Assembly (NCBI RefSeq): GCF_006345805.1
Contig: NW_021832273.1
Span: 1-64,000 of the forward strand
Source: Octopus sinensis
Lineage: Eukaryota
Direction: 5' to 3'
DNA length: 64,000 nt
Shown here: positions 1-64,000 of the stretch, one piece after another
Layout of the letters: each line of letters opens with the position of its first letter
Numbering within the stretch: the stretch's first letter is position 1
The notes under the pieces: generated by a model
What the model was told of the DNA's origin: nothing
Database searches by the model: none
The model's input: the letters and a program-made list of their open reading frames with translations, nothing else
Made by a program: the position numbers and the translations under genes

Positions 1-3000
1 AGTATATGTAATTAATTTCATAATATATATTTTAATTGGAAGGTCTCTAGATGTGAGAAAATGGGTGTATTTGAGATTATGTAATTAATTGCGTTATATA
101 TTATGCAATTAAGAGATGTCCATAAGATTTGAAGACCAGGAGGTACTTGAGATTATTTAAAGAATTGCGTATATATTTTACAATTGGGAGCGTCTCAAGA
201 TGTGAGAACATTGAGTACTTGAGATTATGTATTAAATCGTAATATATTATGCAATTAAGAGATGTCCATAGGTTTGAAGACAAGGGGGTACTTGAGATTA
301 TGTAATTAATTTCATAATATATAATGAAATTTGGAAGGTCTCTAGATGTGAGAAAATGGGTGTAATTAAGATTATTAATTAATTTCTTTATTTATTATGC
401 AATTAAGAGATGTCCCTAGATTTGAAGACATTGGGGTACTTGAGATTATTTAAAGAATTGCCTAAAATATTTTACAATTTGGGAGCGTCTCAAGATGTGA
501 GAACATGGTAGTACTCGAGTATATGTAATTCATTTCATAATATATAATGTAATTTGGAAGGTCTCTAGATGTTAGGAAATGGGTGTACTTGAAATTATGT
601 AATTAATTGCGTAATATATTATGCAATTAAGAGATGTCCATAGATTTGAAGACCAGGAGGTACTTGAGTTTATGTAATTAATTTCAAATTATATAATTTA
701 ATTTGCAAGGTCTCTAGATGTGAGAAAATGGGTGTAATTGAGATTATGTAATTATTTGCGTTATATATTATGCAATTAAGAGATGTCCCTAGATTTGAAG
801 ACATTGGGGTACTTGAGATTATTTAATGAATTACGTAATATATTTTACATTTTGTGAGCGTCTCAAGATGTGAGAACATGGGAGTACTTGAGATTATGTA
901 ATTAATTTCATAATATATAATGAAATTTGGAAGGTCTCTAGATGTGAGAAAATGGGTGTAATTAAGATTATGTAATTAATTTTGTTATTTATTATGCAAT
1001 TAAGAGATGTCCCTAGATTTGAAGACATTGGGGTACTTGAGATTATTTAAAGAATTGCCTAAAATATTTTACAATTTGGGAGCGTCTCAAGATGTGAGAA
1101 CATGGTAGTACTCGAGTATATGTAATTCATTTCATAATATATAATGTAATTTAGAAGGTCTCTATATGTTAGGAAATGGGTGTACTTGAAATTATGTAAT
1201 TAATTGCGTAATATATTATGCAATTAAGAGATGTCCATAGATTTGAAGACCAGGAGGTACTTGAGTTTATGTAATTAATTTCAAAATATATTATTTAATT
1301 TGGAAGGTCTCTAGATGTGAGAAAATTGGTGTAATTGAGATTATGTAATTAATTCGTTATATATTATGTAATTAAGAGATGTCCCTAGATTTAAAGACAT
1401 GTGGGTCCTTGAGATTATTTAATGAATTACGTAATATATTTTACAATTTGTGAGCGTCTCAAGATGTGAGAACATGGGAGTACTTGAGATTATGTAATTA
1501 ATTGAGTAAGATTATTAATTAATTTCTTTATTTATTATGCAATTAAGAGATGTCCCTAGATTTGAAGACATTGGGGTACTTGAGATTATTTGAAGAATTG
1601 CCTAAAATATTTTACAATTTGTGAGCGTCTCAAGATGTGAGAACATGGTAGTACTCGAGTATATGTAATTCATTTCATATATATAATGTAATGGAAGTCT
1701 CTAGATGTTAGGAAATGGGTGTACTTGAAATTATGTAATTAATTGCGTAAATATTATGCATTAAGAGATGTCCATAGATTTGAAGACCCGGAGGTACTTG
1801 AGATTATTTAAAGAATTGCGTTATATATTTTACAATTTGAGCGTCTCAAGATGTGAGAACATTTGAGTACTGAGATTATGTAATTAATATCGTAATATAT
1901 TATGCAATTAAGAGATGTCCATAGGTGAAGACCAGGGGGTACTTGAGATTATGTAATTAATTCATAATATATAATTTAAATTTGGAAGGTCTCTAGATGT
2001 GAGAAAATGGGTGTAATTGTGTGTAGGTAATTAATGCGTTATATATATGCAATTAAGCGATGTCCCTAGATTAAAGACATGGGGCCTTAAGATTATTTAA
2101 TGAATACGTATATATTTAAAATTTGTGAGCGTCTCAAGATGTGAGAAATAGGAGTACTTGAGATTATGAATTAATTTCATAATATATAATGAAATTGGAA
2201 GATCTCTAGATGGAGAAAATGGGTGTAATTAAGACCTCAAATTACATTATATATTATGAAATGAATTACATATACTCGAGTACTACCATGTTCTCACATC
2301 TTGAGACGCTCCCAAATTGTAAAATATTTTAGGCAATTCTTCAAATAATCTCAAGTACTCCAATGTCTTCAAATCTAGGGACATCGCTTAATTGCATAAT
2401 ATATAACGCAATTAATTACATACACACAATTACACCCATTTTCTCACATCTAGAGACCTTCCAAATTAAATTATATATTATGAAATTAATTACATAATCT
2501 CAAGTACCCCCTGGTCTTCAAATCTATGGACATCTCTTAATTGCATAATATATTACGCAATTAATTACATAATCTCAAGTACTCCCATGTTCTCACATCT
2601 TGAGACGCTCACAAATTGTTAAATATATTACGTAATTCATTAAATAATCTCAAGGACCCCCATTGTCTTCGAATCTAGGGACATCTCTTAATTGCATAAT
2701 ATATAACGCAATTAATTACATAATCTCAATTACACCCATTGACTCACATCTAGAGACCTTCCAAATTAAATTATATATTATAAAATTAATTAAATAATCT
2801 CAAGTACCCCTTTGTCTTTAAATTTATGGACATCTCTTAATTGCATAATATATTACGCAATTAATTACATAATTTCAAGTACACCCATTTCCTAACATCT
2901 AGAGACCTTCCAAATTACATTATATATTATGAAATTAATTACATAAACTCAAGTACTCCCATGTTCTCACATCTTGAGACGCTCCCAAATTGTAAAATAT

Positions 3001-6000
3001 ATTAAGCAATTCTTTAAATAATCTCAAGTACCCCAATGTCTTCAAATCTAGGGACATGTCTTATTTGCATAATATATAACGCAATTAATTACATGATCTC
3101 AATTACACCCATTTTCTCACATCTAGAGACCTTCCAAATTACATTAGATATTATGAAATTAATTACATAATCTCAAGTACCCCCTGGTCTTCAAATCTAT
3201 AGACATCTCTTAATTGCATAATATAGTACGCAATTAATTATATAATCTCAAGTACTCCCATGTTCTTACATCTTGAGACGCTCACAAATTTTAAAATATA
3301 TTACGTAATTCATTAAATAATCTTAAGGACCCCCATGTCTTTAAATCTAAGGACATCGCTTAATTGCATAATATATAACGCAATTAATTACATACTCTCA
3401 ATTACACCCATTTTCTCACATCTAGAGACCTTCCAAATTACATTATATATTATGAAATTAATTACATAATCTCAAGTACTCCCATGTTCTCACATCTTGA
3501 GACGCTCACAAATTTTAAAATATATTACGTAATTCATTAAATAATCTTAAGGACCCCCATGTCTTTAAATCTAGGGACATCGCTTAATTGCATAATATAT
3601 AACGCAATTAATTACATAATCTCAATTACACCCATTGTCTCACATCTACTTGTCTTCAAATTTATGGACATCTCTTAATTGCATAATATATTACGCAATT
3701 AATTACATAATTTCAAGTACACCCATTTCCTAACATCTAGAGACCTTCCAAATTACATTATATATTATGAAATTAATTACATAAACTCAAGTACTCCCAT
3801 GTTCTCACATCTTGAGACGCTCCCAAATTGTAAAATATATTAGTTAATTCTTTAAATAATCTCAAGTACCCCAATGTTTTCAAATTCAGGGACATGTCTT
3901 ATTTGCATAATATATAACGCAATTAATTACATAATCTTAATTACACCCATTTTCTCACATCTAGAGACCTTCCAAATTAAATTATATATTATGAAATTAA
4001 TTACATAATCTCAAGTACCCCCTGGTCTTCAAATCTATGGACATCTCTTAATTGCATAATATATTGCGCAATTAATTACATAATCTCAAGTACTCCTATG
4101 TTCTCACATCTTGAGACGCTCACAAATTGTAAAATATATTACGTAATTCATTAAATAATCTCAAGGACCCCCATTGTCTTCGAATCTAGGGACATCTCTT
4201 AATTGCATAATATATAACGCAATTAATTACATAATCTCAATTACACCCATTGACTCACATCTAGAAGACCTCCCAAATATTAATTATATATTATAAAATT
4301 AATTAAATAATCTCAAGTACCCCCTTGTATTCCAAATTTATGCACATCTCTTAATTGCGTAATATATTACGCAATTAATTACATAATTTCAAGTACACCA
4401 TTTCCTACATCTAGAGACCTTCAAATTACATTATATATTATGAAATTAATTACATAAACTCAAGTACTCCCATGTTCTCTCACATCTTGAGACGCTCCAA
4501 ATTGTAAAATATATTAAGCAATTCTTTAAATAATCTCAAGTACCCCAATGTCTTCAAATCTAGGGACATGTCTTATTGCATAATATAACGCAATAATTAC
4601 ATGATCTCAATTACACCCATTTTCTCACATCTAGAGACCTTCCAAATACATTAGATATTATGAAATAATTACATAATCTCAAGTACCCCCTGGTCTTCAA
4701 ATCTATAGACATCTCTAAATTGCCATAATATAGTACGCAATTAATTATATAATCTCAAGTACTCCCATGTTCTTACATCTTGAGACGCTCACAAATTTTA
4801 AAATATATTACGTAATTCATTAATAATCTTAAGGACCCCCATGTCTTTAAATCTAAGGACATCGCTTAATTGCATAATATATAACGCAATTAATACATAC
4901 TCTCAATTACACCATTTTCTCACATCTAGAGACCTTCCAAATACATTATATATTATGAAATTAATTACATAATCTCAAGTACTCCCATGTTCTCACATCT
5001 TGAGACGCTCACAAATTTTAAAATATATTACGTAATTCATTAAATAATCTTAAGGACCCCCATGTCTTTAATCTAGGGACATCGCTTAATTGCATAATAT
5101 ATAACGCAATTAATTACATAATCTCAATTACACCATTGTCTCACATCTACTTGTCTTCAAATTTATGGACATCTCTTAATTGCATAATATATTACGCAAT
5201 TAATTACATAATTTCAAGTACACCCATTTCCTAACATCTAGAGACCTTCCAAATTACATTATATATTATGAAATTAATTACATAAACTCAAGTACTCCAT
5301 GTTCTCACATCTTGAGACGCTCCCAAACTGTAAAATATATTAGTTAATTCTTTAAATAATCTCAAGTACCCCAATGTTTCAAATTCAGGGACATGTCTTA
5401 TTTGCATAATATATAACGCAATTAATTACATAATCTCAAGTACTCCCATGTTCTCACATCTTGAGACGCTCACATATGTTAAATATATTACGTAATTCAT
5501 TAAATAATCCCAAGGACCCCCATGTCTTCAAATCTAGGGACATCTCTTAATTGCATATATATAACGCAATTAATTACATAATCTTAATACACCCATTGTC
5601 TCACATCTAGAGACCTTCCAAATTAAATTATATATTATGAAATTAATTACATAATCTCAAGTACCCCCTGGTCTTCAAATCTATGTAATCTCTTAATTGC
5701 ATAATATATTACGCAATTAATTACATAATCTCAAGTACACCCATTTCCTCACATCTAGAGACCTTCCAAATTACATTATATATTATGAAATTAATTACAT
5801 AATCTCAAGTACACCCATGTTCTCACATCTTGAGACGCTCCCAAATTGTAAAATATATTACGAAATTCATTAAATAATCTCAAGTACCCCCATGTCTTCA
5901 AATCAAGGGACATCTCTTAATTGCATAATATATTACGCAATTTATTATATAATCTAGGGTACCCGAATGACCTAAAATCTAAGGACTCCTCTTAATTGCA

Positions 6001-9000
6001 TTATATATTACGCAATTTATTATATTATCTCAAGTACCCCCATGTACTCACATCTACAGACCTTCCTAAATTGCATAATATATTACACACATTAATATCT
6101 CTTGTACCCCCATGTCCTCAAATTTAAAGACATCTCTTATTTGCATAATATTTTACACAATATATTATTTATTCTCAAGTACTCCGATGTTCTCACATCT
6201 TGAGACGCTCACAAATTGTAAAATATATTCCACAATTCATTAAATAATCTAAAGTACCCCAATGTCTTCCAATCTAGGGACATCTCTTATTTGCATAATA
6301 ATAATCTCAATTACACCCATTTTCTCACATCTAGAGACCTTCCAAAGAGACCTTCCCAAAATACATTATATATTATGAAATTAATTACATAATCTCAAGT
6401 ACCCCCTGGTCTTCAAATTTATGGACATCTCTTAATTGCATAATATATTACGCAATTAATTACATAATTTCAAGTACACTCATTTCCTAACATCTAGAGA
6501 CCTTCCAAATTACATTATATATTATGAAATTAATTAAATAAACTCAAGTACTCCCATGTTCTCACATTTTGAGACGCTCCCAAATTGTAAAATATATTAG
6601 GCAATTCTTTAAATAATCTCAAGTACCGCAATGTCTTCAAATCTAGGGACATGTCTTATTTGCATAATAAATAACACAATATATTACATAATCTCAAGTA
6701 CTCCCATGTTCTCACATCTTGAGACGCTCACATATTGTTAAATATATTACGTAATTCATTAAATAATCCCAAGGACCCCCATGTCTTCAAATCTAGGGAC
6801 ATCTCTTAATTGCATAATATATAACGCAATTAATTACATAATCTTAATTACACCCATTGTCTCACATCTAGAGACCTTCCAAATTAAATTATATATTGAA
6901 ATTAATTACATAATCTCAAGTACCCCCTGGTCTTCAAATCTATGTACATCTCTTAATTGCATAATATATACGCAATTAATTACAAATCTCAAGTACACCC
7001 ATTTCCTCACATCAAGAGACCTTCCAAATTACATTATATATTATGAAATTAATTACATAATCTCAAGTACTCCCATGTTCTCACATCTTGAGACGCTCAC
7101 ATATTGTTAAATATATTACGTAATTCATTAAATAATCCCAAGGACCCCCATGTCTTCAAATCTAGGGACATCTCTTAATGCATAATATATAACGCAATTA
7201 ATTACATAATCTTAATTACACCCATTGTCTCACATCTAGAGACCTTCCAAATTAAATTATATATTATGAAATTAATTACATAATCTCAAGTACCCCCTGG
7301 TCTTCAAATCTATGTACATCTCTTAATTGCATAATATATTACGCAATTAATTACATAATCTCAAGTACACCCATTTCCTCACATCTAGAGACCTTCCAAA
7401 TTACATTATATATTATGAAATTAATTACATAATCTCAAGTACACCCATGTTCTCACATCTTGAGACGCTCCCAAATTGTAAAATATATTACGAAATTCAT
7501 TAAATAATCTCAAGTACCCCCATGTCTTCAAATCAAGGGACATCTCTTAATTGCATAATATATTACGCAATTTATTATATAATCTAGGGTACCCGAATGA
7601 CCTAAAATCTAAGGATTCCTCTTAATTGCATTATATATTACGCAATTTATTATATTATCTCAAGTACCCCCATGTACTCACATCTACAGACCTTCCTAAA
7701 TTGCATAATATATTACACAAACATTATATAATCTCTTGTACCCCCATGTCCTCAAATTTAAAGACATCTCTTATTTGCATAATATTTTACACAATATATT
7801 ATTTATTCTCAAGTACTCCGATGTTCTCACATCTTGAGACGCTCACAAATTGTAAAATATATTCCACAATTCATTAAATAATCTAAAGTACCCCAATGTC
7901 TTCCAATCTAGGGACATCTCTTATTTGCATAATAATAATTACAAACACCCATTTTCTCACATCTAGAGACCTTCCAAAGAGACCTTCCCAAAATACATTA
8001 TATATTATGAAATTAATTACATAATCTCAAGTACCACAGTACCCCCTGGTCTTCAAATTTATGGACATCTCTTAATTGCATATATATTACGCAATTAATA
8101 CATATTTCAAGTACACTCATTTCCTAACATCTAGAGACCTTCCAAATTACATTATATATTATGAAATTAATAATAAACTCAAGACTCCATGTTTCTCACT
8201 TTTGAGACGCTCCCAAATTGTAAAATATATTAGGCAATTCTTTAAATAATCTCAGTACCGCAATGTCTTCAAATCTAGGGACATGTCTTATTGCATAAAT
8301 AAAATAACACAATATATTACATAATCTCAGTACTACCCCATTCTCACATCTTGAGACGCTCACATATTGTTAAATAATTACGTAATTCATAAATAATCCA
8401 AGGACCCCCATGTCTTCAAATCTAGGGACATCTCTTAATTGCATAATATATAACGCAATTAATTACATAATCTTAATTACACCCATTGTCTCACATCTAG
8501 AGACCTTCCAAATTAAATTATATATATGAAATTAATTCACTAATCTCAAGTACCCCCTGGTCTTCAAATCTATGTACATCTTAATTGCATAATATATTAC
8601 GCAATAATTACATAATCTCAGTACACCCATTTCCTCACATCAAGAGACCTTCCAAATTACATTATATATTATGAAATTAATTACATAATCTCAAGTACTC
8701 CAGTATGTTCTCACATCTTGAAGACGCTCACATATTGTTAAATATATTACGTAATTCATTAAATAATCCCAAGGACCCCCATGTCTTCAATCTCTAGGGA
8801 CATCTCTTAATGCATAATATATAACGCAATTAATTACATAATCTTAATTACACCCATTGTCTCACATCTAGAGACCTTCCAAATTAAATTATATATTATG
8901 AAATTAATTACATAATCTCAAGTACCACCCTGGTCTTCAAATCTATGTACATCTCTTAATTGCATAATATATTACGCATTAATTACATAATCTCAAGTAC

Positions 9001-12000
9001 ACCCATTTCCTCACATCTAGAGACCTTCCAATTACATTATATATTAGGAAATTAATTACATAATCTCTCAAGTACAACCCATGTTCTCACATCTTGAGAC
9101 GCTCCCAAATTGTAAAATATATTACGAAATTCATTAATAATCTCAAGTACCCCCATGTCTTCAAATCAAGGGACATCTCTTATTGCATAATATATTACGC
9201 AATTATTATAATACTGGGTACCCGAATGACCTAAAATCTAAGGATTCCTCTTAATTGCATTATATATTACGCAATTTATTATATTATCTCAAGTACCCCC
9301 ATGTACTCACATCTACAGACCTTCCTAATTGCATAATATATTACACAAACATTATATAATCTCTTGTACCCCCATGTCCTCAAATTTAAAGACATCTCTT
9401 ATTTGCATAATATTTTACACAATATATTATTTATTTCATTCTAAGTACTCCGATGTTCTCACATCTTGAGACGCTCACAAATTGTAAAATATATCCACAA
9501 TTCATTAAATAATCTAAAGTACCCCAATGTCTTCCAATCTAGGGACATCTCTTATTTGCATAATAATAATCTCAATTACACCCATTTTCTCACATCTAGA
9601 GACCTTTCAAAGAGACCTTCCCAAAATACATTATATATTATGAAATTAATTACATAATCTCAAGTACCCCCTGGTCTTCAAATTTATGGACATCTCTTAA
9701 TTGCATAATATATTACGCAATTAATTACATAATTTCAAGTACACCCATTTCCTAACATCTAGAGACCTTCCAAATTACATTATATATTATGAAATTAATT
9801 ACATAAACTCAAGTACTCCCATGTTCTCACATCTTGAGACGCTCCCAAACTGTAAAATAGATTTAGTTAATTCTTTAAATAATCTCAAGTACCCCAATGT
9901 TTTCCAAATTCAGGGACATGTCTTATTTGCATATATATAACGCAATTAATTACATAATCTTAATTACACCCATTTTCTCACATCAAGAGACCTTCAAAAT
10001 TACATTATATATTATGAAATTAATTACATAATCTCAAGTACACCCATGTTCTCACATCTTGAGACGCTCCCAAATTGTAAAATATATTACGAATTCATTA
10101 AATAATCTCAAGTACCCCCATGTCTTCAAATCAAGGGACATCTCTTAATTGCATAATATATTACGCAATTTATTATATAATCTCAATTACACCATTTTCT
10201 TACATCTAGAGACCTTCCAAATTAAATTATATATTATGAAATTAATTACATAATCTCAAGTACCCCCTGGTCTTCAAATCTATGGACATCTCTTATTTGC
10301 ATAATATATTACGCAATTAATTATATAATCTCAAGTACTCCCATGTTCTCACATCTTGAGACGCCCCAAACTGTAAATATATTAGTTAATTCTTTAAATA
10401 ATCTCAAGTACCCCAATGTTTTCAAATTCAGGGACATGTCTTATTTGCATAATATATAACGCAATTAATTACATAATCTTAATTACACCCATTTTCTCAC
10501 ATCTAGAGACCTTCCAAATTACATTATATATTATGAAATTAATTAAATAAACTCAAGTACTCCCATGTTCTCACATCTTGAGACGCTCCCAAATTGTAAA
10601 ATATATTAGGCAATTCTTTAAATAATCTCAAGTACCGCAATGTCTTCAAATCTAGGGACATGTCTTATTTGCATAATAAATAACACAATATATTACATAA
10701 TCTCAAGTACTCCCATGTTCTCACATCTTGAGACGCTCACATATGTTAAATATATTACGTAATTCATTAAATAATCCCAAGGACCCCCCATGTCTTCAAA
10801 TCTAGGGACATCTCTTAATTGCATATATATAACGCAATTAATTACATAATCTTAATTACACCCATTGTCTCACATCTAGAGACCTTCCAAATTAAATTAT
10901 ATATTATGAAATTAATTACATAATCTCAAGTACCCCCTGGTCTTCAATCTATGTACATCTCTTAATTGCATAATATATTACGCAATTAATACATAATCTC
11001 AAGTACCCCATTTCCTCACATCTAGAGACCTTCCAAATTACATTATATATATGAAATTAATTACATATCTCAAGTACACCCATGTTCTCACATATTGAGA
11101 CGCTCCCAAATTGTAAAATATATTACGAAATCATTAAATAATCTCAAGTACCCCCATGTCTTCAAATCAAGGGACATCTCTAATTGCATAATATATTACG
11201 CAATTTATTATATAATCTAGGGTACCCGAATGACCTAAAATCTAAGGACTCCTCTTAATTGCATTATATATTACGCAATTTATTATATTATCTCAAGTAC
11301 CCCCATGTACTCACATCTACAGACCTTCCTAAATTGCATAATATATTACACAAACATTATATAATCTCTTGTACCCCCATGTCCTCAAATTTAAAGACAT
11401 CTCTTATTTGCATAATATTTTACACAATATATTATTTATTCTCAAGTACTCCGATGTTCTCACATCTTGAGACGCTCACAAATTGTAAAATATTCCACAA
11501 TTCATTAAATAATCTAAAGTACCCCAATGTCTTCCAATCTAGGACATCTCTTCTATTTGCATAATTAATAATCTCAATTACACCCATTTTCTCACATCTA
11601 GAGACCTTTAAAGAGACCTTCCCAAAATACATTATATTATGAAATTAATTACATAATCTCAAGTACCCCCTGGTCTTCAAATTTATGGACATCTCTTAAT
11701 TGCATAATATATTACGCAATTAATTACATAATTTCAAGTACACCCATTTCCTAACATCTAGAGACCTTCCAAATTACATTATATATTATGAAATTAATTA
11801 CATAAACTCAAGTACTCCCATGTTCTCACATCTTGAGACGCTCCCAAACTGTAAAATATATTAGTTAATTCTTTAAATAATCTCAAGTACCCCAATGTTT
11901 TCAAATTCAGGGACATGTCTTATTTGCATAATATATAACGCAATTAATTACATAATCTTAATTACACCCATTTTCTCACATCTAGAGACCTTCCAAATTA

Positions 12001-13803
12001 CATTATATATTATGAAATAATTAATAAACTTAAGTACTCCCATGTTCTCACATCTTGAGACGCTCCCAAATTGTAAAATATATTAGGCAATTCTTTAAAT
12101 AATCTCAAGTACCGCAATGTCTTCAAATCTAGGGACATGTCTTATTTGCATAATAAATAACACAATATATTACATAATCTCAAGTACTCCCATGTTCTCA
12201 CATCTTGAGACGCTCACATATTGTTAAATATATTACGTAATTCATTAAATAATCCCAAGGACCCCCATGTCTTCAAATCTAGGGACATCTCTTAATTGCA
12301 TAATATATAACGCAATTAATTACATAATCTTAATTACACCCATTGTCTCACATCTAGAGACCTTCCAAATTAAATTATATATTATGAAATTAATTACATA
12401 ATCTCAAGTACCCCCTGGTCTTCAAATCTATGTACATCTCTTAATTGCATAATATATTACGCAATTAATTACATAATCTCAAGTACACCCATTTCCTCAC
12501 ATCTAGAGACCTTCCAAATTACATTATATATTATGAAATTAATTACATAATCTCAAGTACACCCATGTTCTCACATCTTGAGACGCTCCCAAATTGTAAA
12601 ATATATTACGAAATCATTAAATAATCTCAAGTACCCCCTGTCTTCAAATCAAGGGACATCTCTTATTGCATAATATATACGCAATTAATTACATAATCTC
12701 AAGTACCCCAATGTCTTCAAATCTAGGGACATCTCTTAATTGCATTATATATTACGCAATTTATTATATTATCTCAAGTACCCCCATGTACTCACATCTA
12801 CAGACCTTCCTAAATTGCATAATATATTACACAAACATTATATAATCTCTTGTACCCCCATGTCCTCAAATTAAAGACATCTCTTATTTGCATAATATTT
12901 TACACAATATATTATTTATTCTCAAGTACTCCATGTTCTCACATCTTGAGACGCTCACAATTGTAAAATATATTCCACAATTCATTAATAATCTAAAGTA
13001 CCCCAATGTCTTCCAATCTAGGGACATCTCTTATTTTGCATAATAATAATCTCAATTACACCCATTTTCTCACATCTAGAGACCTTCCAAAGAGACCTTC
13101 CCAAAATACATTATATATTATGAAATTAATTACATAATCTCAAGTACCCCCTGGTCTTCAAATCTATGGACATCTTTAATTGCATAATATATAACGCAAT
13201 TAATTACATAATCTCAATTACACCCATTTTCTCACATCTAGAGACCTTCCAAATTACATTATATATTATGAAATTAATTACATAATCTCAAGTACTCCCA
13301 TGTTCTCACATCTTGAGACGCTCCCAAATTGTAAAATATATTAGGCAATTCTTTAAATAATCTCAAGTACCCCAATGTCTTCAAATCTAGGGACATGTCT
13401 TATTTGCATAATATATAACGCAATTAATTACATAATCTCAATTACACCCATTTTCTCACATCTAGAGACCTTCCAAATTACATTATATATTATGAAATTA
13501 ATTACATAATCTCAAGTACTCCCATGTTCTCACATCTTGAGACGCTCACAAATTGTAAAATATATTACACAATTCATTAAATAATCTAAAGTACCCCAAT
13601 GTCTTCTAATCTAGGAACATCTCTTAATTGCATAATATATAACACAATATATTACATAATCTCAAGTACACCCATTTTCTCACATCTAGAGACTTTCCAA
13701 ATTACATTATATATTATGAAATTAATTACATAATCTCAAGTACTCCCATTTTCTCACATCTAGAGACCTTCCAAATTACATTATATATTATGAAATTAAT
13801 TAC
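1..13803. repeat. AT-rich satellite array, ~75-bp monomers with higher-order structure
   Basis: Monomer starts (AATCTCAAGTAC-like) at 2571, 2646, 2722, 2796, 2871 and 2945 give 74-76-bp spacing. There are three main monomer types (TTCTCACATCTTGAGACGCTC, GTCTTCAAATCTAGGGACATCTC, TTCTCACATCTAGAGACCTTCC). Bases 1-~2232 are in reverse orientation. Confidence 0.97.
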
Positions 13804-14422
13804 GTTTTAAACATTTTTTGATCGAATCATTTTTTAATTTGTATAGCGGGATGTTTGCTTTTACAAAAGCTTCCGTGATCGTTTCTTTAACCAAATCTAC
13901 TTTAATTGATTCAGTTAATGTTGTTTGAACTGAATCACATGAATGACCTACAATTTTATTACATTTATACGCATATTGTTCTGATGTTTTAAAGAAGAAC
14001 GATGAGAATCGACTGAAAATTTTTTTGCACAGTTGACTTTGGATAAACAAAGAGAACAAAATAGAAGGCCATCGTCAGCAATACAGAACTCATCTTTGAA
14101 TTCTGAGACTATACGCTTGGCTTTCTTAAGCAACGAACACTTGGGTTTTGGCATCACTCAAAATACTATGTAGCGTGCTAAATTATTTTATTTAAATTAA
14201 TTTTGTATTATTTTATGGGTGGCATTAAAAAAAATTTAAATGCAATTTAAATTAGCATTTAAAAAAAATTAGCATTTAAAATTAAAAATAGCATTTATAG
14301 CATTTATAATGTATGTTTCTTTTTAACAAAATTAAAAAATAATTATTCCAAATTCAATTTTATATTAAAAAAATATAAAAAGTAAAAAATAGCATTTTAG
14401 CACTTAAATTGCCCTTGCCCTA
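13804..14422 (-). mobile_element. 5' part of hAT-type (CGGBP1-like) DNA transposon, truncated by the satellite; 23-nt intron at 13948-13970
   Basis: Terminus TAGGGCAAGGGC at 14422, with subterminal TTAGCATTTAAA repeats. The spliced ORF reads MMPKPK...LFCSLC...HRSSLKH (zinc finger) NNM|RHSC...AFVKANIPLYKLKN and joins track ORFs 13948..14157 and 13796..14059. Confidence 0.7.
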
Positions 14423-14904
14423 TTATTAACTCACTATCTCCTACCATCAAAACTTTTATTTAATTACACAAAAAACACTATGCTTGATTGACATCATTTT
14501 CTTAATTCACCATTTCAAAATAAACTTAGCAGTCACGTGTCTTTAACAGATAGGCCCAAATTAAAATTTAGTTATTGTGTCCTGAATTAGTAAAAGTATC
14601 GGGATTAAAGAAGAATCAGCATGCACAAGACTGCACCAGCCATGAAATAAAAACTCATATCCACTATTATATATTACACCCTTATTCCAAAAAGGGAAGG
14701 GACATAGAAGCAATATACCTTTCCTGATTCCTTTACCGACCTCTGCGCCACTAACTGTATTTTTTTGAGCTGCAGAATTAATTTCTTGGTCTCCAATGGT
14801 ATTGTTTGTATTTTCTTCATTTTCGGGATTAATTTCTTGGCTTCCACTCGTATTGTCAATATTTTCTTTATCTTCGGAATTATACCATTTTCAAGTCAAT
14901 TTGA

Positions 14905-15235
14905 CCATTACAAACTTCAAATGTCATCTGGATAATTCAATTTGTCAATTATAAATTTCAAATTTCAATTTTTTTTTTTATAAAAGTTATACAACAAATA
15001 GTTGTATGTAATTAACAAATAGTTATTAATAACTAAATTCCCGGCATCGTAAATGGAAACACAGTTTCCACGTACTATGGCCAAGGAAATCCTTTCGAAA
15101 AGCCACTTGGACTCGCGTGGGTCTCCCCGTTTATGGGAGATCATGCGGCCAAGCTAAATTTCAAATGTCATCTGAAAAAATCAATTTGTCAATTATAAAT
15201 TTCAAATGTCATCTGAAAAAATCAATTTGTCGATT
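14905..15235 (+). repeat. ~37-bp subterminal tandem repeat (AATTTGTCAATTATAAATTTCAAATGTCATCTGAAAAAATC), left arm; continues at 18376-18470
   Basis: Units read directly from the sequence; interrupted by two CRE insertions. Confidence 0.9.
14964..15154 (-). mobile_element. 5'-truncated CRE-clade retrotransposon 3' end (191 bp)
   Basis: Minus strand encodes LGRMISHKRGDPRESKWLFERISLAIVRGNCVSI, matching the C-termini of the other CRE ORFs. Poly(A) tail; 12-bp TSD TAAATTTCAAAT at 14952-14963 and 15155-15166. Confidence 0.88.
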
Positions 15236-18200
15236 TTTTTTTCCAATGCAATTAAATTTTTAATCAATTATTTAAGAATGACCCTAGGATAGCGTGTGAA
15301 TTTCCGCGGACAATTTCACACGAAATCCTCTGGAAGAGCCACGACGTCTCCCGCGGATCACCTGTTTTTTTGGTGATTAGACCACCCAATCTTCGAATGA
15401 ACGAAAAACTCTCTGATCCAAAGACTCCGGAAGTCTCCACAGCGATCGGCTGGAAAAGATATCTGTCTGCCAGGAAAGAGTATTTCTTTTTCTTCAACTC
15501 TTCTGAACGTTTTGCAGCAGAGTCAGGAAAGGATGCCGAACTTCCGAATGAAGAAGGTCCAAACGTGTCAGGGCAGGTAAAATCCCAAACAAGTGCTTTC
15601 CCTCTCGTGTACGGGTAGATGGTTACGCCGTCTGGGCGTTTGCCATCCCCTCTATCGAGACCAGCTGGTTCGAGTTGAGAGTGGAATCCGGCAGCGTCCA
15701 TGGCCCTTTTGATGATGTCATTGGCGGCGGAATGTCGGGGAAAACGACCGGCGCTACGAGTGCAAGAAAGTGGGTGCCTTCCCAATGGACCAATCCTCTT
15801 TTCACATTTGCAGGGGTGTGGGGTGCACATCGGTAAGCCGAGACGTAGACATAGGCCGTCAAGTTTACAGCCGGTAGACGCAATAGGACAAGCGCTTATC
15901 CAGGAGCCAGAATTGGGTTGTGCACCCGATCTGAGACATATGATCCGTTCTTGGTCCATGCACAGTTCGATAACTCTGTAAGTCTCCCTGCACCAGATTT
16001 CGTCCCAATGTCTCTGTGAAGATTCCACTTCGGGGAATCTCAGACCATGGCTGCTCCAAGACTCGAGGCCGTTTTGCATCCACCGACACGGGGTACATTC
16101 ATTTAAAGACTTGAGAATGACGCCGATGAGGGGACCACAAAATGATCGTGAGGCCAAATAGGCTGGAAGAGCCAAGTCGGTAGGTGAACGGAGACCGATA
16201 CCTCCCATACGAATAGGTAGGGAAACTTGTTTCCATGCGAGATCATCAAGTTGCACGTTACAAATAAGTTCGGCATGACGACGAATGATAGAGTCTATTG
16301 ACCCCAGATGTTTAGGATGAAGGAAACATGGAGATGAACGGAGGATATACAGAATTTTTGGAATGGATAAAAAATTCTTCAAGAGGAACAAGCCTTCATG
16401 TGCATTTAGCTGGGATAACCGACTCGCTGCTTGTTCCATATTTGATGTCTTTTCCATCAAAATTTTTTCCGTTGCCTCACCGTGGAGAGGAAAGCCGAGA
16501 ATAATAAGGTCTTCCTTTTGGGTTATTCTGATTTCAGGAATGAGTGAGGTAAAGTTTCTGTGGATTTCATCGAAAGAGGCCACGTTAAGATTAGTCAGCT
16601 CACACTTTGACGGATTCAAGGATAACCCGATGTGGCCGAGCCGAGAGGAAATCATAAGGGCGTCTTTGAGAACCTGATCTGCCGGGCCACCGATTGTGAC
16701 ATCGTCCAAGTACCAAATGTTTAGGGGAGATTTGACTGACATTGCTATAGGGTTGATACCCAATGCGAAAAGGAGTGGTCCGAGAGGATCACCCTGTTGT
16801 ACCCCGGTGGACGAGAGGATACTTGAACCCTCGAAAAGGAGGCTGGAACTGTGCTCGTAACAAAGTTTAGCGAACGGCATGATTTCAGGTAACTGAGTCA
16901 TACACTCTCCAAGGAAACAGGAACGGTCGATCGAATTGAACGCATTTCGCATGTCAATTTTCAAGATGACACAATTGTCAGACACATTCTTGGAAGCAAT
17001 AAACTCTCTGACTGAATGGGCTGATGCTTCACAACCTCCTCTGACACCGACACCCAATTGGATGTTTTTAAAGATGATCGGGTAGGAATGGGACCTACGA
17101 CTGCATAATATTTTGGCTGCAAGGCGTCTAAAAGTGCACCCAACAGAAATCGGTCTAATTCCGCCGTCCTTTTTATTAAGGGCGGTGAGGCTTCCAGACA
17201 TGAAGAGAGAACGTGCGAAATCAGAGATATGGCCACTGATGAAAAGGGTTATCAGGTCGCATATTGAATCAATTAGGTTCACACCTGCATCAGACTAATT
17301 GAGTGATAAAAGGTCGCGAATGTGACCGGGACGAAGGCCGTCTAACCCCCCACTACTGGAGGGTCGGAATGATTTGAGATTATAAAGGAGCTCTTCTTTG
17401 CTCACTTTTTTAACTTCGGTAAAATGAGGACGAGAAAGGAATTCTAGATCATTTTTAACGTCGGGATGTTTTTCCCTTAACAGCTCGAGAGTCCTGTCCC
17501 CAATAGAGGCAAATGAGTCGTTACTGCAAAGAATTCTTAGAGCGGCAGTGAAGTCACCTTCCAATAGTTTGGAATGGATTCTTTTACTGAAATTGCATTC
17601 GGAGGTGTTATTCGATGTTTTGGGAAAAACATATTTCTGGGAAAGAAAAAAGGAAATAGTATGATTCCGATATAAGAGGATGGAGTTCTTAAGCCTCAAA
17701 GCCAGGGATTCGGAAGAGCCTTTGCTAGTGTATAGGTTCAGGGCGAATACGGGGAAACAGAAAAGTTTGGCCCAGTCCTCGTTTTGGTTGGTATTTATGG
17801 CTTTACGGATCAATGTGCATAGGGATTCAGCGGCTGTAGCACGTGAGCCTTTTGGCAGTCTGATGGGGATCTTCTTTAAGAGGCGGAAATTCGAAAGAAA
17901 TTGCAAAATGACAACAGATGTATAACTATTGAACGAGGAATCGTCAGCAGGAGTGCTGGGAATAGGCTTAGGAGGGTCGATTAGGCAAGTGTTAGATAAA
18001 ACAACACCCTCTAGAGTCTAGACAATTGAGACATCTCCATAGAGGAATACGGGAAGATGAGGCCTTAGATAGACCTACACACGATAGGTGGTAAAAATTG
18101 CCGCAGGAGGAGCATACCCTTCCACTCTTGCGCGAATTGGTACAGTTGCACGAGTAGCATAGAGAACTCATTAAACGTATAGGATGAAAGAATTTACAAT

Positions 18201-18369
18201 AATCAAAAATTAAACAGTGAAAAAAAAAGGACAGAAAAGAAAAAAGATTATATAAGGAAAGAGATTGATATGGAATGAGATCGATACCACAACAAGAATG
18301 TACGATAAGAAAAATTGATACCACCACAACAAGAATGTACGAAACTGGTTGCGGCTTAAAATAGATTGC
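15236..18369 (-). mobile_element. Near full-length CRE-clade non-LTR retrotransposon (PHD finger, RT, zinc finger, restriction-like endonuclease); ORF ~18171-15264 with one frameshift and one in-frame TAG
   Basis: RT motifs KIDMRNAFNS, GVQQGDPLGP and WYLDD; C-x-C...HPLSC; RPDG...WDFT endonuclease. PHD-type CxxC...CxxC...HxxC...WxCxxC near 18020-18160. Short poly(A); TSD TCGATT at 15230-35 and 18370-75. Confidence 0.9.
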
Positions 18370-18470
18370 TCGATTATAATTATAAATTTCAAATGTCATC
18401 TGGATAATTCAATTTGTCAATTATAAATTTCAAATGTCATCTGAAAAAATCAATTTGTCAATGTCATCTG

Positions 18471-19210
18471 AAATAATTGAAGCATATGAAAATTTTGGCG
18501 ATTGACAGTCTCTATGCTCCTCTCTTGGAGTTAATTTGAGAACAGCTTATCATTGGAATGAAAATAAAAATAAAGAAAGACATCTAAGAGGAGGTAAAAG
18601 ACATTCAAAAAAAAATCAAATAAATATAAATAAATTAATCAGTTGGATTGAATTTGATCCTCAGATCACTTTGAAAGAATGTGCGGAGAAAATACGAAAT
18701 AATTATTCAATGTCTGTGTCGGTTACAACAGTAAAAAATTGGCTTGATGGGGAATTAATTTCTCTCAAAACCTGTCGACCAATAATTGCAAATGTAAATT
18801 CACCTGAAAATAAAGAAAAAAGAATATATTATTTGGATTGCTTGTTTAAAGCAAGGTCTGCTGGAAGAACTTTAATTTGGATCGATGAATCCAATTTTAA
18901 TTTATATTGCAAGAGAAAAGAAGGACGATCAAAAATAAGATCTCGTTCTTTTGTCATTACTCCAAATTCGAGAAGCTCTAACTTATATTGTATAAGTGCA
19001 ATGTCTGCTTCAACATTGTTTAATTTTCAATGCAAAAGAGGTTCTTACAGAGGAGAAGATTGTAAAAAATGGATGAAAGAGTTAATTAATGAATGCAGAT
19101 CTTCATGCGTACAGGTCTTCAGGCGTACAATGGATGAAAGGGATTTGTTAACCGGGTTGAAAGGTATTATCCCCGAGTTACTCGTGGTGAGGACCTTTTT
19201 GATTTTTAAT
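18471..19210 (+). pseudogene. IS630/Tc1-like DDE transposase remnant, internally deleted
   Basis: RTLIWIDESNFN first-Asp motif. Near-identical to 54952-55640. 19131-19206 reads WMKGIC/NRVERYYPRVTRGEDLFDF* (one frameshift), resembling a transposase C-terminus. Confidence 0.8.
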
Positions 19211-19240
19211 TTACCAAATAAAATTTGTTCTGTTTCCCAT

Positions 19241-20474
19241 TTTAAATTTTTCCCAATAATAAATTAATAGTTAATCAGAAACTAAGCAGATCTCACTCCA
19301 GCTCGCTGATATCCACTCTCCTTCTCTTGGAAGAAAAGTCTACTTCCAGCTGCATCTTACTCCCCACTACCACATCTGATTCAACCATTGCATCTTCTTA
19401 GCATTCATTGGGTCGTCTTCATTTTTGCATGCCATCTCCACATACCGGTTGGAAGCAGAAGCGTATTCTTCACCAGATACCTTCATTCCGTGCTTGTGTT
19501 CGATCATCATACTCTCGAGCGTTCTTTTCAGTACAACGGATTGGATGTATGTCCTCGTTCCTGCTTCAATAGATAGTTTCTTCATATAATTTTTGAAGCA
19601 TTTCGAGACAACTCCATCCTATGTCATAACCACCGGAATTATTTTTACTTGACAGCTATACAGAAGCGAAAGCTCACTTGCCATAGGTCATACTTGTGAC
19701 ACTTTTCAACCTCCACTTGCTTGAGGCGATCCTGTGAAGTAATACCCACTTCAATTAGATTTATTTCGTTTCTGACTTTGTCGTGGACAAAGATATCTGG
19801 CTTGTTATATTCTACTTTTGTTTCGGTGAGGATTGTAGAATCAACCCTGATTTCAACTTTTCCGTCGACAGTGTTGACTGAACAGAATGTCCCTTCAATC
19901 GTCTTGCTTTTTTGAGTCCATACATTCGGCACAAGTTAAGGTGAATACACTTCACAACTTCGTTGTGTCTCCGGAGATAATCACTGTTGAGCATTTTACC
20001 ACACTGAGTAGCCATGTGGTCAACAGTTTTCTTGCTTTTCTTACAATGATTGCATAATGGGTCAGCGGATGCAAAGAACAAGTTTCGATCTTGCAAAAGA
20101 CAATACAATGCTTCGCTTCGTGGCCCATTATTTCCATTAGATAGCCATTCTGAGGATGCAGGTAAATCAACATTAGATTCATCCACATATTTGAAAAGCA
20201 CAGAATGTAGTGCTTTAGAACTAATTTTCTTTTGTAAATATTGTATCTGACTGGACTTTAGAGACTCCATAGTAATACTCTTCTTATCAATAATTGCATA
20301 TTTGGAGGATAGAAATCCTGCGATCATAGCCAAATGCCATTTATTCATTTTAATTACACGCAGAATCCCCGCCCTCCGTAAGCATATAGTTGACATATTT
20401 TCCAGACTCGTAAGGAACTGAAAGAGCATTAGTTCACTTTTGAAAGTAACTGATGAAAGCCCTCTTCCAAGAGC
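19241..20474 (-). mobile_element. 5'-truncated R4/Dong-like retrotransposon, same family as 42190-45803
   Basis: Near-identical to 44580-45800 (CNHCKK...DHMATQC, KPDIFVHDK, LIEVG) with the same 3' end TTAACTATTAATTTATTATTG. Confidence 0.9.
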
Positions 20475-20654
20475 CTTCAGGCGTACAATGGATGAAAGGG
20501 ATTTGTTAACCGGGTTGAAAGGTATTATCCCCGAGTTACTCGTGGTGAGGACCTTTTTGATTTTTAATTTACCAAATAAAATTTGTTCTGTTTCCCATAA
20601 CATGATTACAATTAGTATATACAATATTTTGATAAAATGCAAACTTGAATTTCA

Positions 20655-21390
20655 AAATTGTAAATTTGAGTTTTGCAGATGACATTTGAAGTTTATAATC
20701 GACAAATTGAATTATCCAGATGACATTTGAAATTTATAATTGACAAAGGCCTGATGGCTCGACGTTGTTCGCTTTCGACGCTGGTAAACCACTAGTTTGG
20801 GATGCCACGTGTGTTGATTCCTTCTCCAAGTCGGCCATCAACGAATCCGCCTCTCTGCCCGGGTCCCGTGCTAATAGGGCTGAACATACAAAATCCGAAA
20901 AATACCGGGGCTTGTTAGACGGCTTTTGGTTTTGGCCAATTGTTGTTGAGACTTTGTGCGTCTTTGGCACAAAGACAGTTGATCATCTAAAGAAACTTGG
21001 CCACCTCTGTTCTTTACGCTCCAAGGATCCTAGGGAATTTACTTTCCTAATCCAAAGGATCCTGTTGGCCGTTGTGCGTGGGAACAGCTGTTCCATCCGG
21101 CTTGCTGGCCGATTAATTTCTGATTAATTTGGCTTTTCATATTTTTTTAATAAATACCTTTAATCAAAAAAAAAAAAAAAAAATTGAGTTTTTCAGATGA
21201 CATTTGAAATTTATAATTGACAACTTGATTTTTTCAGATGACATTTGAAATTTACAATTGACAAATTGATTTTTTCAGATGACATTTGAAATTTATAATC
21301 GACAAATTAATTTTTTCAGATGACATTTGAAATTTATAATTGACAAATTGAATTATCCAGATGACATTTGAAATTTGTAATTGTAAATTT
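20655..21390 (-). repeat. ~37-bp subterminal tandem repeat, right arm (inverted relative to left arm)
   Basis: GACAAATTGATTTTTTCAGATGACATTTGAAATTTATAATT units at 20655-20747 and 21184-21390. Confidence 0.9.
20748..21183 (+). mobile_element. 5'-truncated CRE-clade element
   Basis: Begins at (K)RPDG and reads PLVWDATCVD...LLAVVRGNS; poly(A) 21166-21183. Interrupts the repeat at GACAAA|TTGA. Confidence 0.88.
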
Positions 21391-21446
21391 GGGGTTCATA
21401 AGTGCCAAATTGACTTGAAAATGGTATAGTTTCTTGGTTTCCAATT

Positions 21447-21765
21447 GTATTGTCAGGATATGCTTCACAGAACTACGAAAAAATTGAAAAATTAAAATAT
21501 TCAGAGCTCAAAGACAGGTTCATAGTGCAACCGATTATTGTGGAGTCATCTGGAGTCTTCGGTCCGGAATCAATCTCTTTCATTAGGAAACTTGGATCCC
21601 TGATCTCGGTTCAGACGAAAGATAGAAGGGAGACCGAATGGCTGTTTCAACGCCTTTCAACAACCGTTGTCAGGGGTAATAGCCACGCTATCCTTTCTGC
21701 TCTTAAGCAACCTTAATTAACTTATATTTTCTTTTGTTAAATAAATATTAATCTTAAAAAAATTA
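21447..21765 (+). mobile_element. CRE-clade 3' fragment
   Basis: KLKYSELKDRFIVQPIIVESSGVFG...VVRGNSHAIL, followed by an A-rich tail. Confidence 0.8.
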
Positions 21766-22149
21766 CCTTCATTAATTTATGACAAAAGAAGTACTAATAA
21801 AACTGATTTTGTTTTATTTCGTAACGGAAGAACTGCACAAGAATCTGAATATAAAATAATAATTGTTTTTTTGTTATTTAATAGTAAAATCACGTTCCTC
21901 ATATTAAATTAAAGTTAGAAAACTTCTACAAAATATTAGAAGTTGATTATTCATTCAGATTTTGGATAATAACAAAAGAGCGGGAAATATTTTTTAGTAT
22001 TTTACACTTTTTGTATTTTCAAAAATAGATTTTGATCATGTTTAAGCAGGAATCAACGTTATTTATGCATACAGCAATTTTTATCATTTCGACATAAAAA
22101 CAAAAACAAATAATTTTACTTCTGCCTATTTGTGCATTTCAGAATTTAA

Positions 22150-22469
22150 CACCTGTAGAAAAGTAAAAGATTTTTGCAAAAGTAAAAATAAATTCTTTGT
22201 TTCGATTCAAAAAAGGAATTTTTATTCTAATCAATTACAATTAATTCTTACATTTGTTCTCCCATATGGACATGTAGAATTGATACCACTGTTGAAATAA
22301 TGAAAATGAAAGGTTCAATTGGTTCAGTAATATTGTAGATGTTTATATATATGTGGCGGTAAATATCAGTATTTTGATTTTCTTTGGCATACTCATAGAA
22401 AGTAATAAAATTCAAATTATAATTTTCTCAATCTAACGCTTCCGGCGCCGTAACGCTTCCGGACTGCGA
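22150..22469 (-). mobile_element. Possible decayed Ginger-like 5' end
   Basis: TGTCGCAG terminus at 22469 on the minus strand, followed by a degenerate frame resembling the N-terminus of the other Ginger copies. Confidence 0.3.
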
Positions 22470-22489
22470 CATTTGATAATACTGTCGAA

Positions 22490-23520
22490 TCATAAGCTAA
22501 AACAGTGATTCTCAACTTTTTTCACGCAAGAGCATCCCATCTTTTTATTCATTCTTTCAAAATACGGTGAATTCATATCTGGGGACGAAAAATTAAAAAT
22601 AGTGTTATTCGTTTCTAACGATGCCTCAATATTTTCATCTAAGTTATAAATGAAATAAAAACCTGGTATTTCACTAATCACGATGTTAATTCCAGAAATA
22701 CGCCTAAACTTTTTGAACGGCGTCTCATTTTTTGCCGTGTGATGTGACGTATTATAGGAAAATGTGACTTTTTCTAAAAATTGTTTCCAATTTTTACTTT
22801 CCTTCATTTCCATCATTTTGGCCAGAGCACGAGTTAAAGTTTGGTTAAACCTCTCAATTACACCCTAAGTTATATAAACTAACAAACTTATGACTGAGGA
22901 TGGTTTGGCCTTCCATAAATATGCTTAATTTTGTTTTCCTTGCATAGTTGAGCCATAAGTTGGTTTTTGAATACAAACCCGTTGTTCGTTTGCAAGATCT
23001 GACAATATCCAATTTGATAAAACAATTTTTGGAATTTATTCACCACTTCTTCAATTAAATTTTAAGTCTTACCAGAAGCAGTTTTATTTTTTAAAGATTT
23101 GCAGACAACAAATTTGCTGTGGATGTCAATAATTGTTAGTATCCAATTACATCCATCGTTAAACTCTTTATATCTTCTAACATCAATAAGATCCGCCTGG
23201 AATCTTTCATTGGGTTTTCCTGCAGATACATGGTAATTAGAATCCGACACATAGGTATATTTTTTTAAAAATACTTTCAATGGTAGGGCAAATTTACAAA
23301 TTTCGCAGTCTTTTATAATTTGTTCGATGATTGGACGTTTTAAAGTGAAATAAAATTCACTGCACTTTTTCTGAAGCTTTCGTATTCCCCAGTGGGATTC
23401 TTGGTGAATGGCGAATGCTAGTGTCCTCATCTCCATTTCATTGTCCAGACAAATGACCAATTTGTGTTTTTGGTTATTCTCGTCCTTTAGATAAAGACCA
23501 TGAGTTAGGAGTCGCAAATA
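22490..23520 (-). pseudogene. Ginger/TDD-like integrase-type transposase (copy G3) with micro-introns at 22639-22662, 23049-23072 and 23251-23274
   Basis: HHCC motif (IHQESH...CEIC) and ERFQADLID. After splicing the frame continues KTAS|EVVNKF...LQTNNGFVF (catalytic positions mutated) and GVIERFNQT. Confidence 0.78.
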
Positions 23521-23540
23521 TACCGATCATTATTTAACTT

Positions 23541-24920
23541 GATCGTCGAATTTGATGTTTATGATGCGTTCGGTTGTTTTCCGGAAAAGGACATTAATAG
23601 AATGAAGTTGATCATTTTCTGAGAAGCAGGGTGACCCTCGTAGCACATGATTTAATTTTTGGATGCCAAGGGCATTTTTGAGCAGGAAGAAGGCTCTATT
23701 TGGGTCCAACAAATTAAGACGAACAAAAGTCTTTTCCAGTAGCATTTCCTTGGTTTCAAGAGCGTCCTTGATTCCACCATCTGTCAATGGGCAGCCTAAT
23801 ATCTCCAGACTGATACTAGGCGTGATGGACGCTCCGGGAATTATCTCACTGAAAGAGGAAACAATAACCTCGAATTCATCACGACGGAACCCAAAATTAA
23901 TGATTTTACTTTTTGAAGTGTTCAGTATAAGACCAACGCATTCAAGTCTCGGAATTAGGTCAACGAGTGTCTTGAAGACAGTTTCGGGATGACCTCCGAG
24001 GGTGCAGTCATCAAGGTACCAAACATTCAGCGTGGTTGAGCAGCTCTTTGCAATGTGATTAATCCCAAGGCAAAAGAGAACAATGGGTCTCCTTGTTGAA
24101 CTCCCGAGGACGAGGAAATATGGTAAGGGCCATGGACGAGGGTGAATGGTTTCGCGTATGAGCTGAGTACATAGTTGTATATTTCGGGACAAAATTCAAG
24201 ACAGTTCTCCAATATAGAGTCGCGGCGAATGGTGTTAAATTCATTACAGCTGTCCAATTTAACAATAATATGGGGGGTATTGTTGTTTATGTGGTTGAAT
24301 ATACGTATCGGTCTCAAAGTTTGTGAACCACACAAATGCCTCTGTGGTGCATCGATTGATCAATTTGGACTTCACCCTCTTTCCTGTCGAAAAAGCGCTG
24401 GTAGATTCCCGAGGCATTCAGCTCTCAACGACGTCATAAGAAGAGCTCTCGATTCAATCGGATTCCCATCAGTGCTGGAACCACCTGGATTGGACCGAGG
24501 AGATGGAAAACGCCCAGACGGGATGACTATCTTTCCGTTTTTGGAAGTAAAGCCTCTCGTATGGGATTCAACATGTTCCGACTCCTTGTCCAAGACAAAC
24601 ATGTTGGAAAGTGCCTGCAATGCCGGCACAGCTGCGGATAAAGCAGAGGACATCAAGAAGAAGAAATATGATGGGCTCACCGATCGTTACGTTTTCCCGG
24701 CAGGTTGCTGTCGAAACCCTGGGATCGATTGGGAAGGAGTCGTTGTCCTTCCTCAAGTGTATTGAACGTCTCAAGACCTTAAGAACACACAATCCTCTTG
24801 AGACGAGATGGCTTCTCCAGAACGTGTTCCAAGCAATAGTGAGGGGAAACAGGATCGCCATCAGTTCTTCTTCTTTACATACAACTGTTTTACTTTAATT
24901 GATAATTAAATTAAAAAAAA
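23541..24920. mobile_element. CRE-clade element with inverted 5' segment (RT on minus 23541-~24290; endonuclease on plus ~24290-24898)
   Basis: GVQQGDP and WYLDD on the minus strand; HKCLCG...HPLSC...RPDG on the plus strand. A-tail 24913-20; candidate TSD TT(A/C)TTTAACTT at 23530-40 and 24921-31. Confidence 0.8.
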
Positions 24921-24931
24921 TTCTTTAACTT

Positions 24932-26470
24932 TTCACAGAATGTAATTATTGTAACTCTGACGTCAAACATAGTTACAAAATCTCCCTGCAATTTCAAGGA
25001 AATTTCATTCAATTTAGCAAAAATCCAATTTAAATAATAGATATATTTTTCATTTTCGGAAATCGATCTTGCTAATTCATCTTCATTTTTCGATTCAAGA
25101 AAGTCTTAAATAGTTGGTAAAAGGTTTACAAATCTTTGTAAAGCAGTGCCTTTGGACAACCAGCGAACCTATAGAATATGAAAAACAAAAATAAACTTCA
25201 GTATGATACAAGAGTCTTAAATAATCCTCATTCCTATCTATACAAAATTTCCTAAAGATCCTATCGGATTTTGTACTTGTTTTAATTCGATTGATCGTTT
25301 TTATGACAAAATTCAGAACTTGATTTAAAAAAGCGGAAATTTTTTTCGAAACAAGATGAGGCGGTGTAGTACGCAATGAATATGAATTAAATTCGGACAT
25401 TTTTGTTTCAAAAAAGACGCAAATCCTTTGTACTTCCCAACCATGGCCATTGCACCGTCTGTAGCACATGTAATTAACTTGGAAAATGGAATTTGTTTTT
25501 CTTCAAAATACGTTTTCAATACATTAAAAATTGACTCTCCGGTAGATTCTGTTATCAAAGGTCTGATAAACAAAATCTCTTCACAAATTTTCTAAGTATA
25601 TTTTTTAAGGAATCTTCGACGCTTTCAGCCATTTCGTCAATTCGGCGACGAATCGTATCATTACTCAAAGGTAAATTCTAGCCACATCAAAATGGTCGCA
25701 CTACTTTTAAAATTTCAGATGGATTATGTCCCAAAAAATTGGTGAACTTTCTCTTGCAATATCTTTGTTTTTACGCGATAATATGCAGCATGATTGGGCC
25801 GAGTTAATGAGTTTTTTTAACCATTCTAAATGAGTTTAATTTGTAAATGCAGGGTAACATTTTTATTAATTTATTTAAAGGTCTTTATATCAATTGTAAA
25901 GGTCAATCAAATGATAATGGCTTTTAAGAAAAAATTATTATTATGAAATTAAAAAAAGAAATAACATCAATGTTCCCAATGCTTGAATATCATCTCGGAT
26001 ACAATCCACCTTATAATTTTTTTCTAAGTCTAATAATCAAGCACCTGGAAATCTCAAGAAAAAAATTGATGGTTATTTTCCAGTTGAAGATCCAATTCCA
26101 AACTGGATCGTTCAACCTTTCTTGACTTCATTTAAAGAATATAAAAAACTCAATTTTTAGAAGAGCTTGATTCAACCTCAATGTAATCAGTCTGCTCAGA
26201 TTATTTTTGAATACTTCATTATTCGATTTTTGATATTCTCATTAATAATTACTACTTATTTTTAGGTGTCAGATTGTGCAAGAATTCCCCATTTTAAGTA
26301 AAACTGCATTGGAATCAATACTTGCATTCCAAACTACTTATCACTGTGAAATGGCGATGTCGTGCCTGACTTTTCTAAAAACAAGTAGACTACAGGTACA
26401 AAATGATATGCAAGTAGCTTAATTAAACATAGAGCCTAACATAAGTAAAATTATTCTGGACAAACAAGAT
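24932..26470. pseudogene. hAT (Buster/ZBED5-like) transposase remnant, partly inverted, with micro-introns
   Basis: Minus strand: TCATDGAMAM, HIHCVLHR and LLYHTE|VRWLSKG (28-nt intron 25169-25196). Plus strand: FDF(W)|CQIVQEFPIL...FQTTYHCE. Confidence 0.85.
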
Positions 26471-26699
26471 CAAAATTACTGTTAAATTGTCTGTTATTTT
26501 GATAATTTTTATATAATAAATAGTCGAACATGTATTTGAAGAAGTCAAAAACTATGCGCTAGAACATTATATCCTCGCGTATTAAAAAATGACATAAATA
26601 GTGATAGTTTAGTTGCAGAATGTACAGAAATATTGTATCTATATACTATATTGCTTAATGCAGCAGTCCATATCTTTTCTTTTCCATATAGTTCCTTTT

Positions 26700-27502
26700 G
26701 AAGCCATCTGCAGAGAGTTTGGTTGCAACGCTCTACTTGGCCTTGAGACTCGGGATGCCTTGGTCGTCCTCTCTTATGATTATTTTAAATTGTTGGCATA
26801 AGGAATCTATTTCCGTATTCACAAATTCTTTTCCATTGTCAGTTTGGATTATTTTTGGGGGGCCATAAGATTCAAAAATACGTCTTAGGAACTCTGATAC
26901 TGTAACAGCTTCCTTATGAGAATAGCTCTTGCAAAACAGAATTTGGAATAAATCTCGATTACATTCATTAGATACTTATATGAATTATTTAAAGAAAAAT
27001 AAAGTGATAGATCAACCAAATCAATATGGTACCTAGAATAAATGATTAAAGAAACCGTTCTCGTGGTGATTTTGCTACAATATGAACAATTGTAGACTTA
27101 TTTTTAATCAATGGATTAGTTTGTTTGCATTTTGGGCACATAGAAGTTACTTCTCTGATTATGAATCTTTTTATAAGAAGAAAATTATTTCTGCAGTATT
27201 CTTCCATCATGTTTAATCCAAAATGAAACTGAGAATGAATCCGATCATAATGATATTTCATTGTTTCATGATCATTCAAACGAATTACTTGCTTATTTTC
27301 ACCATTTATTTCATTAAAATAAAGTGTTCCTGAAATGAGATAGGAAAATACCTCCGATTAAAATGAAATTCTTGCATTTTTGTAAAAATCTTGATTTTTG
27401 TGTTCTTGACAATCGCTTTGGAAATTTCTCATGTTGTAAATACTGAAGAATATCATTATATTCATTATCATCTTTGACTGCATTAGCTATTCTCATTTGC
27501 AA
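26700..27502 (-). pseudogene. Ginger/TDD-like integrase-type transposase (copy G2) with introns at 27033-27055 and 27330-27351
   Basis: Splicing joins track ORFs (ILIGG|TLYF, SPRE|RYHIDLVD). IHSQFH...CPKC motif; IQTDNGKEF and SQGQVERCNQ after frameshifts. Confidence 0.82.
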
Positions 27503-28002
27503 AAATAATAGTTACCGGCAGACAACAATTAAATGACATTTGAAGGTTAAAATGCAAGGCTAAATTGTTACACGTCTGGCGCCCGTTTCAGTTATGGCGC
27601 GTGACAATTATTATTTGTTTTTCTTGTGATGCACTAGAAAATTTTGTATTTATAAAAATTGAATTTGTACACAATATTTTCATTATCATGAACGTTTTTA
27701 CATTTTATTTATCTATTTTCTGTTTATTTTCACTATTCATTATTGTTGTGTTTGTTGGCTATTCGTATCCTCTCTTATACCAAAGGAGTCGATTAGAAGG
27801 CATCAATAAATGCTGATAAACACTATTAACCGTGATTAGTAGATCTTTTGATTTGGTTTTTATATAAAGACAGTATTATTGTATACAATCTGTTGATTTT
27901 AATTTTCTTTATACCCTTTAATTTGATCTTTCTTTTACAGTATGGTCTAAAAATATTACACCCCTTGACTTTTTGACAAAAAATCAATTTTCGATACTAA
28001 TA

Positions 28003-29888
28003 CAGTAAAACCTCTCGAATCCGCCGATTTTGGGACCGACCAAAAAATCGGCGGATTCGAGAGGCAATTTAAATAATATTTTATAGTTGAAACATGAACT
28101 CACAATATAGATTAAGTATTTCTTTTCATATACAAATGACTGAATACATAAAATTATTTATATTCAAAAAAATCAGAAATTTTATTTTTTTTAATTGATT
28201 TTCTTAGCATTTCCCAATTCGCATAATATTTTCATGATCATCTATATCTGCATTTACCTAAGAAGCATAAGTTTTAATAATCTCTAGAGCTCTGAGGCTT
28301 CTGAGAGATCAATTTTTTCTCATTTGATTCCTCTTCAATCATTGTTTCCTAAGTATAATTATTAAATAAAATCACTAACACAACGACGCATCACAAAAAT
28401 ACATTTAACGTGTGTAATGCGAATTTTAAAATGTTAATTAATTTAACTACAATTGTCAGATTGTCATGCCTCGCTCACACATCCTTCTTCCTGATGAGAA
28501 ACAACATCGGATACCCAAGCTTTATTACCTACTGCGAAGTTCACCTGCCACGAACATTACGACAGCTACTTTCGATTAGACAAATCTCTCAACAAAACTG
28601 TTGAGTCACTAATCAACGTCGCTTCGACGAACTCGGTTGGAAGCAATGTAAGCTTCGCCTCTGGATTTGGGGGTGTCGGTCTGAAGATCGGACGCTTGGA
28701 GGTCGTAACCGGCATACTTCTCGTCTCTCTCAAGCTTGCAACATTTGACACGGCAAGTCCTTCGTCACACTATTGGACTTCGCTGGTGGAATGAGTCATT
28801 TGATGAAGCTTGCCGGGATGGATCGGGTCGGACTCAAATCCCGAAGACAACAACGAAACAAAGGAAACTGGGATAACATTGTCTGCTCCAAAATAAAGTT
28901 CAGAGGCACTTAAAAAAGAAGCAAATCAACATCGCCTTGCTTGCCTGGTGTCAGCCCTCAAGGGTGGGGAGCGGAGCAGGCTTGGTTGCAATCCCTGCCC
29001 AAATCTCGGGACTTTTTGGACGACGATTCTTGAGGCTTGGAATCGGACAAAGACTTGGACCTAGACGTTTGCCAGGAGCACGATGCCGCTGCGGAAAACG
29101 GTCGATGCGAAGGGATTTGCACCCGCTATCCTGCAGGGATCGCCGGAAAAAAGGACCACGTTCACGCCGCCTAGAACGATTGATCGTCCAGAGCTCTTTG
29201 AAGGCTGCAGGCTTCCCAGCACAGCTTGAACCAGTGGGTCTCGATCGAGGTGATGGAAAGAGACCTGACGGGATGACTCTTTTCCCTTTCAACTCCGGAC
29301 GATCTTGGTCTGGGACGCAACTTGCGTCATTACTTACTCAAGCACGAATCTCCTTAAATCGGTTCAGACACCTGGAGCAGCTGCCTCAATCGCGGATAAA
29401 CCTTAAAACCAAAAAATATTCCTCATCGGGGACCGCTACAGATTCACCTGCCCTGTTGCGGCTGAGTCATCAGGAGCTGTTTGGCCCAGCGACTGCCGAT
29501 CTTGCGCGGACTCGGTAAGAATGCTCGCCACAAAGAAAAATTGATCCTCGTGAAGGAGTATGGCTAAGACAAAGGATCCGGAATAGCCATATCAGAGAGA
29601 ACTCGCTTTCCATACAGGCAGCGGGCTTCCTCAATTGACTTCTCACATCAATCTCTTCTCTGAATTATTAACATGACCATTATTAATAATGAAAAATTTC
29701 ATAAAAAAAAAAAAAAAAAAAATTTAACTTACAATTAGATAAAAAAATTATTTTTCATAATACTGAGGAACGGATTCGAGAAACAAGCGGATTCAAGAAT
29801 CATTCATAGGAATTTCAAATTTTTGATTAAAACAAGCGGATTCGAGAAGCGGCGGATTCGAGAAGCAGCGGATTCGAGAGGTTCACTG
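28003..29888 (-). mobile_element. Internally deleted pogo/Tigger-like element (family of 39455-41263)
   Basis: TIR CAGT(A/G)AAACCTCTCGAATCCG with TA TSD; both ends match 39455-41263. Confidence 0.9.
28455..29720 (+). mobile_element. 5'-truncated, frameshifted CRE-clade element
   Basis: RCRCG...HPLSC and EPVGLDRGDGKRPDG; poly(A) 29703-29722. TSD AATTTAAC(T)TACAATT at 28440-54 and 29721-36. Confidence 0.85.
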
Positions 29889-30010
29889 TAATAATTACTT
29901 AAACTATTTTTATGCAATTTAGTTCTTATTAAAGTTGATTACTAATTTTTATTTTTAAAAACCAAAAATCAAATTTAAAACCGCCTCATAAATAGTACAC
30001 CATTAAAAAG

Positions 30011-31018
30011 TCAGTATTTGGTGTGCCTTTCTTTATTTTTGATGACTGCTTTTAGTCTCGAGGTCATTGATTCCACCAATTTGATACTATTTCCTTTGGA
30101 ATTTTTTTCCATTCTTCAATAATTAAATTTTCTAGATTTTTTATTTGTGACGTCAAATGTTTCAATTTTTTTTTTAATAGCACGACAGGTATTCAATTGA
30201 TTTAAATCTGGCGACATGCCGGCCAGTCCATTTGCAAGATTTTTTCAGTAAAAAAATTTTTTTGTCTTCTTTGCAGTATGCTTCGGATCGTTATCTTGTT
30301 GGAAAATCGGATTTTCTAAATGATCGTTGATAAAGGGAATCATTTTTTCCTCAACTATATTAATGTACATGTCTGCATTTATGATCCCATTTATGATATA
30401 AAGTTCACCAGGTCCTTGCGAGCTCATAGATCTCCATATCATTATATTTCCGCCGCCATGTTTCATTGTAGGTACTATGCATTTTGGATTTAGTGCATCG
30501 CCATTTTTGCGCCACACATGCTGAATTCCATCTGATCCGAACAAATTGATTTTGGTCTCATCTGACCACAGAATTCTATTCCAAAAATCCATGTTTTTGT
30601 TTACATATTTTTTTGCAAATCGTTAAACCGTTTCTTTTGTGCCTTTTTGACAATAATGGTTTTCTTCGAGGTACTCGGCCATATAAATTGCATTCATGTA
30701 GTGTTTTTTTTATTGTAGATTTTGATATTTGAATATCAGAATAAGATTCCAATTGTTTTGCAGTTGCAGATGAAGAGATTCTTGGATTTTTTTAAGCAGA
30801 ACGTCTGATCAGACGGATAGATCTGATAGATAACTTCTTCGGTTGCCCTCTTTCTCCATTTAAAATGCCGTTTTTTCGGTATTTTTGTACAATCTTAGCA
30901 ACTGTGTTCTTGCTAATCTCAATTTTCTTGACAATTTTTTGTATCCATAGTTGTCCTCGTGTAAGGAAATAATACGATTTTTAATATCTGGATAGAGATC
31001 AACACCACGAAAGTTCAT
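30011..31018 (-). pseudogene. Tc1 DD34E transposase, frameshifted
   Basis: ILWSDETKIN, FQQDNDPKHT and SPDLN motifs. Confidence 0.88.
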
Positions 31019-31049
31019 GTTAATTATTTTGAACTTTTTAAAGTAATTA

Positions 31050-31853
31050 ATTAATTAGATAATCTTCTCTTTTAGGGCCCATAATCCAGTGACCGTATGG
31101 GTGTGTTCTCGTCGAAGCACACTCCACATTCTAAGGCTGCCCTTGGTTGACATTCCGTGTCAGCTTTCTCCTCACTAGGTATCGATATACCATGCCTCTC
31201 TTCAGCCTGCATGCTCTTCAATTTCTTCCTCAGAACCACTGTCTGAATATATGCTCTCACTCTTTCTTCCAGCTTGAGGACATCAAGATGACCCTTGAAA
31301 AATCTTGAGACAATTCCATCCCAGGTCATTACAAACAGGGATTACTTTCACTTTACGTGATGAATTGCTCAAGTTCATTGCCAATAAAGTCATATTTGTG
31401 GAACTTCTCAATTCGACCTGCTTGAGGCAATTTGCGAAGTAATCCCAACTTCGATAAGAGTAATGTATTCCTCATTTTGTCATGAACAAATATATCAGGT
31501 TTGTTATTCGCCACAGCTGTATCCGTACTAATCGTAGTATCCACACGAATCTCCACAAATTCATTGCTAACAACAGATTGAACTGAATGTGTCTTTAGTT
31601 TCTTAGTTTTCCTTATTCCATATTGACGACAGAAATGTAAGTGAATACATCTGACTACTTCGTTATGCCGTCTAAGATATGAGCTATTCAGCATTCTCCC
31701 GCACCTAGTTACAAGGTGATCAACTGTTTTTCCTTGCCGAGTTATAATGCGTGCACTTATTTTCTCCATTATCAAAAAACATGTTGCGGTCCTGAAGTAG
31801 ACACAGCCTCCCTTCAGTCATGGGGGAATGATTTCCATTAACCAACCATCCAG
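31050..31853 (-). mobile_element. 5'-truncated R4/Dong-like element (second family)
   Basis: TVDHLVTRC, RRHNEVVRC and KPDIFVHDK; 9-bp TSD AAGTAATTA at 31041-49 and 31854-62. Confidence 0.8.
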
Positions 31854-32199
31854 AAGTAATTATACATATATTTAAAATAATTAATGAATTTCAAATTTGT
31901 ATAATTAAATTCATTTTGATTTTATACAAAATGAAAAATTCATTAAACTCTAAAATAGATATAATTCACAAAAAAATAATTAAATAAATGTATTATTCTA
32001 ACAGATATGAGATTTTTTCGACAAAAAAACAAGGGGTGTAATATTTTTGGACCATACTGTATATACCGTCCAAGCTAAATTATTTAATATTTGACTGACA
32101 GCGTTCATCACAAAAATGGAAATAGCAGTTTTAATAATTGCTCTATCACAGGGGTCGGCAGGATTTTTGTCTTCGCGAGCCAAAATTTTATTTTTGTAT

Positions 32200-32440
32200 G
32201 CGATCCGGACCAACCGAGAAAAAATCTTTATCGGTCGCAAAAATAACAATATACGAGAATCCTCAGACAATTTTTTACATTATTCATTTTGGAGAAGAAA
32301 CTTTCACATAAAAAATGTCCTTCCAAATACACAAGCCATTTTTAGCATTTCTGTTAATTTTAGATATTTTAAAACATACAAATTTTTGTAGAAGCTCAAT
32401 ATATCTAATTCAGAAAAATATTTTGATTTAAGTGTAGTGT
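32200..32440 (-). pseudogene. hAT (GTF2IRD2-like) C-terminal dimerisation fragment
   Basis: LKMACVFGRTFLCESFFSKM resembles the FGSTYLCE-type motif. Confidence 0.6.
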
Positions 32441-32444
32441 TGGA

Positions 32445-33611
32445 ATGATTCCAAAATCTGGTAAATCGACACTGCTGGCACAGAACTACCGGCCAATTAG
32501 CCTCATTTGTGCTTTCTCTAAGACAATGGAAAAGATTGTCTTTAACAGACTCTCTGGTCATATAGAATCACAAAATTTGCTTTTACCCGAACAATGGGGA
32601 TTTCGTGGAGGAAGATCCACAGGGGACTGCCTCAGAAAGTTAGAGCACCAATTATCCCGTGCTGACAGAAATGAAGCATGGCTAACTGTGGTGTGTCTGG
32701 ATCTGGCCAAAGCCTTCGATAGCGTGTGGCACCTGGGCCTACTCTCCAGAATCCATGACATCGGAGCCGGGATAAAGACCTATCGATGGCTGGAGTGCTT
32801 CTTGTCAGGAAGACAATCATTTGTCCGCTGTGGAAACCGCCTATCGGGGTGTGTGGAACTTAGAAGGGGAGTCCCGCAGGGATCTATCTTGAGTCCACTT
32901 CTGTTCAACCTCTTCTTGGCGGACATTCCTCTGCCGTCGACACGTACTGGCAAGCTCGTTATCTATGCTGACGATATCCTGGTCATGGATACCTCGAAAA
33001 GGATATCGCAGTCTTGGAGACGACTTAAATCATACATTGCAACGCTAAAGATGTGGACTATAGAGAAGGGTTTGACCCTAGCACCGGAGAAGAGCACCAT
33101 TTCATGGTTGCGGAGAGGGAGTCGCTATGCGGAGTCGTGTGCATATGCGATGAGTAGCTATGTGATGGATCTCCCGAAAAGCAAAAATCTTTCCTACCTG
33201 GGAGCAACCATCAACTGTCGTGGCTCGTACGTAGAGCATATAGCAAATCAGAGAAAGAGGAGTGTGAGGATCCTCAAAAGCTTAACCAGGTTCCATCTGG
33301 ATCCGGAAACGTACATCTACGTATACAAAACGTGTGTGCAGCCAGTCCTCACATATGGCTACGAGGGCTGGTACGGTACGGAGGAGAGTGACTACCTGAT
33401 CGAACAGTTGGAAAAGACAAGACGTTTCGCTATGAAATTGGCTTACGGAGTACAGAAGGTTAAAAGACTTGACGGAAGGTTAAAAGACTCAAGAATCCTC
33501 TGTGCCCACGATCCGGATGGTCTTGGAGAATTGTCGTCAAACATGACTAGTATTGGGGATACGCATGGAAAGAGACACTTCGGTGCCTTGTTTTTATCTC
33601 CCCGCCGATGA
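32445..33611 (+). mobile_element. Jockey/I-like LINE reverse transcriptase, 3' portion
   Basis: NYRPISL, LDLAKAFDSVWH, GVPQGSILSP and IYADD; followed by a pyrimidine-rich UTR, AATAAA and (CTATT)n. Confidence 0.88.
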
Positions 33612-33830
33612 TTTCTTCCTTGTTTTTCTTTTTCTTTTCGCTCAATAAACACTATTCTATTCTATTCTTCTCTGGAGGCGCACAGAATGCTCCTAAAGCA
33701 TTCGAAAAAAGGACCGTTTACTCTTCCCAGCTGGAATTTTCCAGACGACAATCCTAGGGCCTTAGCCCCCAATGGACGAAAGGCTTGAGCATTTTGCTTT
33801 CGGGCGATGTTGAGAAAAATCCAGGACCTC

Positions 33831-34208
33831 ATCTAACCATACTCCAACTGAACATCAATGGAATAGAAGGAAAAGTTCTTGAATTACGGACATACCTTTA
33901 AAAAACACAACATCGATGTAGCTGCCTTGCAAGAAATCAGATTTAAACCTCCCTCTAGTACTCACTCATTGTCGGGATATAACTGTATCCGCTTGGACCG
34001 GCTAAACCGACTTGGCGGGGGCCATCTGTTCATTATCAAAAACGTTTTGCACTATACGGACTCTACGGATGACCTCAAGACAACAATTCAGGACGGCGTA
34101 TCAGAAATATCTGGAATTACCTTGAATACTAAATTTGGAAAGACCACTATTGACAACATATATGTTCCACCCCCTCCGTCAGAATTTTTTTTCCACGAAA
34201 CCGACTGA
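33831..34208 (+). pseudogene. LINE ORF2 N-terminus (AP endonuclease) fragment
   Basis: ILQLNING...IDVAALQEI...GGG...IDNIYVPP. Confidence 0.8.
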
Positions 34209-34229
34209 TGTTCCGGAATATGCAAATAT

Positions 34230-34920
34230 AGTGATTTTATTATTTATTTATTTATTTTAAACACCAAACAGACACAAGTAAACCAAACTAATTAACGGTC
34301 TTTTAGGCATCCAGAAGGATGACCCAAAGGGACGTCCAATGGGTGTGTGGGTAGCAAATGATCCTTTTGTTAACGACGCCTCCCAACGGGTGGATCACTT
34401 CCACGCCGATGGAAGGTGTCCGAACGTCCAGCTGGCGTGAAACAACATAGTCAATGCTCGTATCAAGATTTCAGGGGCCTTCTTTAACAACTTCGGAGGG
34501 ATGTAGTCGAAGCCAGGCGCCTTGTTCTTCAACCCAGCAATTGCCCTTTCAACCTCTTCCTGTGTTATCGCCCCACATAATGGTCCCTCCGATAATTGCG
34601 AAGAGCCAAGCTTCTTCACAATTCGGTCATAAGTCCCTCGTGGAACGGTAGATTCGACCTCTTGAACCTGACTAAGTTGGTTCCTGAGTACTTCCGGGAT
34701 ACGATCAGAGGAGATATATTTCCCGTCTGGTTCTTTTAGTGAAATTTCAAATCCTTTGGCATCATTTCTGGTAAGGCGTTGATATGCTTTCCAGAAATTA
34801 GGGTTTCGCTTATCCAGTTTTCTGCATTCAGACCTCCATTTACTTTCGACCTCAGTCTTGGCCATTTTTGCAATAGTAGATTTTATCTTGTCGATCTCCA
34901 ATTTCAGTGTGCCTCCAGAG
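34230..34920 (-). mobile_element. Internally deleted LINE (endonuclease-RT linker fused to a 3' end)
   Basis: FWKAYQRL...ITQEEVERAI...KAPGFDYI...HLPSAWK, followed by an AATAAA-rich tail. Confidence 0.7.
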
Positions 34921-35299
34921 TTGTAACAATAAGTGAACCGCATGACGCAAAAATTAATCATTATGTGAAGAAAAATAAAAAATGAAGAAAATTGAAAGTA
35001 GGAGTAAAATACATGTTTTAAAAAACAACGCTTTCTTGTCAACATTAAATTAGGATGAAGTTTAGCTATTAGTTTACTATTAGCTTCATTAAGTTTTAAA
35101 GTATATAAATAATATTAAAAATAATCTTTTTTGTTGTTTAACAGTTAAAAACTCGAATTTTTTTAAAAACACCAAAATATGGGATTTATTTTTCTTTATT
35201 TTCGTTTATACTTTTCAAAATGAATATTAAATTTGTGAAGATTTGGGACTAGAGATACGCTCTTGTTTTGTTTTTCGGGAGCATTAGCATAAGATGACA

Positions 35300-38135
35300 T
35301 GAAATTTTAATAAATGATTTTTTCACAGTTTTAGAAATTTATTGTCACTGGTTTTTTAGTGGACTAGGTTCTTGACGAACCAGGTACGTATTATTATTAT
35401 TATTAAAGCAATCTCGCGGAATCAAAAAGTTAATTAAGATTCCACTTTTGCCATCCGACTCAGGATACGCTCTGTTAGTCGTATCCACGCTCCCCTGTTA
35501 CGTGCGAGGTATCTCAGTTCGTCCAGATCATCGGCCGATTTCAGTTTCCTTCCAATCGACATGAGATCATGGTCGAGCGTAGTCGGTAATGTTGTTCTTT
35601 GTCGACCCTATATGCTGTTTTATTTAATGAGCAGAAGTAGGATTCCATGTTCTGATTGGCCGGCGTCATTTCCGAGGCTCTTAGGACATGTCCAAAGAGC
35701 ATCCACTTCGTGAACATCACTTTCTTTGCAATCTCGGATGTATGGGTGATTCTGTAGAGTTCATTATTGGTCATCTTTTTTGGCCAGTGAATTCCCAGGA
35801 GTAGTCGTAGTTGTTTTCTGTGGAAAGAGTTGAGCTGCTCCAGTTCTTTAGCGGTTAGGCCCCAGGTCCCCGCGTTGTAAAGCAAGATTGGTTCGACAAA
35901 GGAGTTGTACAGCCGAATTCGAAGGCGGGTTCCTATGTACTTGCGCCTCATCCAGATCGTCCACATTTTTTTGAAGGATGCAACAGCCAGCACTTTCCTT
36001 CGAATAACGTCCTCCGAGTCCCCAAGGAGAGATCCAACTTTCTTGCATGTTCTCCACTTCTCCTCGTTTCTCGTCCCCAGGCGGGATATGGTAGTTCTTT
36101 CCGTTTTGTCCGGGTTTATTACAAGGGACCAGTCCTTCAACGAATGAGGGATCACTTTTAATAAGTTTTCCAGTGAGTCCTGATCTCGGGAGACCAAATC
36201 AATATCGTCGGCGTAAATTACTTCCATCACGTTGGTAAAGCATTTATTCCTCCGAAGAGGTCTTAGGGCTGCCTCCAGGTAGATTATGAATAGAACCGGA
36301 GATAACGAGTCGCCCTGAGGTACGCCAGTGTCGGTTTTAAACTTCATCGAGGTATAGTTTCCCACACGCACGGATAGCGATGTGTTGGCGAGTAAGAATC
36401 TGATCATACGTAATGCATCCCCATCTAGGATGCCTTCCAATACATGCATCAGCTTTTTGCGGTTGATTGTATTGAAAGCACGGGATAGATCAATTCCAAG
36501 GATTGAGATTTCTTCTTTGTGTTTCTGGCACATTGCACACAGCCATCTGTGGCTCCATACTACGTCTGCTGTCGACCTTCCAGGTCTGAATCCACTTTGA
36601 CTCGGGTTTAGGAACTTATTTACAGGTCCTGAAATACGATCCAGCACAACAAGGGAAAGTATTTTCCTTAGCGTATTCATTAGCGTAACCGGGCGTAGGT
36701 TGTTTAGATCTCCTTTCTCCTTTCCAGGTTTCTGGATTGGGATTAAAGTGGCATTCCCCGCATCAAATGGGCTGTGACATTTGAACGTCCTGTTCAGGAC
36801 TGTGCAGATCAACTCAACCACTCTGTCCGGCGCGTATTTTAATAACTCTGCAGTCACGTTGTCTGGTCCCGAAGCTCTGCCATTTTTCAGCTTGCTCAAG
36901 GCTGAAAGGACTTCATAGCGGGTGATTTCTTTATTAAGTCCTCTGGGTGTTCTAGCTTGAAGAATCGAATTGCCTGGGAAGACACGCTCGAGGGTTCAGA
37001 AATCTGTCTGGGGAGACACTCATACACTTCTGTGAATCATTCGGTCTGTTCCTCTGTAACACGGCATTCCGACATTCAGCTCGACATATTACGACGTGGA
37101 CAGGCCAGAGGAGAGACTGCTATGGAAATCTTGTTCACATATTTAACCAAATCGACTACATACTATGCAGACAAACACAGAAGGCGTTACTCACGGACTC
37201 CCGTACGTACAATGGCATGATTACCTCGAGTGATCACCGACTACTGGTGGCACGCCTCATTCTAAAGCGACGCTTTGGAATCTCAGGAGTACTTGCAGCT
37301 CGCACACAGGGCAGGAACTTTGCCGTGGAGACCCTATGTGTTCCAGAGCATACTCGTATAAAGTATGGCGAGAAAATACTCAAACTGTTAGACAATATCG
37401 ACTCGAATGCGCCTCCCGGACTACTATGGAAGCATATTTCGATCAGAGTTAAGAAGGCCGCACAGACGGTACTGGGAAATCGTCCAAGGGGATTCAAGGG
37501 GACTTTTGACAAAAAAATAGACAAACTTGCAAAAGAACAAAGGAAACTCCGTCTCCTAATTGAATCGTCAAACTCGACCGGCCTCGTTGATTCTCTTAAA
37601 AGAAAACGCAACGAAATTAAATACAGAATAAAGAAAAGGGTCAAAGAGCTAGCTAGGCTTACATTAGATAACCTGGCAAAGGACATCGACCGATACAAAA
37701 ATGGAGCAAAAATGTTCGCTGCAGCCAAGAAACTATCCCGGAATACCAAACCGGAGAGAATTGTAATCTTCGATGATGCGGGAAAGACCATAATCGATGA
37801 CCAAGAATCAGCAAACCAGGTACGTATATTAAAATAAAAATAGATAAAAAGTAAAGATTTCGAGGAGGACAATTAACGATATTTCGAAGATGCGTGAAAG
37901 GATTTTCGCACAATATTAAAAACGTCAATTCCTAAATGATGTCTTAATATCCAGCAAGACCAAAATTTTTGCTCTAGATCTTTCTCTCGATAATTTTAAG
38001 AACTCTGCCGGATACTTGTTCAAGTTTAAAAAAGACATGAATTCCGTCTGAGAAAATTGCATGGGCAGATGAAAACTGATAAAAAAGTTGACATCGAAGG
38101 ATTTTTAAATGAATTTCAAAATTTATCCAATTCCT
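35300..38135 (+). pseudogene. Decayed pogo/Tigger-like transposase, split by the RTE insertion at a 24-nt intron (37820-37843)
   Basis: DNFKNSAGYLFKFKK/HEFRLRKLHG (CENP-B-type HTH) at ~37990-38070. The flanks rejoin as GAACCAG|GTACGTAT...AAATAG|. Confidence 0.55.
35392..37813 (-). mobile_element. RTE-clade retrotransposon with inverted 5' segment
   Basis: RT on minus (IDLSRAFN, GVPQGDSLSP, YADD) with a (TAA)n tail. The SDHRLL/linker part is on plus, 36960-37813. 14-bp TSD AACCAGGTACGTAT at 35378-91 and 37814-27. Confidence 0.92.
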
Positions 38136-38139
38136 ATAC

Positions 38140-38400
38140 TCCCGCTTTAAGACGGCATGTCGCCCTCACAGCGGAACCTGGCTAAATGCCACTCCACTGC
38201 CGAGCATTGGGAACCTTCTGGACAGTGAGTCCGTACTGACTGGAATTTGTTTACGTCTCGCTCTTCGCCTATGCGAGCCACATGTCTGCCGCTGTGGCGC
38301 GAAAATCTGTCGCTTTGGACTGCACGCTTTATCGTGTAGACGCAGTGCTGGCCGCATCCCGCGGCTCTTAACGACCTTATTAGGAGAGCCCTGGAAGTGG
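38140..38400 (+). mobile_element. Internal CRE-clade fragment
   Basis: SGTWLNATPLPSIG...CEPHVCRCG...HALSCRRSAG. Confidence 0.75.
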
Positions 38401-38699
38401 AAATGAAATAAATCAATTTAAAAAACTTGACGAATTAACTTTTAATGGTTTTCGTCGATTAAGGAAAAATTCCTTTTCAATTTCGGGAACATTAATCAAA
38501 GCCATCGCGAAAAAAATATCGACAAATTAAATTATTGAACATCTTTTAAGACCTCAAACGGTTGGTTAGACCGAATTAAGGAGAGACATGATATGGTTTT
38601 TAAAACCATTTGTTTAAAGTATATTACACAAACTTCCTAATGGACTTTATGTTCAATTTGAAAGAAGATATAACAATTAATCCTAAATCTTTGAAAATA

Positions 38700-41487
38700 C
38701 AGTGCACGACAAAAGTAACCGGACAAGCCGAAATTTCCATTATTTTAGCCAATTTTAATGCTTTTTTAAAAAAATAGCTTCTTATTAATTAAAATATTCA
38801 TTAAATAATATATTTACTTTTTTAATTTCTTTTTTTTTGAATAATCCATTAAATTTAAAGCACACTTATTAAATGTAGGTGACAAAAGTAACCGGACACT
38901 TTTCAGTTTTTCGTCAAAATTACATTTTTTAACCTTTTTTAGGAGTAAACACATGTCAGATTTTGTTAAAGGACGAATAATTGCCTTTAAAAATCAAGGA
39001 ATGTCTATCAGACGCATTAGCACTCTTACTTGTACCAAAAAATCGACGATCCACGATTTTTTGAAAAAATACAAGAAAAATATGATAATTTCACGACTTC
39101 CAGTTTCTGGGAGAGCTAGAATACTTTCTAAGATTGAAACTGATGAGCTAACTGCTCATAGTGTAGAAAATCCATATGCCACAAAGCAAAAATTGTGACG
39201 GAATATTTCAACGAAAATCAAATCAAAGTTCTTTCATGGCCCGCCCAGTCACCTGATCTCAATCCCATTGAGCACGTCTGGGCATATATGAAAAGAAAAA
39301 TAGATGAAAAAACCCCAACATGTCACAATGACCTAAAAGAGGAAATTATCCAAATTTGGAGATCAATCCCGATAGAGTTCATACAAAAACTAATTTTATC
39401 AATGAAGGATAGAAGCTACGCAGTGTATAATGCTAAAGGAGGCAATTCTAGATACAGTGAAACCTCTCGAATCCGCTGCTTCTCGAATCCGCTTGTTTTA
39501 ATCAAAAATTTGAAATTTCCTATGAATGATTCTTGAATCCGCTTGTTTCTCGAATCCGCTCCTCAAGTATTATGAAAAATAATTTTTTTATCTAATTGTA
39601 AGTTAAATTAATTAACATTTTAAAATTCTCATTACACGTTAAATTGTATTTTTGTGATGCGTCGCTGTGTTAGACTTTCTATCAACGAAAAAATTTCTAT
39701 ACTAAGTTATGTTTATAACAACTCATTCGTTTCTGCACCTCAAATTTCCAGGATTTTTTCTTCACGGTTAAAAAAGAAAATTTCTCCAAGAACTATAAAC
39801 GACCTTAAATCAAAATCGGACCTGTTGAATAGGACTGACATCAAAAAATTAAACATAACGAGAATTCCAAAACTCAAATTTAATGAAATTGATGTAGCGA
39901 TGGTAACATGGATTAACTTAATGGAATCTAGTGGAGCAATTCTATCAGATTCGATGTTAATTGCAAAAGCTCTTAAATTTGGAAAAAATTTTCCAGAATT
40001 TAAAGCAAGTCGTGGGTGGCTAGAAAAGTTTAAATTACGAAATGGTATCACGTTAAGAAAATTTCACGGAGACAGTGGATCAGTAAATCATGATGAAAAA
40101 TCTATTACTGATTTTAATGAAACAATGAGTTTAAAAATTGAAAAATATTGATTGGACAATGTTTATAATGCAGATGAAACTGGTGTTTTTTACAAGGCGA
40201 TTCCTTCTAAAAGTGTGTGCACTAAATCACGGCCTGGAATAAAGTTGTCGAAGGATCGATTTTCTTTACTACTGTGCGCAAATGGTTCTGGTTCCGATAA
40301 AAGAAGGCCTGTAATGATAGGAAGATTCAAAAGTTCAAGGTGTTTTAAAAATTTCAACATTGGAAAATATGTTACCTACACCCATTTCAATAAGGCATGG
40401 ATGAACCGTGAAATTTTTAACAAGTGGCTCAGTGATTTTGATTGTGAACTTGCGAAGAAAAAAAGAAAAATTCTACTTGTAATAGATCAATGTCCATCTC
40501 ATCAAATTATTGTCACATTAAACTCAATTAAAATTCTTTTTTTGCCTCCTAGAACTTCCTTGCTCTTGCAACCAATGGATCAAGGAATTATAAAATGCTT
40601 TAAAGCGGAATTTACCAATTTGAAAATAAATGATATAATCGAAAAGGTTGAGGCAGGGGAAAATTGTCAGAATGCAATTAATGGAATCACCCTTAAAACT
40701 GCTGCGACGTTAACATTCTTCGCTTGGAATAAAGTTATCCTACGACCATTTAAAAATTGTTTCCGTCATGCACAATGGATAAAATGTGAAACAATCACAA
40801 TCAACAGCGAATTTAAAAACTACGAAAATAATTATGAAGAAATAATTAAGAAATTTCAAATTGACGATCCAATATCTTATAGTGAATTTGTTGATTACGG
40901 ATATACTGAAAATGAAGAGCTAATGGAATTTTTAGAAAAATCTGAACAAGCTGGTACATTACAGTCAAAAAAAGTTCAATCAGTTAGTGATTTTATTTAA
41001 TAATTATACTTAGGAAACAATTATTGAAGAGGAATCAAATGAGAAAAGAGTTAATCTCTCAGAAGCTTTCAGAGCTCTAGAGATTATTAAAACTTATGCT
41101 TCTCAGGTAAATGCTGATATAGATGATCATGAAAATATTATGAGAATTGGGGAAATGTTAAGAAAATTAATTAAAAAAATAAAATTTCTGATTTTTTTGA
41201 ATATCTCGAATCCGCCGATTTTGGGACCGACCAAAAAATCGGCGGATTCGAGAGGTTTTACTGTACTAATTTTTGATTATTTTTAACTGTCCGGTTTCTT
41301 TTGTCGCACCTCGTAATTATTTATGCTTTAAATTTAATGTACAATTGAAAAAAAGATTAAATTAAAAATGTAAAAAATTGTTTTTCGTGTAAATTAATGT
41401 ACAAAGGGTGATTTATGTGAAAAAAGTTTTAAAATGACTTAAAATAATGGAAATTTTGGCTTGTCCGGTTACTTTTGTCGTGCACTG
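38700..41487 (+). mobile_element. Internally deleted Tc1 transposon containing a Tigger-like insertion
   Basis: TIR CAGTGCACGACAAAAGTAACCGGACAAGCC and its inverse; TA TSD. ORF pieces MSDFVKGRII and WPAQSPDLNPIEHVW. Confidence 0.9.
39455..41263 (+). mobile_element. Near-intact pogo/Tigger-like transposon; transposase from 39657 with one TGA at 40149-51 and a 31-nt intron at 40983-41013
   Basis: TIRs with TA TSD. FKASRGWLEKFK HTH; NADETG, IDQCPSH and QPMDQG DDD motifs. Splicing extends the ORF (ETIIEEE...SEAFRALEIIKTY). Confidence 0.92.
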
Positions 41488-42189
41488 TAGATATGCGACA
41501 GATTATGGTACTTGTTAGAAAAGCGTGGATGGAGGTTAAAGAAACAACGATAATTAATTGTTGGAAGAAAATTGAGGAAAATAGAGAAGAATTAATTGAA
41601 GATAAAAATTGCGGAGAAGTCCTGGAAGATATAATAACTGAAGTAATATCTGAAGAAAACGAAGATCTAGTCAAAGTCGCGAATTTTATAATGGAATTGG
41701 GACATAGGACAAAACAACCATATTAGAAACGTATGAAATGGTTGATATGATGGAAGATGAAAGTACTATATCCATATCAACATTTTGGAAGATGGGTTAA
41801 AATGGATTTCATTCTCATGATTACAAGCATCCATATCTTACTACGATGAACTACAACTATAACAATAAAATACTAAAGAATCAAAATAGTATGTGGATAG
41901 AAATAATTTTAATTGAAAAACCCATATTAATAGAGATTAATTAATTGATAAAGTGAAAACAAATTTGCTTGTAAAATAAATTTTATCCAAAATATTTTAC
42001 AGCAGTCAATTTAATTAATCTTCAAACAAATAAAAAAACCAAAAATATTGTAAAAATAAAACATTGATAGCAAGAAACTATCAAATAAAAAATAAAAACA
42101 AAAATGCACAACACAAGATAAAAATATGACGTGAATAACACGTGAATAATTTATCTTATCTAATTCGATAATTAAAATAATAATTATAT

Positions 42190-45100
42190 TATTATTATTT
42201 GCAACAATTAATAATAGTTGTGTGGGTGTTGTGCATGTCCGTTCCTAATGAATGAGGAAATCGAATCCTAGGGGCCTTCCTGCGAAAAAGGATAAATATA
42301 ACATAACAAGTGCAGGAGTGTCGTCTCTGGGGCTGGATAACAGCACAAAGAAGGACTAGTATTCATGACAATCCAATTGCTGGGAATCCTACTATCCCAA
42401 CTAACTTGCATTCCCTTTCGGCCATTATCGATGATGCTATTTGTGTTTCTGAAGCTGAGTGGGTGCCTCAGATTGTTTATGCCACGAAGCAAAGAATTGG
42501 GAGGATACCAAGAGGTGGATGGAACCTTATCCGTGAGAAGTTTATTCAAAATTCTCGAAGAGTGCAAGTCTCAGTCAACTCAAAGGAATGGTTAAACCAA
42601 TGAGAGTGGATAATAATTATGGAAGCAATTGCCATCAGAAGCAATTTCTTGAGAGCTCAGAAATTTCCACTTTTAGAAAGTGTCTAGAAGAGTTGAATAT
42701 ACAAATTAAGAATATTGAATCGATTCCAAGGGATTCACGTAAACCAACTCCAAAAATTCAAAATAAATATTTGAAAACTGATATATTGACAGGATTGAAT
42801 TTGGCGATATATTATATTACGAAAGATAATCATCCTAATGATATCAATAGCATTTCTGATATTCTATATGCTGCTCAATGTGCGTATTTATCTCTAACCA
42901 TGAGAGACAAAGCACAGAGCACATGGGTAGAAAATATTGAAAAGAAATTTCAAAATTATCTGCAGAATTGGAAATTGTTAATTCCCATTCCAATCAAACA
43001 CTACCTCCATCTGAAAAGCAAAAGGTAATGGATGTTCTCTGTCGCTATGGGTATAAGAAAACTAAGAAAGGTGAGCTGTCGAGGATTCAGATATTATTGC
43101 AAGACCTGATTAGGATTAACAATAAGAAAATAGAAGTTCATAATTCAAGGAAGCAATTTCGTAAGGATAATCAGTGCTTTGAATTAAATCGAAAAAGATT
43201 CTATCGAGATTTAACAAAGAAAGAGGAAGTGACGCTGTATGGATTTGATGATGAAGAATGTGTCTCTTTTTGGCAAAAGTCTGGAGCGAGAGAAATGGGA
43301 GGCCTCAATCTTATGACGTTGTTGGAAAACGAACTACTTGTGCTGAACATATGCTTCCAGAGTTTACGGAAGAGTTTTTGGAAATGTTATTAAGTATCTT
43401 CCTGACTGGAAGGCATGTGGATGTGATGGGATATATAACTTTTTCATTAAGAAGATGGAGTCATTACATGGATTTCTGTGTCACGAGATAACCCGAATAA
43501 TTAATGGAGAGTACATGCCTGAAAGTTGGTTTTACACTGGAATAACATATTTGATTCCTAAAAAAGATGATTGTGAGACCCCGAAGGACTTACGTCCTAT
43601 AACGTGTATGCCGACATTGTATAAACTTGTCACCAAATGTGTTAATGTTAAACTGGCTGATTTTGTCGAGGCATTTGGCCTAATTTCAGACAACCAACTT
43701 GGAACGAGGAAGTATTGTCAAGGCGCCAAGGAGCAAGCTCTCATTAACCAATGTTTGAACAAGGAGTACGGGAATGGCCTTTATTCTGCTTGGGTCGATG
43801 TGAAGAAAGCATATGACTCAGTTGATCATGATTTTTTGTTTCACGTTTTGGATTGTTCTGGAATCCCGCTTTGGATCGTAAACTTTGTGAAGAGCGTAGT
43901 TAAGAAGTGGGCAGTAAAGCTGCATATGGAAGGTAGAAGAATTGGATCAGTGAAGTTAAACCGAGGAATTTTACAGGGAGACTCATTGTCTCCTTTACTA
44001 TTTGTTATGGTATTAGATCCTCTAAGCAGGATCCTTAATTCCGTGTTTCCAAAACTTGAAATTAACCAGGAAGATCCCAATATGTTAACATATTCTACTA
44101 ATCATTTGCTATTTATTGACGATCTAAAAATATTTGCTCTCAAACAAGACACTTTACTCAAAATGATGGAAGCTGTTAACGGATTTTTTAAAATTGTTGG
44201 TTTGGAGATGAATTCAGAAAAATCAGCGTCTAATTTGGAATCATTATCATGTTGTAAGACTATTGACGGAATCAATGGATATCGGTATTTGGGTGTACTT
44301 GAAGATGGTGGAAGCAATGTTCTTAAGAATAGAGTTATGGACTCTATCTTTGAGAATGTTAGAAGAAGGATAACTATGCTATCGAAAACAAACTCAACTC
44401 TGTGAATCTGTTTCGTGCTATAAATGAATATGCATTGTCACTATATAATTATTATATTGGGCTAATCAATATTGAACCTTCTGAATTTGATGATATTGAC
44501 AGACAAATACGGCAATTGCTTACGTCGCTCAGATTACATCTCAAACCTGCAAATAAAGAGAGACTGTATTTAAACCGGAAGGCTCTTGGAAGAGGGCTTT
44601 CATCAGTTGCTTTCAAAAGTGAACTAATGCTCTTTCAGTTCCTTACGAGTCTGGAAAATATGTCAACTATATGCTTACGGAGGGCGGGGATTCTGCGTGT
44701 AATTAAAATGAATAAATGGCATTTGGCTATGATCGCAGGATTTCTATCCTCCAAATATGCAATTATTGATAAGAAGAGTATTACTATGGAGTCTCTAAAG
44801 TCCAGTCAGATACAATATTTACAAAAGAAAATTAGTTCTAAAGCACTACATTCTGTGCTTTTCAAATGTGTGGATGAACCTAATGTTGATTTACCTGCAT
44901 CCTCAGAATGGCTATCTAATGGAAATAATGGGCCACGAAGCGAAGCATTGTATTGTCTTCTGCAAGATCGAAACTTGTTCTTTGCATCCGCTGACTCATT
45001 ATGCAATCATTGTAAGAAAAGCAAGAAAACTGTTGACCACATGGCTACTCAGTGTGGTAAAATGCTCAACAGTGATTATCTCCGGAGACACAACGAAGTT

Positions 45101-45803
45101 GTGAAGTGTATCCACCTTAACTTGTGCCGAATGTATGGACTCAAAAAAGCAAGACGATTGAAGGGACATTCTGTTCAGTCAACACTGTCGACGGGAAAAG
45201 TTGAAATCAGGGTTGATTGTACAATTCTCACCGAAACAAAAGTAGAATATAACAAGCCAGATATCTTTGTCCACGACAAAGTCAGAAACGAAATAAATCT
45301 AATTGAAGTGGGTATTACTTCACAGGATCGCCTCAAGCAAGTGGAGGTTGAAAAGTGTCACAAGTATGACCTATTGGCAAGTGAGCTTTCGCTTCTGTAT
45401 AGCTGTCAAGTAAAATAATTCCTGTGGTTATGACATGGATGGAGTTGTCTCGAAATGCTTCAAAAATTATATGAAGAAACTATCTATTGAAGCAGGAACG
45501 AGGACATACATCCAATCCGTTGTACTGAAAAGAACGCTCGAGAGTATGATGATCGAACACAAGCACGGAATGAAGGTATCTGGTGAAGAATACGCTTCTG
45601 CTTCCAACCGGTATGTGGAGATGGCATGCAAAAATGAAGACGACCCAATGAATGCTAAAGAAGATGCAATGGTTGAATCAGATGTGGTAGTGGGGAGTAA
45701 GAGGCAGCTGGAAGTAGACTCTCTTCCAAGAGAAGGAGAGTGGATATCAGCGAGCTGGAGTGAGATCTGCTTAGTTTCTGATTAACTATTAATTTATTAT
45801 TGG
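42190..45803 (+). mobile_element. Full-length R4/Dong-like retrotransposon (RT, CCHC, restriction-like endonuclease), several frameshifts
   Basis: LRPITC, WVDVKKAYDSV, GILQGDSLSP, LFIDD, CNHC...H...C and KPDI...LIEV. Preceded by (TTA)n; ends TTATTATTG. Confidence 0.92.
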
Positions 45804-45850
45804 TTTAAAAACGGGTTACCTTTTATTGCACATACGTAGAATCATATTAG

Positions 45851-47530
45851 TTATAATTTTACTCGTGCAGCATTAAAAACAATCCTTTGAACCAGCCTCC
45901 TCCAACCTCCTCTGTCGTGAGCGAGTTTCCTCAGCTCGTCCAGATCCTCACCACTCCTTAGCCTTTTCTTCACACATTTCAGGTCTCCGTCAAGTGTTTC
46001 CGGCAGCGTAACACGTGGACGTCCACGGAAGCTCGATCCCTCTTTCAGGAAGTAGCCCTCCATTGCTATGTTAGCTGGGGCAAGCATGTCCATTCGTAGA
46101 ATATGGCCAAATAACCTCCACCGCATATTAACGATTTCCACACTCAGAGGGCCAGTTCTGCATATTGTATAGCGATTCCTGGTTGATTCTTATAGGCCAG
46201 TTCAATCCCAGTAGGGATCTAAGTTGCCTGCGGTGAAAAGAATCGAGTCCACGTTGTTCAGTACTAGACATTCCCCAGGTCGCCGAATTATATGTCAGGA
46301 TTGGTTTGACAAAGGCTTCATACATCCTCAGACGAAGTGACGTACAGAGTCGTCGTTTGCCGATCCACTCTTTCTTTATCTTGTTCATCGTGGCCCAAGC
46401 GAGAGCCTTTCTTCTGACAATATCATGGCCGTCCCCAAGTAGAGAACCGAGTTTGTTCGTTTTGCGCCAGGCTTCACTTGAGCTGCTCTCCATCCTCATG
46501 ATTTCAACGATGTCGGTTTTTCCAACGTTCATTTTAAGGAACCATCTGTTCAGCTCAGCAGGTGCCACTTCAAGGAGTCGAAGTAAGGCCGATTTGTCGT
46601 CTGACACGAAGTCGACGTCATCTGCATATACAATTTCGACGATATTGCCAGCATAGAATTTTCGAAGGTCTCGTAGTGCCGTCTCCAGATAGATCACGAA
46701 TAGCAACGGCGAGAGGGCGTCTCCCTGAGGGGTACCGACGTTGCACGTGAATTCACGGGAAAACGCCGTGCCGACCCGCACCTTGAGCTTTGTGTTCGAT
46801 AGTAGTACTCTTATCATATTGACAGAGTCAGGGTCCAGGAATTGTTCCAGTATTTTGAGGAGTAGACCACGGCGTACCGTGTCAAAGGCCCTAGACAGGT
46901 CTATTCCCAGGACTGTTGTTGCACTTTTGTATCTCTGGGTGATAGCGCAGTACCACTTGTGGGCCCAACAGCATCGGCGGTGGATCTTCCTGTCCTAAAT
47001 CCACTATGACTCGGGGATAGATAGTTGTCCACTTGTTCTCTTATTCGGTTCAGTGTAACTAATCCCAAAAGTTTCCGTAAGGTGTTTAGCAAGATTATAG
47101 GGCGTAGATTTTCGACAGGCCCAGCCTGCTTGTTAGGCTTTTGGATCGGTATTAATAATCCGGAATCAAGACCGAGGAATTCCTTTTTCATAAACATACC
47201 ATTGAGTAGCTCCGCCAGTTGTCTGTTAGTGCAGGCGGTCCGTATTTAAACAGTTCTGAATTTATTCCAGCGTCCGTCCAGAGGAGCGGCCATTTTTAAG
47301 TTTGGCTATTGCAGTTGATACTTCACCGGTGGTGATAGGTAGGCTGAGATGAGTGGTGTATCCGCTGGTGTAATCGGATATTTCTCCGTGAGCGGTTAAT
47401 ATCTCTCGAAATACGAGGCTATATATTCAGCCTGCTCTTTGGGATTTGTGATGAATCTTCCATTGCTGTCATGGATTTTGAGTTTGTTAGTTTGTTTTTT
47501 CCTGTTGAGTAGGCGGATTGCCGTAAACAT
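45851..47530 (-). mobile_element. 5'-truncated RTE-clade element, frameshifted
   Basis: GPDRLH, LRPIILLN, GTPQGDALSP, YADD and WRLFGHILR. Confidence 0.88.
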
Positions 47531-48052
47531 TTTTAAAATAATTAGAAAATAAATTAAATAACATTCAATATCGTAAGTCTATTTGAGCAAACAAAGTGAA
47601 TTCAACCGGTTAACATTAATGAGACGTCCAGTGTACGAGCATACCAACTCCTTTTTTGACGATAAGGCCAATCAAAATGTCAAAAATTATGTCACCTGTT
47701 TTTTGATCAAAGTCAGGATAATTATTCTTCGGACCAGTCAATAAAAATTGATTTAAACTTTTCTAATTTATCGGAGATAAACAAGCTAGTTTTCTCAGCT
47801 TTCCAAGATTTAAACGATTATTAAATTCCAGTTTCGGGAACATTGTTAAAAAAATATGTCGCATGCACAACGCGCACTACGCCCTGAGCGCACATTATCG
47901 ATTAGTCATATTGTAATTTTTATAAATTTTTTCGAAATTATTGAATATAATGACACAAATGGCACTTTAAAAATATTATAATATATTTATTAATTTGTTA
48001 ATATCTTTTTTTCATCAAATTTTAATTAAATATTACGCACGCTATATACTAT

Positions 48053-48725
48053 CTGAACGAACTCATGATGAGCCCTGGAGAAGACAAAAAAAAGTCGGAT
48101 CTCTCTTAGGGGACTCTGAAGACATTATGCACAGAAAAATACTATCAATTGCCACATACAATAAGTTTATGAACATCTGGCGCCTAAAGAAGCTAAATTC
48201 AAAGACAAAACTTAAAATATACAACACATTTGTTGTCCCAGTCCTAATGTACAATGGATCGACGTGGGGAATCAGTAAGACCGATATGAACAATTTGGAC
48301 CGATTTCATCGGAACCAACTGAGAAGAGTGATAAACATGCAATTCTCAAGGAAAATAGCAAATTCCACCCTATACAAAAGATGCAATTCGAGACCGATCT
48401 CTATGGACATCCTGGAGTCCAGATGGCGACTCTTTGGACACATATTAAGACTTGACAGCCTCACTCCGCCGAATATCGCGATGGAAAACTACTTTGCCCA
48501 TTCCAAAGGAGACTTCCGTGGAAGACCCAGGGTCACTCTGGCTACCACGCTAAATGAAGATCTAGCTGGAATTAATAAAAAACTGAAAAATGGCGATGAT
48601 CTCGACTCACTCAGGACGATCGCAACTGACCGGAGAGCCTGGAGACGCATGACCGGGAGAATTTCAATGGTGGCACAAGGAAAGCTTAATTAACTTATGA
48701 CTTTTCCGAAAGTGCTTTATAATAA
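48053..48725 (+). mobile_element. 5'-truncated RTE 3' fragment
   Basis: KKVGSLLGD...WRLFGHILR, a TAA tail, and a 10-bp TSD TATATACTAT at 48043-52 and 48726-35. Confidence 0.9.
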
Positions 48726-48733
48726 TATATACT

Positions 48734-50100
48734 ATGGATTGTTCACATTTGGTTTTCCAAAACAAAAGAAGTTATATAAGAAATAACAATGAATATGATC
48801 AAATCAAGTCGATTCTCCAAGGGATCGATGTAAAGACAAGAAATAGATATCAGGAAAGAAGGCTTTTGACCAAGTCAAAATCTTTTATACTATTAAATGA
48901 CTGCCTTTATTATCGTGTTGAAAACGGGAGTCACAAATTAGTTATTACTTCTGATGATCATGAAAAAATGAGAAGACTTTGTCAAGGAATTCACGAAGTT
49001 AGCCATTCCTGTCAAAATGAACTTGAGAGATTGTGTAGGCAAAGATTTTTTTTTATTAAACGTGAAATCGTCCGTGATGTTGTTATCAACTGTGACATTT
49101 GCCGCTTTTCTGGACCTTTAAAGGACCATGATACAGAATTTCACGTTTTTGCTAATAAACCAAATGAAAGGTTTCAAATGGATTTAATCGATCTTAAAAG
49201 GTGCTTTTTCTGATTATTTTAGATTTTCTAGTTCCAATGATTCTTTTTCATGGCTGTTAACTTGTATTGATGTATACAGCAAATATGGATTCACAAGAAA
49301 GCTAAAAAATAAATCTGGACTCGAGGTTTCAAAAAATATTCAAGATATATTTATCGAGCATGGACCATGTCTATATCTACAAACAGATAATGGGACAGAG
49401 TTCAAGAATTCTTACCTTACTGACTTGTGTGGAAAATACAACATTCTCCAAATTTACGGAAGGCCTAACAATTCACGCAGTCAAGGGATCATTGAGCGAT
49501 TCAACCAAACGATTACACGCAAAATCTCGAAAATGTTATCTGAGGATAGTACCAAAAAGTGGATTAACTGTATTGGAGATGCAGTTATCTGGTATAACCT
49601 CTCTACTCATTCTTCTACGGGTTTTAAACTATTCTGTAAAAATAGGTGAAACTCCCTTTATGAGATTCAGGGGAATTCCAGGATTTAATGCAATAGTTCC
49701 AGAATATCCTTTTAGTGAATCAAGAGGTATTTATTTTTGGTCATAATTTAGAAATTTAGTTGAAATTTAGTTAGTTAATAACTATTTGTCAATTACATAT
49801 AACTTCCTCAAAAAAAAAAAAAAAATTTAGAAATTGATTTAGAAAATGCCGAACATGAACGATTCCAACAATTCGAAGAAGAGTTTAGCAAAATTTGTGC
49901 AACCCAAGGTATTAAATAATCGTCAAATTTTTTGATGAAACAAGTTTAAAAACGTCTAATAACATTGAATCGTCGAAATTTAAAATAAATTTCAGACCAA
50001 TCGATATCAACTCACCTTATTATCGTAGAATAAATAAAAAAATGTCTGTTCATCGAAATAAAAATGATTTTAAATTGGGAGATAGGGTTTTCTATAAAAA
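48734..50100 (+). CDS. Spliced Ginger integrase-type transposase (exons 48734-49200, 49223-49620, 49646-49726, 49831-~49888, then a further decayed junction)
   Basis: HHCC (IHEVSH...CDIC); FQMDLIDLK|RFSSSNDSFSWLLTCIDVYSK; LQTDNGTEF; QGIIERFNQT; HSST|GETPF. The D-D-E triad is intact after splicing. The 3' end is approximate. Confidence 0.82.
49757..49823 (+). mobile_element. 67-bp retroposed CRE 3' UTR plus poly(A)
   Basis: Similar to the tail of 14964-15154; 12-bp TSD AATTTAGAAATT at 49745-56 and 49824-35. Confidence 0.8.
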
Positions 50101-51572
50101 TTTATAAATATAGGTCCGAATAAAAAGGATTTTGGAACGAATCCTTCACTAAAATTAAATAAATTTGAAAGTCCATATGGTTCTCCGGTTAAAATTGTTC
50201 AGATTTTTCAAATAACTATGCTGAGATTGAGAAAAAAGATGGCTCAAAAGATAAAATTCAAATTCATCGCCTTAAAAAAAAAAATTAATTAATTTTTTGA
50301 ATTTTATTAAAAATTTGTTTCAATTTGAGAGTTAAACACCGATATCGCAGTGTGAAACTTTTTGTAAAAAAGGTAAGAACTTAATAAAAATTCAAGTTCC
50401 AGTAGCATAACGAATCATCTTTTTTGTATCTGAGTTCTTTGTAAAATTTATTAAATGACATAAAAACAGATAATAGATAATAAAATTAAAAATAATTACA
50501 ATATTAAATTTATAAGCTAATTTTAACCTCATATTATATTTTATTATTTCAGTATAAAAGTTTTGGCAGAATTTTTTCATCCGGTGCTGAACTTTTGTAT
50601 AATTATATACACCCATATGTTTATCAATCATTATTTATTAGCGAATCAATAATGTGCGCTCAGGGCGTAGTGCGCGTTGTGCATGTGACAAAATATTATG
50701 TTAAAAATCACCCAAGGACTCGACTTAAACTCATTTAAAGAATCGAATATATGGTTGGACCCTTTTGAAAAAGGTATGAACTATAATTCAAAACTATTCA
50801 TGGAGAGGCAAAAAGTCGTCTGAATAGTCATTGTTGCCTTTTTTGACCAGTATTATTATCTCGAACTTATGGACCTAAGAACGTGTTTAATTGTGACAAA
50901 ATGGCACTATATTTCAAACTTCTTTCATCGAAATCATTTGTTAGGTCTATAGTTATACAATTCGTGAAATCAAGAAAGTAAAAGTAAAAAATGGCTGTTT
51001 TATTTTGTTGCAATTCCGTGAATGAAAAAATGTTTCCTTTATTAATTGGGAAATATAAATTTCCAAGGTTTTTGAAAAATTTCAATCTGGAAGATAATGA
51101 AGTTATTAATGTATCTTCAAAATATTCATGGATAGCGTCATTATATTCAATGCATGGTGGATTTTAGATAGGCTAAATTTCGGTTTTTTCATAATAGGCA
51201 TTATGCATCTTTTGAAATCTTCAGCATAATGCTTTTTCAGTCATTAAAAAGTCCATATTTACCGGCTATAAAGGATGAGAAGATGAGATAACTGATGAGA
51301 AGCTCGCAACAGATTTTTTCCTGCACTAGTATTTTTATTTGATTTACTTTGTGGTTAACTTGTAAATTGGATATGAATAATACTACAAAAAAATGATGAG
51401 AAAGAAAATGAAATCTACATAGAATACAACTTTAAAACAATTTTATTATTGTATAGATATCTATTTTGTAATAACTGAATTTAAACATAAGCTGCAACAT
51501 GCTTTAAAGAAAACTATACCATTTTCAAGTCAATTTGACAATTACAAACTTCAAATGTCATCTGCAAAAATC

Positions 51573-51652
51573 CACTTCGATCGGGGCAAAGATATGGCGG
51601 TGAGATAATGCACTGTATTTCTTGATTTTTAGCGTTTCGGCCAGGTTGGCTG
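51573..51652 (-). mobile_element. 80-bp internal CRE endonuclease-region fragment
   Basis: Minus strand reads ANLAETLKIKKYSALSHRHIFAPIEV, matching the AxxAExxKxxKYSxL...PIAVE segment of CRE ORFs. Confidence 0.7.
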
Positions 51653-51684
51653 ATTTGTCAATTACAAACTTCAAGTGTCATCTG

Positions 51685-54600
51685 GAAGAACGTGATAACC
51701 AACGTGCGTTGTTGTTGTTGTTTTTAAACGCTTCTCGATCTGTGTGAAATATATGACAAACTCTGAAGAAAATCGAACTATGAAAAAACCTGAACAGTTC
51801 ACTCGCTCCCCGACAGTATGTCAGTCGTGCCTCGTGTCAAACCCCCGCAAACGGGGAATCCACTGCGCCCTCTGCAATGCCCATTTCCACCTGAGCTGTG
51901 TATCTTTGTCTAAGGCGACTGCAAGTGCCTTGGGCGCATGGCACTGTGCCCGCTGCCTCTTCAACTCAAAGGGCGCTGGGCCAAATCGGCGACCCTCTCG
52001 TACTACTACCCGCCACAATCTCTCGACTGAAGAATTTATTCTGTCCCTGTCTTCGCTTCGTGGCACAAGAGACATCCCTCTCCGCATTCCCAAACAAGCC
52101 CGCCTGACGGTCGCTTCCTGCCTCGAACAAATTATCTCAGAAGCACTCAGTTCCGAAGAAGACCTCCCGTGGTTCCGTATCTTCCTGTTTGCACCTCTCG
52201 TCCTTGGAAACAAGCACGAGCCGACCATTCCCGGCAAGGGAATCTCGTCCGCAATTAAGTCTCGGGCAGTTTCTTTCGGCGAGGAATGCGACAATCTTGT
52301 CCTACCCTTCCCTCTTCCCTCCTCTCAGAGGAAGTCCGGGTTATGCGAAAATGGCATCGGACAGGACGCCAGGATGATCGATCGGGTGAATCGAAAGCTC
52401 CTCGAAGGAGACGTGAGAGCTGCCCTCCGTGTCTTGTGCTCCGGGGACTCTGTTGCCGAGTGTACGTCCAGAACATCAACTTTGCTGAGGTCAAAGCATC
52501 CGCCGGCCCCTGAAGACCTAAGGCCTTGGACTCCCCCCCGAAGCCCCACACTGATGATCATCACTGAGGAAGAAGTTCTGTCGGGAATCAGATCTTTCGG
52601 AGCGAGCAGCAGCGGGGGAATTGACGGCCTTCGGCCGGGGCATATCAAGGATATGACTTCTGCGATCACCGGGGAATCCGGCTCTCGGCTCTTGTGTACA
52701 ATCACGAAACTGGTCGGAAGGATCATCGACGGAAAGATCCCCCTCTTCGCGAGGAATCTCTTTTTCGCTGCCCACCTTCACGCTTTTCAAAAACCGGACG
52801 GAGGTGTCCGCCCAATAGCGGTTGGCAATTACTTCAGAAGGCTCTGCGGAAAAGTTTCTGCCAGAAGGGTTGCAACGAGAATTGGGGCCGAGCTTTCGCC
52901 TACGCAAGTCGGTGTTGGTGTGCGTGGCGGCTGCGAAGGAGCCGTTCACGCTACCAGGGGGTTCTTCTACATGGGGCAACGAGTTACTACCGATTTTATT
53001 GCTGTGAAGCTTGATATCACCAACGCTTTCAACAGCGTGCGCCGGGATGCTATTTTGGAAACATGCGCTCGAAGAGTACCAGAAATAATCAATCTTGTCT
53101 CGCTTGCCTACGGCTCGGAGAGCAGTCTTGTATACGGGAATGAGATCATCCGTTCGGAGACCGGCGTGCAACAGGGTGATCCGCTAGGGCCACTCCTCTT
53201 CGCGTTGACAATCGATGAGGCAGCTCGCCTTGCTGTCTCTCAATTCAATCTGTGGTATCTTGATGATGCCACATTGGGTGGCCATGCTGACCACGTTATT
53301 CGGGATGTCGAACACATCGTACCAGCACTGGCTACCCTCGGCCTCTCGGTCAACGCGAAGAAGACCGAGATCATTAATGTCTCGTGTTCGGAGGCCGACT
53401 TCCGATCCGCTGTGGCCCGCCTCAGAGCAACCCTGCCTTGTGCGAACGTTACCCCAATCGATGATGTCACCTTTCTCGGTGGATCCCTGTCCTACACGAA
53501 GCTCCAATCCATGCTTTCCGCCAAAGCTGAACACTTCCAAAGACTTTCTACAAATCTCTCTATCTTGTCCTCGCACACTGCCTTTTTCCTCTTGAAGAAC
53601 AGCATTCACATGCCGAAACTCATTTTCACCCTCAGGAGCAATCCCTGCTTCCTGCATATGGACCTACTCGCCGCATACGACGTAATCCTGAAAAAGACTG
53701 CCGAATCCGTCCTCAATGTACACCTCGATGGTCCTGGATGGGCCCAATGCTCGCTCCCATTGAGATTCGGAGGCGCGGGAATCCGCACTGCATCCGATGT
53801 GGCACTTCCGGCATATCTATCCTCCCTTTCGATGTGCAACAACCTGGCCTCTGAGATCCTACTCAACTCTTTCGGATCTTGCCTGGATGGTGCTTTTTCG
53901 GATGGGCTCATTACCTGGGATCGCTCCTTTTCTGAGAGGCCCGAAGATTTCTCCTCCCAACGTGCCTGGGACTCTATTGCATGCCGAGCGCGTGTGTCTG
54001 AGCTCTCGGCAACCCTTGATCAACACCGCCTGGCATGCCTTCGTGCGGCATCCGCCCCTCACTCTGGCAGCTGGCTGAATGCTCTTCCTCTCTCCAGCAT
54101 CGGGACGTGGCTAGACGATGCTGCCATACGCATCGGAGTGGCTCACCGTCTCGGCCTGGATGTTTGTGCAAAACACCGCTGCAGATGCGGTGAGGACGTT
54201 GACGAAAAGGGACTGCACCCACTTTCCTGCAAGAGGAGCGCAGGCAGGGAACACAGACACAAGGCCCTCAATGAAATCGTAAAGGCCGGTCTCGAAATGG
54301 CGGGCCATTCGTGCCTCCTCGAACCGGTCGGACTCGATCGGGGAGATGGCAAAAGGCCTGACGGGATGACAATATTCCCGTACTCGTCGGGGAAGGCCCT
54401 TGTATGGGATGTCACCGTTGTGGATACCTTTTCGAAATCGAGGATCCATTCTTCTGCGGCAAACCCTTGTTCGGCTGCAAACCACGCCGAAAAGATAAAA
54501 ATACATAAATAATCTTCGCTCGCGGACCGCTACCGCGTTACGGCAATCGCTCTGGAGACCGCTGGAGTTGCAGGAAAGGAGACTGACTCGTTCCTCAAAG

Positions 54601-54757
54601 AGGTCGGGCAGTCCATCGGGAGAAGGCTCAAGGACTCGAGAGAGAGCCTCTGGTTCCGCCAGCGCATCGGCCTGGCCATTGTTCGGGGCAACGCACACTG
54701 CGTCCTCGCCGCTGGAACTTAACTATTTTCGGTGTTAATTGTTAAAAAAAAAAAAAA
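51685..54757 (+). mobile_element. Full-length CRE-clade retrotransposon; ORF 51753-54722 with a single in-frame TAA at 54510-12
   Basis: PHD finger 51819-51957; KLDITNAFNS, GVQQGDPLGP, WYLDD; HRCRCG...HPLSC; RPDG...WDVT. The frame continues past the TAA to IVRGNAHCVL. Poly(A); TSD AAGTGTCATCTG at 51673-84 and 54758-69. Confidence 0.94.
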
Positions 54758-56589
54758 AAGTGTCATCTGCAAAAATCAATTTGTCAATTACATACTTCAA
54801 GTGTCATCTGCAAAAATCAATTTGTCAATTACATACTTCAAATGTCATCTGCAAAAATCAATTTGTTAATAACAACCTTTAAATTTGCAATTAACAAAGT
54901 CAATTTTGCATATAAGAAATTTTTCGTCAAAATACATCGAACATTTTTTGATGGCTGAAAAAACAAGATATCGCAAGTACAATGATGATACAAAAAAATA
55001 ATAATTGAAGCACATGAAAATTTTGGCGATTGGCAGTCTCTATGCTCCTCTCTTAGAGTTAATTTGAGAACAGCTCATCATTGGATTGAAAATAAAGGAA
55101 AGAAAGACATCCAAGAGGAGGTAAAAGACATTCAAAAAAATCAAATAAATATAAATGAATTAATCAGTTGGATTGAAGCTGATCCTCAAGTCACTTTGAA
55201 AGAATGTGCGGAGAAAATACGAAATAATTATTCAATGTCTGTGTCGGTCACAACAGTAAAAAATTGGTTTGATGTGGAATTAATTTTTCTAAAAACCTGT
55301 CGACCAATAGTTGCAAATGTAAATTCACCTGAAAATAAAGAAAAAAGAATATATTATTTGGATTGCTTGTTTAAAGCAAGGTCTGCTGGAAGAACTTTAA
55401 TTTGGATCGATGAATCCAATTTTAATTTATATTGTAAGAGAAAAGAAGGAAGATCAAAAATAGGATTTCGTTCTTTTGTCATTACTCCAAATTCGAGAGG
55501 CTCTAACTTACATTGTATAAGTGCAATGTCTGCTTCAACATTGTTTAATTTTCAATGCAAAAGAAGTTCTTACAGAGGAGAAGATTGTAAAAATGGATGA
55601 AAGAGTTAATTAATGAATGCAGGTCTTCAGGCGTACAAGATCCCACTTTTATAATTGACTAGCACAATCGACGAGAAGATTGACTTTTTTGTCGCGGATG
55701 TGCTATTAATAATAACCAGTCAATTATAAAGTGATTGTCTTCAACAAGTGCATCTGAGAGAACATTCGAGAGGTATTGGGCATTTCTTGGAACAATGGTT
55801 TTCAGATCCAATACAATCATCTACAATACAACATTAAAACCTCCTTGTCTACTTTTTAATTAGTATCACTATTCTTTAAAAATAGATGACGATCATATAA
55901 ATAATCTCATTGCGTTTTTGCTGCAGGTTAAGTAGAATATGTTATTCATTTTGATAAAATAGGTATGTCGTGATGCATTGAAAAATACTATCAAAGGAGC
56001 AGAAAAAATGAAAAAACAAGGGAGATGAAAAAATAATGAAAACCATATATAGAGCAATGATTCTGTTTCTAAAAAAAGATTTTAATACAAATTTAGCACA
56101 TCGACGATGCCGCTATACGACATAAAGTTATTGAAAAAATGGGGATAACAAAAAAGTTGAAGATAAGGAGGGAAATTTATTTAAAAAATTTCATTTTAAA
56201 AAAATAGTAAAACATTCTGATGTCATTTTATACGAGTACGGTTAGAATGAAATACGAAAAATTCTATTAGGGAGTTTTATAGTGCAAAATTAAAGGGCTG
56301 GTTTTCAAACGGGGGTTCACAACCGTAAAATTTTGAAAATCTATACGATTTCAGTTTCAACATAAAAAATTTTTTTAATTATAATTAAAATAAATCATCT
56401 CTCAAATTTACAACCTTTATGATTTGCCACTCTTTTTTTTACCTGAAAACAATTAAAATTCTGTTTTTCCCTTGTGTTTTTTTACCATTTTTCTAAGTTC
56501 ATCAAAATACAGGTTATTTCGATCAGAAAAAATAAGTGCTGATAATTAACATTTGCTCTAAATCTCTGAATTTAAAAGAAAAAATGCAA

Positions 56590-57760
56590 AGAGGGAAGAT
56601 CAACAGCTGATGTAATTTGGACATACAGATGGACTGGTGTCCTGTGCCAAAAATATAAAAAGTGTATTGAAATTTTTGTGGTAGACATGACTCGGGCCTT
56701 CGACTCCATTCACAGAGGGCTCCTTATGGAAGTATTAAAGAGCTTCCTTCATTCAGACAAAACAAGAATGATAAACCTTCTCCTAGTGAACACCCAACTC
56801 ACCGTTAAAGTCGGAAAGACGACATCAAGATACTTCGAAACAACACGGGGTGTTCCACAAGGAGACTCGCTATCTTCCGTGCTTTTTATTGTGTATCTTG
56901 AAGCCGCTTTGAGGGACTTTAAATCAGTTATAAAAAATGATTATTATGAGATATCCTACGCAGACGACATGGACTTTGTGTCAGACGACAGAGAAATTCT
57001 CAAATATATATACATGGCAAATTCGAAAAATGGTTTCTCACTGTGAACACCGAAAAAACAGAATATTTATCCTTAAGCCGATCGGAAAGCCGCATTGATG
57101 AATCATGGAAAAGGCACAAAAAGTTGGAAACGCTCCTGAAAGACACAGAGGATGTTACCCGAAGGAAAATCTTTTTAAATGGAGCCTTTAGAAAGCTTAT
57201 GTCTTTATGGGGAACTAAAAAGAAGCTAATTGGAAAAATGAAAATAAGGATATACAACTCGTTTGTATTGCCAATCCTTACTTACAACTGTGGAACCTGG
57301 GGACTCACAAAACTAGAAAATCAGAAACTAGACAGTTTTCATAGATCTCAATTACGTGCAGCACTCAACATCCGCTACCCGCAGAAGATCACAAACGACA
57401 ACCTATACAAATTATGCAACTCAGAAATTCTTTCGATCGAAATCCTGAAATCACGATGGAGGCTATTTGGCCACATTCTGCGGACGGACGTCGCCACTCC
57501 TGCTAACATTGCTATGGAAACATATTTCATGCAATGCGGAGACGCATTCCGAGGAAGACCAAGGACAGCACTTCCATCGGTGCTAAATCAGGATCTCAAA
57601 ATTATTGGGAGGAAACTCGAAACTGCTGATGATCTCGACAACCTGAGAGAATTGGCAAAGAGGAGAGGTACCTGGAGAAGGTTGTGTAACAGTATTGTTG
57701 TTCACGCGGCACAAGGAAAGCTTAATTAGTTTCATGACTTCTTGAGAGTGCTTTTAATAA
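56590..57760 (+). mobile_element. 5'-truncated RTE-clade element
   Basis: GRSTADVIW, VDMTRAFDS, GVPQGDSLS and YADD; 3' UTR similar to 48690-48725. Confidence 0.87.
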
Positions 57761-58890
57761 TATGCTTAGGGAGGGCGGGGATTCTGCGTGTAATTAAAAT
57801 GAATAAATGGCATTTGGCTATGATCGCAGGATTTCTATCCTCTAAATATGCAATTATTGATAAGAAGAGTATTACTATTGAGTCTCTAAAGTTCAGTCAG
57901 ATACAATATTTACAAAAGAAAATTAGTTCTAAAGTACTACACTCTGTGCTCTTCAAATGTATGGATGAACCTAATGTTGATTTACCTGCATCCTCATACT
58001 GGCTATCTAATAGAAATAATGGGCCACGAAGCGAAGCATTGTATTGTCTTTTGAAAGATCGAAACTTGTTCTTTGCATCCGCTGGCTCATTATGCAATCA
58101 TTGTAAGAAAAGCAAGAAAACTGTTAATCACTTGGCTACTCAGTGTGGTAAAATGCTCAACAGTGATTATCTCCGGAAACACAATGAAGTTGTGAAGTGT
58201 AGTCACCTTAACTTGTGCCGAATGTATGGACTTAAAAAAGCAAGACGATTGAAGGGACATTCTGTTCAGTCGACACTGTCGACGGGAAAAGTTGAAATCA
58301 GAGTTGATACAACAATCCACACCAAAACAAAAGTAGAATACAACAAGCCAGATATTTTTGTCCACGACAAAATCAAAAACGAAATAAATCTAATTGAAGT
58401 GGGTATTACTTCACAAGTGGAAGTAAGTGGAAGTTGAAAAGTGTCACAAGTATGATCTACTGGCAAGTGAGCTTTCGCTTCTGTATAGTTGTCAAGTAAA
58501 AATAATTCCTGTGGTTATGACATGGGATGGAGTTGTCTCGAAATGCTTCAAAAATTATATGAAGAAACTATCTATTGAAGCAGGAACGGGGACATACATC
58601 CAATCGGTTTTACTGAAAAGAACGCTCGAGAGTATGATGATCGAACACAAGCACGGAATGAAGGTATCTGGTAAAGAATACGCTTCTGCTTCCAACCGGT
58701 TTGTGGAGATGGCATGCAATGGTGAAGACAGCCCAATGAATGCTAAAGAAGATGCAATGGTGGAATCAGATGTGGTAATGGGGAGTAAGAGGCAGCCGGA
58801 AGTAGGCTCTTCTTCCAAGAGAAGGAGAGTGGATATCAGCGAGCTGGAGTGAGATCTGCTTCGTTTCTGATTAACTATTAATTTATTATT
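57761..58890 (+). mobile_element. 5'-truncated R4/Dong-like element (family of 42190-45803)
   Basis: Highly similar to 44670-45800, with the same 3' end. Confidence 0.9.
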
Positions 58891-58956
58891 GTTCATGTCG
58901 TTAATAGGCTTTATAATTGATCCATTAGAAAAGAGTCTTTACATTGAGAGTGAATA

Positions 58957-60257
58957 CACCCCTCGACATTAAAATCCGAACACTTAATTTTTAGCAAAAT
59001 TTTTAATCATTTTTAATAAAATAATTTATTTGAGCTTCTTTATTTGTATTATTTTAACTATTTATATATTTAAATATATATTCGAACATATAATTTTCAA
59101 AATTAAAGCAGAAACGTGTTTTCTAGTGACAAAGAATTCCGAACGGTATTTTGTTCAGCTCGCAGAATACAATTTTTATTAGACAGAAACGAATAATTTC
59201 AAAAAAGGACAAATTATATCTTTATATAATCAAAATTTCTCCTATAAAATGATTTCGGACATTGTAAATATACCGAAGACAACTGTTTGGGATTTTGTTA
59301 AAAAATATCTAAAAACCGGGATTACGTGCAGAAAGGCTGGATCTAGAAGGCCACCCAACTTCAGTCAAGATGAAATTAGGATTCTTTTATCATTATCAAC
59401 TGATAATTTTCGAACCGCAGCTACCTTGTCTTCAGAAATGGAAAAAATTACACAAAAAAGTCTCAGCACGCACAATAACAAGAATTCTAAACTCAAAAGG
59501 TTTGTATGGACGAGTTGTAAAGAAACGACCATTTCTAAGTTCAAAAAATATTGCTTTCTAAGTTCAAAAAATATTGTTCAAAAATATTAAAAAATATGGA
59601 ATATCTAAAAAATTTCTTGCAATTTCCGACAACGGATAAAGGAAAGTTATTTTCTCCGACAAATGTAGTTTTGAACTTTTTTCCCATTCAAGACGAATGT
59701 ATCAATACAGAAAAAAAGGAAATAAGTTGAGATATGCGAAGATAATACCTAGTTTTAAGTTTGGTGGAGGGAAAGTTCTTGTTTAGGGCTGTTTTTTGTA
59801 TTTCGGAATGGGGAAATTAGTTTTTATTGATGGAAAAATGAACTCTGGGGAATATATTAATATTCTGGCAAATAATCTTGAAGATTCAGCGAATAAAATG
59901 GGATTGAGCGACTATATATTCCAACAAGATAATGCGCCTTGCCACACATCTAAGGCAACTAAAGAATATATATGTCCTCTCAAAATATTAATTTGCTCGA
60001 CTGGCCACCTCAGTCACCTGACATGAACCCAATCGAACACATTTGGGCTCACATTAAAAACGTTCTTTCAAGTGATACGTCAGAAAGTAGAACAAGTACA
60101 AAAATTGATCTAAAGCAAAAAATATCGGAAATTTGGGAAAATATCTCAATTGAATTCATCAGAAAACTTGTTAGCTCAATGAAAAATTTGGAAGTTTACA
60201 ACAGAAAAGGAAGGCATTCAAGCTACTAATTAAATTTTGTTCGGTTTTCTTTGTCAT
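58957..60257 (+). mobile_element. Decayed Tc1 transposon
   Basis: TA plus CACCCCTCGACATTAAAATCCGAACAC left end; FQQDNAPCH and SPDMNPIEHIW; only a partial right TIR. Confidence 0.82.
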
Positions 60258-60962
60258 GAAATACTCGTAGAAAAAGTAATGGCCTTAAAACGGAAAATCG
60301 AATTTTGGCGATCATCTGTAGATAATAATATTGCATGTTTTGCCGTTTTACACGAGTATCTTGAAGAATCAAAATCATCATTGGACAATACAGTTCTTCA
60401 GGACATAAAAGATCATTTGATGATTTTGGACGATAACATTGCGAAATATTTTCCGGGTAAATTTGATGACGATTGGGTTCAAAACCCATTCAAAGTTAAA
60501 GTAATACCAGCAAATCTAATATCAATTGAATATGAACATCTTATTGATTTGAAATCAGAATCAGCGTCATATCAGTTATATAAAAATGAATCCCTTTTTA
60601 ATTTTTGGAGGGGATACATTTCAAAATATCCAGATATCTCAGAAAGGGCTATACGTAAACTATTACCTTTTCCAACGACTTACTTATGCGAGTCTGGGTT
60701 TTTAATATATACATCCACCAAAACAAAATATAGAAATAAACTTAATGCTTCCGCTGATATGAGGATACAGTTGTCAACAATAACTCCTAACGTTACACAA
60801 CTATGCTATGATAAAAAATTACCTCAATGTTCACATTAAAATTGTTTTTGGTTATTACTATTATGTTTTAAGTGAAATTATAATAATTGAATTGGAAGGG
60901 TTCCGTAAAAAATAAATTAGCACAAAAGGGTTCCGCGAGCACCTTAAGGTTGGGAACCACTG
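60258..60962 (+). mobile_element. hAT (Buster-like) 3' portion with right terminus
   Basis: FNFW...KYPDIS...LLPFPTTYLCESGF. Ends GGTTGGGAACCACTG, followed by the 8-mer ATCTAGAC. Confidence 0.85.
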
Positions 60963-60979
60963 ATCTAGACCACCTAGTT

Positions 60980-61740
60980 GTCAAGTCCAAGTGTTCAAGA
61001 GAATGAATGAATATGGTTTATTTAATACAATGGCCATACGAAAGCATGTGGTGGCCTTTCTGGACAGATTCGCTTCTAAAAAACATATGAAATCCCAGGG
61101 ATCTTGCGCGAAGAGAACCGAAACTAGACTATCTGAGCTAGTCAGGAACAAGGCGCGACTGGAAAGCAAAAGAAGGAGGTGTTTCGAATCTGAGGACTCT
61201 GGAAGTCTAAAGGCCCGAATCAACACCCTGAAGAGTCGGATCGACGAGCTGACTAAAGCAAACACAGATGAGGCATGGAAGAGAGAATGCTTAAAACTCA
61301 ACAAGAAAAATCCTAAATTCTGGAAACTATACAAAATAATGAACGGGACTTCGGGGATTAAGTGGTCGCTGTGACTTCGGGGATTAAGTTTCCCATATCC
61401 GTCTGCACACCCACGTCCATAGTTTGTTTTACAGAGATCTCAGAGCAGGTCTGGACTCCCTTCTCCGTAGCCCAGCTTTTCCTGGTAGACCATCGTTCCC
61501 TCAGATTTTTAGGATTGGCAATAGGTCCACAAGCCTGTCTAATCGGAGAGTCAATTTTTTCCTGGACGACGACTCGTCCCTTCCGGACGGGGTTCCATCC
61601 TGCTTCGGCTTGGGTTTCTCTCCCCCCACTGACTTTCGAGAACTTATTTCTTTGGGAAACTTTTGCAATAGGGCAACCTCCGTAGTTCGCCCAGTGATCA
61701 GAAGAGCCGCAGTTGACACACGTTCGGTGTTCAAGAGAAG
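60980..61740. mobile_element. Jockey/I-like LINE pieces in opposite orientations
   Basis: Plus: linker (AWKRECLKLNKKNPKFWK). Minus: ORF1 zinc knuckle CVNCGSSDH...C. Confidence 0.65.
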
Positions 61741-61975
61741 ATTCCGTCGAAAATTTGAAATACAAATTAAGACAACAAAAAAATGTTTAAAAACTTTTTT
61801 AAATGTGGCAAATGCAAGAGTTGAAGCATCCTTTCGAGTTGCTCATATCCTTGGATCTGCTGGAAAACCTTTTTCAGACGGCGAACTTGTGAAAAGATGT
61901 ATCATGGAATCAGTTAAATGCATTGATCCCGACAGGGAGCATAACTTTGAAGCAATTCCACTTTCACGTGAACGC
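61740..61975 (+). pseudogene. hAT (GTF2IRD2-like) N-terminal fragment
   Basis: ASFRVAHILGSAGKPFSDGELVKRCI...IPLSR. Confidence 0.75.
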
Positions 61976-62282
61976 CGAAATTTACCGATCCCCGAAATTG
62001 ACGGATTCGAGAGACTTTACTGTATTAACAATACAGGTAATAGGGATGAAGAATTTCATAATTATGATTCGATTTGTCACAAGATTCTTTCCGAAACATT
62101 CATTATTTTCTCGGCAACAAGTCTTTAATCATCCAGAATGATTGAGAACAAATGATTGATTTTTTTGAGAACAAAAGGATAGTACGAGACCATGAAATTG
62201 AGAAGACAGTTTAAAAACGATACATTATGTATATGTCCATTAGTCTGAAAAGAACAAAAACATTCCTTTCGTAATCATCAAA

Positions 62283-62500
62283 ATTGGCATTAAAAATGCC
62301 TTCAACTCGATACGATGTGATACAATTCTGGAGGATTGCTTTACATACTACCCATCAGTGTATAGCTATATTCATAGCTCATATGGAAAACCATCCAGTC
62401 TGGTGCACGGCCAATATTACATTCCATCGTGTTCTGGAATCCAACAAGGAAACCCACTGCCTAACCCTGAACACCAATAAATGTGAAGTTATCAATTTTA
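62283..62500 (+). pseudogene. Decayed CRE RT fragment
   Basis: AFNSIRCDTILEDC...SSYGKP, SGIQQGNP and LNTNKCEVIN. Confidence 0.6.
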
Positions 62501-62849
62501 AAGATCAAAATAATATAAATTAATATAAATTTAATTCAAAAAGGATCAAAATAATATAAATTTAATTCAAAAAGTCAATATTGGTTGAGATTAATTAATT
62601 GATAAAATAAATACAAATTCACTTGCAAAATAAACTTTATTCAGGATATTTTAGCAGTAGTCAAATTAATTAATCATCAAACAAATAAAAAACGGAAATA
62701 TTATAAAAATAAAACATTGATTGTACAAAATAATAGAATAACAATTAACAACAGAAGAAAATAATATAACGTGCTTTACAAGTGAATAATATATCATATT
62801 TAATTCGATAAATTAAGAAGATTTTATTTTTCAAAATAAATAAATAATT

Positions 62850-63200
62850 AAACGAGTCCCAGTTAACACACTTTCTATAACACTCAGCCGCAGAGTTGAA
62901 CTGGTTCCGTCTGTGCGGACTCCCACATCGTAGATAGCGCTACTGTTCCTAATAAAATCTAGAAATATGTCCAAATTTCTGACATCTGAAGCACTAGACT
63001 TCTGGTTTTTTAAACCTTCTGAATAAAATTTTATTGAAACCTATCTTCATTTCTAATTCTACCAGAGATTGGGCTTTGGTCTTGTTCTGCATCGTGAGTT
63101 TTGCCACCGGAAAAGGCATTCCTTTACAAACGAATGAAACTAGGAGAGATTGAACAGGATACCAGGTTGAACAGGTCTACCAAAGCATTTTCTGTTACCT
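62850..63200 (-). pseudogene. Decayed LINE ORF1 zinc-knuckle region
   Basis: CFRCQKFGHISRF...LRCGSPH, with in-frame stops. Confidence 0.6.
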
Positions 63201-64000
63201 AGTAAAGTAGGTTTAGTATTACTAGTTTTTAGTTCCGCGGTGTCAAATATTCAATTGAGTGTCCATAAAGACTTAAAAGAAGATTCCGCTCCCAATCATA
63301 AATAAAGTCGTTTATATCCTCTGCATTCCAAAATATAAGTTCGTAAAGATTCATTATGGTGTTGCGAAGTCCGGGCCCTCGGGGCGGTTGGAGATTCACA
63401 AATTATATTTGCGAATTGGATCAAATCAATTGTAGTGTTAGTCGAACATACAAGAATAGTTAGTAGAATATTTTAACCCCAACAAACTTCTAACAACAAC
63501 GTGATTCATACAAAATGGCGCATGCTTTTGAATTTGTTAAGATCGCTGACTTTGCTGAAACCTTTACCTTTAAATGGCTCCGCTCTAGCCACTTGGCAAA
63601 AGCAAAGAAAAAACAAGACTCCTAAATATCAAAAATTCACAACAATTCAAAACACATTGGATTCGTATTTGATTATTTATTCTTTCACGTTTTTCGTTTT
63701 TTTGTTACGCTTGACTCTTCTTTTAAAACACTTTAATCCGATCGATTAAATTGGAGGGAGTTAAATTGATGGTTATGACACTCCTCTCAAATATATTTTC
63801 ACTGCAAAAAAGATACATTCATTTAGAGCATAAATCAGATATTAAACTATTGATTAGTGTCAATACTAGACATAATTGAAATCATATTTACAATATTTCG
63901 CAAAATAAATTAAAACTAATCGGCAGTTAAAATAAATTATAATGATTTACAGTAATTAATATGCTAAAATCATATAAAAAGAAGCTACGACGCAGAAAGT

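Follow-up and report, generated by a model that had tools for sequence, protein, structure and literature searches.

The window, a 64,000-nucleotide stretch of an Octopus sinensis contig, contains two copies of a DNA transposon whose repeat arms are interrupted by pieces of LINEs with a predicted restriction-like endonuclease (RLE-LINEs) (Table 1). The host element was placed in the Tc1/IS630 type by its TA target duplication and perfect terminal inverted repeats (TIRs). Copy 1 is flanked by TA duplications at 14881-2 and 21427-8, its insertion point being a TA within a 51-bp tandem repeat, and its perfect 21-bp TIRs (TACCATTTTCAAGTCAATTTG, 14883-14903 and 21406-21426) had a chance expectation of 0. 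A TA also adjoins the left side of copy 2, for which no right end was recognised in the window. The transposase remnants of the two copies are 95% identical. The truncated ORF at 18536-19267 matched DDE_3 (PF13358) at 26.6 bits, below the 28.6 cut-off, and PF13358 was present in all relatives at 46-62% identity. The LINE fragment in the interior of copy 1 shares 98.5% identity with 44575-45803 and is flanked by a 124-bp direct duplication (19117-19240 and 20475-20598) that is 100% identical (both by self-blastn).

The arm unit, which a sequence-only reading had put at ~37 bp, was found with TRF to be 41 bp long and to consist of two ~20-bp half-units, with 4.5 to 7 units per arm. The TRF period of 41, a unit scan and the rejoined arm indicate that the left arm of copy 1 was split by ins1 and ins2; its right arm was split by ins3. 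Together the three arms measure 858-898 bp, near the ~1 kb given in that reading and ~1.7% of the sequence, and the unit scan found no arm units elsewhere in the window.

Table 1. Coordinates of the host transposon copies, their arms and the LINE insertions in the window
Feature	Position	Strand	Description
Host copy 1	14883-21426	+	Tc1/IS630-type DNA transposon, internally deleted
Left arm, copy 1	14883-18470	+	Segments 14883-14963, 15155-15235, 18370-18470; ~5 units of 41 bp
ins1	14964-15154	-	191-bp 3' fragment of RLE-LINE; profile positions 910-946, E=3e-9
ins2	15236-18369	-	Full-length RLE-LINE, 3.13 kb, frameshifts; profile positions 4-947
Transposase remnant, copy 1	18472-19113	+	HTH region to first D of DDE triad
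LINE fragment	19241-20474	-	5'-truncated, unrelated; interior of host copy 1, outside arms
Right arm, copy 1	20600-21426	+	Segments 20600-20747, 21184-21426; ~7 units
ins3	20748-21183	+	436-bp RLE-LINE 3' fragment; profile positions 826-946, E=8e-43
E6	21456-21762	+	RLE-LINE 3' fragment beyond host; profile positions 864-948, E=4e-25
E7	23540-24919	+	Single twin-primed RLE-LINE insertion; TSD ~ATTMTTTAACT
E8	28455-29720	+	5'-truncated RLE-LINE; A20 tail; TSD 15-16 bp, AATTTAACT(T)ACAATT
E9	49757-49825	+	69-bp tail fragment, same family as ins1; TSD ATTTAGAAATT
Host copy 2	51517-~55640	+	Left TIR, left arm, transposase remnant 55000-55637
Left arm, copy 2	51517-51572, 51653-51684, 54760-54900	+	
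ins4	51573-51652	-	80-bp RLE-LINE scrap from within the ORF; profile positions 867-893, E=4.5e-5
ins5	51685-54759	+	Full-length RLE-LINE, 3.07 kb; one in-frame stop

The sequence-only reading had placed five LINE pieces, putatively CRE-derived, in the arms of the two host copies. All five were recovered at the same coordinates, with ins5 ending at 54759, and matched a LINE profile made from 60 homologues together with the window's ins5 copy (its stop written as X). Each of the three window arms carries at least one insertion. Junctions are clean in four of the five pieces, the exception being ins4, which has neither a tail nor a TSD at its ends and where 1 bp of the arm unit is missing. The tail of ins1 is T11 plus TTGAA, and its 12-bp TSD is exact (TAAATTTCAAAT, copies at 14952-14963 and 15155-15166); the TSD of ins2 is TCGAT(T), 5-6 bp. 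For ins3, an A18 tail is present and the junction GACAAA|TTGAG corresponds to TCAA|TTTGTCAAT in the arm unit, and in ins5 the tail is A16 and the TSD, GTGTCATCTG, is 10 bp long. A strictly sequence-specific LINE in the style of Tx1L or R2 was rejected, as the arm insertions in the window occupy at least four unit positions, in both orientations, with TSDs of 0-12 bp.

The earlier description of the pieces as mutually divergent held. They share only 37-61% amino-acid identity pairwise and almost no nucleotide similarity, and we treat them as separate families because of this low amino-acid identity. By blastn, ins2 matches an O. sinensis copy in L011 at 97.5% identity, and ins4 is 98.8% identical to an element of another O. 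sinensis locus, L006; ins2 also shares 96% amino-acid identity with P0129.

These LINEs have a poly(A) tail and a single ORF, in which a PHD finger at the N-terminus precedes a reverse transcriptase and, towards the C-terminus, a CCHC motif and a putative restriction-like endonuclease; in ins5 we recognised the PHD finger, RT, CCHC motif and a putative PD..D endonuclease. Besides a PHD domain, RVT_1 (PF00078) was matched, at E=1.5e-16 in ins5 and 2.1e-16 in ins2, and the best PDB matches of the family profile were R2 proteins (E=4e-20). The endonuclease stretch aligns motif for motif with that of R2, although the stretch alone was not significant (i-E of 7.5e2) and matched no Pfam model. The column motifs CxC..H..C, RH, EP, RPD and WD.T are invariant in the LINE family, and C813, C815, H825, C829, R835, R838-H839, E860, R871-P872-D873, W888-D889-T891 and E916..K919 show little or no variation across 26 homologues. 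Footprints of target-primed reverse transcription are present: poly(A) tails 8-20 nt long, copies truncated at the 5' end, TSDs of 5-16 bp and three twin-priming inversions. Named matches were all annotated as 'uncharacterized protein'. Cephalopods carry LINEs of the CRE, R2-Hero and R4-Dong types (PMC10294476; PMC13282606). Site-specific insertion into spliced-leader RNA gene arrays, a trait of the CRE clade in the strict sense (CRE1, CRE2, SLACS, CZAR and relatives), was not seen: the insertions viewed were in transposon arms and at assorted AT-rich sites, with no spliced-leader gene nearby.

Four further insertions lie outside the arms, in a window crowded with remains of LINE, pogo and Tc1 elements beside a satellite. 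E6, which was absent from the sequence-only reading, lies just beyond the host; its 5' junction directly follows TTGTCA (21450-21455) of the 51-bp repeat, 28 bp past the right TA of the host. E7 consists of an inverted 5' part (profile positions 362-618) and a sense 3' part (756-948). E8 is inside a pogo-like MITE (28003-29883), ~160 bp from the MITE terminus, and its empty paralogous site is at 39594-39609. In the 3'UTR of E9, ATTTGTCAATTACATA matches the copy-2 arm unit exactly over 16 nt. Tailed insertions had been reported at AT-rich sites outside the arms; the sites are indeed of TTTAAC or TTTAGAAA type, but the one placed at 23541 is the inverted 5' half of E7, whose tail is at 24913-24920.

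Counting the nine junction-defined insertion events in the window, 5/9 fall in the arms, which make up 1.7% of the sequence (P=1.6e-7 with a uniform null and ~4e-6 with an AT-matched one). Nulls based on simple motifs (ATTT, ATTT-N4-ATT) gave P values of 1e-5 to 3e-3. The 13.8-kb AT-rich 75-bp satellite next door yielded zero RLE-LINE insertions in the profile search.

The pattern was replicated at L006, a locus picked via its LINE protein and not via arms. Here, two TSD-flanked LINE insertions lie in an arm of a related transposon, the TIR-like end of which scored 36, where shuffled sequences reached 29 at most. The first copy is fully inverted and twin-primed, sits 17 nt inside the TIR-like end and has a 10-bp TSD, TTTGTCTATT; the second, with TSD TGTA, borders this arm on its inner side. 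Across the sampled loci, 2 of ~16 events fell in ~0.6% of the sequence, which we estimate at roughly P~0.004. Arm involvement was absent in 5/6 sampled O. sinensis loci carrying these LINEs, so the arms represent a preference and not a specificity. The caution of the sequence-only reading on this point was well placed, given the window statistics, L006 and the variable positions and orientations; a general rule for arms, seen at one of the six loci, does not follow.

The half-unit core of the arms is TCAAWT(T)GTCA, and in all seven arm events (window and L006) the junction lies within ~6 bp of it: TCAAAT^GTCA, TCAA^GTGTCA, TCAA^TTTGTCA, TC(A)^ATTTGTCA, TTTG^TCGAT, GTCA^TTTGTCTATT and TTCAAAT^TGTA. 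The test for such clustering has little power to convince, at about 0.02-0.05 by our estimate. The arm-defined motif TTGTCWA also adjoins 2/6 non-arm junctions, TTGTCTA^ATTTAAACATT at L009 and TTGTCA|GGATATG at E6. Background coverage within ±3 bp is 0.5-0.7%, giving roughly P~7e-4 for 2/6 with a motif that was defined post hoc from the sites themselves. TTGTCWA was not present at E7, E8, E9 or L005, where the sites are of TTTAAC or TTTAGAAA type; family preferences may differ, with n=1-2 events per family. When the null was matched to the motif ATTTR-N3-ATT, the arms held 32% of the sites and 5/9 became unremarkable (P=0.13). Of the 34 TTGTCWA sites of the window, 12 lie in arms, and given this 12:22 split, 3-5 motif-associated events in arms against 1 outside gave P~0.13, which does not separate motif-driven from arm-driven targeting.

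We consider it about an even chance that these insertions reflect a weak motif preference, with the arms serving as dense arrays of the motif. The LINEs would integrate via target-primed reverse transcription with a loose choice of target (TSDs of 4-16 bp, either orientation, a nick usually at ^ATTT-type AT-rich sites) and a probable bias toward a short sequence, TTGTC(A/T)A, partnered by TCAA(A/T)TGTCAT. The arms would be IR-DR style arrays of the 41-bp unit, whose two ~20-bp half-sites are putative transposase-binding sites. Because each half-site holds the motif, ~0.9 kb of arm holds ~1/3 of the motifs in the window and could act as a hot spot into which LINEs of at least five divergent families insert. 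Recognition of the motif by the LINE protein is the presumed cause, and if the LINEs gain a safe harbour in this way, the gain would be a side effect and not a demonstrated adaptation. The pattern is one more case, a modest one, of a mobile element favouring another as its landing pad.

A fairly unlikely alternative is that targeting is dedicated to the host: LINE proteins would recognise the DR array itself, or an array bound or marked by transposase, in a co-evolved relationship in which the arms are a mobile, multi-copy safe harbour and the LINEs are sometimes carried along on transposition. All arms seen (three in the window, one at L006) have at least one insertion and most have two, and the habit is common to the five or more divergent families. 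Within the 3'UTR of the ins1/E9 family, 16-17 nt duplicate the arm unit (ATTTGTCAATTACATA(C)), consistent with a master copy in an arm having undergone 3' transduction; this stretch scores 32 against a maximum of 25 among 187 control blocks, although the ins1 UTR motif alone is unexceptional (its score is reached by 5/187 control blocks). Tc1-like relatives in other animals retain 21/42-bp arm arrays, which one relative at 53% identity has in both arms, and the arms would therefore be a stable target class. Insertion of Tx1L into Tx1D provides a precedent (PMC6719617). However, nick position and orientation are both variable, most sampled loci lack arms, and the same motif occurs at non-arm junctions. 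The proposal of arm-specific recognition over a short motif found no support, as TTGTCWA adjoins the junctions at L009 and after 21450-21455 and the motif-matched null absorbs the enrichment. Hitch-hiking, also suggested earlier, was likewise unsupported: no LINE insertion was common to both host copies or to L006, and therefore no composite has demonstrably moved.

It is unlikely, on present data, that several long-diverged octopus RLE-LINE families have kept or re-evolved recognition of the putative transposase-binding DR core of a single Tc1-like lineage, the arms forming a dispersed, self-renewing safe harbour, with capture of the arm unit in the 3'UTR of at least one family and occasional mobilisation of composites through the transposase. 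If true, LINE, DNA transposon and host would be bound in a three-way relationship of a kind not known for RLE LINEs.

The arms could instead be a structural or chromatin hot spot, in which bent, nucleosome-poor or marked AT-rich arrays are nicked independently of exact sequence under the direction of the PHD finger or endonuclease. The PHD finger is kept across the LINE family and resembles the H3K4me3-reading PHD fingers of BPTF, PHF2 and TAF3 (E~1e-6). EhLINE1, an RLE LINE without site specificity, is reported to pick hot spots by local DNA structure and a short nick motif (PMC1635306). E8 has a subterminal position in another DNA transposon, and RLE-LINEs cluster together in L005, L006 and L012. 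The uninserted satellite argues against such a hot spot, and the fine-scale clustering on the half-unit core suits a sequence cue better; we regard this reading as decidedly unlikely. Chance in a pericentromeric graveyard of nested insertions, where scanning many windows will sometimes yield a cluster, would suit the crowded window, the post hoc choice of the finding and its presence at 1/6 loci, but is highly improbable given the in-window P values and the independent replication at L006.

In Xenopus laevis, the Tx1D target of Tx1L lies in internal tandem repeats. As in the octopus, LINE insertions are concentrated in repeats borne by a DNA transposon (PMC6719617), but Tx1L belongs to the Tx1 clade, has an APE-type endonuclease where that of the octopus LINEs is apparently restriction-like, and uses one defined sequence in one orientation. 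The octopus LINEs comprise at least five divergent families with most copies elsewhere, variable positions and orientations, and TSDs of 0-12 bp in the window arms, 4 and 10 bp at L006, and 11-16 bp elsewhere.

Target-specific RLE LINEs have the order of RT, then CCHC motif and PD-(D/E)xK endonuclease, that is predicted for the octopus LINEs, and likewise tend to have multicopy repeat targets (PMC4640811). They include R2 (28S rDNA), CRE1/2-SLACS-CZAR (spliced-leader genes), NeSL/Utopia (SL1, U2 snRNA), R4/Dong ((TAA)n) and some HERO families (microsatellites) (PMC4640811). Whereas R2 and its like insert at a fixed nucleotide position, the octopus LINEs have a hot spot only; their N-terminus carries a PHD finger in place of the ZF/Myb of R2, and the sequence they target belongs to the DR array of a mobile element instead of a host gene or a microsatellite. 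A closer parallel in target choice is offered by EhLINE1 of Entamoeba histolytica, whose RLE has a short, weak nick consensus and whose hot spots depend on local sequence and structure, not on one unique site (PMC1635306), but it comes from a different organism and LINE lineage and has no reported link to the repeats of another transposon. The host transposon itself resembles Tc1/mariner elements of the IR-DR type in its TA duplication, perfect terminal IR and subterminal DRs that have a core in common with the IR (TCAAGTCAAT vs TCAATTTGTCAAT). It differs from them in that its arms, where the transposase would bind, hold many more repeats.

Two copies of a Tc1/IS630-type transposon (host copies 1 and 2) lie in the window, with three perfect 21-bp inverted termini and no others. 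Copy 1 inserted at a TA within a 51-bp tandem repeat that resumes beyond the transposon, and no right end of copy 2 was recognised in the window. A 640-bp transposase remnant persists in each copy, the two being 95% identical, and matched DDE_3 below threshold; its relatives at 46-62% identity all have PF13358, and the protein collection contained no near-identical entry (best match 62%). Repeat-period analysis gave a tandem arm unit of 41 bp (AAATTTCAAATGTCATCTGAAAAAATCAATTTGTCAATTAT) in place of the ~37 bp claimed in the sequence-only reading. Each unit consists of two ~20-bp half-units with cores TCAAATGTCAT and TCAATTTGTCAAT, both resembling inner terminal-repeat sequence; by analogy with IR-DR elements, we take the half-units to be putative transposase-binding sites. 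With insertions removed, ~5 units make up the left arm of copy 1, ~7 its right arm and ~4.5 the left arm of copy 2. Because a Tc1-like relative from another animal (L003, 53% identity) also has 21/42-bp arrays in both arms, such arrays are a lineage trait. The arrays at that locus lie at 5487-5680, 7298-7470, 7597-7878 and 8573-8712, where a further pair of arms, lacking transposase and looking like a MITE-like derivative, comes after the element. No RLE-LINEs (LINEs with a restriction-like endonuclease) were present at the Tc1-like loci L003 and L004.

Features of the window: host transposon, RLE-LINE insertions inside (ins1-ins5) and outside (E6-E9) its arms, and satellite
Feature	Position	Strand	Description
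75-bp satellite	1-13803		higher-order periods 149/224/374 bp
Host copy 1	14883-21426		TA on both sides
Host copy 2	51517 to about 55640		starts after TA
21-bp inverted terminus	14883-14903	+	TACCATTTTCAAGTCAATTTG
21-bp inverted terminus	21406-21426	-	TACCATTTTCAAGTCAATTTG
21-bp inverted terminus	51517-51537	+	TACCATTTTCAAGTCAATTTG
TIR sequence of Tc1-like family			TACCATTTTCAAGTC
Unit core sequence elements			TTGTCAAT, TGTCAT
ins1	14964-15154	-	3' fragment; exact 12-bp TSD
ins2	15236-18369	-	full length; TSD TCGAT(T)
ins3	20748-21183	+	3' fragment; A18 tail
ins4	51573-51652	-	80-bp internal ORF scrap, SANLAETLKIKKYSALSHRHIFAPIEV
ins5	51685-54759		3.07-kb single-ORF element; one in-frame stop; 10-bp TSD, GTGTCATCTG
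E6	21456-21762		3' fragment; 5' junction directly after TTGTCA of 51-bp repeat
E7	23540-24919		one event with twin-priming 5' inversion; TSD about ATTMTTTAACT
E8	28455-29720		15-16-bp TSD; within pogo-like MITE
E9	49757-49825		69-bp tail fragment, ins1 family
Internal RLE-LINE scraps (two)	38137-38364, 62265-62459

When every stop-to-stop piece of the window was scanned with a profile of 60 homologues and the ins5 sequence itself (stop as X), all five LINE pieces that had been claimed within the arms gave a match. They were also said to be divergent from one another, which is borne out by a C-terminal amino-acid identity of 37-61% and next to no similarity at the nucleotide level; the pieces are thus independent events of different families. 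Unlike the other four, ins4 has no tail and no TSD, with one unit base lost, and may be what is left of a deleted insertion, or else break-repair filler; part of an element in VCDQ01008158.1 (locus L006) matches it at 98.8% identity. Over 3.1 kb, full-length ins2 shares 97.5% identity with a copy in O. sinensis contig VCDQ01006093.1 (L011), and O. sinensis LOC115230450 matches the ins2 ORF at 96% identity. These identities, like that of ins4, mark the source as an octopus. The tail of ins1 (14964-14968) reads A11, then TTGAA, then the TSD; the extra TTGAA resembles arm sequence (TTGAAATTT) and might reflect read-through at the donor copy.

The ORF of ins5 encodes a PHD finger, RVT_1 and a C-terminal CxC..H..C plus RPD..WD.T region, and its single in-frame stop points to a young or recently active element. 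The endonuclease-type columns are invariant across 26 homologues. Among solved structures, R2 proteins come closest, and the family profile aligned motif for motif with the R2 restriction-like endonuclease, a stretch that by itself was not significant. Homologues are widespread among animals (Tara Oceans contigs, octopus, barnacle, Lepidoptera), with no near-identical entry for the LINE ORF in the protein collection (best match 48%). CRE, R2-Hero and R4-Dong types have been reported from cephalopods (PMC10294476; PMC13282606); RLE-LINE is used here as a label neutral among CRE, HERO, R4/Dong and NeSL. By family profile, the ins5 PHD finger (51744-51960) matches the PHDs of BPTF, PHF2, TAF3, ALFIN-like and PHF8 (E~1e-6), which are H3K4me3-reading, and this likeness hints at chromatin-guided integration. 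Other N-terminal modules replace the PHD finger or add to it in relatives of the LINE ORF: ubiquitin C-terminal hydrolase (PF00443/PF13423; P0009, P0014, P0018, P0044, P0058, P0091, P0149, P0155), SAP (PF02037; P0151, P0206) and a nuclear-receptor-type zinc finger (PF00105; P0148). These domain differences give the N-terminus the look of an exchangeable module.

The arms account for 858-898 bp of the 53.6 kb of non-LINE sequence in the window, and they received five of the nine junction-defined events (uniform null, P=1.6e-7), with every arm in the window hit. Limiting the null to equally AT-rich positions gave P of about 4e-6, and nulls matched to ATTT, AATTT or ATTT-N4-ATT gave P=1e-5 to 3e-3. 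The arms contain 32% of the sites of the pattern ATTTR-N3-ATT, against which 5/9 events are unremarkable.

Outside the arms, an insertion had been placed at 23541; it is an RLE-LINE, and that position is the left end of E7. The site of E8, ~160 bp from the CAGTGAACC terminus of the pogo-like MITE, is kept empty in a paralogous copy (39594-39609). The pogo-like transposon (28003-29883, 39465-41290) has a DDE_1 ORF at 40152-41000, TIR CAGTRAAACCTCTCGAATCCGC and subterminal GCGGATTCGAGAA repeats; the E8 host is its ~610-bp deletion derivative, and the copy with the empty site is autonomous. The remaining reverse transcriptase matches in the window were weak and came from other LINE clades.

We sampled six loci (78.5 kb) around annotated O. 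sinensis LINE proteins, picked irrespective of arms. Arm-like repeats were absent from five of them. The sixth, L006, contains a related transposon. Gapped alignment, with a 1-nt indel, identified a TIR-like end of it at 403-430 (score 36; shuffles reached at most 29). The transposon also has 41-bp-period arrays at 3065-3174 and 6192-6269 and a 50-bp stretch that matches the inner part of the right arm of copy 1 at 94% identity. One LINE copy there (431-3048) is fully inverted and twin-primed, with an A20 end and a 10-bp TSD (TTTGTCTATT), 17 nt from the terminus; the second (3180-6137, TSD TGTA) lies at the inner limit of the same arm and contains a nested full-length element. In the sampled loci, 2 of ~16 events fell in ~0.6% of the sequence (P~0.004, our rough estimate). 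Most RLE-LINE copies lie outside arms, for example in L009 at TCTA^ATTTAAACATT, and no arm-like repeats were found at LINE junctions in Tara Oceans or other relatives (L001, L002, L005, L007). We dropped the L011 copy of the ins2 family as an arm case because its 3' end is deleted and the match of its arm-like flanking 11-mer (AAAATCAATTT) was not significant. Twin-priming 5' inversions, classically known from L1, recur in E7, in L006 (431-3048, all but the poly(A) inverted) and in L011 (4715-7962). RLE-LINE pieces also bunch together: 10 kb of L006 contain 4-5 of them and 13.6 kb of L012 contain four, and in L005 (1993-5590) a full-length element lies 15 bp past the tail of another copy.

The window enrichment together with the L006 events indicates that the arm association is real, as a preference only; with most copies elsewhere, the sequence-only reading's preference without strict specificity stands. 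Since the arm events differ in position and orientation, site specificity of the R2 or Tx1L kind does not apply. Each of the seven arm events has a junction within ~6 bp of a half-unit core, although this clustering of nicks on the core is, taken alone, weakly supported (p~0.02-0.05, our estimate, with the interval picked post hoc). Because the short core motif TTGTCWA comes from the arms themselves, junctions elsewhere are the fairer test: it abuts two of those six (L009 and E6), against only 0.5-0.7% of background positions within 3 bp of the motif, and 12 of its 34 sites in the window lie in the arms. Given these junctions and the motif density, the most economical model is that the LINE machinery would have a weak sequence preference, for which the arms would act as dense arrays of the preferred motif. 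True recognition of the array itself would be an alternative that the current events do not separate from this model. Growth of the arrays around older insertions, or insertion of the host transposon into LINEs, was ruled out by insertion sequences that are not duplicated with the units and by TSDs that are unit sequence. It had further been proposed that the LINEs hitch-hike on the host transposon; no insertion is common to the host copies, so nothing shows this, and the safe-harbour idea is a rationale and no result.

The 3'UTR common to ins1 and E9 contains ATTTGT(C/T)AATTACATA(C), a 16-17-nt copy of the copy 2 arm unit. E9 scored 32 against the arms, compared with a maximum of 25 among 187 control 900-bp blocks, which is at most suggestive of 3' transduction from a master copy once located in an arm in the ins5 orientation. 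A similarity between 3'UTR and arm across all families was rejected, as only E9 stands out; ins1, ins3 and E8 were marginal and taken as AT-rich noise.

Tx1L in Tx1D is the nearest precedent for a retrotransposon with a DNA transposon as its niche (PMC6719617). The endonuclease of Tx1L is of the APE type and its insertion strictly site-specific, whereas the octopus elements have a predicted restriction-like endonuclease and a preference only; they would form a second case with a different mechanism. Multicopy repeats are favoured by RLE LINEs in general (PMC4640811), and EhLINE1 shows that a restriction-like endonuclease can work via a short weak consensus and local DNA structure (PMC1635306). 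Our literature search found no report of RLE LINEs concentrated in Tc1-like direct-repeat arms. RLE LINEs are the source group of programmable insertion tools such as R2. The encoding of target choice in this group, and its drift, are a live question, and a lineage of graded rather than absolute specificity would offer a natural series for mapping the determinants. Here many families have a soft preference in common, for a 7-10-bp core offered in arrays, in a genome where LINE activity is already of interest. If the enrichment reflects motif density alone, the finding is one of ordinary target-site preference.

No transposon insertions were found in the 13.8-kb satellite, despite flanking DNA saturated with them; beyond it, the window is a dense patchwork of transposon debris with several LINE reverse transcriptases and the pogo-like DDE_1 transposon with its deletion derivative. 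The satellite array is inverted at about 2236-2240, where GC skew switches from +0.42 to -0.43. GC content of LINE copies (0.54 at 52001-54000, 0.45 at 16001-18000) is well above that of the surrounding DNA (0.30-0.37). A 1.23-kb 5'-truncated LINE fragment on the minus strand (19241-20474; other family copies at 44575-45803 and 57760-58891) has on either side the same 124 bp of host-transposon sequence, a perfect direct duplication (19117-20598 overall) and an unusually long target-site duplication.
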